The notes under the pieces are model-generated. The model was not told where the DNA came from, made no database searches, and saw only the letters and a list, made by a program, of their open reading frames with translations. A stretch of DNA of 64,000 nt from Stegostoma tigrinum. Lineage: Eukaryota. The stretch spans positions 11,056,822-11,120,821 of the forward strand of contig NC_081387.1 of assembly GCF_030684315.1 (NCBI RefSeq). The letters run 5' to 3'. This document shows, one piece after another, positions 1-64,000 of this stretch (positions are counted from its first letter, which is position 1; the number at the start of each line of letters is the position of its first letter). The position numbers and the translations under genes are program-made.

Positions 1-384
1 ATAATACAGTATCAAGGGGCTATTTCCTAGCAGAAGTTGTTTTAAAAGAATACAGTAACCCTCCTTTGGTTGCCCACGTCGGGGTACTGGAGGAATACAG
101 TTCCTTCATGTAGTCATTTTCAGATTAAACATCAGTAATGCATTTGTGCTGTTGTCTGGCACACCACATTTTAGTTACAGCCATAAGATAAAGAATACAA
201 ACCCACGGCTTGTACAGACCATATGTCCTGTCGTACAAGGCTTAAAACTAAACAGAGAAACAGGAGACTGAATACAGAACAGACTGTGGACAAAAGGAGG
301 GAGGGCAGGATTCTTCTAAAACTCACAGGGGAGGCCTTAAAAAAAAGCCTCCTCAGGTACTCCCATCCAGAATTCCCTGTATGT

Positions 385-1650
385 TAAAACCCTTGTCCAG
401 GCAATCCTCTTCCCTAAACAATTGGCTATTATCAAATGCGCTGCCCATGCCTCCTGTATTTATTTAGGGTAATGCTTGGGTTGATCAGGCTGCCACAGAT
501 CAAACTTTTATTGTGCCCTCTATGAGCAAGCAGATCATAAATTGCTTACCTCCTTCCAACATCTCAAGCATGCCAGATATTGTCACTGTTCAGTGTTTAC
601 AGGGGGTCGCCCCTGACTCTGAAAAACAATTATGGAAGGCGCGTGGGTGTTGGCGCTCTGCGTCAAAAGGCCTCTGGGTCATTCCACTTGGCCAAGTGTG
701 TATACCTGATGCTTTGTTATCAATGCTTATTGACTGGTCAAGGAGTGCGGTGCGTAACAGGAAACACTCTTGCCAGGTAGTCTATTTAAGAGCATTAGCT
801 TGATTTTATTGAATTGCCACGTGTACATTGCTATAGGTATTGTCTTGTTACTGTTGATGTATTTAGTAGAAGAATCGAGGCCTTCCCAACCACTCATAAT
901 GAAGCCTCGACGGTGGTAAAATTACTACTGACAGAAATCATACCAAGATTCGGGGTACCTCGACAGATTAGTTCAGACAATGGCCTCCACTTTATTGGGG
1001 ATATTGACGATGAAATATGTGCTCATTTTGGGATCTGCCGCCAACTTCATTGTGCGTATCACCCTCAGACTGCGGGGCTTGTAGAACGCTGTAACCAAAC
1101 TTAAAAAAACTAAACTTGCCAAATTGACTTCTGTGACCAGTCTCTCCTGGGTTCAATTGTTGCCTCTGGTCTTATTCCACCTGCGTTGCACTCCCATGGG
1201 CAAAACTCGCTTGTCCCCAGCCGAAATCATTTACTGTTGAGCTTTCCGGGGATGATGCCCTTTCCCCTGTTCATTTCTACCACGTGACTGAAGACATCCT
1301 CCTGTATTCTTACTTCAACTAAAATTTTGTGAGGTCTTCACTCCCAGTCCTTGCTGCCTATGAGAAGCTCCCCTCCCTGACACTGTTCCAACTGTTGAAC
1401 CCAGCTCCTTCGTTCTCATCAAGAATTGGATGCGCCGCGGCCTCCAACCTCGATGGGAAGTCCCCTTCCAGGTTCCCCTCACCACCCCTACTGCTGCTAA
1501 GGTCGCTGGGCGCTCCGCCTGGGTTCACTTCCATCATTGCAATGTCATCGGTCTAGCCCCTTCCGAAGCGGGGAGATGAAGGAGATGGAGACGATGAGGG
1601 ACTGGGGAAGGAACCAGAATCAGTTGGTTACAGACCAGACTCCTAAGATA
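385..1650 (+). mobile_element. pol: Endogenous retrovirus pol remnant (RNase H + integrase), gamma/epsilon-like, degenerate
   Basis: RNase H-like LVQAILFPKQLAIIKCAAH...GNAWVDQAA at about 390-500. Integrase core YRYCLVTVDVFSRRIEAFPT...IIPRFGVPRQISSDNG...CAYHPQTAGLVERCNQT at 814-1104. C-terminal RWEVPFQVPLTTPTAAKVAGRSAWVHFHHC at about 1451-1540. Stops and frameshifts present. Confidence 0.9.
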
Positions 1651-1696
1651 CAACCAAAACTGCATGTTTCGAATAATAATTCTTCTTTTGTTTTAG

Positions 1697-2830
1697 ATAT
1701 CCTACTCCTTGCCCCAGGACGACCAGAAGGAATCTCCCGGCCATTCTAGATTCTCCTGCCAACACCAACAGCTGCCAAAGTCCAGAGGACAGAGCCGCTG
1801 GATTCACCTGAGTGATTGTAAACGATGGGCCCCCGCAAAAGGATTAAAGCCTGCTATTGGGCTTTCCATTGTCATGGCTGCCTTTACAGCATTAAGCCAA
1901 AAGGACAATTTGTTTTTTATGGCTCATATCCTTTTATGTGGAAACCGCACTGTGTGTCACCCACTTGCCCTGTCAGTAGAGGCGTTATTTGCAACCACCC
2001 CTGGATGGACGCCCTTTGACTTATACACGACTGACACGTCTAACACCTCTTGCATAGGCCAGACAAAGTATTCACGGGAGATGTGTAGAGCTGATAAACT
2101 GAAACAGGACAGAGTCCCCCAATTGTTCGAACCTGCTAAGTTACCAGCTTTGCTTTTCAGGACAGGGATGGGGATGCGTATACGCTCCAGTCCCCAGTGG
2201 CACCTCCTGTGCGCAGATGCAGTGCTCCCGCCAACAAAGGCCTGTTTACATGCACTTGCGATGAACAAAGATGTCTCAACATAACTGCCGGTAGACAGTT
2301 TAATTGTGGCCAATGTAATGGGACACATGTCAGTTCAGCCACCTGGACGTATCTGTTTGATACCGACCAACTGGTGGGGTCAGGCAGAGACTCCAGCCAG
2401 CCGGAGAACTGGTGGTACAAACAATTCACACAGGAAAATAATCAGGAGGTCAAATGCTATTGAGCTAAGAAAGGCTTTGTGTTCCTCCTTAATGGGATAT
2501 ACACAACAGCCACCCCGACCCTTCCAGTCCTCTTTGCAGTTGGTACTATCGGATCACTTACTGTCCCATGTCCCCAGTGAGGACATACCCACAGGAAGAT
2601 TGTAACCTGAGCCATTAGCGCAAAATTTTGTGCAGATTGGGAGGACACCAGTCACACTGGGGCCCTCGCTTGGCTACGGGTTCCTCGGATCCCGGTCTCT
2701 AGGGGGATCACCGGGAGTCATTAGTGTTAAAAATAAGAGCTACCTTATTTATGGATTAACCATCCTCTTCCTTGGAGTCAGAGGAGTATTGGCAGGCCTT
2801 GGTGTCCATCCGCTTGGACTGACCTAATCT
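1697..2830 (+). mobile_element. env: ERV env remnant (Cys-rich SU-like part and start of TM), frameshifted and truncated
   Basis: Polypyrimidine-AG acceptor at 1680-1696 after pol. Then a hydrophobic signal-like stretch (AIGLSIVMAAFTALSQ), Cys-rich segments with N-glycosylation sequons (CLNITAG, CNGTH), a basic cleavage-like site, and a fusion-peptide-like SLGYGFLGSRSLGG. Confidence 0.65.
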
Positions 2831-2849
2831 GTGCTCTCCTGCCCTATGG

Positions 2850-3448
2850 TGTGGTCACGGAATGACCAAAGCAGGAAGATAAGAATCTGAAACTTGGATA
2901 CAGGCACAAGATGGCTTCTCGGTGCAAGTTAGCAACAAAATGGCTTCTAGCCTGGGAACTGTAAATTCTGCTAGAGCTGCTCTTTTAGCCTAGGAACTCT
3001 GAGATTTGCTGGAGCTACATAAATAATGCAGTAATGATAAGATAATGTAGTACTATCTATTCTAGCTGACCTTCAGTACAAATGTTATGGCACTATATGG
3101 TGAGACAAAAGTAACCTAGACATGGTGACATAAGTTGTTTACCAGTATTGGATGATGTAACTGTCAATGAAGCAACGTCATGTATTGACTGGTAATTGTT
3201 TGAAAACACGATGCAATCACGCCAAGTACCCTGCTTTAAGAAAAGTATAAAAAATGTCTTTGTATTAACCCGTGGTGTGCAGCTCCTCCGAGGAATCTGG
3301 AAGTGCTCAACTTCTGTGTTTTCCAGATGATCTGTACCCGGCCGATTGAAGAAATACAGTGTAAAGCCTCAAACAGCCAGACCGACTGCGAGCGTTCATT
3401 GACTGAGCACGGAATAGAGAGACCCCACCGGGGGTCTAGACTTGCACA
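2850..3448 (+). mobile_element. Probable 3' LTR of the ERV
   Basis: Follows env, starts TG, contains short internal repeats (AAGATGGCTTCT/AAAATGGCTTCT) and a TATA box (AGTATAAAAAA at about 3244). Boundaries are uncertain and no clear polypurine tract was seen. Confidence 0.5.
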
Positions 3449-3599
3449 ATCAAAAGTTCTAAATCAGTTCTGTGTAGTCTTTACAGAGGGGAATAAAACT
3501 AGAATCTTGACATTTCTTAGAAATTCTCTACAACTCCAAAATGCAAAAGCATTTTCAACTTACATGGGAAGCTATTTATGTTTATTTTGAGGTGCCAAG

Positions 3600-4500
3600 A
3601 GGGTCTGACAACTGAACCAACACTTGTTATAGTTTGGCAGAAAGTCCTTAGATGACAGTCTTTCTCCACTGCACCTTGGTAGCCGCTGCCCCAAATTTTG
3701 AGGGTCCTTCAGCAAGTAGTCCTGGACCTTGGAATGTGCCAGTCTGCAACACTTGGTTGAAGTCAACTCTTTATTTACCCTGGAAGACCAACAAGCAGTC
3801 AACAATAGTGTCCTTCACCATGTTGATGGTCCTCCAGATGCAGTTGATGTTTGTTTCGATATATGTCTCAGGCAATGGCCTGTAGAGCACAGACTACTGC
3901 ATAATGGAGGTGCTTGGGACAACGACAAAAGTCATTGCATCTTTCTCCAGACCTTCTTTGCAAAGGCATGATCTATAAGGAGCTATGTGACACTCTGTTA
4001 ACTAGTGAAGCCGCTTCAAGGGCAGCGTGCAATAGCACACGAGAGATGAGGCATGAATGAATGATCTGATGGGCAGTGCCATTCTCACCGCCAGCCAAGC
4101 TATGACTTGGTGCTTGTTAGAAAGCTCTGATGATGAGATATTTTACATAACATCTTTGAGAGTCCACTTTGGGAACCTCCCAAGAAAGAATCCACCCTTT
4201 CCTTTTCCATTACGTGGTCTTGAGGACATTCCGTGCTGACGACTTCCGATGGACTTGTGGTCAAAGGTGTTTTTCTTCTATGCAAATTTTTCCATGAAAG
4301 GTGATATAGAATAGTCCAGCTACTTGGAGTATTCCAGGGCTGTGAGGCCAGATCCATCCTCTACGACACCAGAAACTGGTAGAACCCCAGTGCTTAGTGA
4401 TACTTGTCTATCAAGGGTCTACACACTACTTGATCGAACTACACAAAGGACAGCATAAGGGGGGCATTGGACACATCTTCTCTCCCCTGCTTCAAATCCA
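3600..4500 (-). mobile_element. Tx1/L1-clade LINE ORF2 3' remnant
   Basis: Minus-strand KELTSTKCCRLAHSKVQDYLLKD resembles the C-terminus of fish and shark Tx1-type ORF2; heavily degraded. Confidence 0.65.
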
Positions 4501-4530
4501 TATCTCCCTATGGACATGGTCTAATGAAGT

Positions 4531-4825
4531 GGTACAATGGCTCAGTGGTTAGCACTGCTGCCTCACAGCACCAGGGACTCGGGTTCAACTCCACCCACGG
4601 GGTGATTGACTGCGTGGAGTTCGCACATTCTCTCCATGTCTGTGTGGGTTTCCTTTGGGTCCTCTCGCTGCCTCCCACAGTTCAAAGACATGCAGGTTAA
4701 GTGGATTGGCCATGCTAAATTATCCATAGTATTCAGGGAGGTGTAGATTAGGTGGGATGCTCTGAAGGTTGGTATGACTTGCTGGGCCAACAGGTCTGTT
4801 TCTGCACTGTAGGGATTCTATGATA
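4531..4825 (+). mobile_element. tRNA-derived SINE (HE1-like)
   Basis: Pol III A box TGGCTCAGTGGTTAGC, B box GGGTTCAACTCC, shark SINE body and CR1-like tail. Confidence 0.85.
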
Positions 4826-4849
4826 ATTCTTTACTGTTTGCATCACATG

Positions 4850-5490
4850 TATACAGGGTGGTTAAAAAGGCATTTGACACACTTGTCTTCATTGCTCAGT
4901 CCTTTGATTTTCTGAGTTGGGACATTTTGTTGAGGTAGTACAGGACGTTAGCCAGGCCTGTTCTGGAATGCTGTGTCCAGTTCTGGTCTCTCAGTTTTAG
5001 GAAGGATATTATCAAGCTGGAGAGGGCTCAGAAGAGATTTACGAGGACGTTGCTGGGCATGGAAGGTTTGAGTTATGAGGAAAGAATGGATAGACTTGGA
5101 CTTTTGTTGCTGGAACATAGGAGGTTGAGAGCTGACCTGACAGAAGTTTATAAAATAATGAGAAGGACAGATAGAGTTGTTGATTGTTTTTTTTCCTCTA
5201 AGATGAGAAATTTCAAGACTAGGGGACACATTTTTAAGGTGAGAGGAGAGAGATTTTTAAAAAAGATAGAAAGCAAGTTTTTTACACAGAAGATGGTCCG
5301 CATGTGGAATGAACTTCCTGAGCAAATGGCAGATGTGGGTAAAATTATAATGTTTAAAAGATATTTGGAGAATATATGAATAGGAGAGGTTTGGAGGGAT
5401 GTGGACCAGGGGCAGGCAGGTGTGACTAGTTTAGCTTAGGATTATGTTTGGCATGGATTGGTTTGACTGCAGAGTTGCTTCCCTCTATGG
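4850..5490 (+). mobile_element. CR1 LINE 3' fragment (old)
   Basis: LSYEERMDRLGL...RRLRADLTEVYKIM...FFTQKMVRMWNELP motif. Confidence 0.85.
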
Positions 5491-5569
5491 AAGAAGAAAA
5501 TTCTCCTCACCTCTGCCCTTAAAGGGTCAACTTAATCTTAAAATAGTGCTGCCACGTCCTGTGCTCAGC

Positions 5570-6972
5570 TATAGACCAGTGAGCCCTACCTCAGTTGTTG
5601 GATTATAGACCAGTGAGCCTTACATCAGTTGTTGGTAAAGTGTCGGAAAAAGTTATAAGGGATAGGATTTATAATCATCTAGAAAAGAATAAATTGATTA
5701 GGGACAGTCAGCACGGTTTTGTGAAGGGAAGGTTGTGCCTCACAAACCTTATTGAGTTCTTCGAGAAGGTGACCAAACAGGTAGATGAGAGTAAACCGGT
5801 TGATATGGTGTATATGGATTTCAGCAAGGCGTTCGATAAGGTTCCCCACAGTCGGCTATTGTACAAAATGCGGAGGAATGGGATTGTGGGAGATATAGCA
5901 GTTTGGATCGGAAATTGGCTTGCTGAAAGAAGACAGAAGGTAGTAGTTGATGGGAAATGTTCATCCTGGAGACCAGCTGCTAGTGGTGTACCGCAAGGGT
6001 CAGTGTTGGGTCCACTGCTGTTTGTCATTTTTATAAATGACCTGGATGAGGGCATAGAAGGATGGGTTAGTAAATTTGCAGACAACACTAAGGTCGGTGG
6101 AGCTGTGGATAGTGACAAAGGATGCTGTAGGTTGCAGAGAGACATAGATAAGCTGCAGAGCTGGGCTGAGAGGTGGCAAATAGAGTTTAATGCAGGTAAG
6201 TGTGAGGTGATGCACTTTGGTAGGAGTAACCAGAAGGCAAAGTACAGGGCTAATGGTAAGATTCTTAGCAGTGTAGATGAGCAGAGAGATCTCGGTGTCC
6301 ATGTACACAGATCGTTCAAAGTTGCCACCCAGGTTGACAGGGCTGTTAAGAAGGCACACAGTGTTTTAGCTTTTATTAATAGAGAGATCGAGTTCTGGAA
6401 CCAAGAGGTTATGGTGAAGCTGTACAAAACTCTGGTGCAGCCGCACTTGGAGTATTGTGTACAGTTCTGGTCACCGCATTATATGAAGGATGTGGAAGCT
6501 TTGGAAAGGGTGCAGAGGAGATTTACTAGGATGTTGCCTGGTACGGAGGGAAGGTCTTACGAGGAAAGGTTGAGGGACTTGAGGCTGTTTTCATTGGAGA
6601 GAAGAAGGTTGAGAGGTGACTTAATTGAAACATATAAAATAATCAGAGGGTTAGATAGGGTGAATAGGGAGAGCCTTTTTCCTAGGATGGTGACAGCGAG
6701 CACGAGGGGGCATAGCTTTAAATTGAGGGGTGAAAGATATAGGACAGATGTCAGAGGTAGTTTCTTTACTCAGAGAGTAGTAAGGGAATGGAACGCTTTG
6801 CCTGCAACGGTAGTAGATTCACCAACTTTAGGTACATTTAAGTCGTCATTGGGCAAGCATATGGACGTACATGGAGTAGTGTAGGTTAGATGGGCTTGAG
6901 ATTGGTATGACAGGTCGGCACAACATCGAGGACCGAAAGGCCTGTACTGTGCTGCAATGTTCTATGTTCTAT
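5570..6972 (+). mobile_element. 5'-truncated young CR1 LINE with open RT/C-terminal ORF (5595-6884)
   Basis: YRPVSLTS, YMDFSKAFDKV, GVPQGSVLGP and KFADNTK RT motifs; 3' (TGTTCTA)n tail. Confidence 0.95.
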
Positions 6973-7356
6973 AAGAAGAAGCGTCCTTTCCAGATGCACC
7001 TTGTCAAGAACTGTTCACAATGTTATACACGTCAGTCAAATCACCTCTCACTTACCTAACTCCAGTGGAAAACAAGCCCAATCTGTGCAATGTTTCCTCA
7101 TAAACCAATTCACCCATTCTGGGCTACCTCCACAAAGAATTTAAACATTCTGTGAGTACCAGTTGTAGCATTTCAGGATATGCTGACTCAATTACTATCC
7201 CTTATAAATGTTGTAAGCACTTTAACATCAAAACGCAATTTTAGTTTCCCTGCCTGCGCATCATGGAATCTGCTTCTCTGGACTGGCAGCTCGGCACTGA
7301 TCCTCCCTCCTGTGCTCTGGGTCTGACTCCTCTCTAATAGTGAGAAAAGGTCTTAC

Positions 7357-7620
7357 CGTAAATCACTACCAGCTTGTCCTCCAGCCCGCTGTGTTCCACC
7401 TGACAGGAATACTCAGCCTGATCCACCGGATCAAACTCCATCCATTTCCGGATCTGGTAGGTCCTGTCATGATTGGGTAAGATTCCAGTGGACAGTGTCT
7501 CATCAACCAATACTCCATCCCTCCACAGGGTCACCTCGATGGCTTGGGGGTAAAACCCAGTAACGAGACAGGACAGCTGGTTGGAATTGCCCAGACGGGT
7601 AAGGGACACGATGGGGGCAA
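7357..7620 (-). CDS. MHC class I gene A, exon 4 (alpha3, Ig C1 domain)
   Basis: 264 nt, AG/GT-bounded, phase 1-1. LSCLVTGFYPQAIEVTLWRDG...LPNHDRTYQ...YSCQVEHSGL with both Cys. Confidence 0.96.
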
Positions 7621-7745
7621 CTGAGGGAGAGAGGAAGAGGAGTGAGTGCAGGAGCATCAAGATAGAGAGAATGACTATTATTTTTCCCCTTATTCACTGA
7701 ATGCCCCCCCCCCCGCCCCAGTTTACTCAGTTGCCCCTTACTCAC

Positions 7746-8018
7746 CTACACTCAGTTCTCTCTGTCCATATTCCAGGTATTTCCTCAGCCACTCAACACA
7801 CTCCACCTCCAAAAAATGCTTCCATTGCTGGTTGTTGAACTTATCCTGGTCCAAGTTGTTTTTGATGCTGTCCGCCCAGGGGACTTGGGTCACCCACACG
7901 ACATGATCCTTATCGAAACTGATAATGCCTTGTCCATCCCACCCATATTGATTGACAGCACTCACCATCTCATTGTCCCTCAGATCACAACCGATCATCA
8001 TCTGCAATGTGTGAATCC
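7746..8018 (-). CDS. MHC class I gene A, exon 3 (alpha2)
   Basis: 273 nt, AG/GT-bounded, phase 1-1. GIHTLQMMIGCD...QYGWDG...ECVEWLRKYLEYG with the C101/C164 pair. Confidence 0.96.
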
Positions 8019-8199
8019 CTGTCAATCCGGAACACAATTAGAGACAGTCACAGTGGGAGACCAAGGCTATCAGACCCACAAACACTGCCAATCAGCTTCT
8101 GGATCCCCAATCCTGATCCACGCCTGATTTCTCCCCATTCCATCCCAAACCCCCTGACTATACAGGAAGATCTAGAGTGGTGGACAGCTGAGCACTCAC

Positions 8200-8460
8200 C
8201 GTCTGTCTGGTTGGTCAGTGACATCACTATTGGAAAATAGTGTCTGAAAACATCCTCCCGCTTCTGAATGAGGAATAGTTTCCTTTTCCACAACTCAGGC
8301 CCCTCACTCTCCACCATCCACTGTTCCCGGGGGATTAGCTCTTTCCGATCACTGTCGTACATAACAAACTGGACCCCATCCACATAACCAACAAGCACAA
8401 ACTCTGGGAAACTGGGAATTGGAGTCATGCCAGTGGCAAAATACCGGACAGAGTGAGTGT
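8200..8460 (-). CDS. MHC class I gene A, exon 2 (alpha1)
   Basis: 261 nt, AG/GT-bounded, phase 1-1. THSVRYF...PEFVLVGYVDGVQFVMYDSD...WM...NQT sequon. Confidence 0.96.
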
Positions 8461-8609
8461 CTGAAACACAGAGACAAAAACAGTGGGGCATGAATTCCTC
8501 AATATCAATCACAAAACTCCAAGTGAATACTGAGAGAGACCTCCCTTTACGTTCCATACCTCTGTTTATAAAGCCAGAATTCCATCCACATCTTTAACCA
8601 TTTTCTGAA

Positions 8610-9030
8610 CCATCTCCCCTCCCCCCACTGCATCCCAAAACCAGCCCAGCTCATCCCCGCCTGCCTAACCTGTTCTTTCTCTCACCTATCTCCTCCTCCC
8701 ATCTCAAGCCGCACCCCCATTTCCTACCTACTAACCTCATCCCACCCCCTTGACCTGTCCCTCCTCCCCAGACTAACCTATCCCCTCCCTACCTCCCCCT
8801 CCATGCTCCCCTCTCCACCTATCTTCTCCTCTATCCATCTTCAGTCTGCCTCCCCCTCTCTTCCTATTTATTTCAGAGTCATCTCCCCATCCCCCTTTTC
8901 TGATGAAGGGTCTAGGCCCAAAACGTCAGCTTTTGTGCTCCTAAGATGCTGCTTGGCCTGTTGTATTCATCCAGCTCCACACTTTGTTATCTCGGATTCT
9001 CCACCATCTGCAGTTCCCATTATCTCCGAC
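8610..9030 (+). mobile_element. Penelope-like element 3' end/pLTR fragment
   Basis: Nearly identical to the 3' end of the Penelope copy at 20270-20700 (minus); contains CTGATGAAGGGTCTAGGCCCAAAACGTC. Confidence 0.85.
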
Positions 9031-10899
9031 CAACATTTTTTGTTTATATTTATATTCCTGGTCTCTCTGATCCTGCATAGGGTTTAGAAATTAAAAGTTT
9101 ACTTTGTCTTTTCACATTCTTCTTGTCAAAACATGTAATTCTCCACTGTTCTACATTAAACCTCATAGGGGACTTCTTGGCCCTTTCCACCAACAAATTT
9201 GAGTGCTTTTCTGAGGTTCAGCAACCAAGAATCTATGATCAGAAAAGATTAGGGCATTCTTTCCAGTTGGAAAGAACGCAACAAGATGAAAATGGCAGTT
9301 TCTGACAATGTTTGTAGACACAAGAAGAGTTTGATTTTCAAATGAATGCCATAATGTTCAGAAGAAAGGGTTGAGGCACAAACTTTCAGGCAGACCTAGT
9401 TGTTAACCTGCAGAGTCTATTATTTACTTAGCTGCTGGTAACAAACTGATTCAGAAGTTCAGAATATGTAATTAATGGTCTTGAAATCTAAAGAAATTTC
9501 TATCAAATGTAACTGGCCATCAACCGGATAATGGCTGGTCATTAATGAGCTTATTCATCGTCACATTGGAGTTTGCATCTCCCTGATCAATCCATTGAAC
9601 CTGCCCTTGATTATCAATAGTTTTTGCATCCCTGGCAGAATAGGTCAGGGGCAGAGAACGGGGTCTGATCTCTTCTTGTTTCAATGTCTTTTTTCAGTAT
9701 CTTCACACAATAACAGGTAAGAAACTGTCTTTCCTAAGTCACTCTGTAATCCACTGTAAAAAGCTTCACAACCATGATCACTTTGTAAGTCATATGATCT
9801 GTGGAAACCATTTTAAAATGCAGCAGTCAGTTTTTTTTTCAACAAGAGCGAAGTACCAATTTTAACACTTGCAATATCCTTCATGTTTCCATGGACATGA
9901 AAACATTCAAAGCTGAGTTAGATGGATTTTTGATGTACTTGGGGGTTAAAGGCTTTGGAGAATAGGCAGATAGCTAGAGATATTAAATGCAGATAGAGCT
10001 ATATCCATGGAGAATGCACCTATTAATGCTGATTGACCATTCACCTCAAAGCTTTGTTTAGAGAGTTAAACAAGGCAGCTTGACACTCATTGGTCAATCC
10101 ATTACGCTGAGAAAAGAGCCAAGAAATGCTGTTGAATTGAACTGTATTTTTAATCTCTTGCAATACTTCAGTTTTGTCCATGAAGGAACAATGTCATTCT
10201 AATTATTTTTGGAATTTGGAGCGCAAAATACAAGCAGGTGCCCAGTTACAAGGAAGGAACTTGAGCGAGAGGAGGATGAAAGAAGCATCCCTGGAAACAT
10301 CTCTAGAGAAAAGCAAACAGATGTCAACAGATGTGGGACCCTCTTTCAGAAGAAACTGATTTCAAGGAACCTATGGTATGAAGGGACACAATTTTTCAAG
10401 AGCAGCTATTGGCCAGAAGGAGCCTGCCAAGTCTGCCAACGGGATTCAACACAAGGTTTGGGATCATCACCCATGCAAGCAGTCATAGAACCCACGATCA
10501 GTAACATGGAATTTCCTAGGTGCACAATCATATTCATTATGGAGTATTTGCTGGTGACCATTCATGATGATTGTCGGCAATTTCAGTAAGTAGTTTTCAA
10601 TAATTTTCTCCAAAAGTCAATGTATCTTTCCTCAACAGTGATTAATCCAGCATTTGGCAAAGAGCAGGCCTTGGTGATGATTGTACTGTTGAGTTTTTGA
10701 CAGATTTTTTTGTGTCGTCTGCAAAATTTTGATACATTACACTTGGTCCCCAACTCTAAATCATGTACATAAATGTAAACAGTTGCAGTGCCAACACTGA
10801 TCCCTGAGATACACAATTAGTCATTGATCGCCAACAAGAAAAATGCCCATTTACTCCTCACCCTTTGATTTCTATTAGTTAACCAATCTTCCGTCCATG

Positions 10900-11730
10900 C
10901 TAATATCTTGGTCAGGTGTGCCAGTGGGCTGAGGAATGGCAGATCAAGTTTAATTTAGATAAATGTGAAGTGCTGCATTTGGAAAGGCAAATAAATCAGG
11001 GCAGGACATAAACACTAAATTGTAAGGTCATGAGAGTGTTGCTGAACAGAGACCTTGGAATGCAGTTCCCTGAAAGTGGAGCCACAGGTAGATAGGATAG
11101 TGAAGAAGGCGTTTGGTGTGTTTGCCTTTATTGGTCAGTGCAATAGGTATAGGAGTTGGGAGGTCATGTTGCAGCTGTACAGGACATTGGTCAGTTTTGG
11201 AATACTGCATTCAATTCTGGTCTCCCTGCGATAAGAAGGATACTGTGAAACTTGGAAGGGTTCAGAAAAGATTTACAAGAATGTTGCCAAAGATGTTGGA
11301 GGCTTTGAACTGTAGAGGGAGGCTGAACAGGCTGGAGCTATTTTCTCTGGAGTGTCAGATGCTGAAGGGTGACCTTATAGAGGCTTATAAAATCATGAGG
11401 GGCATAGATAGAGTGAATGGACAAACTCTTTTCTCCAGGGTATGGGAGTCCAAAACTAGAGGGCACAGGTTTAAGGTGACAGGGGAAAGATTTAAAAGGG
11501 ACCCAAGGGGCAACTTTTCATGCAGATGATGGTGTGTGTATGGCATGCGTGGTGGAGACTGGTACAATTATAACATTTAAAAGTCATCTGGATGAGTATA
11601 TGAATATGAAGGGTTTAGAGAGATATCGGCCAAATGCTGATAAATAGGACAACATTTATTTAGGATATCTGGTTGGCATGGATGAGTTGGACAGAAGGGT
11701 CTGTTTCCTTACCATACATCTCTATGACTC
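10900..11730 (+). mobile_element. CR1 LINE 3' fragment
   Basis: LEYCIQFWSP...RVQKRFTRMLP...GDLIEAYKIMRG motifs and CR1-type tail. Confidence 0.85.
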
Positions 11731-11749
11731 CAATACATTATGCATACAC

Positions 11750-12480
11750 CTTTCTCTTTTCAGTAGTCTTTTGTGAAGCACCTTGTTGAATGCTTTCTAG
11801 AAATCCAGGTACAGAACATCCAGGCAGGGACCCATTGTCCACTGTGCTCATAATGTCCTCAAACAAGTACACTGTTCAAATCCCATTTTGCTGCCTTTGG
11901 CCCTTCCTGCACTTTTATACCTTGGCACCACAAGTACACATCTAAATCCTTCTTAAATGTTATTCAGGCTTCTGCCTGGACTACCCTTAATCGCAGTGAG
12001 TTCCAGATTCCTACTAGTCTCTGAGTGAAAATGTCCATTCAAAGGGGAACAGTTTCTTCCTGTCTACCCTGTCTATGTCCCTTATAATTTTATACATCTC
12101 AATCATGTCCCTCTCAGTTTTCTTTGCCGTAGGGAAAACAACCCCTGTATGTCCAATCTCGCTTCATAAGTGAAAGTCCATAGATCTGGTAAATCTTCTC
12201 TGCACCCTCTGCAGTTCAATCACATCCCTCCTATAATATGGCTTCCAGAAGTGGACATAGTACTCCAGCTGTGGGCTAAGTAATGAAATATACACTTGCA
12301 GCATCACCTCCTTTCACTTAAATTCTATACCTCAGTAAATAAAGCCAAGTATCTATAATGCCTTCTTAACCAGTTTATCCACCTATTCTGATATCTTAAA
12401 GGGGACTGGTGGGCATACACACAAGATCCCTCTGACTTTGATGTTGCCCGGGTCCCACCATTCATCATGTATTCCCTTGC
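11750..12480 (-). mobile_element. Old CR1 LINE 3' fragment
   Basis: Reverse-complement similarity to the CR1 C-terminal region seen elsewhere in the window. Confidence 0.6.
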
Positions 12481-13224
12481 TTTATCTTTCTAACTGTTAA
12501 CTGCTTAAGTCATCCTGCTGCCAATCTTTTCAATGTAATGAACTCCAAGTTTGAACTGAATGTACTGCTGCTGTCTCTTCCCAGTCCTTCAGTACTAATG
12601 CTTGTCTCAGATTGTGCACTGTGCATTGAACTGATACTATCATCTCAGACTTTAAGTTGTGTTTTGCATTGCTGATGTTGTCTTCACATATGAGTTGGGT
12701 GCTGCACTGATGCTGTAGCTCTCATTCGGACAGTTATGTCCTTTTACTGTTGCTGTCCCTTCTATTCAGTTTCCTATACTGCTATCAGCCCTCCCAGTCT
12801 CTGAACTGTGTCCTGTACTGACACTTCCCTCACTTTTGTAATCTGTGTCCTGTGCTGATATGGTCCTCTCAGACTGTGAGCTGGGTCCTGCATTGATATA
12901 GACCCTAGAGGGGTGAGAGTTGTTGTCCTGTACTAATTCTATTTCTCTCTCTCTCTGTGTACTGCAATTGTACTGTCTAACTCATTTGCTGTAATATGTC
13001 CAGTACTCATACTGTCCCCTCAGGCTGTCAGCTTGTCCTGTGCAGATTCTGTCCCTCTCAGTCTCTGATCTGTCTTCTGTACTGATATTGTCTCATGTCT
13101 CATTTGTCTCAGTGTGAGCTGGTTTCCATATTACCCCTCACAGACTATGAGCAGTGTCCTGAAATGAAACTGTCCCTCTCAGTCTGGGAGCTCTACTCTG
13201 CACTGATGCTTCTTTATTCATTCA

Positions 13225-13550
13225 CAGGATGACAACAGCGCTGGCTAGGAACCACTTATTGTCCATCCCTAATTGCCCAGAGGCCAATTAAGAGTCAGCC
13301 ACATTGCTATGGGTCTGGAGCCACATGTGGGCCAGACTGACAGTTTCCTTCCCTAAAGGTCATTAGTGAACCAGATGGGTTTTTCCAACAATCGATTCAT
13401 GGTCATCATTTGGGTCTTAATTCCAGATATTTGTTGAATTCAAATTCTGCCATCTGTGTGGTGAGATTCAAGCCCGAGTCCCCAGAATGTTAGCTGGGTC
13501 TCTGGATTAGCATTCCAATGATAATACCACTAGGCCATTGCATCCCCTTA
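13225..13550 (+). mobile_element. SINE/short interspersed repeat (related copies at ~33150-33505 +, ~36360-36700 -, ~48230-48540 +)
   Basis: Multi-copy in window: GCATTTATTGCCCATCCCTAATT...TTTCCTTCCCTAAAGGACATTAGTGAACCAGATGG. Confidence 0.7.
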
Positions 13551-13689
13551 GATACTGCTCCACTCAGTCAGTAATTGAGTCCTGTACTGAAACTGACACT
13601 TAGTTGGTGAGCTGGGATCAGTGCTAATTCTGTCCCTCTCATTCAGTGAGCTTGGACCAGTATTGATACTATCACTCTCTGTTTGTGAG

Positions 13690-14010
13690 ATCATAGATCA
13701 TACAATCCCTACAGTGTGGAAACAGGCCCTTCAGCCCAACAAGACCACACCAAACCTCAAAGCATCCCATCCAGACTCACCCTCCTATAGCCCACATAAT
13801 CTACACATCCCTGAACGCTACAGGCCAATTTAGCACAGCCAATCCACCTAGCATGCATATTTTTGGACTGTTGGAGGAAACCAGAGCACCAGAGGAAACC
13901 CAGGCAGACATGAGGAGAATGTGCAAACTACACAAAGAGGACAGAATTGAACCTGGGTTCCTGGCACTGTGAGGCAGCAGTGCTAACTACTGAGCCACAG
14001 GGCCACCCCA
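13690..14010 (-). mobile_element. tRNA-derived SINE (HE1-like)
   Basis: Reverse complement of the SINE at 4531. Confidence 0.85.
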
Positions 14011-15059
14011 AATGGGTGTCCTGTGCTGACGTTGTCCTCTCAGTATGTGATCTGTGTCCTGGACTGATATTGTGCCTCTCTGTCTGAGCGCTGTGTCCTG
14101 TACCGATAGTGTAGCTCTCATATGGTCATCTGGGGTAAGTACTGACTCAATCCCTCTCAGTCATTGAGCTTGGGCCTGTCCTGATACTTCAGTCTGAGGG
14201 CTGTGTCCCGTATTGATTGTATCTCATTTCAGTTTGTGAGCTGAGATCTGCAGTGATATTGCCCCCGCAGTTTGTGAGATGTGTTATCTATTAATTCTTT
14301 TGCACTCTGTGTCTTATATTGATACTGTCACTCTCAGTCAATGAGATTTGTCCTGATCTGACATAATTCCTCACTTTTAGTGGCCTGGGCCCTGTTCTGA
14401 TACGGGTCCTCTCAAAGTGTAGATGTGCTCTGTCCTAATTTTATCATTCTCAGTCAGTGAGTTATGTCTTGGACCTGTACTATACTACTCACTTGACGTG
14501 ATGTGTCTTGTACCCATATTGTCCCGTCAGACTGTGAGCATTGTCCTGAATAGTTTCTGTCCTTCAATCCTGTCTGGTATTAATACTGTCCCACTCAGTC
14601 TATAAGGTATGTCCTGTACTGGCACACTCACTGTCAACAGTGTCCTGTGCTGATACTATCCTTCTCCAACTCTGCTCTGTGTACTGTACTATTAGTGTCT
14701 CAATCCAGTCTATTGCCCCTATTGAGCCAAGTCCTGTATTGAATCTGTCGTATTCTGTCCATGTCCTGTCTTGGCACTGTCCGTCTCAGTCTGGAAGCTG
14801 TGTCCTTACTGAAAATACCCTTCCCAGTTTGTGAAAGTTATTGATGAACGTATCCCTCTCTGTCCATATCCTATATTGATACAGAGTCAATTCAATCTGT
14901 GAGTTGGGCCTGACAGTCCCAAGCATTCTGTGATTTGTGTCCACTATTGATTCTAGCCCTCGACTTCCATGTGCCATATTAATACTGCTCTGCTCTATCT
15001 GTAAATTATACTGACACTCCACCTTAGTCAGTGAGCTGTGTCCTATATCAATATCGCAC

Positions 15060-15895
15060 CTCTCAGTCTGTGAGCAACATTCTACACTGGCAGTATTCCT
15101 CTCAGTCTGTGAGCAACGTTCCACACTGGCAGTACTCCTCTCAGTCTGTGAGCAACATTCTACACTGGCAGTATTCCTCTCAGGCTGTGAGCAACATTCT
15201 ACACTGGCAGTATTCCTCTCAGTCTGTGAGCAACGTTCCACACTGGCAGTATTCCTCTCAGTCTGTGAGCAACATTCTACACTGGCAGTATTCCTCTCAG
15301 GCTGTGAGCACATTTCTACACTGGCAGTATTCCTCTCAGTCTGTGAGCACATTTCTACACTGGCAGTATTCCTCTCAGGCTGTGAGCAACATTCTACACT
15401 GGCAGTATTCCTCTCAGTCTGTGAGCAACATTCTACACTGGCAGTATTCCTCTCAGTCTGTGAGCACATTTCTACACTGGCAGTATTCCTCTCAGGCTGT
15501 GAGCAACATTCTACACTGGCAGTATTCCTCTCAGGCTGTGAGCAACATTCTACACTGGCAGTATTCCTCTCAGGCTGTGAGCAACATTCTACACTGGCAG
15601 TATTCCTCTCAGGCTGTGAGCAACATTCTACACTGGCAGTATTCCTCTCTGGCTGTGAGCAACATTCTACACTGGCAGTATTTCTCTCAGGCTGTGAGCA
15701 ACATTCTACACTGACAGTATTCCTCTCAGGCTGTGAGCAACATTCTACACTGGCAGTATTCCTCTCAGTCTGTGAGCACATTTCTACACTGGCAGTATTC
15801 CTCTCAGGCTGTGAGCAACTTTCTACACTGGCAGTATTCCTCTCAGGCTGTGAGCAACATTCTACACTGGCAGTATTCCTCTCAGGCTGTGAGCT
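15060..15895. repeat. Homogeneous 39-bp minisatellite (~21 copies)
   Basis: Unit CTCTCAG(G/T)CTGTGAGCAACATTCTACACTGGCAGTATTC; gives the 13-aa periodicity in the ORF track. Confidence 0.97.
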
Positions 15896-17969
15896 GTCTC
15901 TTGTGCTGACACTATCCCTCTCATTCTATGAGCTGTTTCCTGTATTGACACTGTTGCTCTCAGTCTGTGAGCTATCTCTTTTATTGGTGCTGTCACTCTC
16001 TATCTGTATGCCATTTCCTGAAATGATGCTGTCTCTCAGTCAGTGAGCTGTGTCCTGCACTGATACTAACCCCTTAGTCTGTAAGAACTGTTCTATACCT
16101 AATACTGTCATTTTTAGTCTGTGAGTATGACATGTTCTGATACTGTCCCTCTTTGTCTTTCAGCGGCTTCCTGTACTAACACCATTACAATGATACTTGA
16201 GCTCTCCGCTGTATGGCTGCTGTGTCTTCCCAAACCTTAGTGTTAATACTTGTTTTGGGCTGTGCAGTGTGCATTAAACTCTGAGCTGCGTCTTGCTCTG
16301 ATCATGACATCTCCACATACAGGCTGTGCCCTACACTGACAATGTCACTCTCAGACTGGGAGCTATATAAGGTCCTGATTTTGTCCATCAAAGCCTAAGT
16401 CCTGTGCTGGTATTGTCCTGTAAGTCTGTAATCTGTGCCCTGGCCTGATACTGTACTTTTTGTTCTGTGAATTGTGCCCTGTACGGATTCCAGCCTTCTC
16501 ATTCAGTGAGTTGTGTCCTATATTGTTACTGTCATTCTCAGTCTCTGAACTGTGTTTTGGACCGACACTGTTCCTCTCAGTCATTGAGACGTGACCCATG
16601 CTTTTATTGCCCTTTCAATCTGTAGGCTGGCTCCCGTAGTGATCTTGTCTCCAGCAGGCTGTGAGCAGTATACAGTATTGATTCTGTCCCTCTCTGTTCC
16701 TGTTCTACGTTGAAACTATCCCATTCAGTCTGTAAGCTTTTCATTGTCCTGAAACTGACCCAGTCAGTCTGTAGCCTACAGTCTCTTCTTGTCTGTGTCC
16801 TTGACCTCATTCCAAAACTGCCCATCTCACAACTTGGGCTATGGCCCATGCTAATACTGGCCCTCTCATTCACTGAACTGTGTACTGTATTAATCCTGTC
16901 TCATCTCAGTTCTTGACTTGTGTCCTGGACTCATACTGTTGTTCTCATTTGCAGTAACGTGCCTTATACTCATATTGTCACCTCAGGCTGTGAGCTGTGT
17001 TCAATGTTGAAGCTGTCACCATCTCCAAGCTGTGTCTTGCATTGATGTTGTCTCTCCTTGTCTTTGATTTGTGTACTAAACTCATGTTGCCTCATTCCTA
17101 ACTATTGCCTCTAACAATCTGTGAGCTGTATCCTGCATTGAATCTGTCCCTTTCTGTCCACATCCTGTAATAAAACTGTCCCACTCAGTCTGTAAGCTGG
17201 AACATGTTCTGCATGGCTGCTGTCTGTTCCCAAACCTTAGTCTGTCAGTTGTGTTCTGTAAATCTAGATTCAGATTTAGGTTTTATGGTCAGGTGTCCTC
17301 AGGTGCAGGGTACAAGAGAACATTGAAAAGTTTACACTGTCACCACGCGCAGACCCATTTTAGGTGCAAGGAACCGAGACACAAATTCTTATTTAGAGAA
17401 GTAGAAAAATAAAGAAACAAGTTAAAAAGTAGTGACGGGCTCCCTCTCAGTATCTCCCGACTGTTGAGCTGCCCCTCTGCTCATATTAATTCTCAAAGTG
17501 GGATTCCATTGTGATACTGCCCAGAGGATTCTGCGAACGGTGCCTAGTGTTGATTCTGTCCCTCTTTGTTTGTAGCTTGTATTGATACTGTTCCTCTGAG
17601 TCCGTGAGACATGTCCCGCACTGCCAATGACCCAAGAGTTTTTTGACCTGGTACTGTACTTATACTGTCCATCTCAATCTCACGGATATGTCCCAAACTC
17701 AAACTGTCCTTATGAAGCTATGAGCTGTGTCATGCATTGGTACGGTCTTCTTCAGCCTGCTAGCTGTGTCCTGTACTGATGTGACCCTCTCAGATGATGG
17801 GCTGAGATCTGGACTGATTCTGTCCCTCTATATTTATAATCTGTGCGCTGCAATGAGATTGACCTTCTCAGGTGGTGAGTTAGGATCTGTACTCATCCTG
17901 TCCCTCTCAGCCTATGCCTGCTATCCTGTATCAGTTCTTTCCCTTTCAATCTGAGCTATGTTCTATACC

Positions 17970-20240
17970 GTAGAACAGTACAGGCCCTTTGGCCCACGGT
18001 GTTGTGCTGAATTTTTACACTAATCCTCAGGCCTGTCTAATCTCCACCTCTATCTTATACTATCATCCATATGTCTATCTAACAGCCGCTTAAATGCCCC
18101 AAATGAGACCGACTCCACTACCCTCTCCAGCAATGCCTTCCATGCCCCGATCACTCTCGAAGTAAAGAACCTACCTCTGACGACTCCCCTATATCTACCT
18201 CCACTCACTCTGCCCCCTCGTAAAAGCTACATCCACCCTAAGAAAATGTTTCTGGCTACCTCTGATCATTTTGGACACCTCTATCAAGTCACCTCTCATC
18301 CTTCCTCTTTCTAAAGAGAAAATCCCTAGTTCTCTCAAACTTTCCTCGTGAGACCTTCCCTCCATTGTAGGCAACATCCTGGTAAATCTCCTCTGCACCT
18401 TTTCCAATGCTTCCACATGTTTCCAGTAATGAGGTGACCAGAACTGGACACAATACAGTACTGTCACAATGGCGGAGTGGACTTGATGGGCCGAATGGCC
18501 TTACTTCCACTCCTACGTCTTATGGTCTTAATATTCCAGATGTGGCCGAACCAGGGTTTTGTATAGCTGGAGCATAACTTCCCAACCTTGAACTCAATCC
18601 CTCTATTACTGAAAGCTAACACAGCATACACCTTCTTAACAACTCTATCCACCTCGGTGGAAGCTTTCAGGGAACTGTGGACATGAATCCCAAGATCCCT
18701 CTGCTCCTCCACACTGCCAAGAATCTTTCCGTTAACCCTGTATTCTGCTTTCAATTTTGTCCTTCCAAAATGAATCACGTCACATTTGTCAGCGTTAAAA
18801 TCCATCTGCCACTTCTCAGCCCAGCTCTGCATCCTATCGATGTCCATTTGTAGCCTAGAACAGCCCTCTGCACGATCCACAGCTCGACGCACCTTTGTAT
18901 CATCTGCGAACTCACTAATCCACTCTTCCACTCCTACATCCAAATCACTTACAAAAATCACAAATAGAAGAGGACCCAGAACAGATCCTTGTGGTACACC
19001 ACTCGTAACTGAGCACCGTACTGAATATTTTCCGTCCACTACCACCCTTTCTCTTCTAAGGGTCAGCTAATTCTGAATCCAATCTGCCACATTTCCCCCT
19101 ATCCCATGCCTCCTTATCCTCTGCATGAGCCTACCATGGGGAACCTTATCAAATGCCTCACTTAAGTCATGTATACCGCATCCACTGCTCTACCTTCATC
19201 CACGTGTTTGGTCACCTCTTCGAAGAATTCAATAAGGTTTACGAGGCATGATCTACCCCTCACAAATCCATGCTGACTATCACGAATCAAACTGTGCCTT
19301 TTCAAGTGATCACAAATCCTATCTCTCAGAGCCAGTTCCAATAATTTGCCCACCACTGATGTGAAACAAACTGGCCTGTAATTCCTGGGGTTAACCCTAT
19401 TCCCTTTTTGAACAAGGGAATGATGTTTGCCTCTCTCCAACCTTCTAGTAGTATACCCATGGACAGTGAGGATGAACAGATCACCAAAGGCCCTGCAATG
19501 TTTTCCCTCACTTCCCACAGAATCGTTGGATAAATCCCATCAGGCTTGGGGGACTTATCTATCTTCAAGTCTCTCAAAATTCCTAGTGCATCTTCCTTAC
19601 TAACATTGACCTCATCAAGCCTATCAACCTGTTTCACACTGTTCTTCTATACAACTAGGTCCCTCTCAGTTGTGAATATTGAAGAAAAGTACTCATTAAG
19701 GACCTGTCCTATCTCTTTAGGCTCAGTGCACAAATTCCCTTTACAATCCTAGATTGGCCCTACCCTTTCTCCGGTCATTCTCTTATTCCTCACGTACATG
19801 TAAGAAGCTTTGGAGTTTTCCTTGGTCCTATCTGCCAAGGTTTTCTCATGCCCCCTTACAGCTCTCCTAAGCCCTTTCTTCAGTTCCTTCCTGGATAACC
19901 TATATCCCTCTAGAGCCTTTTCCATTCCTTGTTTCCTAAACCTTACATAAGCCTCCTTCTTCCTCTTAACCAGTCTTTTGACCTCTCTTGAGAACCAAGG
20001 CTCCCTCACTCGACCACATCTTCCCTGCCTGCTAGGGACAAACATATCGAGTACACGCAGTATGCACTCCTTAAACAATCTCCACGTTTCAATAGTGCTC
20101 TTCCCTGACAGCATCTGTTCCCAATTTATGTTGCCCAGTTCTTGCCTAACAGAATTGTAATTATCCTCCCCCCAATTATAAACCTTGCCCTGATGTATGT
20201 ACCTTTTCTTTTCCATGACTATTGTAAAAGTAACAGAGTT
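17970..20240 (-). mobile_element. CR1 LINE ORF2 (degenerate); continues at ~22095-22255 beyond a nested Penelope
   Basis: GVPQGSVLGP, FADDTKV and DSQHGFVRGRSCL fragments. The endonuclease-region piece LEVPRFRCFKRNRE lies on the far side of the Penelope insert. Confidence 0.9.
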
Positions 20241-20269
20241 AAGATTTTTTTCTGAAGAAGGTCTAGGCA

Positions 20270-22085
20270 TGAAACAGTGACAATGGGAACTGCAGATGCT
20301 GGAGAATCCAGGATAATAAAATGTGAGGCTGGATGAACACAGCAGGCCCAGCAGCATCTCAGGAGCACAAAAGCTGACGTTTCAGGCCTAGACCCTTCAT
20401 CAGAGAGGGGGATGAGGAGAGGGTTCTGGAATAAATAGGGAGAGAGGGGGAGGCAGACCAAAGATGGAGAGAAAAGAAGATAGGTGGAGAGGAGAGTATA
20501 GGTGGGGAGGTAGTGAGGGGATAGGTCAGTCCAGGGAAGACGGACAGGTCAAGGAGGTGGGAGGAGGTTAGTAGGTAGGAAATGGAGGTAGGGCTTGAGG
20601 TGGGAGGAGGGGATGGGTGAGAGGAAGAACAGGTTAGGGAAGCGGAGCCGTGCTGGGCTGGTTTTGGGATGCAGTTGCGGGGAGGGGAAGAGCTGGGCTG
20701 GTTTTGTGATGCATTGGGGGGAGGGGTCGAACTGGGCTGGTTTTGGGATGCTGTGGAGGAAGGGGAGATTTTGAAGCTTGTGAAGTCCACGTTGATACCA
20801 TTGCGCTGCAGGGTTCCCAAGCAGAATATGAGTTACTGTTCCTGCAACCTTCGGGTGGCATCATTGTGGCACTGCAGGAGGCCCAAGATGGACATGTCAT
20901 CTGAGGAATGGGAGGGGGAGTTAAAATGGTTTGCGACTGGGAGGTGCAGTTGTTTATTGCGAACCGAGCGGAGGTGTTCTGCAAAGCAGTCCCCAAGTCT
21001 CCGCTTGGTTTCCCCAATGTAGAGGAAGCCACACACAGTATACTACATTGGCAGATGTGCAGGTGAACATCTGCTTAATATGGAAGGTCATCTTGGGGCC
21101 TGGGATGGGGGTGAGGGAGGAGGTGTGGGGGCAAGTGTAGCGCTTCCTGCAGTTGCAGGAGAAGGTGCCGGGTGTGGTGGGCTTGGAGGGGAGTGTGGAG
21201 CGGAAAAGGGAGTCACGGAAAGAGTGGTCCCTCTGGAAAGCAAACAAGGGTGGGGATGGAAAAATAGGGTCGGATTGTAGATGGCGGAAGTGTCGGAGGA
21301 TGATGCGTTTTATCCGGAGGTTGGTGGGGTGGTATGTGAGAACGAGGGGGATCCTCTGGGGGCAGTTGTGGCGGGGGCGGGGTGTGAGCGATGTGTTGCG
21401 GGAAATGCGAGAGATGCACTCAAGAGCGTTCTCGACCACTGCAGGGGGAAAGTTGTGTTCCTTGAAGAACGTGGACATCTGGGATGTGTGGGAGTGAAAG
21501 CCCCATCCTGGGAGCAGATACGGCGGAGGTGGAGGAATTGGGAATAGGGGATGCAATTTTTCCAGGAGGGTGGGTGGGAGGAGGTGTATTCTAGGTAGCT
21601 GTGGGAGTCAGTGGGCTTGAAATGGACATCAGTTTCTAGCTGGTTACCTGAGATGGAGACTGAGAGGTCCAGGAAGGTGAGGGATATGCTGGAGATGGCC
21701 CAGGTGAACTTGAGGTTGGGGTGGAAGGTGTTGGTGAAGTGGATGAACTGTTCGAGCTCCTCTGAGGAGCAAGAGGTGGCGCCGATACAGTCATCAATGG
21801 AACAGAGGAAGAGGTGGGGTTTGGGGCCTGTGTAGGTGCGGAAGAGGGACTGTTCCACATAACCTACAAAGAGGCAGGCATAGCTTGCGCCCGTGCAGGT
21901 ACCCATGGCCACCACCTTTGTCTGTAGGAAGTGGGAGGAGTCGAAAGAGGAGTTGTTGAGGGTGAGGACGAGTTCGGCTTGGCGGATGAGGGTGTCGGTG
22001 GAGGGGGACTGGTCTGGCATGCGGGACAATGTCAGCTTTCCTGCTCCTCTGATGCTGCTTGGCCTGCTGTATTCATCCAGCTCTC
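20270..22085 (-). mobile_element. Penelope-like retroelement (RT + GIY-YIG endonuclease) with inverted terminal piece at 22030-22085
   Basis: RT: FLQTKVVAMGT..YACLFVG..IDDCIG, FLDLSV, HFKPTDSHSYL. GIY-YIG: CGFLYIGETKRRLGDCFAEHL...PVANHFN. Confidence 0.92.
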
Positions 22086-22259
22086 CACCAGACTATGTAG
22101 ACAGATCATTCTTGAACTGCCTTTCAGTCGCTGCTCTACTAGCCCTGACTGGCAATGCCATTCCCCCGCTTCTTTTTCCACCTCCCTATTTCTTTTAAAG
22201 CATCTAAATCTCGGAACTTCCAACAACCATTCCTATCCCTGAGTTACCCAAGTTTCTGT

Positions 22260-23720
22260 AATGGACCACAGCTGTCGCTCTCGGTCTGTGAGCTCTATTC
22301 TGAACTGACACTGTCTGTTTCAGCCTTTGAGCTGTGTCCAGTTACTGAGACTGTCCCTCTAACTCTGTGAGCTGTGACCTGCACTGACACTGTCCCTCCC
22401 CACTCCAGTGCGCGAGCTATATCCTATATATATATTGCGCCTCTCAATCTGTGAGCCATGTCTTATACTAACACTGACCTCTCAGTCTCTCGTGACCTGT
22501 ATTGACACTGACCTCGCAGTCTGTGAGCTGTGTCCTGTATTGACACTGTCACTCTTGGTCGGTGAACTGTGTTCTGTAATCACATGCTGCCAATCAGTGA
22601 GCTCTCCCTCTCCACATATTAATTCTGAATGCTTCTTCAGATATCTTTTCTTGAATGTCTGTGCAGCAGAGCTGAAATCTGATTCTTTCCTCAAACACCC
22701 TGTAAGTTGATTAGGCTTGCAAAATGCAGTTGATGCCAAACTTAGTTAGCAAGCCAAGCCTCCAACAGAATACAGACAAATGGCATTCTCGATCATTCTT
22801 TTCTTCCTGTTTTACTTGTTGGACCTGTTTTTGCCACCACACCCCTTGTGGGTTCAACAGAAAAAACCTATTGTGATGAACACATTCCTCATCTTGTGTT
22901 GCTGGGGTGTCAACCATCTCATTGGATTGTGTATGCAATACTACCTTTGGCATTCTGCATATATTGTGTTTCAGTGAGCCACATTATTGATACTGTCTCT
23001 CTCAGTCTGAAATATGCCCTATACTGATGCTGTCCCCCTCAAACTGTGATAACAAAGTGTGTAGCTGGATGAACACAGCAGGCCACGCAGCATCTCAGGA
23101 GCACAAAAGCTGACGTTTCAGGCCTAGGCCCTCAAACTGTGAGTTGTGTCCTGAACTAATATTGACCCTGATACCCAGTGAGCCATGTCCTCCAATGTCC
23201 TATCTTGTACTCATACTGCTGTTTCAGTCTGTGAGGTGTGTCCTATACTGACACAGTCATTGTCAAGCCGAGAGCTTTATCCTGTACAGCTATTGCCCTA
23301 CTTGTCTGTCATCTGTGCCTTGTACTGGTACTGGCTCTCTCAGATGTGAGCTGGGACCTGCACTGATTCTGTCCTTCTCAGTTAGGGAGATGTGCCCAGT
23401 ACCAACACTGTACCTGTCAGTCTGCAAGATGGATCTTGTGCTGATACTGTCCGTCTCACTCTCTGCATTACGTCCAATATTCGTACTGACTCTCCGAGGC
23501 TATCAGCCATGTCTTGTATTGTTTCTATCCCTCTTGGTACAGGACATGGACTGACAATGTCTTACTCAGTCTGTAAGCTGCATCCTTCACTGATATTGGC
23601 CCCTTCAATCTCTGAGTTGTGTCTGTACCGATACTGTCCCTCTCAGTCTGTAAACTGTGTGTTCCGTAGTAATGTGCTTCTTCTCAGTATCTCCCCATTG
23701 CTGAGATCTGACTCTACGTG
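22260..23720. repeat. Second block of the degenerate 39-bp satellite (gene A intron 1)
   Basis: Same CTGTGAGCTGTGTCCTGTA motif, interrupted by a non-satellite block at 22600-22975. Confidence 0.8.
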
Positions 23721-24479
23721 TTAATTCTCAACAGTCTCTCACAAATTGTACTCTGGATTCTCTGTGAAGCAAAGCTGAAACTTGATTCTAGCATCAGAGA
23801 GTGGTGACTCTTTGTGAATAGCGTGCAAAACAGTACTTTTTGCTATATTTCAGTACATATGACTATAAATCTAATCTAATCAAAATTTATTTTGTTTGTG
23901 AGTTGCAATTGATGCCAAAGTAGGTTGAGAAACCAAGCCTCCAACACAATACTGACAAATGATATTGTCAATCATTCTTTTCTTCCTGCTGTACCTGTTG
24001 GGCATGGTATGTGCCTATGCACTTCTTGTGAGCTTAATATAGAATCTAATGTCGTGAAAAAATTCCTAACCATGTGCTGTAAATATGTCAATCATATCTC
24101 TGGATTGTGTATCCAGTACTACCAGTAGCATGCCTGCACGTTTTGTGTCTCATAGGTAAACTACACTTTTCACAGTCGGAATCTCTGTATCCACAATCAT
24201 TACTCAATCTTTCCTACCTAATATGGAGTACAATGGTTCATGGTCAGTCTCTCTGAGCACTTTAAGCTAAGGAAATTAATAAGACTATGAGGCAGCCTTG
24301 ATCAGTTTATCTCCTGGAAGAATATTTGTTCTTCTCCCCAGCCAGTCCCTTCTAACATCAGTGTTTTGGATGGAACTTAATTCTGTCAGCGTTAACAATT
24401 TCAGAAACAAACACCCTTTACAAAACGAGTCAAATGTGTGATGGAATACTTCCCACTTGTCTGGAAACCCACCTACCTA

Positions 24480-24710
24480 TAGCCCACCAAATCTGCACTT
24501 CCCAGAACACCTTGGGAAATTTAGCATGGCAAATCCGTCTAATCTGCATATCTTCGGACTGTGGGAGGAAACCAGACCACTGGGAGGAAACCCACGCAGA
24601 CACAGGGAGAACGTGCAAACTCCACACGGACAGTAACCTGAGGGTGGAATCAGACCCGGCCCCTGGTGCAGTGAGGCAGAAGTGCTAACCACTGAGCCAC
24701 CGTGCTACCC
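24480..24710 (-). mobile_element. tRNA-derived SINE (HE1-like)
   Basis: GCACGGTGGCTCAGTGGTTAGCAC head on the minus strand. Confidence 0.85.
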
Positions 24711-24727
24711 CAAAGTAGCAATTGCAG

Positions 24728-24801
24728 CATCCCCAGCTGGGCTCGAACCACCATCCTTTCAGTTAATAGCAGAACCCGCTAACCACTTGCGCCACAGAGA
24801 T
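24728..24801 (-). pseudogene. tRNA-Asn pseudogene (anticodon GTT mutated to ATT)
   Basis: 74 nt ATCTCTGTGGCGCAAGTGGTTAGCGGGTTCTGCTATTAACTGAAAGGATGGTGGTTCGAGCCCAGCTGGGGATG aligns end to end with vertebrate tRNA-Asn(GTT). Has stem mismatches and no oligo-T terminator. Confidence 0.85.
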
Positions 24802-25047
24802 GGACATCTCATGTGCTTATTATTATGCAACAGATAGATTTGGAAATTTTGTGCTGAGTTCTAATGTATGACTATTGGAAGAAGTATTCAGAAGCATAGA
24901 AAAATGTTGTGTGAGTCAGAAACCAATCATAATTAAACAATATCTGAGTTAATCAATGACTCTTCGACAGTTAGACTAATTGGAGATAACTAAATATGAA
25001 TCAATTAGGTAAAATAAGCCTTTCAAAGATATTTTATTAACCCATTT

Positions 25048-27088
25048 GTAGTGATTGTAACAGCTCGATTCACAGAATATGAATTCCCTGATTGGGGCTG
25101 TTAATCTTGTCCAATCTGGAATTCCTGGCTGACAGATAAAAATAGAAACAGATTTTGGCTAATACAGAGCATAAATACACCCAGATAGTGGAGGATGGTT
25201 TCACAGTCATATTCACAGTCAGGAAATTCCACCAATACCTTTAGAGACAAATTTGTAATAACAATGGATCAAAAGCCCCTGCTGGTTCTAATTAAAGAGA
25301 ACAAGGCAGTGCAGCCCATAGCTTCAGGCCAAATTCTGAGTGTGTGAAGTTGGAACACCATTCAGGAGCCCAGTGGCAAATGTGGATGCGCTGAGTCACC
25401 TCCCACTGGCAGACACACCATTGGTGGTATCTCTGTGGGATAATAAATTTTTTGGGCACACTTCGAATTACTGCTGACAACATCAGACTTCGGATGGAGA
25501 AAGACCCATTCCTGGAAACACTGAGAAAACTGGTGGTGATGGGGGAAACCAAAGGGCCATCATAATCAGAATTGAAATCTCTTTTGGACATAGAGAACCT
25601 AGATCACAGTAGAGGATGGCATATTATAATGGGGAGCAGAAGTGATTGCTTGGAGCAAAGGTCGCTGCCAGATACTGGCTGAACTCCACCAGGGTCATTC
25701 AGCTGTTACCAAAATGAAGATGTTAGCCCGATATTTTGTCTGATGGCCTGGATTGGACGCCAGCATAGTTGGTGGACCAGATTGCCAACCAGGACAAAAG
25801 CTACCAGCAGCTCGCCCACAGTTGTGGAATTGGCCGGGTAAATCCTGAGCTTGGTTACAACTCAGCTATGCAGATCCTTAATGGGCTTAATGTTTTTAAT
25901 TAATGTGGTCACCTACTCAAAGTGGTTGAACGTGAAAACATGGTGATGGAAAGATTGTGCCCATCTATTGTAAAACATGGACCCCTGGAGGTTTGGTCGT
26001 AGGGCCCTTTTACCAGCAAGAAATTTAAGCATGTCCTAAAAGCAAATGGTATTTTACATACAAGAATAGATTCACACCATTCATCATCCAGTAGTCCAGC
26101 AGAAACAGCAGCCCGAATGCTAAAAGCATGTTTAAAGAAACAGCCTGCAGCATCGATAGAAACCAAACTGTCCCAGCTCCTATTTGATTATATAACATTC
26201 ATGCAACTACAAGAATAGCTCCAGCAGGGTTGCTGATGCAGAGAAGACTCCTCACCACGTTAAAACCGATCTTTTTGACTTGAGGGGGAGAGTGAAATGG
26301 CATCAGAATGGCAATGCCAGACACAAGACTCTGCTAAGCAAGAGAAACAGTTTACTTCAGGGGACGAAGCTTAGAGTAGAAACCATGGGAATGGTCCTGC
26401 ATGGGCAAAAGCCATAGTAGGCATGTGGTCAGGTCTAAAGTTTGGGCAGGTGCGTCAGCCCTGACCACGCACAGGGACCATATGAATGCTGCTAACTCAC
26501 AAAACAGTATGGGTCCAAAATGTGAGATAACAAGGTGTAGAGCTGGATGAACACGGCAGGCTAAGCAGCACCAGAGGAGCAGGAAAGCCGAGAGCCTTCT
26601 TCAGATTCTCCAGCATCTGCAGTTCCTACTATCTCTGGGTCCAAATTGTGCCTGGATCCTTCACAGATTTTCTGACTGATCCAGAACCCGTGGGTTCTCC
26701 CTCTCTGTCAAGTGTTGAAGCGATCTCAAAATCTGAAATGGACATGGTGGATGTCACTGCCGCAACACAGCACAAGGAAGAGAACACATTTCTTCCAAGA
26801 TCCTCTAGGCTCGGGAGGTGTACTACTGCACCTTATATGTCGCACATATCTGTGGCAGGGTTGAAAAAAACTGTCCTGGTGTTAAAATGCCTCAGGAGGA
26901 GCTACAAAAAAAGAGAACCTGTCTATGTTCTCTGACTCAGAGGGTGAGGAATGTGGTGATTGTAAAGAGGTCAGCCAGGTGGACCTCAGTTAATATAAGT
27001 TCCCTGACTGGGACTGTTAATCTGGTCATATCGGGGATCCCTGGCTGACCGACAGAAACACCAGTGTCAGGCATCCTGTGTGTAACAA
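25048..27088 (+). mobile_element. Ty3/Gypsy LTR retrotransposon remnant (deleted) with partial LTRs at ~25048-25150 and ~26952-27088
   Basis: Direct repeats TGT(A/G)GTGATTGTAA...TTCCCTGA(T/C)TGG..CTGTTAATCT; purine tract before the second copy. Internal DALSHLPL, ELHQGH...KMKMLAR...WPGLD and integrase remnants. Confidence 0.8.
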
Positions 27089-27283
27089 CGGATCGATTGA
27101 AGGTGAAAACATGAAGTCAGATAAATCACAGCCCCATAAACCATTCTGACAGGAACATAGTCCAGAGTAACATCCCCAGTACAGAACAGCACTGTCGGCC
27201 CTTACACCCCAATGCCCACGGATTGAGGACTAATGCCCCAGCACCCAGCCTGGTTCTCCTCCCCTCACATCCCCATTACTTAC

Positions 27284-27332
27284 CTGCAGAGAGCTCTCCA
27301 CACAAAAGCCCCAGCACTATCAGTCCGATCAT
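27284..27332 (-). CDS. MHC class I gene A, exon 1 (signal peptide MIGLIVLGLLCGELSA)
   Basis: 49 nt, ATG to phase-1 donor G|GTAAGT, in frame with the alpha1 acceptor at 8460. Paralogous to the exon at 63892-63940. Not in the ORF track. Confidence 0.88.
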
Positions 27333-27495
27333 TTTGACATCATCTGGAAATTCGTGAGAAGTCATTTTCCAGCGGAGTGTCTCAATCTGTGAGCTGCGTC
27401 TGGACCGATATTAAAACTCTGCTCCTGTTCACTCAAACACCTTGATACCGTTTGGACTCAATCAAAATTAAAAGGCTCTTTACATAATAGACTCC

Positions 27496-27522
27496 GAAAG
27501 AAAATTGAAAATTCACTTCCCC
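27496..27522. promoter_or_regulatory. IRF/ISRE-like and ETS-IRF-like motifs
   Basis: GAAAGAAAATTGAAA on + and GGGGAAGTGAAT on -, between the Y box and the ATG of gene A. Imperfect matches. Confidence 0.45.
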
Positions 27523-27537
27523 AAGAATGCGAACAAC

Positions 27538-27602
27538 CCAATCAGATAAATACTCCCAAACCTATCATCGGTTGCCGGGAGAATGAGCCGAGCTGCAAGT
27601 TG
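27538..27602 (-). promoter_or_regulatory. MHC SXY enhanceosome module of gene A
   Basis: Gene-sense: S-like CAACTT (27602-27597), 17 nt, X1 CCCGGCAACCGATG (27579-27566), 20 nt, Y CTGATTGG (27545-27538). About 205 nt upstream of the ATG. Confidence 0.8.
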
Positions 27603-27919
27603 CCTTCGAGAAACTTTTTGGAACAGGCGGAGACAATTCAGTCTCTTGGACCTGCGTTTTACAACGTGCCGCAGGCTTTAGTTTTTCTGTGTTTAAACAG
27701 TCAAATCATATTAACTACATAAACAGTTCGATCAGATTTTCACTCTTCTATCTGATATGGAACTCAGCACACCAGAGCAAAACAAAACGGTGAAGAATCA
27801 AGTGCTGACAGGATGAGATTTGCCTCAGCAGATCCCCACAATCCCATTTTGTCATGAGTCTGATTCACTCTGCGTGAGATGAGAAACGGCTGAAACGGCA
27901 GCAGAGGCTACGGGTCCTG

Positions 27920-28430
27920 AAAATATCCTGGCAGCAATCCTGAGGACCTGTACTCCATAACTTTTCACATCCCTAGTCAGACAGCTATCATACACAGTAA
28001 TGTGAAAATTGCTTCCAAGTGTGAGCTGTCCACAAAAGGCTGTACTATTCCAACACAGCCAGTTACCCACCAGAGCAATGTACTCTCCATTATCAGAAAA
28101 TGATGGGAGTATGTCATTGACAGTGCTATCAATTTCACCAAAACTCAGCCTGGGTTTCGCTGGGGCCTGGTATTTCCTGACCACATTACAGCCTTGCTCC
28201 AAAGATGGATGCAAAATCTTATTACAACAGGTGATGTGAGACTGAATGCCCATCACACCAAATCAGCATTTGACTGAGCATGGCATCACAGAGCTCGAAC
28301 AAAATAAGTCAATAGTAACCAGGGTGAAAAGTCTCCTCTGGATGGAGTCATAGCTTACACAAGGATTGTCTTTATTCGAGGTCAATCCTCTCTGCTCCAG
28401 GACAGCACTATAGGAAATGCACAGGGTGAT
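27920..28430 (+). mobile_element. Old LINE (CR1-group) RT fragment
   Basis: Degenerate RT-region sequence; its right end forms the left arm of the palindrome below. Confidence 0.55.
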
Positions 28431-28696
28431 GAATCTACTTGCTCACTAAGAAGTCTTTAATGCAATGAGAACAATGCAGCACTACTGTAATTTGCAGAAC
28501 TAAATAACTTTAAAGGAGGGAGAATAATGCATTAAAGACTTCTAAGTGAGCAAGTAGATTCATCACCCTGTGCATTTCCTATAGTGCTGTCCTGGAGCAG
28601 AGAGGATTGATCTCCAACAAAGACAATCTTTGTGTAAGCTATGACTCCATCCAGAGGAGACTTTTCACCCTGGTTACTATTGACTTATTTTGTTCG
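28296..28696. repeat. Near-perfect inverted repeat: 169-bp arms (28296-28464, 28528-28696), 63-nt spacer
   Basis: CGAACAAAATAAGTCAATAG...GAAGTCTTTAATGCA is mirrored by TGCATTAAAGACTTC...CTATTGACTTATTTTGTTCG with only a handful of mismatches. Confidence 0.95.
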
Positions 28697-28699
28697 GTA

Positions 28700-31600
28700 T
28701 TTTTTGTGGTATGATGTGGAGGTGCCAGAGTTGGACCGGAGTGGACAAGATCAAAAAAACCAGGTTATAGACCAACAAGTTTGCTTGAAAACACAAGTTT
28801 TTGGAGACTCTTTCCTTCTTCAGATTTTTGTGAGAGAGAAAGCAAAAAGGCACAGAATTTGTAAGTAAAAGATCAAAGGCTCATACACTGGTGTGAATTG
28901 ACCAGACCTAAGATGCTTTTAAATATTTAATCAGTTGGAAAGGAGATACAGCTTTTGATTCACTAATATGCAAATCCCCAAATTTCTGCCCATAGATAAG
29001 TAAAGATTTTATCAAAGAGGAGGTGACATCTCAGGTCAGATAATGCATGTGAGGTCTGAAGCCCTGTTTAGAATCTGCTTGTGTTTCGACTTATAGTCAG
29101 ATTTATAAAGTAGGAATTTATAAAACGCCACATTGACTGACAGTCTACAAATTGTGTGCTTTTTGAACAAAATAGAATGTATTTGCAAATATAAATCTAT
29201 AAATGCAAATTCACCCCGGTGTGTTTGTGTGTGTGTGTGTGTGTGATTGTGCATATGTGTAAGTGTATATTGTGGTGGGCCACCTGTAGTGCGACATGAA
29301 CCCAAGATCCCAGTTGACGATGTTCTCATGTGTATCAAGCTTGGCTAAGAGCCTCGACTCAGCGACTGCATTGTTGTGGATTCTGAAGACATTCTTAGAA
29401 CATAGAACATAGAACAGTACAGCACAGAACAGGCCCTTCAGCCCACAATGTTGTGCCGACCATTGATCCTCATGTATGCACCCTCAAATTTCTGTGACCA
29501 TATACATGTCCAGCAGTCTCTTAAATGTCCCCAATGACCTTGCTTCCACAACTGCTGCTGGCAACGCATTCCATGCTCTCACAACTCTCTGCGTAAAGAA
29601 CCTGCCTCTGACATCCCCTCTATACTTTCCACCAACCAGATTAAAACTATGACCCCTCATGCTAGCCATTTCTGCCCTGGGAAATAGTCTCTGGCTATCA
29701 ACTCTATCTATGCCTCTCATTATCTTGTATACCTCAATTAGGTCCCCTCTCCTCCTCCTTTTCTCCAATGAAAAGAGACCGAGCTCAGTCAACCTCTCTT
29801 CATAAGATAAGCCCTCCAGTCCAGGCAGCATCCTGGTAAACCTCCTCTGAACCCTCTCCAAAGCATCCACATCTTTCCTATAATAGGGCGCCCAGAACTG
29901 AACATTTACGCAAAGATCCAAGGCTGAATGCCCTTGACTGCTGAAGTGTTGCACCACTGCTCCTGTGTGGCGATTGTTTCACAGTGCCAGTTCATCCATT
30001 GTCGTAGCGCCTGCATTTTTTGCCAATATACCATGCCTCGGGCATCCTTGCCTGCAGCATATGAGATAGGCAGCGTTGGCTGAGTCACATGAGTATCTGC
30101 TAGAAATCACATAGTGGATTTCTGCTGCCTTCTGAAGATACACAAAGACAACACACCTGAACATCTCATCATATCAGGCAATGGGGCTCTGTGTGAGAAA
30201 GTCTCTGGCTATGGCAAGGGCATCTTGAAACCCATTGTACCGGGAACTCCCAGCTTCTGTCATGACACTACAGATTTCTTACAGAAACTCATTACCCATG
30301 GACCAGTTGAACAAGGAGTATTCCTTGTCACAACGGACATTTCGGCACTCTATACCAGCAGCCCCCATGATGATGGCATCACTGCAACAGCCTTAGTATT
30401 CAATACCAACAACGGCCAATTTCCAGACACCATTTTATAACTCAGTGATAATGTGAACTGCAGATGCTGGAGAATCCAACATAACAAAGTGTGGAGCCCG
30501 AAACATCAGCTTTTGTGCTCCTGAGATGCTGCTTGGCCTGCTGTGTTCATCCAGCTCCACACCATTTTATAACTCATCCGCTTCATCCTTAAGTCTTCAC
30601 CTTTGACAGCCAATTCTTTATCCAGACACACAGAACAGTCATGGGGGACAGATTTGCACTCCAATGTGCCAACATTTTCATGCACAATTTCAAACAAGAC
30701 TTTTTAGCTGCACAGGACCTCCAAGCAACACTATACACCAGACACATCGACAACATTTTCTTCCTTTGGACTCATGGTGAGGAATCACTAAAACAACTAC
30801 ATAGTGAGATCAACAAGTTTCATCCCACCATCTGACTTACCATGGGCTACTCTTTGGAATGAGTCGCATTCTTGGACATGCATCTCCTTATGGGACAGAC
30901 ATCTCAATACCTCACTCTGCTGCAAGCCTACAGATAACCTCATGATGCTGCACTTCTCCAGCTTCCACTCCCAGAACAAATTAAAAGAGCCAAACCAAAA
31001 ACAAGCCCGACACAGACACGGGATCTGTTCAGATTTGGAGCAACATGACAGACACCTGGAAGTGTTGAAGGACACCCTCATAAGAATGGGATTTGATGCT
31101 CAGTTCATCGAAAACCAGTTCAGACATGCCATAACAAAAAACCATCTTTTCAGCCACCAACACATTATCGCTGATGATGACCACTTCATCAAGGTCTTTC
31201 CACTTGTCACCTTCAAACAATTGCCAAACCTTAAACAATGATTGTCTATCCAGCCTTCAGGAAAACATTGACCACAACCCTATACAACCCTGTCATGGCA
31301 AACTTTGCAAGACATGACAGATCATTGACACAGATATTGCCATCACACATGGGAACACCACTCACCACGTACACGGCAGATACTCATGTGACTCTGCCAA
31401 TGTTGTCTCAAACACTGCAGGCATGGTATACCAGTGAAGCCATGCAGACACTATGACAATGGATGAATGGGCACCATGCAACAATCAACTCACAGGGATA
31501 TTCCCTCCCAGTGGGGGAACACTTCAAAATTCAAGGGCATTCAGCCTTGGATCTTTGAGTAAACATCCTCCAAGGAGGTCTTCAGGATCCACTAGAACAC

Positions 31601-32170
31601 AGTCGCCAAGCAGAGGCTGATAGCCAGGTTTGGTACCCATGAGGGCGTCCTCAACCAGGATCTTGGGTACCTGTCACACTACAGGTGACTCCACCACACT
31701 ATACACTGGCACACATACACACACTCATCACACATATAAGTCCAAGGGGTGAATTTTCATTTGTAGATTTATATTTGCAGATACATTCTATTTTGTTCAA
31801 CACAATTTGTAGACTGTCGGCCAATGTGGCATTTTATAAATTCCTATTTAAGAAGTCTGGCTGCAAGTGAAAACACAAACAGATTCTAAACAGGGCCTCA
31901 GACCTGACACGCATTGTCTGACCTGAGATGTCACCACATCTTTGGTAAAACCTTTACTTACCTATGAGCAGCAATTTGGGGATTTGCATATGAATGAATC
32001 AAAACCCTCATTTCCTTTCTAACCATTAAAGATTTAACAGTATCTTAGGTCTGTTTAATTCACATCTGTGTATGACCCTTTGATCTTTTACTGACAAATT
32101 CTGTGTCATTTGCTTCCTCTCTCACAAGCACCTGAAGAAGGAAAGAGTCTCCAACTGCTTGTGTCTGAGG
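28700..32170 (+). mobile_element. Second-family Penelope-like element with long inverted arms (~28800-30110 minus vs ~31380-32170 plus), RT core ~30110-31400
   Basis: DISALYTSSPHDDGI, MGDRFALQCANIFM and YTRHIDNIFFLWTHGEESL RT motifs. The left arm is the reverse complement of the right end. Confidence 0.82.
29395..29902 (-). mobile_element. Young CR1 3' fragment nested in Penelope arm
   Basis: Nearly identical to 40150-40650; (TTCTATG)n tail. Confidence 0.93.
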
Positions 32171-32430
32171 ACCAATCACTGGAATTTAGGTTCTCAGCAT
32201 ATCTGGGAAAATTGCTGCCTGAGAGGATTAGCCTCTGGGATTTATATTCTTAGTAGTATTAAGCGACCATCTGTGCATGATGATTTTCTTCTGGGATTAA
32301 TCTCCTCAGTATCATTGGAGTAACAACTGCCTGCAAGGATCAGAGCCAGGAATTTATATTCTCAGTATTTTTGGGGTAACAGCTATTTGTGAGGACCAGT
32401 TTCTGGGATTTGTGTTCTCAGTACTGGGGG
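32170..32430. repeat. Degenerate ~56-57-bp tandem repeat (~5 copies)
   Basis: Recurring GGATTTATATTCTCAGTA-like core at about 32190, 32247, 32305, 32360 and 32417. Confidence 0.65.
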
Positions 32431-32937
32431 CATGAATAGTTGCTAATGGGGACTCTTAGTAGCTCATAATAGGTTGTGTGTGATAGCAACCCATGTGACA
32501 ATTAGGTCTAATGTGTTGTGGTTGGACTAAAAACATTGAGGAAGGTGTTCAGGTTGTAAAATTATTGAACTTGTTTTTGGGTCCTGATGGCTGCAGCGTT
32601 CCCAAGTCGAAAACAAAGTGCTATTCTTGGCTTACGCAGAACTTCACTGGAGGGCTGCAAGCCTGAGGCAGAGATGTTGGCCAGAGAATTCAGTGGTGTG
32701 TCAAAGTAAGCTGAGGGTCACTTTTGTGGATTGAACGTTGGTTCACATCTTTGGACTGTGGGAGGAAACTGGAGTACCTGGAGGAAACCCATGCTGACAT
32801 GGGGAGAATGTGCAAACCCCACACAGACAGCCCAAGGGTTGGGCTGTTAAGCAGCAGTGCTAAGCACTGAGCCACCATGCTTCCCCTTGGCCCAATGTCA
32901 TTAATTGGTTCCTGGAAAATTATGCAGAACAACTTTA

Positions 32938-34120
32938 AGGTGGTGTAGCGGTAAGTGAAAAAGGTTATCAAAGTACAACAGGACCTTGATCAACTGGGCC
33001 GAGGAGTGTCAGATGGAGTTTAATTCAGATAAATGTGAGATGTTCCATTTTGGTAAGATAAATGAGGACAGGATTTACACGGCTGTGGAGTGTTGTTGAA
33101 CATAAAGGCTACGAGTTCCTTGAAAGTAGAGTCACAGGTAGACAGAGTAGTCACTTTATTCATTCATGAGATGAGAACATCGCTGGCTAGGCTAGCATTT
33201 ATTGCCCATCCCTAATTTACCAGAGGGCAGTTATGAGTCAACCACATTGCTGTGTGTCTGGAGTCACATGTAGGCCAGACCAGGTAAGGACAGCAGTTTC
33301 CTTCCCTAAAGGACATTAGTGAACCAAATGGGCTTCTTCGACAAACGGCAATGGATTCATTGTCAGAATGAGACTCTTAATTCCAGATATTTCTGAATTC
33401 AAATTCCAGCTGCCATGCCACGACCAGATCGCAGCTCCCCAGCACAATTCCTGGGTCTCTGGATTAACAATCTAGCAATAACACCACTGGGACATTGCCT
33501 CCCCAGTGGAGAAGGTGTTTGGCTTCATTGGTCAAAACATTGAGTACAGGACTTGGAACATCATGTTAGGTTTGTACAAGACTTTGGACACGGACCACTG
33601 CACACAATTCCAGTCACCCTGCTATAGGAAGGATTTTATGAAACTGGAAAGGGTGGAGAAAAGATTAACGAGAATGTTACCAAGACTGAAGGGTTTGAGT
33701 AATAAAAAGAGTTTGGATTGGCTGGGACGTTTTTTCCCTGGAGCATGGGACTCTGAGGTGTGAACTTTTAGAGGTTTCTAGAATCACAAGGGGCACAGAT
33801 AAGGTGAAAAGCCTTTCCCCCAGGCTATGGTAATCCAGAACTAGAGGAAATAGTTGAGAAGGGGAAGATTTTAAAGTGACCTGAAGGACAACTTTTTCAC
33901 ATATAGTGTGGTGCGTGTATGGAACAAACTTCCAGGGGAAGTGATAGAGGTAAGTGCAATTACAACATTTAAAAGATATTTGGACAGTTATATGAATAGG
34001 AAGGGTTTATATGAGCCAAACCCAGGCAAATGGGACAAGTTCAGTTTCGGAAACCTGGTCAGCACGTAGAAGTAGAGCTGAAGGGCCTGTTTCCGTGCTG
34101 TATACCTCTATGACTCTATA
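32938..34120 (+). mobile_element. Old CR1 3' fragment interrupted by a SINE
   Basis: FGFIGQNIEYR...KLERVEKRLTRMLP motifs. Confidence 0.8.
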
Positions 34121-34239
34121 AGAACAAATTAACATTCGTGGCTGAGGATGCACTGTGGTCATGGCTCTGCTGTAGGGTGACAATTTCCCATTCTCTTCTG
34201 GGACCACGCCACTCCATCTGAACCCTCCTCTACAGTGTT

Positions 34240-34550
34240 CATAGAATGGAATCATAAAATCCCTACAGTGTGGAAACAGGCCTTTCAGCCCAACAGGTCC
34301 ACGCTGACCATCATAGCATCCCACCCAGACCCATCACCCCATAACCTGCCTAACCCACTCGTCCCTGGACACTAAAGGCAATTTAGCAGGGCCAACCCAC
34401 ACAACCTGCACATCTTTGGACTGTGGGGGGAAACTGGAGTACCTGGAGGAAACCCATGCTGACATGGGGAGAATGTGCAAACCCCACACAGACAGCCCGA
34501 GGGTTGGGCTATGAAGCAGCAGTGATAACCACTGAGCCACTGTGCTTCCC
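34240..34550 (-). mobile_element. HE1-like SINE (partial duplicate at 32744-32885)
   Basis: SINE head and CR1-type tail on the minus strand. Confidence 0.8.
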
Positions 34551-36739
34551 CTTGGCCCAATATCATTAATTGGTTCCTGGAAAATTATGCAAAACAACTT
34601 TACACAGAACCATCTTGCTTCCGACCCTTCAAGTATTTTATGCAGAGATTGACTTGCAACTTCCAGAGGGTGAGCCTTCTCAATAGACAGTTAGAGCTGA
34701 ACTGCACTGCAGTTCAGATAACATGGAATACAGAGAAGAATACCAGGTCAGGGTGTGCTGCAGTGTAGTGTTTAGAAGACACTGTCTACTTCATTGGCCT
34801 CATCTCAGATTTTCAGCATTTCTCCATTATTCTCTTTGCTCTTGTGCACTTGTTGTGTTGTTAATAGCAGATTTTTGTTCATAGATAAGATTTGAACAAT
34901 GCTGGCTAGGACAGGATTGATACCCATTGCACAACAACTTTTGAGAAGGTAGCAGTGAGCTGCCATCTTGACCTGCTAAAGGTCTACCCCCCAGATAAGT
35001 TGGAAGTATTCACAGACATCAATTTGTGCTTCATAGGTGGGCACTGAGAAGACAGGAAGTCAGTTACTCATCACAAAATTCCCATCTTCTGAGCTGCAGT
35101 TACAGCTTCAGTATTTCTCAGGATGATCCAGTTCATACGCTTGCTTTGTTACACTTTACAAGCATACTTGTATTCATGTCCAAAATGTGGACATCATTGA
35201 ACGTAGAACCTACATCACAGGAACAGGTCCTTCAACTCAAGGTGTTACACTGAACATGATGCCGAATCATGCCATAATTAATCCTGCTTGCCCTTGGTCC
35301 ATACCCCAATATCCCTTGCATATTCATATACTTATCTAAAAGTCTGTTAAATGTCCCTGTCGTATATACCCCACCATCACATCTGGCTGCATATTCCAGA
35401 CTCCTACCACTTTCTGTGTAAAAATATTGCCCATCACATCTCCTTTGAACTTTCCCCCTCTCACCTTAAATGCATCCTTCCTGTACTGTGGCGACAAGAA
35501 TGGAATGAAAGACTCTTAAGCATGGCCTAACCCAAGTCTTATAAAGCTGCAACATGACATACTGACTCTTCTACTCAATTGCCTGACCAATAATGGGAGG
35601 CATGCCAAACGCCTTCTTTTCCATCCTATCTACTCACGTCACCACTTTCAAGGAGTTATGAACTTTAACTACAGACTCCTCTGTACATCAGTGCTGTTCA
35701 GGGTTCTGTCTTCAACTCTACACTTTCTGTTAACATTTGATCTCCCAAAGTGTAGCACCTCACACTTACCCAGATTAAACTGCATCGGTCATTTCTTACT
35801 ACCATTTAGTTGCCGTCCCCAACCATCACGAAGAAGCTGACGATAAGCCACCTCTTTGAACTTAGAATTGTTGTTGTACATGTTGTGTAGGTAGACTCAC
35901 ATTGCTCTTCAGAGCGATCCAGAGTTTTGACCCAATGACAGTGAAGGGACAATGACACAGTTCAAAATAGGGTTGGTGAATGACTTGGAGGGGATTGTTC
36001 AGGAAGTGGTTTGGGCATGTGTCATTCTTGCACCTGAAGGTGCAGATCTTGCTATATGTCAACACAGCGTGCTTTATTATATGTGAAGACACAGGAAGTG
36101 CTGAACATTGTACAAGCATCAGCAGAAATGATGACCATATGATGGAGCAAAGTTCATTGGCTTAACCGCAGAAGTCCACTAAATGCCAATTGATTGCAAA
36201 ACTTTCAGCTTCCTTCTCAAGTTGGTTTGATTTGAATATCTGATGTTTATGAAGAGCATTTTCCTTTCATAATGACTTGATGATGATTCAAATCTCTGAA
36301 TTACTCTCAGCTGAATAAGAGAACATCTTGCTGGTGTTGGGGTAATGTCCATCGATAGTGGAGCTACAGTATTCAGAGGAAGGTGGTGGTCTAGTGATAT
36401 TATCTTTAGCCTATTGATCCAAAGACTCAGGTAATATTCTGTGGATTGGGATTTGAATCCCACAGGCAGATGAAGAAATTTAAATTCAATATGTCTATAC
36501 TTCAATGTCCGAAAATAAGCGAAGAGCAGTGACCATGAACCATGGTCAGGGAAAATCCCACCTGATTCTCCATTACCCTTAAAGGAAGGAAACCGCTGTC
36601 CTTATCTGATCTGACTGAGATATGTCTCCAAAGAGTGCAATTGACTCTGAAACAGGGATGGGCATCAAATGCTGGCCGAGCAAGTGACATCAACGTCTTG
36701 TGAATGAATAAAAAAAAGACTCTTGTCAATTGCTGATGG

Positions 36740-37680
36740 GATTCAGTATCAACATTATTAGTCTCTCACCAGCATTATACCAACAAGGAGCTAGCACACA
36801 ATGATCCAGGCAACTACAATGGAAAGCGCACACTTGGGAACCCAGTCTCAGCACCAAGTTCCTGATTCTTCCAGGTTTCTAGTAAGACGTAGTCCTTCCA
36901 TCAGAACTTGATTAGATTTGTGGAAGCTCAGTAAATCTTCCCATGGGCCTGGTTCCAGACTATACAAGGAGGGTGGATCAACTGGTCCCAGGCAACTGCC
37001 TTAACAATACTGCACTCACTCCTGACCAATGGCTGCTGTTACACCAGGAGAAGAATCTGAAGATTTGGCATGTCTTAGTATGTTTATAAGGTCATTTTTG
37101 CCCTCCACCTGCCTCTCCCTCTCTCAGATCTTTGGATAACACTCATGAGATCTGTTTGTGAATGTACCAAAACTTTTAATGGGAAACTGTTTGATGCTGA
37201 CGAGGACGGTGTGAACATCAGTGTTCCCTGGGAGTATTCTGTCCCCTGGACAAAGTGTCAGGGAGTTCTTCCCCAGGTCTTACTGCATTTCCCATGTGCC
37301 ATTTGCCACCTGCCTACCTGACGAGAACTGCCCCTGCCTCCAAACACTTGTTAATGTACTTCAGTGCAAAAGGCTGGTCAGTTTACAATCTGTCAGGCAC
37401 TTTGTTCAGCATTTCTACACAATGCATTTGGTCAGGTAACCAAGATTTCAGGATCATCACTCAATCTCTGTCTATTCATATGCTTCAAGATTGTTTCTTA
37501 GTTTACTTGTTGAGGGTTGAAGATCATCTGCCAGCCATTACCAGAGGGGTACACAGGTTGTCAAAAATCTCTCTGTGATCAATTCAGGAATATCTGTAGA
37601 ATCTAGCGACCTCAATGCAGGGAATGCAATGTTTGTCTTCAACCTTGTCATTGTCCCTGAATACCTGGAATTGTTTTTTT
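36740..37680 (-). mobile_element. RTE-like LINE remnant
   Basis: Degenerate C-terminal RT-like sequence recognised by eye. Confidence 0.45.
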
Positions 37681-37685
37681 TTCCC

Positions 37686-37688
<3 letters not shown>

Positions 37689-37730
<42 letters not shown>
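37689..37730. repeat. (AG)n microsatellite
   Basis: Direct reading. Confidence 0.95.
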
Positions 37731-37731
<1 letters not shown>

Positions 37732-37764
37732 TTCAATGCTGTGCCCACTGATTCCTCAAGAGTT

Positions 37765-38900
37765 CTAGAACATAGAGCATAGATAGAACACAGAACATAG
37801 AAAAGTACAGCAGAGTACAGGCCCTTCAGCCCACGATGTTGTGCCGTGGAATAATCCTAATCCAAAAATAAAATAACCTAACTTACATTCCCCTCAATTC
37901 ACTGTTGTCCATGTGCATGTCCAGCAGTCACTTAAATGTCACGAATGATTCCGCTTTCACGACTACCACTGGTAAACTATTCCATGCACTCACAGCTCTC
38001 TGGGTGAAGAACCTCCCTCTGATGTCTCCTCTATACCTTCCTCCTAACACCTTAAAACTATGACCCCTCGTGGCCGTCAATCCTGCCCTGGGGAAAAGTC
38101 TCTGGCTTTCGACTCTATCCATGCCCCTCATTACCTTGTACACCTCTCTTCCTCCTTCTCTCCAGAGAGAAAAGTCCGAGCACAGTGAACCTCTCGTCAT
38201 AAGACAAGGCCTCCAGTCCAGGCAGCATCCTGGTAAACCTTCTTTGCACCCTCTCCAAAGCTTCCACATCTTTCCTATAATAGGGTGACCAGAACTGGAC
38301 ACAATATTCCAAGTGTGGTCTCACCAGGGTTTTGTAGAGCTGCAGCATAACCTCGCGGCTCTTAAACTCGACCAACCCTGTTAATGAAAGCCAAAACACC
38401 ATATGCTTTCTTAACAACCTTATCTACTTGGGTGGCAACCTTGAGGGAGCTATGCACTTGAACACCAAGATCCCGTTGTTCCTCCACACTGCCGAGAATC
38501 CTGCCTTTAATCCTATATTCAGCATTTAAGTTCGACCTTCCAAAATGCATCACCTCGCATTTATCCAGGTTGAACTCCATCTGCCATTTCTCAGCCCAGC
38601 TCTGCATACTGTCAATGTCTTGCTGAATCCTGCAACAGCCCTCGATACTATCAACGGCACCGCCAACCTTTGTGTCATTAGTAAACATACTAACCCACCC
38701 CTCAACCTCCTCATCCAAGTCATTTATAAAAACTACAAAGAGCAGAGGCCCAAGAACAGAGCCCTGCGGGACACCATTCAGCACTGATCTCCAGGCAGAA
38801 TACTTACCATCTACAACCACTTTCTGCCTCCTGTCAGCCAACCAATTCTGAATCCAGACAGCCAAATCATCCTGTATCCCATACCTCCTGACTTTATGCT
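37765..38900 (-). mobile_element. 5'-truncated CR1 LINE
   Basis: GVPQGSVLGP and LEYCVQFWSP motifs in three frames; CR1 tail. Confidence 0.92.
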
Positions 38901-40148
38901 GTTCAATACAGTACTACTCAATTAAAGCACTGTAATTCACAGAGACGCAGAAGTGCCGTGGTGCAGAAAGAGACCATTTGGCCCATCATGTCTGCACTGC
39001 CTCTCTAAGTGAATATTATGATTTCGCGCTATTCTCCTGTAGTTTCCACATGCCCTTGCATGTTGTTTCTATTGAAATAATCATGTACTTCCATCCTGAA
39101 TGCCTCAACTGATCTTGCCTCCTTCATACTTCCAGGCAATGCGTTCCAGATGTGAACCATTCATTACACCTTGCATTTGCTTTTGCAATTCAATTTGTAT
39201 CTGTGCCCCACTCATTCTTGATTCTGTTTTGAGTGGAAAGGGTTTCTCCCTGTTGACTCCACACCCCCTCATTATTTTGAAGACTTTTCCTCTTAATGTT
39301 CTTCTCTCTAAAAAAGAACACACCCATCCTCTTCTATTTAGTATCAGAACTGAAGTTTCTCTTTCCTGGGACCATTGTTGTAAATGTCTTTTGCATTCTG
39401 TCTATTGAATTTAAATTCTTCCTATAGTGCTTGAGCTGAGGTGTAATGTCTGTCTTCATGAAGTTCAGTATCACTTCCTTGCTCGTGTACTCTGTGCTCT
39501 GTGAATGAAACCAAAAATACACCTTATTTTGTTAACTGCTCACTCCACTTGTCCTTCAGTAATGTGCACATATACACCCAAATCCCTCTGCTCCTTTACC
39601 TCCTTTAGAACTGTACCACCTACTTTATGCTGACCATCCTTGTTCTTCATTAAACCCATTAACTTGGCACTTCTCTGCACCGAACTCCTCTGTCACTTGT
39701 CCTCTCATGTCACGAATTTGTCTATGTCCTTTGGAAGTTCTGAACTGTCCTCCTCAAAGTTTAACATTCTCCCAAGTCCTGTGTCATCCAAAAACTTTAA
39801 AAATTTCCATTTGCACACAAAAATCACAGTCATTAGTCATGAATCACTGCTGTCTTTCCTGTTGATGGCCACATCACTGCAGTCCTTGTTAATTTTCTCA
39901 CTTTTCTATCTGAAGGAAATATTCTTGTTAATTTCTCCAAACTAGTTTTTAGCTAACCTAGTTATTCCTGAAGCACTAATTTCTCAGTCTTGCATCAAAC
40001 ACATACCAAAGGTCCCAGAACTGTCTGATCATTACTGACTGTCTTCAGCACTCTCTCTCACTACAGATCACCTCATTCAACAATATTCCTTATTCTTTGG
40101 ATGGACCACTGTTAATTTCTCAACTATCAGTTTACAAGTACACTTAAT

Positions 40149-43100
40149 TAGAACATAGAACATAGAACAGTACAGCACAGAACAGGCCCTTTAGCCCACA
40201 ATGTTGTGCCGACCATTGATCCTCATGTATGCACCCTCAAATTTCTGTGACCATATGCATGTCCAGCAGTCTCTTAAATGACCCCAATGACCTTGCTTCC
40301 ACAACTGCTGCTGGCAACGCATTCCATGCCCTCACAACTGTGTAAAGAACCCGCCTCTGACATCCCCTCTATACTTTCCTCCAACCAGCTTAAAACTATG
40401 ACCCCTTATGTTAGCCATTTCTGCCCTGGGAAATAGTCTCTGGTGATCAACTCTATCTATGCCTCTCATTATCTTGTATACCTCAATTAGGTCCCCTCTC
40501 CTCCTCCTTTTCTCCAATGAAACAAGTCCAAGCTCAGTCAACCTCTCTTCATAAGATAAGCCCTCCAGCCCAGGCAGCATCCTGGTAAACCTCTCTGAAC
40601 CCTCTCCAAAGCATTCACATCATTCCTATGATAGGGCGACCAGAACTGGACGCAGTATTCCAAATGCGGTCTAACCAAAGTTTTATAGAGCTGCAACAAG
40701 ATCTCACGACTCTTAAACTCAATTCCCCCGTTAATGAAAGCCAAAACACCATATGCTTTCTTAACAACCCTGTCCACTTGGGTGGCCATTTTAAGGGATC
40801 TATGTATCTGCACACCAAGATCCCTCTGTTCCTGCACACTGCCAAGAATCCTATCCTTAAGCCTGTACTCAGCTTTCAAATTCGACCTTCCAAAATGCAT
40901 CACCTTGCATTTATCCAGGTTGAACTCCATCTGCCACCTCTCAGCCCATTTCTGCATCCTGTCAATGTCCCGCTGCAGCCTACAACAGCCCTCTATACTG
41001 TCAACGACACCTCCAACCTTTGTGTCGTCTGCAAACTTGCTGACCCATCCTTCAATCCCCTCATCCAAGTCATTAATAAAAATTACAAACAGTAGAGGCC
41101 CAAGGACAGAGCCCTTTGGAACACCACTCACCACTGACTTCCACGCAGAATATTTTCCTTCTACTACCACTCGCTGTCTTCTGTTGGCCAGCCAATTCTG
41201 TATCCAGACAGCTAAGTTCCCCTGTATCCTATTCCTCCTGACCTTCTGAATGAGCCTACCATGGGGAACCTTATCAAATGCCTTACTGAAGTCCATATAC
41301 ACCACATCCACAGCTTGACCCTCATCAACTTTTCTAGTCACATCCTCAAAGAACTCGATAAGGTTTGTGAGGCATGACCTGCCCCTCACAAAGCCGTGTT
41401 GACTGCATTTAATCAAGCCATGCTCTTCCAGATGGTCATAAATCCTATCCCTCAGAATCCTTTCTAACACCTTGCAGATGACAGACATGAGACTTACTGC
41501 TCTGTAATTGCCAGGGATTTCCCTATTTCCTTTCTTGAAGAGAGGAATTACATTTGCCTCTCTCCAGTCCTCAGGTACGACTCCAGTGGAGAGCGAGGAT
41601 GCAAAGATCTTCGCAAGTGGCGAAGCAATTGCATTTCTCGTTTCCCAAAGCAGCCGAGGACAAATCTGATCCGGGCCTGGCGACTTGTCAATCTTAATGT
41701 TTGACAAAATTTTCAGCACATCAGCTTCCTCTATCTCTATCCATTCCAGCATGCACACCTGCTCTTCAAAGGTTTCATTCACTACAAAGTTCGTTTCTTT
41801 CGTAAAGACAGAAGCAAAAAACTCATTTAGGGCTTCCCCTACCTCCTCAGACTCCACACACAAGTTCCCTATGCTATCTCTGATCGGCCCTACTCTTTCT
41901 TTGACCATTCTCTTATTCCTCACATAAGTGTAAAATGCCTTTGTGTTCTCCCTAATCTGTTCTGCCAAGCCTTTCTCGTGTCCCCTCCTGGCTCTCCTCA
42001 GACCATTTTTGAGCTCCTTCCTCGCCTGCCTGTAATCCTCTAGAGCTGAGCTTGACCCTAGCTTCCTCCACCTTATGTAAGCTACCTTCTTCCTTTTGAC
42101 GAGAAGCTCCACCGCTCTCGTCATCCAAGGTTCCTTTATCTTACCCCTTCTTGCCTTTCTCAGAGGGACATATTTATTCATCACTCGCAACAACTGTTCC
42201 TTAAACAGTCTCCACATGTCTATAGTGCCTTTACCATGGAACAATTGCTCCCAGTTCATGCTTCCTAACTCATGTCTAATCGCATCATAGTTTCCTCTTC
42301 CCCAATTAAATATCCTCCCATTTTGCCTAATCCTCTCCTTCTCCATAGCTATGTAGAATGTGAGGCAGTTATGGTCACTATCACCAAAATGCTCTCCCAC
42401 CACAAGATCTGATACCTGCCCCGGCTCGTTTCCGAGCACCAAGTCTAGAATGGCCTCTCCCCTCGTCGGCCTGTCAACGTACTGAGTTAGGAAACCCTCC
42501 TGAACAAACCTTACAAAAACAGCTCCATTCAAATTTTCTGCTCGAAGGAGGTTCCAATCAATATTGGGAAAGTTAAAGTCACCCATTACAACAACGCTAC
42601 TACGTCTACACTTTTCCAAAATCTGCCGACCTATATTTTCTTCAATCTCCCTGCTGCTATTGGGGGGCCTGTAGTAAACCCCTAACGAGGTGACTACTCC
42701 CTTGCTGTTCCTAATTTCCACCCACACTGACTCAATAGGCAGATCTTCCTCGACAATGGAAGTTTCTGTAGCTGTGATACCCTCTCTGATTAGTAGTGCT
42801 ACACCCCCTCCTCTTTTTCCCCCCTCCCTATTCTTTTTAAATGTTCTAAACCCTGGAACATCCAGCAACCATTCCTGCCCCTGAGAAACCCATGTCTCTG
42901 TTATGGCCACAACATCATAGCACCAGGTACTGATCCATGCTCTAAGTTCATCACTTTTATTCCTGATACTCCTTGCGTTAAAGCAAACACACTTTAACTG
43001 ATCCCTTGGTTCCTTCCCAGGAAAATCCTTCCCACTAGCTGGTCTACCTCTTGCTACTGCCTCACCTGCATCAACTCTCCCCTCTGGTATACAGCTCAGG

Positions 43101-44420
43101 TTCCCACCCCCCTGCCATACTAGTTTAAACCCTCTCAAACTACTCGAGCAAACCTTCCACCCAGGACATTGGTCCCCTTCCAGTTCAGATGCAACCCGTC
43201 CGTCTTGTACAGGTGCCACCTTCCCCAGAAGGCATCCCAATTATCTACATATCTGAAGCCCTCCCTCCTACACCAGCTACGCAGCCACGTGTTAAGCTGC
43301 GCCCGCTCCCTGTTCCTCACCTCACTATCTCGTGGCACCGGTAGTAAACTAGAGAACACTACTCTGTTCGTCCTGCTTTGCAGCTTCCATCCTAACTCCC
43401 TGAAATCACTTTTTAGATCCTCAATCCTTTTTCTGGCTATATCATTAGTGCCAATATGTAACATGATTTCTGGCTGTTCGCCCTCCCCTTTTAGAACCTT
43501 ATACATCCGATCGGAGACATCCCGGGCCCTGGCACCAGGGAGGCAACATACCTTCTGGGAATCCCGATCCTGACCACAAAATCTCCTGTCGATTCCCCTA
43601 ACTATCGAGTCCCCTACCATGAGTACCTTTCTATTCTGCCCCCTTCCCTTCTTTGCCACAGTGTCAGGCTCAGTGCCAGAGAACTGACTACTATGGCTTT
43701 CCTCTGGTAGGTCATTCTCCCCCAGCAGTATCCAAAACGGTATACTTATTGCTGAGGGGAATGCCCACAGGGGATCTCTGCACTGTCTGTCTGTCCCCTT
43801 TCCTCCCCCTAACTGTAACCCATCTATCCTTGTCCTGAGCCTTTGGAGTGACCAACTCCCGGTAACTCCTCTCAATTACCCCCTCTGCCTCCCGAATGAT
43901 CCGTAGTTCATCCAGCTCCCTAACACGGTTTTCAAGGAGCTGTAGCTGGGTGCACTTCCCGCAGATGTAGCCAGCGGAGACGTGTGCCACATCTCCCAAC
44001 TGCCACATTTTGCAGGAGGAGCAAGCAACTGCCCTAGCATCCATACCCCACTTATCTGAACACCCACTCAGTACTAAAGTAGAACGCTTAGTTCAAGTTG
44101 CTATAAAGTTAATAACAAACTTATATTCAATAGAGAAAGTTTAGAATGAACCTTACCTTATTAACTAGGTTAGAGGAGGAGGGTGGGTGGGAGACACTAC
44201 AGTTGTAGAGTCTCGGGTTTAGCCGCCTTGGCTGATATATATGGCCACTGCTTTCCTTCCCGGTTGCCCCTCTGGCCGTCGTCACTTCCTCCGCTGCTCC
44301 CGCTCCTTCTGTGAAAGCGAAAACACCGCTGCCTGCTACCGGTAAGTAATTTTTAAAAACTGCCTTACCTTACCTGCAGTCTTCCGGGTTCATCTTACCT
44401 CCTCTGCTGCTCGCACTCAA
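40149..44420 (-). mobile_element. Near full-length CR1 LINE: 5'UTR, ORF1 (Zn-finger + SGNH esterase), ORF2 (APE-RT), (TTCTATG)n tail
   Basis: ORF1: CSSC..CGKC finger, then GDSIVR..PGAR..HIGTND..DGLHLN esterase. ORF2: NARSIRNK, ITETW, MGDFNFP, LDLVLGN, SDH endonuclease and YMDFSKAFD/FADDTK RT. Only about three disabling changes. Confidence 0.97.
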
Positions 44421-44479
44421 AATGCAAATTAATGCAAGATTATTCAGGAACTTCACCCGTATTCATTTTGTTATTGACT

Positions 44480-45380
44480 CCACAATAACACTCAACACTG
44501 GAGCCCCAGGGTTGCCTCCTCAGCCCCCCTATTGTATTCCCTGCATACCTATGATTGTGTTGCCAAATTCTGAATGAACACCACGACTGAACCACAGTAG
44601 TGGGACAAATATCTAACAATGACAAGTCAAAATTCAGCAGAGACAGAGGGCTTGGTGACATGGTGCATTGAAAATAATCTATCTTTCAACATCAGCAAAA
44701 CTAAACAACTGAAACTCGACTTGAGAAGGAAAGGAGGGGAACATGCCCCCATCTCATCAATGGAACTGAGGCCGAGAGGGTGAAGAGCGTCACGTTCATC
44801 AGAGTGACGATAAGTGATCACCTACCCTGGGCTTCCAATGTAAATGGAATGGTCAAGAATGCAAACAACGTCACTTCTTCTTCAGCAGCTCGGGAAATTT
44901 GGAATGTCCGTGAGGTCCCTCACTAATTTCTACGGATACACCATTGAAAGCATACTGTCTGGGAGCATAACGGCATGGTATGGCAATTGATCTACCCAGG
45001 ACTGTCAGAAACTACAGAAGGTGGTGTGCACAGCCCATTCTGTCACAGAAGCCAACCTTCCATCCATGGACCCTATTGACATGGCTCACTGCTGCTGAAA
45101 GGTGGCCAACATCATGAAAGATTCGTCACATCCTGGTGATGACCTCCTACAACCTCTTCGATCAGGCAGAAAATACAGCCTCCTGAACACACACGCCAGA
45201 GGTTCAGGAACAGGTCCTTTCTGGCCAGCATCAGACTGTTGAATGGACTCTTGTCTCAAATAGTGCAAACTGTATGCTTCTGAGTCTTTTTGATCTGTAT
45301 ATTCTTTGCGTGCTGTGACCTGCCTGTACTGCAAGCAAAGAAAGCTTTTCACTGTATTTCAGGACACGTGACAATAAATC
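44480..45380 (+). mobile_element. Rex1/Babar-like LINE RT 3' remnant
   Basis: Degenerate GAPQGC.LSPLLYSL, TTVVG, WC..NNL..N..KTK and ESIL motifs. Confidence 0.7.
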
Positions 45381-47109
45381 AATCAACCAACTTGTATTAT
45401 GCATTATTTTCCCCTTCATCTATGCTGATGCAAGTCCATTTGACTTTATTTTACTCCCTCTCACCATTACTACGTTCATTGTCTTCAGGGCAGTTTCTTG
45501 GCTCAATGCTTGACTCAGTGTTTTCCTGTTGTGCAGGTCACAGTTAGTGAAGTTACATAATATCTCAATATCAGACAACACTTTGTTTACTTTCAAATAA
45601 TCTTATCAAAAATTCAAAGTGATTCACAGTCTGATTTTCATGTATCCTCTCCTGCATGGTTCTGATGTCTCAGAGGTTGACAAAATTGTCCCTCTCAGTT
45701 CTCTGAGAAAGTTCATAGTCATGGATATAAAAATGTCAATCCAAACATATAAACCTGTCATGCACATCCACAAATTACATTCACAAGAATGTATATCAAT
45801 ACAATATATTATCTCTTATTGAATTATAAGTTCAGTTGAGATATTCAAGTTTGCATGGAGTGCTGCATTCCTTTCTGAATAACTTTACCCCTTACCATCG
45901 ACCACTTCCTCATATGGAGACCGTTCCTTGACAGTGAGTTGCTGAAAACTGGCATCTGCTCTTGAGGGAGAACAGCACAAGCTCACCCACTCAGCACGTC
46001 TGACAGAAGATGGATACAAACGAGAACATAAGAACTGAAAGCAGCAGTGAGCAATTCAACCCCTTGAGCCGAACACTAAATGTGGTCTCAGCCCATGTTC
46101 TTGCCAGTTTCCCATATCGTGTCCATCCACTACTGATTAAAAACCTGTCTGTATCCTCCTTAACTTCACTCAATGTCGCAGTATCTACTTCACTCTGGGG
46201 TACTGAATTCCACACATTCATGATCAAATTGACTCTTGTTCTGAAGTGTTTTACTCCAGTTTCATTCAGGATGAGGCAGTGTGTACAGCCTCCTTTTCCT
46301 GTTGATTACCATTCACAACTGGGTACGGAAGGATTGTAAACATGCCCCAGAAGGCAGTGGAGGCCAACTCTCTGGATACTTTCAAGAAAGAGATAGACAG
46401 AGCTCTTAAAGATAGTAGAATCAAGGGTTATGGGGATAAGGCAGGAACAGGATACTGATTGTGGATGATAAGCCATGATTATAATGAATGGTGGTGCTGG
46501 CTCGAAGGGCCGAATGGCCTACTCCAGCATCTATTGTCTATTGTCAGATCTCTCTGCTATTGCCCCCAACCTGATGTGCACACGTCCACATTTGCCTGAT
46601 CAGAGTTGGTCCAAGTTACCAGAGAGAGTCACTTCTCCATGAAACTTCTGGAGCAATCAAAATCAGGATCCACTGACTGGAGAGGAGTCGCAGGCAGTGT
46701 TTTGAAGATTACTTTTTGCCAGTCCTCAGCATTCTAGCTCCAAATTCGCAATGAGGGCCTGGAATGGTCCAACGGCATTGTGCTCCAGTTAAAGCTCTCT
46801 TGTACAAAAACCAATGTCAGTTTCTCATTTTAACCTCTCTCACAATCACCTACGTGGTCATTGTTAAAATGTATTTCTAAAGACTATGCATTCTACATCC
46901 ACCACATCCCCCTATCATGTGTCTATCCTCTCCTCAAATAATGATGACTGGTTTGACTAGTTGTTTCTATCTTTTGCACACTCTGCACTAGATTCAGTTT
47001 TTAATTATTAATTCCTTACAGTTTTATCCTTAAGGGACTCAGTATTGTTGTTCTACACATCAAGAGGACATGTCTTCAGAAAAAGACGAAGGACAGAGAC
47101 AGAAAGTGG

Positions 47110-48717
47110 AAGAAAAAAATTCTTTTATTTTTGCAGCTTCAGCAAAGACAACATTAGTGCAATGGATTCTACACTGAAAGCCTAAATCAAATATCCCAAA
47201 CAGATAAACATAAGTGATCAGAAGTTCAAACTTTGGCAGGATTTAGGGCTGCAGTGTGAGATCAAAACAATAAAAATGTAATAACTTCAAGAAATCTAGA
47301 TGTGAGACCTGAGTATGTCTTTACATTCCATTACCACACTCCATTTAAATAAAATCACTTGCTTTTGCTTTACTAATAAAATAATCAAAAATGAACTAAC
47401 ATACAAATCTTTTATCACTGATTTGTAATAACACTAAGAATTTGTGACATAAATCTCAGGACCAGCTGCAAGATTCATTTGTGTGGGAGATGGCATGACT
47501 GGGGGGGGGGCAATACTTTTACGGTGAGAGGAGAAATATTTTAAAAAGACATGAGCACCACAGTGAGTGGTCCATGTGTGGAATGAAATTCCAAAAGGAA
47601 GTGTTGGAAATAGGTACAGTTACAACATTTATATTTGGATACGTACATGAATAAGAACTATTTGGAGGGGTATGCAGGCAGGTAGGACTAGTTTAGTCTG
47701 GGATTATGTTCGGCATGGATTGAAGGGTCTGTTTCTGTTCTGTATGACTCGATGCTGCACAAACAGCTGAACACAATCTCTGAATCAGAGAGAGAGGAAC
47801 AGAAAATCGTGGTGCCTTGAACCCAAGACATGAGAGCTGCAAACCATGATTACCCTGCTTGAATGAGGCTTTGCACCAGGAAGTTTATAAATTGATGGAA
47901 GTGTTAAAATACGAAATAGCTCAAGTCAGAGCCTGAGGCTGCAGCATGCCATGAGCAGGAGATCAATTCATGACATCTATTGCCATTTGGCAGTGTATAC
48001 CAAATTAAAAGTAACAATTGGCTTCAGTCAGTCTCTGTAACAAGAGCATAGAAAAGGCTTCACTCAGTATTTAAGGTGCATGAAAATTGAAATGAAATCT
48101 GGGATGATCTCACTGAAGAGTGACTGACAAAGAGATCAGGTTTATGTGCTGAATTGACTGACAGGACAGTGCATGTGGCATGACCATTGGGCGTGATCTG
48201 TGGAGATGAAATTTTTCTGAGGAAAAATAGTCAAGGCTTAAAAGTTGTTTCTCATTGTCCAGAGGGTAGTTAAGATTTAACCAGTTGTGCAGTGACATGT
48301 GGACCATGCCAGATATGGATGACAGATTGCTTTCCCGAAAGGGCATGAGTGAACCAGATGACTTTTTATGACAATCAGTGATGATTATGTGGTCACCATT
48401 AAACCAACTCTTAATTCTAAATTTGACTGAATTTGCATTTCACCATCTGCCACAGAATTATTTGAACCTGTGTCTCCAAAAAAAATTAAGCTGGCGGTCT
48501 GGATTCTCAGGGCAGTGACCTTAGCACTGTGCCACCATCTGCGCCGAAGGTGAAACTCACAATATCATGTCAGACATTGTCTCAATAATCTATAATTAAC
48601 AAAGTGATATCATTTCTCAAATCCAGATCATCTATTACTCCAGAAATTGCAGGAGAATTAAGCAGAAGATCAATCACAGCAATGGAAATCGAGTTTCCAG
48701 CAGGACATCAGAGACCA
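47110..48717 (-). other. Probable non-coding last exon / 3'UTR of MHC class I gene B
   Basis: Acceptor TTCTCTTCCCCAG ending at 48718. AATAAA at 47129-47124 followed by a T-rich element. Inferred; no transcript evidence. Confidence 0.5.
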
Positions 48718-49659
48718 CTGGGGAAGAGAAATAGCATGGTTACAGACCACAGAAAACCCAGCAGACCCTGAAGCATCTCCCACAAACACCAGCAGCAAAA
48801 CACAAAAACCCATTCCCTAAGCATCAGCAAAACCCCTCAGACCCACACCCTAAAGACCAGCAAAACCCACAGGGGCACAGGAAGATAGTGAGGCCATTTA
48901 GCCCTTCAATCTTGTTCCACTGTTCAGTGACATCACGGGTAGTCTGGCACCTCAATCGATTTACCCATCTTCAGCCTGTCCCTTAATTTTCAGTCTTATT
49001 GATTTCTAATTCACCAAAGCCAATTTTGCATGAATTTTCTTTTGAGGAAAGTTCTAACCATTTCCTGCTCTGTTTGTGTGGAAGCGTTTCCTATTTTCAC
49101 TCTCAATGGGTGCAATTCTAATTACACTGACATTCAAGTCCAAGACGCTCCAACCATTGGAAGCAGTTCCCCTCTATCTACCATGTCCGCTTCTCCTAAT
49201 ATTTCAAAACTTCCATCAAATCAGCCCTTAACGTTCTACATTTTAGGGAGCACGGCCCCAGTTTGTTTAATCTCTGTGTCATTTAACCCTTGAAGACCAG
49301 CTTTCATTCAGGTCTATCGACACTGCACTCCCTCCAATACCATAAATCCCCTCACAATCTAGTTTCCTGAACTGCGCTCAGTTCTCTATCAGGTCCAGAC
49401 CCCACCCACTTCCCTGCATTCCACAAGCACCCAGAAATGCAGAATTCCAGGACAGCAACACTGAACTCAAGGAACACACTACAGTGAGAACTGTCATCGT
49501 ATTGACTCCCTTTAGAAAGGCAGCATCCAGGATGAAAAGTGTCCGGTTATTTCTGTAGCTTAAACCCCACCCCTCAGAGGTACATTGAGGCTTACACCCA
49601 TATAGAGTCAGCCTAAATGCTCCATGTTGAACTATGTAAGCTTGTTGTTAGTGATCATA

Positions 49660-49660
49660 C

Positions 49661-49710
<50 letters not shown>
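49660..49710. repeat. (AG)n microsatellite; AG-rich low-complexity tract also at ~49890-50230
   Basis: Direct reading. Confidence 0.9.
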
Positions 49711-49712
<2 letters not shown>

Positions 49713-49809
49713 AGCACAGAGTACACCCTCCAGATTGTCCAATTCACACCAGCTCCAATCCCCCAGTTACAATGACCTGTTCCCAACAATGAACAACAAT
49801 GTTCATACC

Positions 49810-49847
49810 TCAGGAAATGACAGAACTGGAGCTTGTTTCATCAGAAG
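49810..49847 (-). CDS. MHC class I gene B, cytoplasmic exon 7 (ASDETSSSSVIS*)
   Basis: Acceptor TTTCCCTTAACAG, phase 1, Ser-rich, TGA at 49812-49810 followed by donor G|GTATG. Confidence 0.75.
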
Positions 49848-50518
49848 CTGTTAAGGGAAACACAAGATTAAAAATCATTCATTATCACAGCAACAGAAAG
49901 AATGAGACAGAGAATATGTAACAGGGGCAGCGAGAAACAAGAAGGTGAGACAATAATAGACAGCAAGAAACGAGAGAAACAGAACAAAATGAGAGAGCGA
50001 CAGAAAGAGCATGATAGAGAGAAACAAATAAGAGAGAAAGCACGAGAGGAAAAATGAGAGACAGAACAAACAATTGAGAGAAATGAGAGCCAGAGACGTA
50101 AAGAGTGTGAGAGGGAGAAATGAACGAAAGAGAGATTGTATGAGAGGGCTAAACGAGAGACAAAGAGCACACGAGACCAAGAGAAGAATGACAGACAGAC
50201 AGACAGATCAGACAGAGAACAGAAACAGAAACTGCTTGAGAAACACACTATGTCTGGCAGCATCTGAGGAGACAGACAGCAGAGTTAACACTTTGGATTC
50301 AGTGACCCCTCAACAGAACTCCCAGAACGAAATGTCACTGGACTCAAAATGTTTCTTGTTTTCTCTCCACAGATGCTGACAAACCTAATTAGTTGCCTCA
50401 GCAATTTATGTTTTCTTTTCTGTTTCAGATCTCTAGCATTTGCAGATTTTTTGTTTGAAACAGAAAAGCAGCTCATCGTACACGAACACAGATGCCGAGA
50501 GGTGAATTATCAGCTTAC

Positions 50519-50551
50519 CGTTTGTGGGGCTGTACTTCTTCTTCTCTCCTC
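50519..50551 (-). CDS. MHC class I gene B, cytoplasmic exon 6 (GGEKKKYSPTN)
   Basis: 33 nt, AG/GTAAG-bounded, phase 1-1, Tyr at position 7. Confidence 0.8.
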
Positions 50552-51527
50552 CTGTAAATCAAGGAATGTTTGGTGAGTGTCGAGAGACTGTCAGAAAATC
50601 AGAGGAAATGTTGGAGACCCTCACTCCCAATTAGACTCAGCCCCTTGTGCCCACTTCTCCCTGAGCTGCTGATGCCCAACAGTGAACTGAGAGCCAAACA
50701 CAATCTGAAATATCTGACTTCACATTCACAACCTGAGACTCTGAACCCTGAGACCTTCCACCTTACCCTGAGAAATGGCACTGTCACAGACCCTCCTTCA
50801 CAAACTGAGGCCCTCTCCCCACAGCCTCAGCCATTGTTAACACAGAGACTGAGTCATAAACACAGAGATTCCTTGCCCACCCTCTGAACCCAAGCAAACA
50901 GCCGAGAACCATGAGACGCTGCAGAATTAGGCCATTCAGCCCATCAGGAATGCTCCACCATTCAATCGTGGCTGACATGTTTCTCAACCCCATTCCCCTG
51001 CCTTCCCCTATAACCCTTGATCCCCTTACCAATTAAATATCTAACTATTCCTGTCTTAACGAGTTTCAGTGTCTTGGCCTCCACACCCTCCAGCAACAAT
51101 GGATTTCCACAGAAGCACCACTGTCTGGCTGAGGAAATTCCTCCTCAATTCTAAAGGATTGTCCCTTCTCACACTATACTGGCCCCTTTGGTCCTAGTCT
51201 CTCCTGCTCATGGAAACATCTTCTCCACATCCACTCTATCCAGGCCTCTCAGTAATCTGTAAGTTTCAATGAGATTCACCCCCGACCTTCAAAACTCCAG
51301 GAAACACAGACCCAGAGTTCTCACCAACTCCTCATTTGACAAACCCTTCAACCCAGGGATCATTCTTGTAAACCTCTTCTGGATTCCCAAGGACAGCACA
51401 TCCTTTCTTAGACATGGGACCCAAAAGTGCTCACAATGTTCCTTCACTTTATTCTGGCCAACTCCCTTCTGGCTCTGCAACTCCGAGACCCCAGAGAGAA
51501 GCTGCAATTTTCAACACAAACCCTTAC

Positions 51528-51624
51528 CTTTCTTCTTGTAAATGACAATAACCCCAACAGCGACAGCAATGATCCCAAGGACTCCAAATACAACCCCAAC
51601 AATGACAGGAACCTGGGAGAGAGA
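51528..51624 (-). CDS. MHC class I gene B, transmembrane exon (5' end probably in the assembly gap)
   Basis: SQVPVIVGVVFGVLGIIAVAVGVIVIYKKK then phase-1 donor G|GTAAGG. Confidence 0.88.
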
Positions 51625-51863
51625 NNNNNNNNNNNNNNNNNNNNNNNNNNNNNNNNNNNNNNNNNNNNNNNNNNNNNNNNNNNNNNNNNNNNNNNNNNNN
51701 NNNNNNNNNNNNNNNNNNNNNNNNNNNNNNNNNNNNNNNNNNNNNNNNNNNNNNNNNNNNNNNNNNNNNNNNNNNNNNNNNNNNNNNNNNNNNNNNNNNN
51801 NNNNNNNNNNNNNNNNNNNNNNNNNNNNNNNNNNNNNNNNNNNNNNNNNNNNNNNNNNNNNNN
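51625..51863. other. Assembly gap (N run)
   Basis: Direct reading; flanked by GA-rich sequence. Confidence 0.99.
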
Positions 51864-52534
51864 AAAAGTGGGAGAGAGACAGACAAAGAGAGAGGGGAGG
51901 CAGGGAGACAGAGACAGACAGCAAGAAAGTAAAGAAAAATGTGTGTTATACAGGATATACTGCATACATTCAGGTCATTTGGTCCAATCAGTATATCCTC
52001 ACTTTTATCCACTGAAGCTCCTTCCTGATCTAAATCCGTCATTGACACTTGCTATTCCTTTCTAATTTCCACTTAAATACATTTGAACAAGTCAGGCTCC
52101 CTGCAGCACCAGGCTTCACATTCTCCCCATTCTTTGGCTGGAGAAGTTTCTTTTGAATTCCTCCTGGAATTTTTCGTGATTGTCTTGTGTTGGTAATCTC
52201 GAGTTTCTTCACCAAACACACGCTGTGCACCCACTCTATCAAAATGTTTTATCCATTTAAAGATCTCGATAGTCTCACCCTTCAGAATTTATTATTCCTG
52301 TCCTTGGGATTTTGGATTGCTTGTCTCCTGTCACAAAGCCTTATCTCAAGCTCATCTCTGCCCTCTTGTAGAATATCTGGAAATGTCTCTCATTCCTTGG
52401 ACTGCCTGAGATTCCTGACTCTTCTTGAGAATGTTTGGTGCTGTGGCCCATAATAAAAATGGGAATTTAATTCTGAAACTCTGATTAAATAAAACAATAT
52501 TCATGGTCATGGGAGAAGACACAGTTTGGCGCTG

Positions 52535-52885
52535 AGTGATGCTGCAGGGTCCAGAAAAGCTTCAATCCTGGTTGTGACGGCACATTTGTTTCCCCCGTCA
52601 CCACCAGCTGTTTTAGATTCACCAAGACGGGATCTTTCTGTGCCCACGGGCTGATATTGTCAGCAGTGACTGGAAGGGTGTCCAGGAAGTGTACAACCAG
52701 AATGGACCCTTCCAGGGGAAGCACACCACCACTGGGGTATCTATCAGCGGGAGGCAGCTCAACGCTTCTGTACCACGTTAAACCGATATTCCTGGCCCTG
52801 GGGTGGGAGTGAAATGGCAGCAGGAATGCCAATGCCGGCCACATGCCTCCTCAGAGCGAGAGAAACAGTTTACTTCAGGCACGCA
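52535..52885. mobile_element. Rearranged Gypsy fragments (minus then plus) of the family at 25-27 kb
   Basis: QKDPVLVNLKQLVVTGET on minus matches about 25500; 52780-52880 on plus matches about 26260-26360. Confidence 0.75.
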
Positions 52886-53012
52886 CTGTTTTCTCTCACT
52901 GCCACTGTCCTTTGACTGAGGAGACCTTCTGAATCCCCTGTTAAAATTCTGTTTCTTTTTTTCTGACCACCCCATCAGCTGTTTTTGTTTCAATCTATTT
53001 CATTACAGTAAA

Positions 53013-53235
53013 GGGGTATTAGAAACTGCAGATGCTGGAGAATCTGAGACCACAAGGTATATAGAGCTGGATGAACACAGCAGGTCAAGTAGCATCAAAG
53101 GAGCAGGAAGGCTGATGTTTCGAGCCTAGACTTTTTTTTCAGAAGAACGATCTAGGCTTCAAACATCAGTTTTCCTGCTCCTCTGACGCTGCTTGGTCTG
53201 CTGTGTTCATACAGCTCTGCACTTTGTTTTCCCAA
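53013..53235. mobile_element. Fold-back mini-element made of two inverted Penelope termini, 11-bp flanking direct repeat
   Basis: ATTACAGTAAA at 53002-53012 and 53236-53246; arms match the Penelope 3' end. Confidence 0.8.
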
Positions 53236-53497
53236 ATTACAGTAAAACTGTTCACAGTGATTAGGAGTTGAAGTTCTCAAGCGTTGTTTGTGTTTATATG
53301 ATTCCAAAACAACTCCACAGGATTAAGATTTTGTAACCGGCACTTAAGGATTGATGGGTATAATAATAAATCAAAGGGTGAAGGCAACAGCTAAATCAGC
53401 AGTTCCTACTATCTCAGCTAAATCTCCTGTTTACATCTGTCAGCCAGGGCTCCCTCATTAGCCCAGGTTACCCAAATCAACAAATTCAAACTCTTTG

Positions 53498-53725
53498 AGG
53501 AACAAAAACAGAAGTTTCCAGAAAAGCTCAACAGGTCTGGCAGCATCTGTGAAGAAAATAATCGGAGTTAATGCTTCATGTCTGGTGACCCTTACTCAGA
53601 ATGACCTCACCGGACCCGAAACCTTAACTCTGATTTATTCCTCACAGATGATGCCAGACCTGCTGAGCTTTTCCAGCAACTTCAGTTTTTGTTCCTGATC
53701 AGCATCCGCAATTCATTCGGTTTTT
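53498..53725. mobile_element. Fold-back repeat (related copy ~50215-50455), probably Penelope-terminus-derived
   Basis: CAGGTCTGGCAGCATCTGTG mirrored by CACAGATGATGCCAGACCTG. Confidence 0.7.
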
Positions 53726-54100
53726 ATTTCATATTCTACTGGATCCACCTGGCCCTGGTTCCAATCACTATAGAATTCAATGGATACAGCAGGTTCTGTC
53801 ACACTAATGTCAGATGATATATCATATTCCTTAACCCTGCAGTGTTCTTGGATCTTTAAGATGCTGGAAATAGCAATGTACTCCAGGACACACTGGGATA
53901 TGTCCTACCATAGCACCCCTGGATTCACTGTCTTTATGACTGCTCTCCAGCAATGGTGTGAGCACTGTGACACACTGATATCAATATTTTTGCCCCTCTC
54001 AATCCTAGGATGTCCTGGTGAAGCGGCTCGGCGCTGACCTGCCCCCCTCGGATCCTGGTCTGGGTCTGATTCATCTCTAATAATGAGAAAAAGGTCTTAC

Positions 54101-54364
54101 CATAAATCACCACCAGCTTGTCCTCCAGCCCACTGTGTTCCACCCGACAGGAATACTCGGCCTGATCCACCGGATCAAATTCTATCCATTTCCGGATCTG
54201 GTAGGTCCTGTCATGATTGGGTAAGATTCCAGTGGACAGGGTCTCATCGATCAACACTCCATCCCTCCACAGAGTCACCTCGATGGCTTGGGGGTAAAAC
54301 CCGGTGACGAGACAGGACAGCCGGTTGGAATCGCCCAGATGAGTAAGGGACACGACGGGGGCAG
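54101..54364 (-). CDS. MHC class I gene B, exon 4 (alpha3)
   Basis: 264 nt, AG/GT-bounded, phase 1-1; about 91% aa identity to gene A alpha3. Confidence 0.96.
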
Positions 54365-54608
54365 CTGAGGGAGAGAGATAGAGGAGTCAGTGCACGAACA
54401 TTGAGACAAAAACGAACCTTGCGGTACAGAGTCCCAGGCAACACATCCTTCACTGACTCTCAAACCACCCATACTCACTGTCTCTCACTTCCCCGCATCC
54501 CATCTTACTTCTTCCCCAACTCATACTCTGATTCTCACTGAGTCTCCTCCCCCCTCACTCAACAACTCTCACTCAAACCTTCCCCCACCCCCATCCCCAT
54601 CAACTCAC

Positions 54609-54881
54609 CGACTCTCAGTTCCCTCTGTCCATATTCCAGGTATTTCCTCAGCCACTGGACACATTCCTCCTCCAGGAAATTCTTCCACTCCTGTTTGTAC
54701 ACCACATGCTGGTTCCACCTGTTTTTGATGCTTTCCGCCCAGGGAACCGGTGTCACCCACACCATGTGATCCTTATCGAAGCTGATTAAATCTTGTCCGT
54801 CCCATCCAAGTTGACTGAACGCTCTCACAATCTCATTATTCCTCACGTCACAGCCAGTCACCATCTGGTACGTGTGGATCC
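54609..54881 (-). CDS. MHC class I gene B, exon 3 (alpha2)
   Basis: 273 nt, AG/GT-bounded. GIHTYQMVTGCD...GWDGQDLISFDK...ECVQWLRKYLEYG. Confidence 0.96.
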
Positions 54882-55083
54882 CTGTCAATCACAATCACAA
54901 GCTTCCAGTTAGAGACAGTCAGCCCTGTCAATCAGTCTCAGGGTGAGAACCCCATCATCAGACTCACAACCACAGCCAGCCTCTGGATTGCAGATCCAGA
55001 TCTGCACCTGGCCCCTCCCCATTCCCACCCAGACTCCCTGAAAGCACAGGAAGGTGTCATGCTGAAGTAAAGGGAGCACTCAC

Positions 55084-55344
55084 CCAATGTCTGATTGGTC
55101 CGTGACATTAGTACTGGAATGTACGGCTTGAAATGGTTCTCCATCCGCTGAGCAAGATATAGTTTCCGCTGCCAGGCCTCATGTCCCTCACTCTCCACCA
55201 TCCACTGTTCCCGGGGGATCAACACCTTCCGATCGCTGTCGTACATAACAAACTGGACCCCGTTCACGTATCCAACAATGACAAACTCGGGGAAACCAGG
55301 AATTGATGACACAGCAGTGTGGAAGTACCGGAGAGAGTGAGTGG
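55084..55344 (-). CDS. MHC class I gene B, exon 2 (alpha1)
   Basis: 261 nt, AG/GT-bounded. THSLRYFHT...PEFVIVGYVNG...RTNQT. Confidence 0.96.
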
Positions 55345-56199
55345 CTGAAACACACGGAAAAATCAGGACATGAATCCCTGAACACCAATCACAAAACTAC
55401 AACTGAATGCTATCTCTTTACACTCTACATCTGCATTTATAAAGCTCAGGATCCCATCCATCTCTTTCACCACTTTCAGGCTGGGACCCATAAACCCACT
55501 CATTTTGCCATTCAAAGGTAGTACCGACCCACCCCGACATCCTGTGTGTTACCATTAACCAGAAACTGAGGTGGATTAGCCAAATAAAAGCTCTGTGTTC
55601 CTGTTGCCTGTTTGCATCAGGAGATGTTTTCATTATTTAATCTCCCCTCCTTTCACCCTATCACAGATTTTCTCCTTTCATCTTCATGTCTCCTCCTCCG
55701 TCCATTGCCTTAAAAGGCTTTCAGCAATGATGAAATATTTCTCCCCACGATGCTGCCTGATCAGCTGAATATATCCAGCTATTTTGTTGTGGTCTATTTT
55801 GCCACACGATCCAATCTTGTCTGCTGCTAGACCTGAGCTGAATTCAAGAAATAAACTCAAAACAAACAAACAAACAAACACATTCAACTCCACCATCATC
55901 ACAGCAATAATGTCACACATAATGGAACAGCCAAAAAGTGTTTATATTTTTGTTTCACGGGATGTGGGATCATTGTATAGGGTGGCATTTTCTCCCATCT
56001 CCGATTGTCTGAGAACGTGGTGGTGAGACACCATTTTGAACCACTGCAGTCTGTGTGGTGTAGTTACACACACAGTGCTGGTCCCAGCTAAAAATGTCAA
56101 TTAATTGCCTTTAATTCCAAAACTTTTCTTAATTCTGGGAAACCAGATGAATAACATAAATCTTTTACTGAAATATTTGCAAACATTTTATTCCAGTTT

Positions 56200-59100
56200 G
56201 GACGCGAACCAGACCCACCCACTGCTTTATGCTGTTTCTACTTCTCGAGTCATCATATTGCAACATTTTCAGCGTAGGTACCCAAAATGAGGCGGTGAGA
56301 TTCTCGACTGGCTGAAATTTCGAACTGCTGACTGCCTGTACACGAAGTAGTGCAAATGTTACCTGCTGCATATGTGTCCCAGCCTGAGAGTGGTGAAAGA
56401 GGTGGATGGGATCCTGGACTTTGTAACCACAGGCGTTTCCAAACAGGTTTGAGCTGAATTTCCATCAGGGTTGTAATCTCCGATTTCTCAGAAGAGAATT
56501 TTCAACCCTCGATTGAAGCCTCTGCAGAAGCAGATTAAGAATTGGTCTAAGCCTCAACGTCAATAAGACACAAATCCTGTTCCAACCTGTTTGAGATGAA
56601 CTTCTAATCTATCCCTCCATTAAGATCAATGGATGACTCCTCCCAAATGTGGAACATTTCCCCACCTGGGAGGCTACATCTCATCTAAGAATGATATCAG
56701 TGCTAAGATTTAACATCACATCCAATCTGTGAGCACTGCCTTCCAATTCCTCAGGTTGGGAGACTTCAATGACCATGATATCTGTGATGATGTCAAGATC
56801 CTTTTATAAAAAGAAATCATCCATCCAACTCTTTCCCATCATTCCAAAACTTGGACTATATACAGATTCCATTCTCAAGAGCCTTGAGAAACTCTATCAA
56901 CACAGGATGGATAGAAAAGGGGGCAAGAGAGAAGGGAGAGTGGCATTTGTGATTAGGAATGGTAATATGGTCGTACTTAGGGAGGCTATTCCTGATATTC
57001 CAGGCCATTGTGTTAAGGGCTTAGATGGAGAGGAATTTATTGAAGGTGTACAAGAAATTGTTCTGATTCAGTAAGTGGACGTACCTACGACAGAATGAGC
57101 AAAAACCTGAGGTACTCTTGGGAAATAAGGCACGGCAGGGGACTAAGATGTCAGTGGGGAGCACTTTGGGGGCCATGATCAGAATTCTGTTGGTCTTAAA
57201 AATGTGATGGAACAGGACAGACTGAATCTAAAAGTTAAATTTCTAAATTGCAGAAAGGCTGATTTTGATGGTATTACGCAAGAGTTTACAGAAGTTGATT
57301 TTGGGTGGATATTTGCAGGTAAAGGGATGGCTGGAAAATGGGAAGCTGTCAAAATGAGACAATGAGAGTCCAGAGACAGTTTGTTTCTGTTACGGTAAAG
57401 GACAAGCTTGCTGGATGAATAGAAAAATTGTCATCTTGTTCACAAAAAAAAAGAAGCATAAGTCAGGGAAAGATAGCAGGGATCGAGCAAATCCCTACAG
57501 GAGTACAAAGGCAATAGGAGCATATTTAAGAAGGAAATCAGGAGGGCAAAACAAGGACGTGAGACAGCTTTGGCAAATAGAGCTGAAGCAGAATCCAAAG
57601 AGATTCTACAAGTACATTAAGGAGTACAGGCTAACTGCGGAGAGAATACGGCCCCTTAAATAACAACAAGGCTACCGACATGTGGAGCTGCAAGAGGTGG
57701 GGGAGATACTAAACAAGTATATTGCATCAGTATTTACTGTGGAGAAGGACATGGAAGATATAGAACATGGAACATAAATAGCCACATCTTGAAAAACGTC
57801 CATATTACACGGGAGGTGGCGCTGTGCGTCTTAGAATGCATGAAGTTGGATTTATCCCCCAGACCTGATCAGGCATAGCCTAGAACTTTGTGAGAAGCAA
57901 GGGAAGTGATTACTGGGCCTGTTGCTGAGACATTTGTATCATGGATAGCCAGAGGTAAAGTGCCAGAAGACTGAAGGTTGGCTAACGTGGTGTCACTATT
58001 TCAGAAAGGTGGTAAGGAAAAGCCAGGAAACTAAAGACCGGTGAGCCTGACATTGGTGGTGGGAATGTTGTTTGGAGGGAATCCGGAGGGACAGGATTTA
58101 TTTGTATTTGGAAAGGCAAGGAAATTTTAGGGATAGTCACCATGGCTTTGTGAGTGGGAAATCATGTCTGACTGAGCGGATTGAGTTTTTTGAAGAAGTA
58201 ACGCAGAGGATTGCCGATGGCAGTGCAGTGGAGATGATTTATATGGACTTCAGTAAGGCATTTGAGAAGGTTTGATGTGGTAAACTGGTTAGCAAGGTTA
58301 GATCACGTGGAATACGTGGGCAACTAGCCATTTGGTTACAGAACTGGCTTGAAAGTAGTGGTAGAGGGTTGCTTTTCAGATTAGAGACCTGTAACCAGTG
58401 GTGTGCCACAATGATCAGTGCTGGGTCCACTGTTTTTTGTCATTTATATAAGTGATTCAATGTGAACATAAGAGGTATGAATAGTAAGCTTGCAGATGAC
58501 ACCAAAATTGGAGATGTAACGGACAGCGAAGAACATTACCTCAGACTACAATGGGACCTTAATCAGATGGGCTGATGGGCCAAGGAGTGGCAGCTGGAGT
58601 TTGATCTTGATAAATGTGAGATGCTACAGTCTGGTCAGACAAATCAGGGCAGGACTTATACAATTAATGGTAAGGTCGTGGGGAGTGTTGCTCAATTAGA
58701 TCTTTTAGTGCAAGTTTGTAGTAACCTGAAAGTGGAGTCGCAGGTAGATAGGATCGTGAACATAGCATTTTGTTTGCTTGCCTTTAATGGTCAGTGCATG
58801 GAGTACAAGAGTTGGGAGGTCGTGTTGCTTCTGTACAGGCTATTGATTAGGCAACAGTTGGAATACTGTGTGTAATTCTGGTCTCCCTGCTTTGGAAAGG
58901 ATGTTGAGAAACTTGAAAGGGTTCAGAAAAGATTTACAAGGATGTTGCCAGAGTTGGAGGGTTTGAGCTATATGGGAAGGCTGAGTATACTGGAGCTATT
59001 TTCCTTGGACCGTCAGAGGATGAGGTGTTGACTTTATAGAAGTTTATAAAATCATGAGGTGCATGGATAGGTGAAATAGACAAGGTGTAATCCCTGGGGT

Positions 59101-59570
59101 GGGTGGGTCCAAAACTAGAGGGCAAAGGTTAACAGCAAGTTCCAACTGCCAACGCATATCGCTGTCACCCAACTTAACGATGGCACTTAAAATGAGATGA
59201 GGATAAAGGAAGTGTTTCAAAGACTCCCTCAGGGCTTCTATCAAGAAATGCAACATGAATACCAGTCCATGCGAGACCTTCATTCAGAAGAATATGATTT
59301 TGGAGGAAATTCCTGTTTGAAGGGTTACAATTCTTTGGAGAACTCCTGCTGGCAAGTGGAAGTGTGGAAAAGGAACCAGGAAAGGAAAGCCAACAATTTC
59401 AAGCCCAAAGGAACAATTCCACTTTCCAGAAACACCTGCCAAATGGATTTTCGGAGATGGAACTCTAGGATTGGGATCATCAGCCACATAAGGACCCACA
59501 GAATACATGACCAGTGCCATGGGAGTGTCCTAGATGGACAATCATACTCATTAGTGAGGGGACACCAACA
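56200..59570 (+). mobile_element. RTE-like LINE remnant (~56200-56900 and ~59135-59570) split by an old CR1 (~56905-59130)
   Basis: CR1 motifs DSHHGFVSGKSCL and YMDFSKAF in the middle; RTE-type C-terminal SRIGIISHIRTH on the right. Confidence 0.7.
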
Positions 59571-60209
59571 ACATCTGGATTGATTTTACAAGCTTCGTAT
59601 CAAAGACCCCAATTTCTGACAGTTATAACTTAAATTCCTAAACATATTCCAAAAACAATGAATGATGAAACAGATTTTCCCAAGAGGCAAAAAGAACAGG
59701 TTCAAGGGGATGAATACTCTTCCAATTCTTATGGCCTTTCCTTTCATTCATTCCAGGGGGGTGGGTATAGGTCAGCCCTTGTAGTCCACCTTCAATTACA
59801 CTGACACCAGTTATAAACAATGCCCATTCCAGTGAGTCTGAAGTCACAGGTAGGTACGACCAGGAAGAGACAGCAGACTGCCTGCCCTAAAAGAACATTG
59901 TTGCACTAGACAGATATTTATGATATTTTTCTTCCACATTCTTCACTGCTAACTTCCTGTCCCAACACTCCAATTAAATGTCGCTGCCTTTCTATTCCAC
60001 CACATTCCCCTGATCTCAGTCTGACACTCCTCCCTTAATCACCAGCACACACTTACTGCAGGTAACAGTCCAGCACATCTCTGGCTCTCAACTGCAGACA
60101 CTCAACCAGTAATGGAGTTCAAATATCATTAAAGATTTCTCCAAAAAGCAACAAGACAACAGTTTGTTAGAATTCTATTCCAATAACGCATTTTTTCTAA
60201 TTCAGCAAG

Positions 60210-61027
60210 GTGTGCCCTGGACTGACACTGTCCCCGACCCCGGTCTGTGAGCTGTATCCCGTACTGGCACTGTCCCCGTCCCCGGTCTGTGAGCTGTATC
60301 CCGTACTGACACTGTCCCCGACCCCAGTCTGTGAGCTGTATCCCGTACTGGCGCTGTCCCCGACCCCGGTCTGTGAGCTGTATCCCGTACTGGCACTGTC
60401 CCCGACCCCGGTCTGTGAGCTGTATCCCGTACTGGCGCTGTCCCCGACCCCGGTCTGTGAGCTGTATCCCGTACTGGCGCTGTCCCCGACCCCGGTCTGT
60501 GAGCTGTATCCCGTACTGGCGCTGTCCCCGACCCCGGTCTGTGAGCTGTATCCCGTACTGGCGCTGTCCCCGACCCCGGTCTGTGAGCTGTATCCCGTAC
60601 TGGCGCTGTCCCCAACCCCGGTCTGTGAGCTGTATCCCGTACTGGCACTGTCCCCGACCCCGGTCTGTGAGCTGTATCCCGTACTGACACTGTCCCCGAC
60701 CCCGGTCTGTGAGCTGTATCCCGTACTGGCACTGTCCCCGACCCCGGTCTGTGAGCTGTATCCTGTACTGGCTCTGTCCCCGTCCCCGGTCTGTGAGCTG
60801 TATCCCGTACTGGCACTGTCCCCGACCCCGGTCTGTGAGCTGTATCCCGTACTGGCGCTGTCCCCGTCCCCGGTCTGTGAGCTGTATCCCGTACTAACAC
60901 TGTCCCTGTCGGTCTGTGAGCTGTATCCCGCACTGACACTGTCCCCGGTCTGTGAGCTGTATCCGGTACTGGCACTGTCCCCGTCCCCGGTCTGTGAGCT
61001 GTATCCCGTACTGACAATGTCCCCTCA
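60210..61027. repeat. Homogeneous 42-bp minisatellite (~19-20 copies) in intron 1 of gene B
   Basis: Unit CCGGTCTGTGAGCTGTATCCCGTACTGGC(A/G)CTGTCCCCGACC; 14-aa periodicity in the ORF track. Confidence 0.97.
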
Positions 61028-62744
61028 ATTTATTTTTACAGCTGTGGCATGAACACTTGCGTAAACAAATTCCTCCTCATGTGTTGTAAAGCTATCAGCC
61101 TTCCTCTAGACACAGCTTCCACTGCTGTCTGTAGCTTTCCTGCAAACATCTTTTCTCGAGGTAAATCTCTGAAGGCAAAGCTAGAATCTCTGTAACCAGA
61201 CAGGCATTATTGTTGACTCTTTCGCATCTAATGGTTTATGGTCCATCTGTCTGAGCACTTCAGCCCAAGGTATTAATTAGATAATGAGGTAACTTAATTG
61301 ATGAGTTTATCTGCTCATAGATTCAGAGCTGTTCCCACCAGCCAATCCCTCTAATGTCATCATGTTGAATGAATATTAATCCTCTCCTCGGCAATAACCA
61401 TTGCAGAGTTGAAAATCTTGTCTAACACAAGGGAGAAGACGAATGAAATGCTCTCAGAGCACTTGTCTGGATGAGTACAGTTCCAACACACTCAAGAAGC
61501 TCAACACCATCTAGCATAGAGCAACCCACCAAGGGGACTATTCAACATCTCCAACATTCATTGCCTTCACCACTGATGCAGAGTGACAGTAAAGAGTGTA
61601 TCTCTGAGAAGATGCACTGCAGGATCCCGCCCAGCATCATTTGATAGTACATTCCCAACTCAAAATCTCCTTTCTCCAAGGCCAAAGGGAGCAGAGAGAT
61701 GGGAACACCACAATCTACAAGTTCACCTCCATGTCTCATCCTGACTTGGAACGATCTCACCATTCCCTCACTGTTACTGGAATATAACTTGAGAGCTTGC
61801 TCCCTAACAGCACTGGTGGACTGCAATGGTTCAACATTCTTGCTCACTGCCACCTCTGAGAGCAAATAACAACGAGCAATACGTCCCAGCTTTACCTGTA
61901 ACACTCGGATGTCATTGACTAATATAAACAAAACGTCCAAGCGGAATACAACTGTAAAACAGTATAATATTCAGCTTCTTGAAACTGGCAGACTGGAACA
62001 TGAGGAAGCCATTCAGCCCTTCAAGCCTGCTATGCAGGAATAGGAAGAGGTCATTTGGCCCCTTCAGTTTTTGACACAGTGACAGAAACAAGTCCCTCGG
62101 ACCCACGATGCTGGCCATTCCCATGTCACTTTTAGTTTCCACCTGTGTTCCATTTCTGATGTTGAGGTTTTGTGGACCTCGGCAGCTGATGGTTGATTTG
62201 TGGCATGCACAGCTGCAGGGAAGGAATGGTTCCTCCATTTGTGTGTATGCACTGCGATGGTATCGAGTCAGAGTCACACAGCAAGGAAACAGACCTTCAG
62301 ACAGTTTAGTTAAATCGATGAGAATACCACAGTTAGGCCGACTGGAGAGAATAAAATATGATTTACTGAAATAAAACGAAGATTTGAGAAGCCATTTTGT
62401 TAGCTTATTATCCAAAGCTGGGGAATGGAGAGAATTTCACAATTCACTTCAGCCTCATCCATTGAATAATCAGACTTTGTTTAGTTCTCAAGTTCATGCA
62501 TTTTTCACTTTTTGCTTTACTTGTAAATGTATTTACTAATATTTTAACTTCACTTTTCTATCCTTTAACGTTCAATAAATCATTTGAAACAAAGGTTTTT
62601 GCTGTCGCATTATAGTTAAGTCTCATACAAACCTGAATAATTTTAAATATTGGATTCACCAAAGTTAAAAACATGTAATCAAATAAATTGTACCAAATAA
62701 AACACTCTGACAGTCATATGTTCCAGGGTTAAAATCGCAGTCAG

Positions 62745-63838
62745 CACCCTTCTTCAGAAATGGGGAAGTGGGAAGGAAACTCTGAAATAAATAGAGTGGG
62801 GACAGGTGGGACTGGGAAAGGTAGCCGGGGTGGTGATAGGGATTGGTCAGTGAGGGGACACGAGCAGATAGGTGGTAGAGAAGATGGGCAGGTTGAGTCA
62901 GGTCAAGGAGGTGGGGATGTGAAGAAGGTTTGGTCATGGGATGAGGACGGGATGGGGCGATTTTGAAGCGAGCAAAGTCCACATTGGGACCATTGGGCTG
63001 TAGGCTCCTAAGGTGGAACATGAGGTGCTGTTCCTCCAGTTTCCACGCAGCATAATTGTGACACTGGGGGAGGCCCAGGATGGATATGTTGTCCGTGGAG
63101 TGGGAGGGGGAGTTGAAGTGGTTAGCGACTGGAAGGTGTTGTCGTTTGTCGCAAACACAGCGCAAGTACTCTACAAAGCGGTCCCTGAGCCTCCGCTTCG
63201 CCTCACCAATGGCGAGGAGGCTGCAGGGGGAGCAGCGGATGCAATAGACCACATTGATAGATGTGCAGGTGACCCTCTGTCTGATGTGAAATATTTGTTT
63301 GGAGCCTGGGGATTGAGGTGGCCGGGGGCGGGGGGGTGAGGGGGGAGGAGATGTAGGGGCATGGTTCGAACTTCCTGCAGTTGCACAAAAAGGTCCTGTG
63401 GGTAGGGGACCAGAGGGGAGTGTCTAGTGGACGAGGGAGTCACAGAAAGAGCAATCCACAGGGAAGGCAGGGTGGGGGAATTATTTTCGGCTGTGGGATC
63501 AGATTGCAGGTGGCAGACGTGACGGAGAACACGGACTCCCACAGCTACATTAGAATACACTTCCTCTCACCCACGTCCCTGACCAGGAATGCAATCCCTT
63601 ACTCCAAATTCCTCCACCTCCCAAGATGGGGCGTTCCACTCCTCAACATCCCAAATATCCTCTCATTTCAAGGACGGCAACGTCCCCCCTTCAGTGGTCG
63701 AAAGTCATCTTGATCACATCCCTTGCGTTTCCCGCACCTCTGCCCTCACATCCCCTCACTGCAAAAACAAAGACAGAATTCCCCTTGTCCTCATATCACC
63801 CCATTAACCTCAGAATTCAGTGTATCATTCGCCGCCAC
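62745..63838 (-). mobile_element. Penelope-like fragment: GIY-YIG end on minus (62745-63530) with 5' part inverted on plus (63550-63838)
   Basis: VYCIRC..C.LLAIGEAKRRLRDRF..PVANHFN on minus; LEYTSSHP..NAIPYSKFLHL...DRIPLVL...IQCIIRRH on plus. Confidence 0.85.
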
Positions 63839-63891
63839 TGACTGAGGACTAATGCACCAGGACCCAGCTGGAATTGTGCCCAGTTACCCAC

Positions 63892-63940
63892 CTGCAGAGA
63901 GCTCTCCACACAGAAGCCCCAGCACGAACAGTCGGATCAT
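63892..63940 (-). CDS. MHC class I gene B, exon 1 (signal peptide MIRLFVLGLLCGELSA)
   Basis: 49 nt, ATG to phase-1 donor G|GTGGGT, in frame with the alpha1 acceptor at 55344. Not in the ORF track. Confidence 0.9.
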
Positions 63941-64000
63941 TGCGCCTTCAGCCACCGGCCTGGGAGGAGAAATGGGTGAGAGAAATCGTTTTCCAGTGAA

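Follow-up and report, generated by a model that had tools for sequence, protein, structure and literature searches.

The 64,000-nucleotide window of the zebra shark genome analysed here (Stegostoma tigrinum, contig NC_081387.1, positions 11,056,822 to 11,120,821) carries two MHC class I genes in tandem on the minus strand, called genes A and B below. The question raised by this locus is to which class I family the genes belong, and what can be held by grooves in which many residues anchoring the two ends of a peptide have been replaced. The initial annotation, made by eye from the letters, regarded the genes as an intact nonclassical pair of a UBA-like multicopy family, whose remodelled grooves may bind modified peptides, lipids or metabolites. 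No other class I exons or flanking genes were seen in the 64 kb.

The exons of gene A were located on the minus strand at 27332-27284 (leader), 8460-8200 (alpha1), 8018-7746 (alpha2) and 7620-7357 (alpha3), the leader being counted from the ATG homologous to that of gene B; the RefSeq start lies 33 bases earlier, at 27365. For gene B, the corresponding minus-strand exons lie at 63940-63892, 55344-55084, 54881-54609 and 54364-54101, and its alpha3 DNA is 92% identical to that of gene A. As annotated from the start, all eight exons are open and correctly phased; they are in phase 1 and bordered by GT donors and AG acceptors. The deduced proteins match exactly the RefSeq zebra-shark records XP_048375730.2 (gene A) and XP_059495393.1 (gene B), which carry generic names instead of the UBA label. 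The alpha1 and alpha2 domains of gene B match the shark class I structure 6LUP with phmmer E-values of 1.9e-22 and 1.5e-25, which are not chance.

The description of both genes as intact holds within the window for gene B, but a membrane exon of gene A was not found there. In gene B, the visible part of the connecting-peptide/membrane exon occupies 51624-51528 on the minus strand, its first bases falling in a run of N, and residues 286-314 of the zebra-shark protein P0002 correspond to 51624-51538 at 100% identity. Two cytoplasmic exons follow on the same strand, the first (50551-50519) carrying a tail tyrosine and the second (49847-49809) ending in the stop codon. Acceptor-like bases before the membrane segment were considered as the start of an out-of-phase exon and rejected, because these bases are coding. 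For gene A, no membrane or tail exon with a fitting context was found in 1-7356 by likeness to the gene B exons, tblastn or a hydrophobicity scan; this part, 3' of alpha3, holds LINE-like and integrase-bearing mobile DNA. Since the RefSeq model of gene A includes a membrane segment and a tail, these exons must lie beyond the left end of the window.

Intron 1 of each gene contains a minisatellite to which no strand is assigned: 21.4 copies of a 39-base unit at 15059-15894 in gene A, where further, degenerate copies adjoin the array at either end, and 19.4 copies of a 42-base unit at 60221-61024 in gene B. The likeness of the latter to these degenerate copies is about 70%. Simple scanning of the 568 bases 5' of gene A gave one inverted CCAAT and no match to ISRE, kB, TATA or CRE, and is uninformative. 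In a sequencing run of a relative, whose RNA nature is only guessed, one 2422-base contig is spliced at the same exon borders with about 92% identity; from run X3 came nothing but short, diverged fragments, of which some probably belong to classical class I. A listing of sequencing runs for window positions 54000-55400 named no RNA run, which is evidence in neither direction. Over 588 bases, two runs of two samples showed 0 and 1 differences from gene B, in contigs that drop rare variants and with one sample possibly being the source of the window.

In a formal alignment with HLA numbering, gene A has in alpha1 Y7 (codon at 8443), L59 (8293), K63 (8281), L84 (8218) and the N86 sequon (8212), and in alpha2 C101, G122 (7929), I143, N146, L147, F159, C164 and Y171. 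The equivalents in gene B are Y7 (55327), A59 (55177), K63 (55165), R84 (55102) and N86 (55096), followed by C101, D122, I143, R146, W147, F159, C164 and Y171. The eight anchors of classical class I are Y7, Y59, R84, T143, K146, W147, Y159 and Y171. The by-eye reading that gene A keeps only Y7 and Y171 (two of eight anchors) and gene B Y7, R84, W147 and Y171 (four of eight) was correct at every listed residue, and the two disulfides (C101/C164 and C203/C259) and the sequon were confirmed in both genes. So was G122 of gene A, a residue unique among 69 shark and ray rows. Lysine does stand at position 63 of both genes, but the acid that it was said to replace is not invariant, E being present in 17 of 32 shark classical-type rows. 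Because of F159, both genes lose a contact kept as Y159 by 27 of 37 UBA rows. The two genes are 39% identical at groove-lining positions and 78% elsewhere in alpha1-2, and positions 8, 10, 27, 48, 96, 115, 119, 235 and 242, taken here as beta2-microglobulin contacts, are unchanged in both.

UBA is one of the two expanded class Ib families of sharks, characterised among other things by little polymorphism and by low or restricted expression, and Bartl et al. are said to have described it in 1997 as a nonclassical lineage of elasmobranchs. PMC12562908 likewise cites a 1997 description, and PMC10751288 describes a UBA gene cluster that is MHC-linked, contains UBA genes only and has c4 and rxrb as flanking genes. 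Genes A and B almost certainly belong to this shark and ray family, as the initial annotation proposed. The nurse-shark protein AAC60347, to which supplementary file 10 of PMC10751288 gives the label Gcirratum_UBA, served as reference; a quick 74-row tree was followed by a careful one of 35 rows (LG+G4) as a check. The LG+G4 tree places gene B as the sister of AAC60347 (100/99), and gene A lies within their carpet-shark subclade (SH-aLRT 97 for the quick tree; 93/85 for the LG+G4 tree). Horn shark AAC60348 also belongs to the UBA clade. The split between UBA and classical-type rows is supported at 100/100, and an AU test rejects joining genes A and B with seven classical-type rows (p=0.0036); these seven were labelled from their own anchors, and nurse-shark UAA was compared by phmmer and fold only. 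References for UCA, UDA, UFA and UGA were left out of the trees, and by-eye text comparison found them far less alike to the two genes. The label UEA has 0 occurrences in supplementary file 10, and UEA membership is unlikely because of the high identity to the labelled UBA. Besides the tandem pair in the window, the UBA character of a multicopy family is seen in four zebra-shark proteins of the clade (P0002, P0030, P0012 and P0061). P0040, a protein named beta2-microglobulin, was rejected as such and belongs to a UBA heavy-chain cluster. UBA is a known family, and genes A and B are ordinary members already present in RefSeq.

Gene B appears to be the orthologue of AAC60347 (identity 78% in alpha1, 85% in alpha2 and 87% in alpha3), with which it has in common multicopy tandem genes and a signature of no Y59 together with K63, I143, R146, W156 and F159; gene A is a more eroded paralogue, with L84, N146, L147 and G122. 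The UBA clade, represented by 37 proteins of 15 different sharks and rays, was compared with 32 other, classical-type chondrichthyan rows. Y59 occurs in 0 of the 37 versus 30 of the 32, T143 in 2 versus 31 and K146 in 4 versus 28, and conversely K63 is found in 34 versus 1 and K63 with an acid at 163 in 33 versus 1. I143 is present in 30 UBA-clade proteins, and residues still common among the 37 include Y7 (30), R84 (27), W147 (25), Y159 (27), W167 (37) and Y171 (29). The number of retained anchors ranges from 0 to 6 of 8 in UBA, within which both window genes fall, and is 7-8 in 26 of the 32 classical-type rows. The view that the pocket changes are special to genes A and B was rejected, since they are common to published nurse-shark and ray UBA references; what had been presented as surprising is a standing signature of the lineage. 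As judged from the aligned rows, the remodelling is mostly lineage-wide, and only the extra losses of gene A, namely G122 and a very hydrophobic F pocket, stand out.

Structure prediction, which had been suggested as a check, was done for the heavy chain of gene A. The model (mean pLDDT 84) predicts a normal class I fold in which neither helix is interrupted, the best match being 6LUP (TM 0.90 by target, rmsd 2.4). UAA, represented by 6LUP, has the same exon layout, fold, disulfides, sequon and beta2-microglobulin-contact residues and a related alpha3, but UAA-type rows differ in Y59, T143 and K146 and form a separate clade.

Outside the groove, the codon comparison of genes A and B demonstrates purifying selection (dN/dS of 0.113/0.688), versus 0.503/1.091 at 36 groove codons. 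Grooves are orthologous between species, with identities of 97% for P0012 and whale-shark P0009 and 86% for P0061 and P0068, while paralogues share a homogenised alpha3 (dS 0.22 versus 0.74-0.77), which is more alike among them than among orthologues. Groove variability among UBA paralogues (entropy 1.72) is as high as that among classical-type rows (1.62), which argues against one shared ligand.

On this basis, we propose as the likeliest mechanism that A and B, which likely encode beta2-microglobulin-bound surface class Ib molecules, would hold a peptide by its C-terminal half and by hydrophobic pockets, as HLA-F does, leaving the N-terminus extended or blocked; the whole proposal seems to us about evenly balanced between right and wrong, and the ligand class taken by itself evenly balanced at best. 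PMC8236899 assigns Y7, Y59, D/E/Q63, Y159 and Y171 to a water-mediated network binding the first peptide residue. Loss of Y59 and fixation of K63 would dismantle this network, and put a positive charge at the place of the free peptide amine; K63 may form a pair with the conserved acid at 163. In gene B, R84, R146 and W147 could still hold the C-terminal carboxylate despite I143. Each paralogue would have its own fixed groove, with gene conversion keeping alpha3 and the membrane part alike, and display would probably be to innate-like T cells or NK-type receptors. Gene A would have gone beyond this, its F pocket being hydrophobic almost throughout, and its cargo may be different; lacking R84, K/R146 and W147, having G122 and keeping two anchors, it fits C-terminal anchoring poorly.

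A rather doubtful alternative is that the grooves, above all that of gene A, bind lipids, lipopeptides or other hydrophobic non-peptides in the manner of chicken YF1 or CD1. Mean groove hydropathy is 0.33 in UBA versus -0.05 in classical-type rows, and F-pocket hydropathy 0.40 versus -0.38, in rows so related that p-values overstate the difference; this higher hydrophobicity also fits lipid-like cargo. Gene A ranks third of 37 for the groove (1.06) and second of 37 for the F pocket (2.30). Chicken YF binds hydrophobic non-peptide ligands in a classical-like frame (PMC9372762), and sharks have lipid-binding class Ib molecules, UFA and UGA (PMC12562908). The groove of gene B, however, lies at the UBA mean (0.35), has an excess of two basic over acidic residues and retains R84, R146, W147 and Y171; Y7, Y159, Y171 and W167 persist in most UBA rows; and the gene A model is nearer to the classical 6LUP, its nearest solved structure and a peptide binder (52% identity), than to 9CH4, the structure of CD1-like UGA (34%). 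From hydropathy and retained residues, gene B is the less favoured candidate for binding lipids or metabolites and gene A the more plausible one.

It is unlikely that UBA molecules carry no informative cargo, with an empty or generically filled groove, and serve as ligands, of self or of stress, for paralogue-matched NK-type receptors. Erosion of both terminal pockets and the uniform alpha3 would agree with this, and so would the near-frozen state of some grooves between species, which is expected for a germline receptor partner. Against it, structure prediction does not give a collapsed groove, and the divergence of A from B is concentrated at groove-lining positions, which points to selection on groove contents. 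Still more unlikely, in our estimate, is that UBA forms a system of ancient origin devoted to microbial peptides whose N-terminus is blocked by a formyl, acetyl or acyl group. There, a small residue in place of Y59 and a K63-E163 pair, fixed and common to sharks and rays, would reject free amino termini and admit the blocking group, each species-spanning groove would select its own invariant T-cell set, and the alpha3/membrane chassis would be held uniform by gene conversion; if true, this would be an H2-M3-like pattern-recognition array of independent origin, arising far earlier than in rodents.

We consider it improbable that birth-and-death evolution has made gene A a pseudogene, young or decaying, whose extra anchor losses reflect drift. 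In its favour are G122, where all 32 other rows have D, an end branch of 0.28-0.31 with no close orthologue retrieved, and mobile DNA with no membrane exon in the 7.3 kb after alpha3. Changes against four outgroups lean to A over B in the groove (8:6, 7:3, 9:3 and 9:2) and alpha3 (6:2, 5:3, 4:3 and 5:1), but none of the relative-rate tests for decay is significant, and outside the groove there is no excess in A (11 versus 12, 10 versus 11, 9 versus 12 and 8 versus 14). Its frames are open and its splice sites canonical, its four cysteines and the sequon are intact, and the RefSeq model is a complete membrane protein. That A and B are UAA genes of the classical kind, diverged but presenting ordinary peptides, is scarcely tenable despite their near-classical fold and alpha3 and the statement that UBA derives from UAA (PMC12562908), since their anchor counts and the AU test led us to reject classical identity.

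Comparable grooves are known elsewhere. In Xenopus XNC4 and human HLA-F, as in UBA, the terminal anchors of a class Ib frame are eroded and the F pocket is hydrophobic; their origins are independent, the shark change being loss of Y59 with K63. HLA-F has a blocked A pocket and takes N-terminally extended peptides. Grooves rebuilt for unusual cargo are also seen in class Ib molecules of other lineages, such as mouse H2-M3, which binds N-formyl peptides, chicken YF1, MR1, and the CD1-like UFA and UGA of sharks. In MR1 the ligand-binding lysine is on the groove floor, whereas K63 of UBA is on a helix; the place equivalent to K43, the Schiff-base lysine of MR1, lies in a gapped region and is apparently occupied by leucine in A, B and AAC60347. 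For frog XNC4, in which terminal anchors are likewise missing, binding of 12-16-mers is mentioned as unpublished data (PMC12562908, section 2.3). Our search found no paper on the ligand, structure or receptor of UBA, on K63 or on alpha3 conversion; subscription literature and a thesis that PMC10751288 cites lay outside it and may well cover these subjects.

The present analysis adds a testable UBA signature (Y59 absent, K63 together with an acid at 163, I143 and W156), evidence that fixed grooves are combined with an alpha3 that is homogenised, and a natural contrast between gene B, near the ancestral state, and the strongly hydrophobic gene A. If the model of a blocked or extended N-terminus is true, it would show at how early a stage innate-like sensors were made from a classical peptide presenter.

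Two class I heavy-chain genes are present on the minus strand of the window, as the initial annotation had proposed, and our exon models bear out its open, correctly phased leader and alpha1-3 exons in both. These exons are at 27332-27284, 8460-8200, 8018-7746 and 7620-7357 in gene A, with an intron 1 of 19 kb between leader and alpha1, and at 63940-63892, 55344-55084, 54881-54609 and 54364-54101 in gene B; their lengths are identical in the two genes (49, 261, 273 and 264), and all are phase 1 and stop-free with canonical splice sites. The term "intact" suits gene B, which continues through a connecting/membrane exon (51624-51528 visible, the first bases lying within a run of N) and two tail exons with a stop codon at their end, but is not borne out for gene A within the window, because no membrane exon was found in the 7.3 kb remaining past alpha3, where LINE-like DNA and an integrase-bearing element are present. 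The gene B model is a letter-for-letter part of XP_059495393.1 and the gene A model likewise of XP_048375730.2, both generically named RefSeq models of Stegostoma tigrinum; since the latter includes a membrane segment and tail, these exons of gene A, as modelled by RefSeq, must lie past the window's left end. For gene B, RefSeq also has the isoforms XP_059495392.1 and XP_059495394.1, both with an alternative first exon (56465-56364, minus) that does not look like a signal peptide and is similar to mobile-element pieces at other places in the window; XP_059495394.1 lacks the membrane exon as well. These isoforms may be model noise or may represent a non-membrane form. A tblastn search with five class I proteins as queries found no third class I gene in the window.

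The would-be intron past gene A alpha3 contains a broken retrovirus-like element on the opposite strand (about 540-2900), whose integrase core (799-1101; Pfam rve, E 2e-14) is followed by cysteine-rich open stretches (1697-2460) that have no Pfam match and may be envelope-like. Intron 1 of both genes carries a related minisatellite family with a 39-42-base unit (12800-18000, 22270-23650 and 60208-61024), with one young array per gene and many degenerate copies besides in gene A; the family may be older than the duplication and could promote recombination in the cluster. Related fragments, ~69% alike, in both first introns (20362-22092 and 62668-63860) were called Penelope-like by eye, with no Pfam match, and LINE reverse-transcriptase pieces are dispersed across both introns and the intergenic space. 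An open stretch at 43138-43875 (minus) has an SGNH/GDSL esterase domain, as occurs in ORF1 of CR1/L2-type LINEs.

A search with the gene B alpha1 exon gave 24 proteins from 34 candidates, 23 of them named shark records, with a top match 100% identical; the nearest match from another species was nurse shark AAC60347, labelled Gcirratum_UBA in supplementary file 10 of PMC10751288. UBA has been described as a class Ib family that arose from UAA and expanded (PMC12562908), and as a separate MHC-linked cluster, flanked by c4 and rxrb, with a function described as unknown (PMC10751288); passages of PMC6523485 gave nothing further on shark UBA. A full-length search gave 95 proteins from 2303 candidates, and 107 of 116 proteins, those of 250-420 residues, were aligned. 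Five shark and ray records (P0001, P0045, P0046, P0055 and P0038; 476-839 residues) have doubled class I domain sets and are probably fused models of tandem copies. For alpha1-2, 74 rows were kept, after removal of surplus isoforms, cluster members, and models that were partial or odd, and a quick mixture-model tree placed both genes with AAC60347 in a 37-row clade (SH-aLRT 95) of 15 species, including 3 sawfish and ray rows, separate from 32 other chondrichthyan rows. Built from 35 of these rows, a careful LG+G4 tree split 28 UBA rows from 7 anchor-retaining rows, labelled in this analysis and picked after the first tree, at 100/100, and placed gene B beside AAC60347 (100/99); grouping genes A and B with the 7 rows was rejected (AU p=0.0036). 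Both trees were built without labelled UCA, UDA, UEA, UFA or UGA sequences. The earlier reading of the genes as UBA-like and not classical is thus sustained, and their membership of the UBA family is virtually certain.

Residues were numbered through P0114, a mammal-type class I record in which Y7, Y59, Y84, C101, T143, K146, W147, Y159, C164, Y171, C203 and C259 all fall on their textbook numbers, and every residue previously listed for the two genes was confirmed in the formal alignment. Judged by the aligned sequences, the remodelled pattern is a property of the UBA lineage. Y59 is found in 0/37 UBA versus 30/32 other rows, K63 in 34/37 versus 1/32, L66 in 32/37 versus 2/32, I143 in 30/37 versus 1/32 (T143 in 2/37 versus 31/32), K146 in 4/37 versus 28/32 and W156 in 28/37 versus 8/32. 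UBA rows keep 0-6 of the eight anchors (Y7, Y59, R/Y84, T143, K146, W147, Y159 and Y171), with five in 13 rows, whereas 26 of the 32 others keep 7-8. Mostly kept in UBA are Y7 (30/37), R84 (27/37), W147 (25/37), Y159 (27/37), E163 (32/37), W167 (37/37) and Y171 (29/37), and an acid at 163 faces K63 across the groove in 33 of 37. The replacement of acidic E63 by lysine stands as to the lysine but not as to an invariant acid, for the other rows include E (17/32), Q (5/32) and N (4/32). A published ray UBA reference, read by eye, lacks Y59 and has K63, I143, R146, W156 and F159. Special to gene A are L84, L147 and G122, the last rightly singled out as a departure (1/37 UBA, 0/32 others). Over the usual lists of pocket positions, the UBA rows average 0.33 in groove hydropathy; gene B, at 0.35, is typical, whereas gene A reaches 1.06, and the F-pocket value of gene A, 2.30, is second of 37. 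Because the rows are related to one another, p-values for these figures should be read with caution. P0061 (zebra shark) and P0068 (epaulette shark) form a long-branch UBA sublineage with S63, T143 and W146 in place of K63, I143 and R146. UBA anchor residues are probably tabulated by Bartl (1997) and in the two Almeida papers (2020, 2021), and we therefore do not claim the signature as new.

An AlphaFold2 model of gene A from a 66-row alignment is confident (mean pLDDT 84) and predicts a platform of eight strands, alpha1 and alpha2 helices without breaks, an Ig domain and a membrane helix. The fold lies nearest to 6LUP, a classical shark class I structure (E 3e-32, TM 0.90 by target, 52% identity), ahead of shark UGA 9CH4 (34% identity), and a sequence search found no solved structure closer than 6LUP. 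In one sequencing run of a relative, taken by guess as RNA, a 2422-base contig spans gene B alpha1-alpha3 with both introns skipped and 49 differences in 659 bases, its loose ends appearing by eye to be leader and connecting peptide; it documents splicing of a UBA-type transcript in that relative and does not demonstrate that genes A and B are expressed. In two runs with the window's own sequence, 0 and 1 differences from gene B were counted over 588 bases, too little for judging polymorphism.

Comparison of genes A and B gives a dN/dS of 0.113/0.688 over 140 codons outside the groove and of 0.503/1.091 over the 36 codons in it. Purifying selection acts on the frame, and changes gather in the groove at no more than the neutral rate. 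With each of four outgroups, no excess change was found in gene A outside the groove, and groove and alpha3 changes lean to the gene A side, not significantly. Silent divergence is lower in alpha3 (dS 0.22 versus 0.74 and 0.77 in alpha1-2; 12/62 versus 50/105 silent sites, Fisher p=0.0003), and the likeness continues into the flanking intron (89%, first 45 bases). In alpha1-2, gene B pairs with nurse shark, and two further zebra shark paralogues, P0012 and P0061, pair with whale shark (97% groove identity) and epaulette shark (86% groove conservation); in alpha3, B pairs with P0012 (98%, SH-aLRT 91) and A with P0061 (87), on 89 columns of weak resolution. Since pairs are cross-species in alpha1-2 but within-species in alpha3, the sequences point to gene conversion of alpha3 atop separately maintained grooves. 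Such homogenisation occurs in other class I families; for elasmobranch UBA, our literature search found only a review. The orthologous pair of P0012 and whale shark P0009, whose groove identity exceeds the 92% outside it, is a good candidate for a fixed ligand.

Classical class I molecules bind the first residue through its main chain, using Y7, Y59, D/E/Q63, Y159, Y171 and water, and use R/Y84, T143 and K146 for the C-terminal end (PMC8236899); non-mammal R84 permits C-terminal overhang (PMC9372762). With Y59 gone, lysine fixed at 63, nearly always opposite acid 163, and a basic or tryptophan set retained by most members at the C-terminal end, UBA would no longer bind a free N-terminal amine; the cargo would most likely be a peptide gripped by the C-terminal half and hydrophobic pockets, its N-terminus extended or blocked. 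HLA-F holds peptide in this manner. Frog XNC4 is said to work likewise, on unpublished data cited in section 2.3 of PMC12562908. The whole mechanism has about an even chance of being right, and it fits gene B; gene A, having lost the C-terminal set as well, may have lipid-like cargo or be decaying.

Lipid binding by UBA grooves is the strongest alternative, though we consider it unlikely. That UBA proteins are cargo-independent receptor ligands appears less probable still. That gene A is a pseudogene we regard as improbable. Classical function of A and B is scarcely credible, given the rejected grouping with anchor-retaining rows.

Genes A and B are real, correctly read by the initial annotation, and new members of a known family. 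No ligand or structure of UBA was found in the literature searched, and it is the ligand that constitutes the testable part of these genes.

What the first reader, a model, noticed from the sequence alone, without database searches (positions are those of the whole stretch)
27538..27602. Mammal-like S-X-Y enhanceosome module upstream of a shark non-classical class I gene
Seen (gene-sense): CAACTT-N17-CCCGGCAACCGATG-N20-CTGATTGG. As I recall, HLA-DRA has CCTAGCAACAGATG-N20-CTGATTGG, so 11/14 X1 positions, the whole Y octamer and the spacing match. The S-like hexamer resembles the class I CAACCT S box linked to NLRC5, while X1/Y look class II-like and X2/CRE is weak. Inference: RFX/NF-Y with NLRC5 or CIITA control dates to the jawed-vertebrate ancestor and extends to this non-classical lineage, perhaps as a hybrid I/II module.
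Basis: partly seen in the sequence, partly recalled or inferred. Interest (0 to 1): 0.8.

Follow-up and report, generated by a model that had tools for sequence, protein, structure and literature searches.

The report
Shark class I promoter S-X-Y module
A short, correctly spaced set of MHC-type control motifs sits just upstream of the first exon of a zebra-shark non-classical class I gene, and it resembles a mouse class II promoter more than a mouse class I promoter.

Summary
On the minus strand lie CAACTT (27602-27597), 17 nt, CCCGGCAACCGATG (27579-27566), 20 nt, CTGATTGG (27545-27538).

The module is 206-270 nt upstream of the conserved leader ATG (27332) of a Stegostoma tigrinum class I gene, XP_048375730.2. 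It is single-copy DNA. It lies 24-35 nt upstream of the 5' end of spliced cDNA contigs from a related species.

An X1-like site (at least 10 of 14 to mouse H2-Eb) plus 18-21 nt plus the exact Y octamer is expected 0.005 times per window.

The gene is non-classical: six of eight peptide-end anchor residues are changed, and it sits in a 100/100 clade apart from classical shark class I.

S, X1 and Y all match mouse class II H2-Eb better than mouse class I H2-K. X2 is not CRE-like.

Conservation in paralogous and orthologous promoters could not be tested. Factor binding is inferred.

The scan had already noted SXY-like modules elsewhere in this genome. I file it as a new member of a known kind, of moderate interest.

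The parts
27610..27616 (-). AAGTTTC, a W/ISRE-half-like heptamer directly upstream of the S region
   Evidence: Aligns with AAGTTTC of the mouse H2-Eb forward primer and with AGTTTC (start of AGTTTCACTTCT) of the H2-K primer in the colinear alignments. The second ISRE half is absent (sequence). Function is inferred.
27594..27607 (-). S-like box GAAGGCAACTTGCA.
   Evidence: 11/14 identical to the mouse H2-Eb S region, with a 1-nt longer distance to X1. 120 of 20000 random anchors score as high.
27566..27579 (-). X1 box CCCGGCAACCGATG (predicted RFX site)
   Evidence: It is the only 0-mismatch match to CCYRGCAACNGATG in the window. 10/14 to H2-Eb X1 and 9/14 to H2-K X1.
27561..27567 (-). X2 position, TGATAGG. 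It is not CRE-like.
   Evidence: shark TGATAGG, H2-Eb TGATGCT, H2-K TGACGCG.
27538..27545 (-). Y box CTGATTGG (inverted CCAAT, predicted NF-Y site), 20 nt after X1
   Evidence: 8/8 to H2-Eb Y. Spacer is 20 nt, against 19 in H2-Eb and 20 in H2-K.
27511..27522 (-). GGGGAAGTGAAT, an ETS/IRF-composite-like motif at the mapped 5' end of the cDNA contigs. A T-rich TTTTCAATTTTCTTTC follows at 27511-27496.
   Evidence: Sequence only. The motif names are recalled consensus and were not tested.
27284..27514 (-). Exon 1: 5'UTR plus leader. The NCBI start ATG is at 27365, the conserved MIGL... ATG is at 27332, and the splice donor follows 27284.
   Evidence: P0290 residues 1-27 map to 27365-27285 at 100%. 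cDNA contigs of organism B start exactly at 27284 and run to 27503 (X9, with 11 more letters unaligned) or 27425 (X10), with no cover of the intron side.
8200..8460 (-). Exon 2 (alpha-1 domain)
   Evidence: Pfam MHC_I E=1e-16. 100% to P0290 within the exon (86 of 86 residues); the tblastn piece is 98.9% over 89 aa because it runs past the exon ends.
7746..8018 (-). Exon 3 (alpha-2 domain)
   Evidence: Pfam MHC_I E=2.3e-21. 100% to P0290.
7357..7620 (-). Exon 4 (alpha-3, Ig C1-set)
   Evidence: Pfam C1-set E=1.3e-16. 100% to P0290.

Best explanation
This is the proximal promoter control module of a zebra-shark non-classical MHC class I gene. It is homologous in layout to the mammalian MHC S-X-Y module.

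Inferred mechanism: an RFX-type complex binds X1 (core GGCAAC). NF-Y binds the inverted CCAAT of the Y box two helical turns downstream. The S element, one to two turns upstream, helps fix a platform that recruits an NLR-type co-activator, a CIITA or NLRC5 orthologue. Transcription then starts a few tens of bases downstream.

Shown here: the motifs, their order, orientation and spacing; their rarity; their place just upstream of a transcribed, spliced first exon; and greater likeness to a mouse class II module than to a mouse class I module.

Inferred only: every protein-DNA contact, the co-activator, and the age of the module.
For: - Motifs and spacing are as described.
- The combination is expected 0.005 times per 64 kb, by two tests.
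- X1-Y spacing is 20 nt, against 19 in H2-Eb and 20 in H2-K (primers from PMC4374748). Ludigs 2015 states that spacing is tightly constrained: S-X 16 bp and X-Y 20-22 bp by their box definitions.
- The S region is 11/14 to H2-Eb at +1 nt; 120 of 20000 random anchors are as good.
- The whole H2-Eb S-X1 primer aligns colinearly. The promoter tile is matched or beaten by 4, 11 and 1 of 2118 window tiles under three scoring schemes.
- The module lies in single-copy DNA (27111-28019), flanked by repeats.
- The exon 1 donor at 27284 is used in spliced contigs of a related species, whose 5' end reaches about 27503-27514.
- The NCBI model XP_048375730.2 joins this exon to alpha-1.
- The leader is conserved in nurse, epaulette, horn and smooth-hound shark proteins.
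- Whale shark has direct orthologues of CIITA and NLRC5 (PMC8455134, one passage).
Against: - No conservation test was possible. Gene B's promoter lies beyond the window, and its 60 nt of 5'UTR in the window do not align convincingly with gene A's.
- Plain local and ungapped whole-primer comparisons with the mouse modules did not single out the promoter.
- X2 is not CRE-like.
- The Y box is only about 24-35 nt from the mapped 5' end of the cDNA contigs. This is closer than I recall for mammals, and contig ends are not true start sites.
- The RNA evidence is from organism B. No RNA run of the window's own species was listed.
- NCBI isoform X2 of gene A lacks exon 1, so another start may exist.
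- In salmon cells the enhanceosome factors seemed not to drive IFN-gamma induction of MHC genes (PMC7573153, passages).
- Likeness to class II rests on one mouse gene per class.
Confidence: 0.6

Rival explanations
1. It is a generic X-box plus CCAAT promoter. Other RFX family members and NF-Y bind it and drive basal transcription, with no CIITA/NLRC5-type co-activator and no enhanceosome logic.
For: X2 is missing. Loose X-Y pairs are common by chance. Salmon data question the role of the enhanceosome in fish.
Against: The S region matches the H2-Eb S box at the right distance. X1-Y spacing matches the MHC modules within 1 nt. The gene is an MHC class I gene.
Confidence: 0.2
2. It is a promoter relic. 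The motifs descend from an ancestral MHC promoter but no longer matter, and the gene is driven by the ETS/IRF-like elements near the start site or by another promoter.
For: An earlier follow-up in this scan judged other SXY cassettes in this genome to be probable leftovers (s1-881500, not checked here). Gene A has an NCBI isoform without exon 1. Gene B has an alternative first coding exon at 56465-56364.
Against: X1 and Y are intact, whereas the orphan cassettes were described as gene-less. The module sits directly upstream of a used first exon.
Confidence: 0.12
3. It is a chance juxtaposition of short motifs.
For: Each box alone is at chance frequency. Whole-primer scans were unremarkable.
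Against: The combined pattern is expected 0.005 times per window. The single hit falls in the 300 nt upstream of a class I leader exon, in the right orientation, with an S-like match as well.
Confidence: 0.03

Closest known systems
Mouse MHC class II H2-Eb1 S-X-Y module (CIITA-type), as printed in the primers of Ludigs et al. 2015, PMC4374748
   Same: The order is AAGTTTC, S, X1, Y. S is 11/14, X1 is 10/14 and Y is 8/8. Both read TGAT after X1. The X1-Y spacer is 20 nt against 19, and S-X1 is 1 nt longer.
   Different: It sits before a class I gene, not a class II gene. The spacers are unrelated. Binding and co-activator are untested.
Mouse MHC class I H2-K S-X-Y module (NLRC5-type), same paper
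   Same: It precedes a class I gene. AGTTTC lies upstream of S. The pyrimidine-rich stretch before X1 matches 10/14. The X1-Y spacer is 20 nt in both.
   Different: The S box is not matched. X1 is 9/14 and Y is 6/8. H2-K has a CRE-like X2 (TGACGCG) and the shark does not. The H2-K primers score at background in 5 of 6 scans.
W/S, X2 and Y motifs reported in teleost class I promoters (stated in PMC7573153, passage seen, which cites earlier salmon and trout work)
   Same: They are non-mammalian class I promoters with SXY-type motifs.
   Different: They are in bony fish and in classical U-lineage genes. I did not see their sequences.
Other SXY-like modules noted by this scan in the same genome (s1-881500 near TAP1, s1-882130 upstream of CD74, s1-881612)
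   Same: They are in the same genome with the same motif family.
   Different: Those are distal or gene-less. This one is a proximal promoter next to a used first exon. I could not read their sequences.

Membership tests
MHC S-X-Y promoter module | X1 box (RFX site) of the MHC type | tested here: met
   CCCGGCAACCGATG is 10/14 to H2-Eb X1 and 9/14 to H2-K X1. It is the only exact match to CCYRGCAACNGATG in the window.
MHC S-X-Y promoter module | Y box (inverted CCAAT) downstream of X in the same orientation | tested here: met
   CTGATTGG is 8/8 to H2-Eb.
MHC S-X-Y promoter module | Constrained X-Y spacing | tested here: met
   20 nt, against 19 in H2-Eb and 20 in H2-K, with the same box edges. 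The constraint is stated in PMC4374748.
MHC S-X-Y promoter module | S (W/S) box at a fixed distance upstream of X | tested here: met
   11/14 to the H2-Eb S region at +1 nt; 120 of 20000 random anchors are as good. This rests on one reference gene. The published logos are in figures that I could not see.
MHC S-X-Y promoter module | X2 box (CRE/ATF-like) abutting X1 | tested here: inconclusive
   TGATAGG is not CRE-like. The H2-Eb reference (TGATGCT) is not either, while H2-K (TGACGCG) is.
MHC S-X-Y promoter module | Lies in the proximal promoter of an MHC or MHC-pathway gene, upstream of the start site | tested here: met
   It is 206-270 nt upstream of the leader ATG. The cDNA contigs end about 24-35 nt downstream of Y.
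MHC S-X-Y promoter module | Occupied by RFX5/RFXAP/RFXANK and NF-Y, and dependent on CIITA or NLRC5 | not testable with these tools
   This needs ChIP, EMSA or reporter assays.
MHC S-X-Y promoter module | Conserved in orthologous and paralogous promoters | not tested
Gene B's promoter is outside the window. The metagenome scan found nothing.
NLRC5-type (class I) SXY subtype | Distinctive class I S box, as in H2-K | tested here: not met
   The best H2-K match upstream of X1 is in the spacer, not on the S box (10/14, 977 of 20000). This rests on one reference gene only.
Shark multicopy non-classical class I lineage (I recall it as UBA) | Clade with nurse shark O19479 and horn shark O19480, apart from classical class I | tested here: met
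   The clade has 100/100 support and includes genes A and B. The name UBA for these entries is recalled, not seen.
Shark multicopy non-classical class I lineage (I recall it as UBA) | Loss of the conserved peptide-end anchor residues | tested here: met
   Y59L and R84L against 6LUP. T143I, K146N, W147L and Y159F against Triakis classical class I. Y7 and Y171 are kept. The list of eight positions is recalled.

The most novel reading that the evidence does not exclude
Sharks use one class II-type S-X-Y module for class I genes, non-classical ones included, as well as for class II pathway genes. On this reading the distinct NLRC5-specific S box of mammalian class I genes is a later invention. The split of labour between CIITA and NLRC5 would then be set by other means in sharks, or not yet be set at the DNA level.
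Probability: 0.2. Interest if true: 0.7.

Novelty: new member of a known kind. Interest (0 to 1): 0.45.

Why it matters
The S-X-Y module is the shared switch of mammalian antigen-presentation genes. In mammals the S box decides whether CIITA or NLRC5 is used (PMC4374748).

I found no paper that analyses such modules in cartilaginous fish. Most subscription journals were not searchable.

A proximal, intact module on a shark non-classical class I gene, reading class II-like in all three boxes, gives a concrete construct for testing. It could show when the class I and class II branches of this control system separated. It could also show whether non-classical shark class I genes share regulation with the classical pathway.

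Tried and rejected
Tried without result:
No shark promoter outside the window could be read.
- A scan of metagenome contigs for the X1-N19-21-Y pattern found 0.
- The search of earlier findings by sequence was blank.
- Local alignment of the four mouse primers in 200-nt tiles did not rank the promoter among the top six tiles for any primer.
- Ungapped whole-primer identity did not rank it either. The best promoter offset was matched or beaten at 41 to 1078 of about 127,900 offsets.
- Only alignments that allow the 1-nt spacer shifts, and box-anchored tests, gave signal.
- The sigma-70 and terminator scan does not apply to a vertebrate and is disregarded.
- The MAFFT alignment of gene A and gene B 5'UTRs conserved only the leader coding part.

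Rejected:
- A transposon origin, because the DNA is single-copy at 80% likeness.
- A canonical ISRE. AAGTTTC lacks the second half, and the T-rich run downstream has the wrong spacing by recalled consensus.

Not checked or not seen:
That sequence would have come from memory and is human.
- Supplements were not asked for. Supplementary figures S3-S5 of PMC4374748 (logos and spacing) and its main figures 5-6 may bear on the S-box call, and I could not see them.
- The spliced model of the window's gene was searched exon by exon. I left out the joined step. Where a full-length protein was needed I used natural database proteins returned by tools (P0005; P0290, P0202 and others).

Full report
**What is in the sequence**

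Reading the minus strand of 27200-27760 gives these elements in order:
- AAGTTTC at 27616-27610
- 17 nt after that hexamer
- CCCGGCAACCGATG at 27579-27566
- 20 nt
- CTGATTGG at 27545-27538

The pattern search finds exactly this one site.

**Is it more than chance?**

Single boxes are not unusual:
- The Y octamer occurs 6 times in the window against 4.56 expected.
- X1-like sites with up to two mismatches occur 6 times against 5.01 expected. Only the finding is an exact match to CCYRGCAACNGATG.
- Loose X-Y pairs are at chance: GCAAC-N27-31-ATTGG gives 1 observed against 0.69 expected, and 103 of 200 simulations reach it.

The combination is rare:
- GCAACNGATG-N18-26-ATTGG is expected 0.005 times per window, reached in 1 of 200 simulations.
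- A test that uses a printed reference instead of recall gives the same figure. It asks for at least 10/14 to the mouse H2-Eb X1, then 18-21 nt, then the exact H2-Eb Y octamer. It gives 1 observed against 0.005 expected, reached in 5 of 1000 simulations.

The single hit also lies in gene orientation within 300 nt of a class I leader exon.

**The gene**

Two class I genes lie on the minus strand.

Gene A has these exons:
- exon 1 ending at 27284
- alpha-1 at 8460-8200
- alpha-2 at 8018-7746
- alpha-3 at 7620-7357

Pfam gives MHC_I and C1-set hits. The best solved relative is 6lup_A. The 18.8-kb first intron holds reverse-transcriptase debris.

The exons were searched one by one, and I left out the joined step. 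A database search with a natural Mustelus protein returned Stegostoma tigrinum proteins. XP_048375730.2 (P0290) matches exon 1 and the alpha-2 and alpha-3 exons at 100% in tblastn. The alpha-1 exon is also identical residue for residue; its tblastn piece reads 98.9% only because it runs past the exon ends. So the window is zebra shark, and the public model joins the leader exon at 27365-27285 to alpha-1.

The public model starts at an upstream in-frame ATG (27365). Relatives in nurse, epaulette and horn shark start at MIGL..., which corresponds to 27332.

Gene B is XP_059495393.1. Its leader ATG is at 63940.

**Classical or not**

- Against nurse-shark 6LUP, gene A has L for Y59 and L for R84.
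- Against Triakis classical class I it has I, N, L and F for T143, K146, W147 and Y159.
- Y7 and Y171 are kept.
- The list of eight anchor positions is from my own knowledge.

In a maximum-likelihood tree of 27 proteins, genes A and B fall in a 100/100 clade. The clade holds nurse-shark O19479, horn-shark O19480 and a multicopy Mustelus family, apart from the classical clade. I recall this lineage as UBA. No call showed that name for these entries.

A 2023 paper describes multicopy UBA genes in a cluster away from the class Ia region (PMC10751288, passages). A scan note places TAP1 9.7 Mb away. Both fit, but neither is proof.

**Is exon 1 used, and where does transcription start?**

No RNA run of the window's species was listed. 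Laying contigs of four runs on 26000-29000 gave three results:
- Two runs of organism A carry an identical 1328-nt genomic contig over 26998-28325.
- The stretch 27111-28019 is single-copy at 80% likeness, flanked by repeats of very high depth. So the module is not part of a transposon.
- Two runs of organism B each carry a contig that starts exactly at 27284, the splice donor. One runs up to 27503 (X9, 858-nt contig, 14 other letters, 22 gap letters, 11 more letters unaligned). The other runs to 27425 (X10). Both give no cover of the intron side or of 27515-28019, and each has hundreds of letters that continue elsewhere.

The organism B contigs therefore behave as spliced cDNA of a close relative. 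Exon 1 is transcribed there, and the RNA reaches about 27503-27514. That is 24-35 nt downstream of the Y box. Contig ends are only a lower bound for the start site.

**Comparison with printed mammalian modules**

Ludigs et al. 2015 (PMC4374748; passages and sections 21-23 read) make three points:
- S-X and X-Y spacing is tightly constrained.
- The S box decides NLRC5 against CIITA.
- The paper prints primers that span the H2-K (class I) and H2-Eb (class II) modules.

With the same box edges, the shark module compares as follows:

| Feature | Shark | H2-Eb | H2-K |
|---|---|---|---|
| X1 identity to shark | - | 10/14 | 9/14 |
| Y identity to shark | - | 8/8 | 6/8 |
| X1-Y spacer (nt) | 20 | 19 | 20 |
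| Letters after X1 | TGATAGG | TGATGCT | TGACGCG |

Anchored on X1, the best 14-mer match upstream is GAAGGCAACTTGCA against the H2-Eb S region GAAGGGGACCTGCA. It is 11/14, sits 1 nt further from X1, and is equalled at 120 of 20000 random anchors. For H2-K the best match is 10/14 in the spacer, equalled at 977 of 20000.

Gapped local alignment under three scoring schemes gave these counts of tiles, out of 2118, that match or beat the promoter tile:

| Primer | Scheme 1 | Scheme 2 | Scheme 3 |
|---|---|---|---|
| H2-Eb forward | 4 | 11 | 1 |
| H2-Eb reverse | 24 | 85 | 153 |
| H2-K forward | 714 | 872 | 66 |
| H2-K reverse | 349 | 276 | 878 |

Results against my reading:
- A first tile scan did not single out the promoter.
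- An ungapped whole-primer scan did not either.

The likeness therefore lies in the boxes and their spacing, not in the spacers. It rests on one mouse gene per class.

**What follows**

The module is a real S-X1-Y arrangement at the right place. On present evidence it is class II-like in all three boxes, not a hybrid with a class I-type S box.

The S region also repeats the X1 core GGCAAC 28 nt upstream (27604-27599 and 27576-27571). This fits my recollection that S boxes are degenerate X-like sites. X2 is not CRE-like.

That RFX, NF-Y and a CIITA or NLRC5 orthologue act here is inference. Whale shark, of the same order, has direct orthologues of both co-activators (PMC8455134, one passage). 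In salmon cells the enhanceosome factors appeared not to drive IFN-gamma induction (PMC7573153, passages). So function in fish should not be assumed.

**What is known, and novelty**

- A review states that the SXY module is conserved across vertebrates (PMC7281430, passages).
- W/S, X2 and Y motifs are reported for teleost class I promoters (PMC7573153).
- Seven full-text searches found no analysis of such modules in cartilaginous fish.
- Two shark MHC papers do not contain the word promoter.
- Much of the field is in subscription journals that were not searchable.
- This scan had already noted SXY-like modules on other DNA of this genome: s1-881500, s1-882130 and s1-881612. It also noted a CCAAT pair 61 nt past this window, at gene B's promoter: s1-881544. 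I could not read those sequences, so they are leads only.

I file the finding as a new member of a known kind.

**Limits**

- Gene A also has a public isoform without exon 1.
- Gene B has an alternative first coding exon at 56465-56364. Other start sites may therefore exist.

Noticed in passing
window 26505-26706: An extremely abundant short repeat. Summed contig depth is in the millions in all four runs of both organisms. Many 'opposite strands' joints lie between about 26523-26530 and 26599-26605, and the loose ends are A/T-rich. It looks like a SINE- or hairpin-type element in intron 1 of gene A.
   Followed up: no
window 27365-27333: The public model of gene A starts at an upstream in-frame ATG (MTSHEFPDDVK before MIGL...). 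Relatives in other sharks start at MIGL. The true start codon is open.
   Followed up: partly
window 56364-56465 (minus): An alternative first coding exon of gene B lies inside its first intron. It belongs to isoforms X1/X3 (MEIQLKPVWKRL...), replaces the signal peptide and implies a second promoter.
   Followed up: partly
window 14786-15781: A long tandem array reads as a repeated 13-residue unit (CSQPERNTASVEC-like) in an open frame of 331 codons. It is probably a minisatellite, not a gene.
   Followed up: no
window 18195-22029 and 29487-29978: Reverse-transcriptase-like open frames (LINE debris) lie in intron 1 of gene A and upstream of its promoter. Copies recur at 37.8-42.3 kb.
   Followed up: no
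window 27855-28262 (minus): An open frame of 136 codons lies just upstream of the promoter with no Pfam match. It is partly single-copy and partly moderately repeated by depth.
   Followed up: partly
window 51625-51863: A run of 239 N lies next to the transmembrane exon of gene B (51624-51526). It was left as it is.
   Followed up: no
window 27561-27566: The X2 position reads TGATAG, which fits the recalled GATA-factor consensus WGATAR. It may be chance.
   Followed up: no
runs X12-X14: Three large bisulfite-sequencing runs of the window's species exist as raw reads (2026). They could give the methylation state of the two CpGs inside X1.
   Followed up: no
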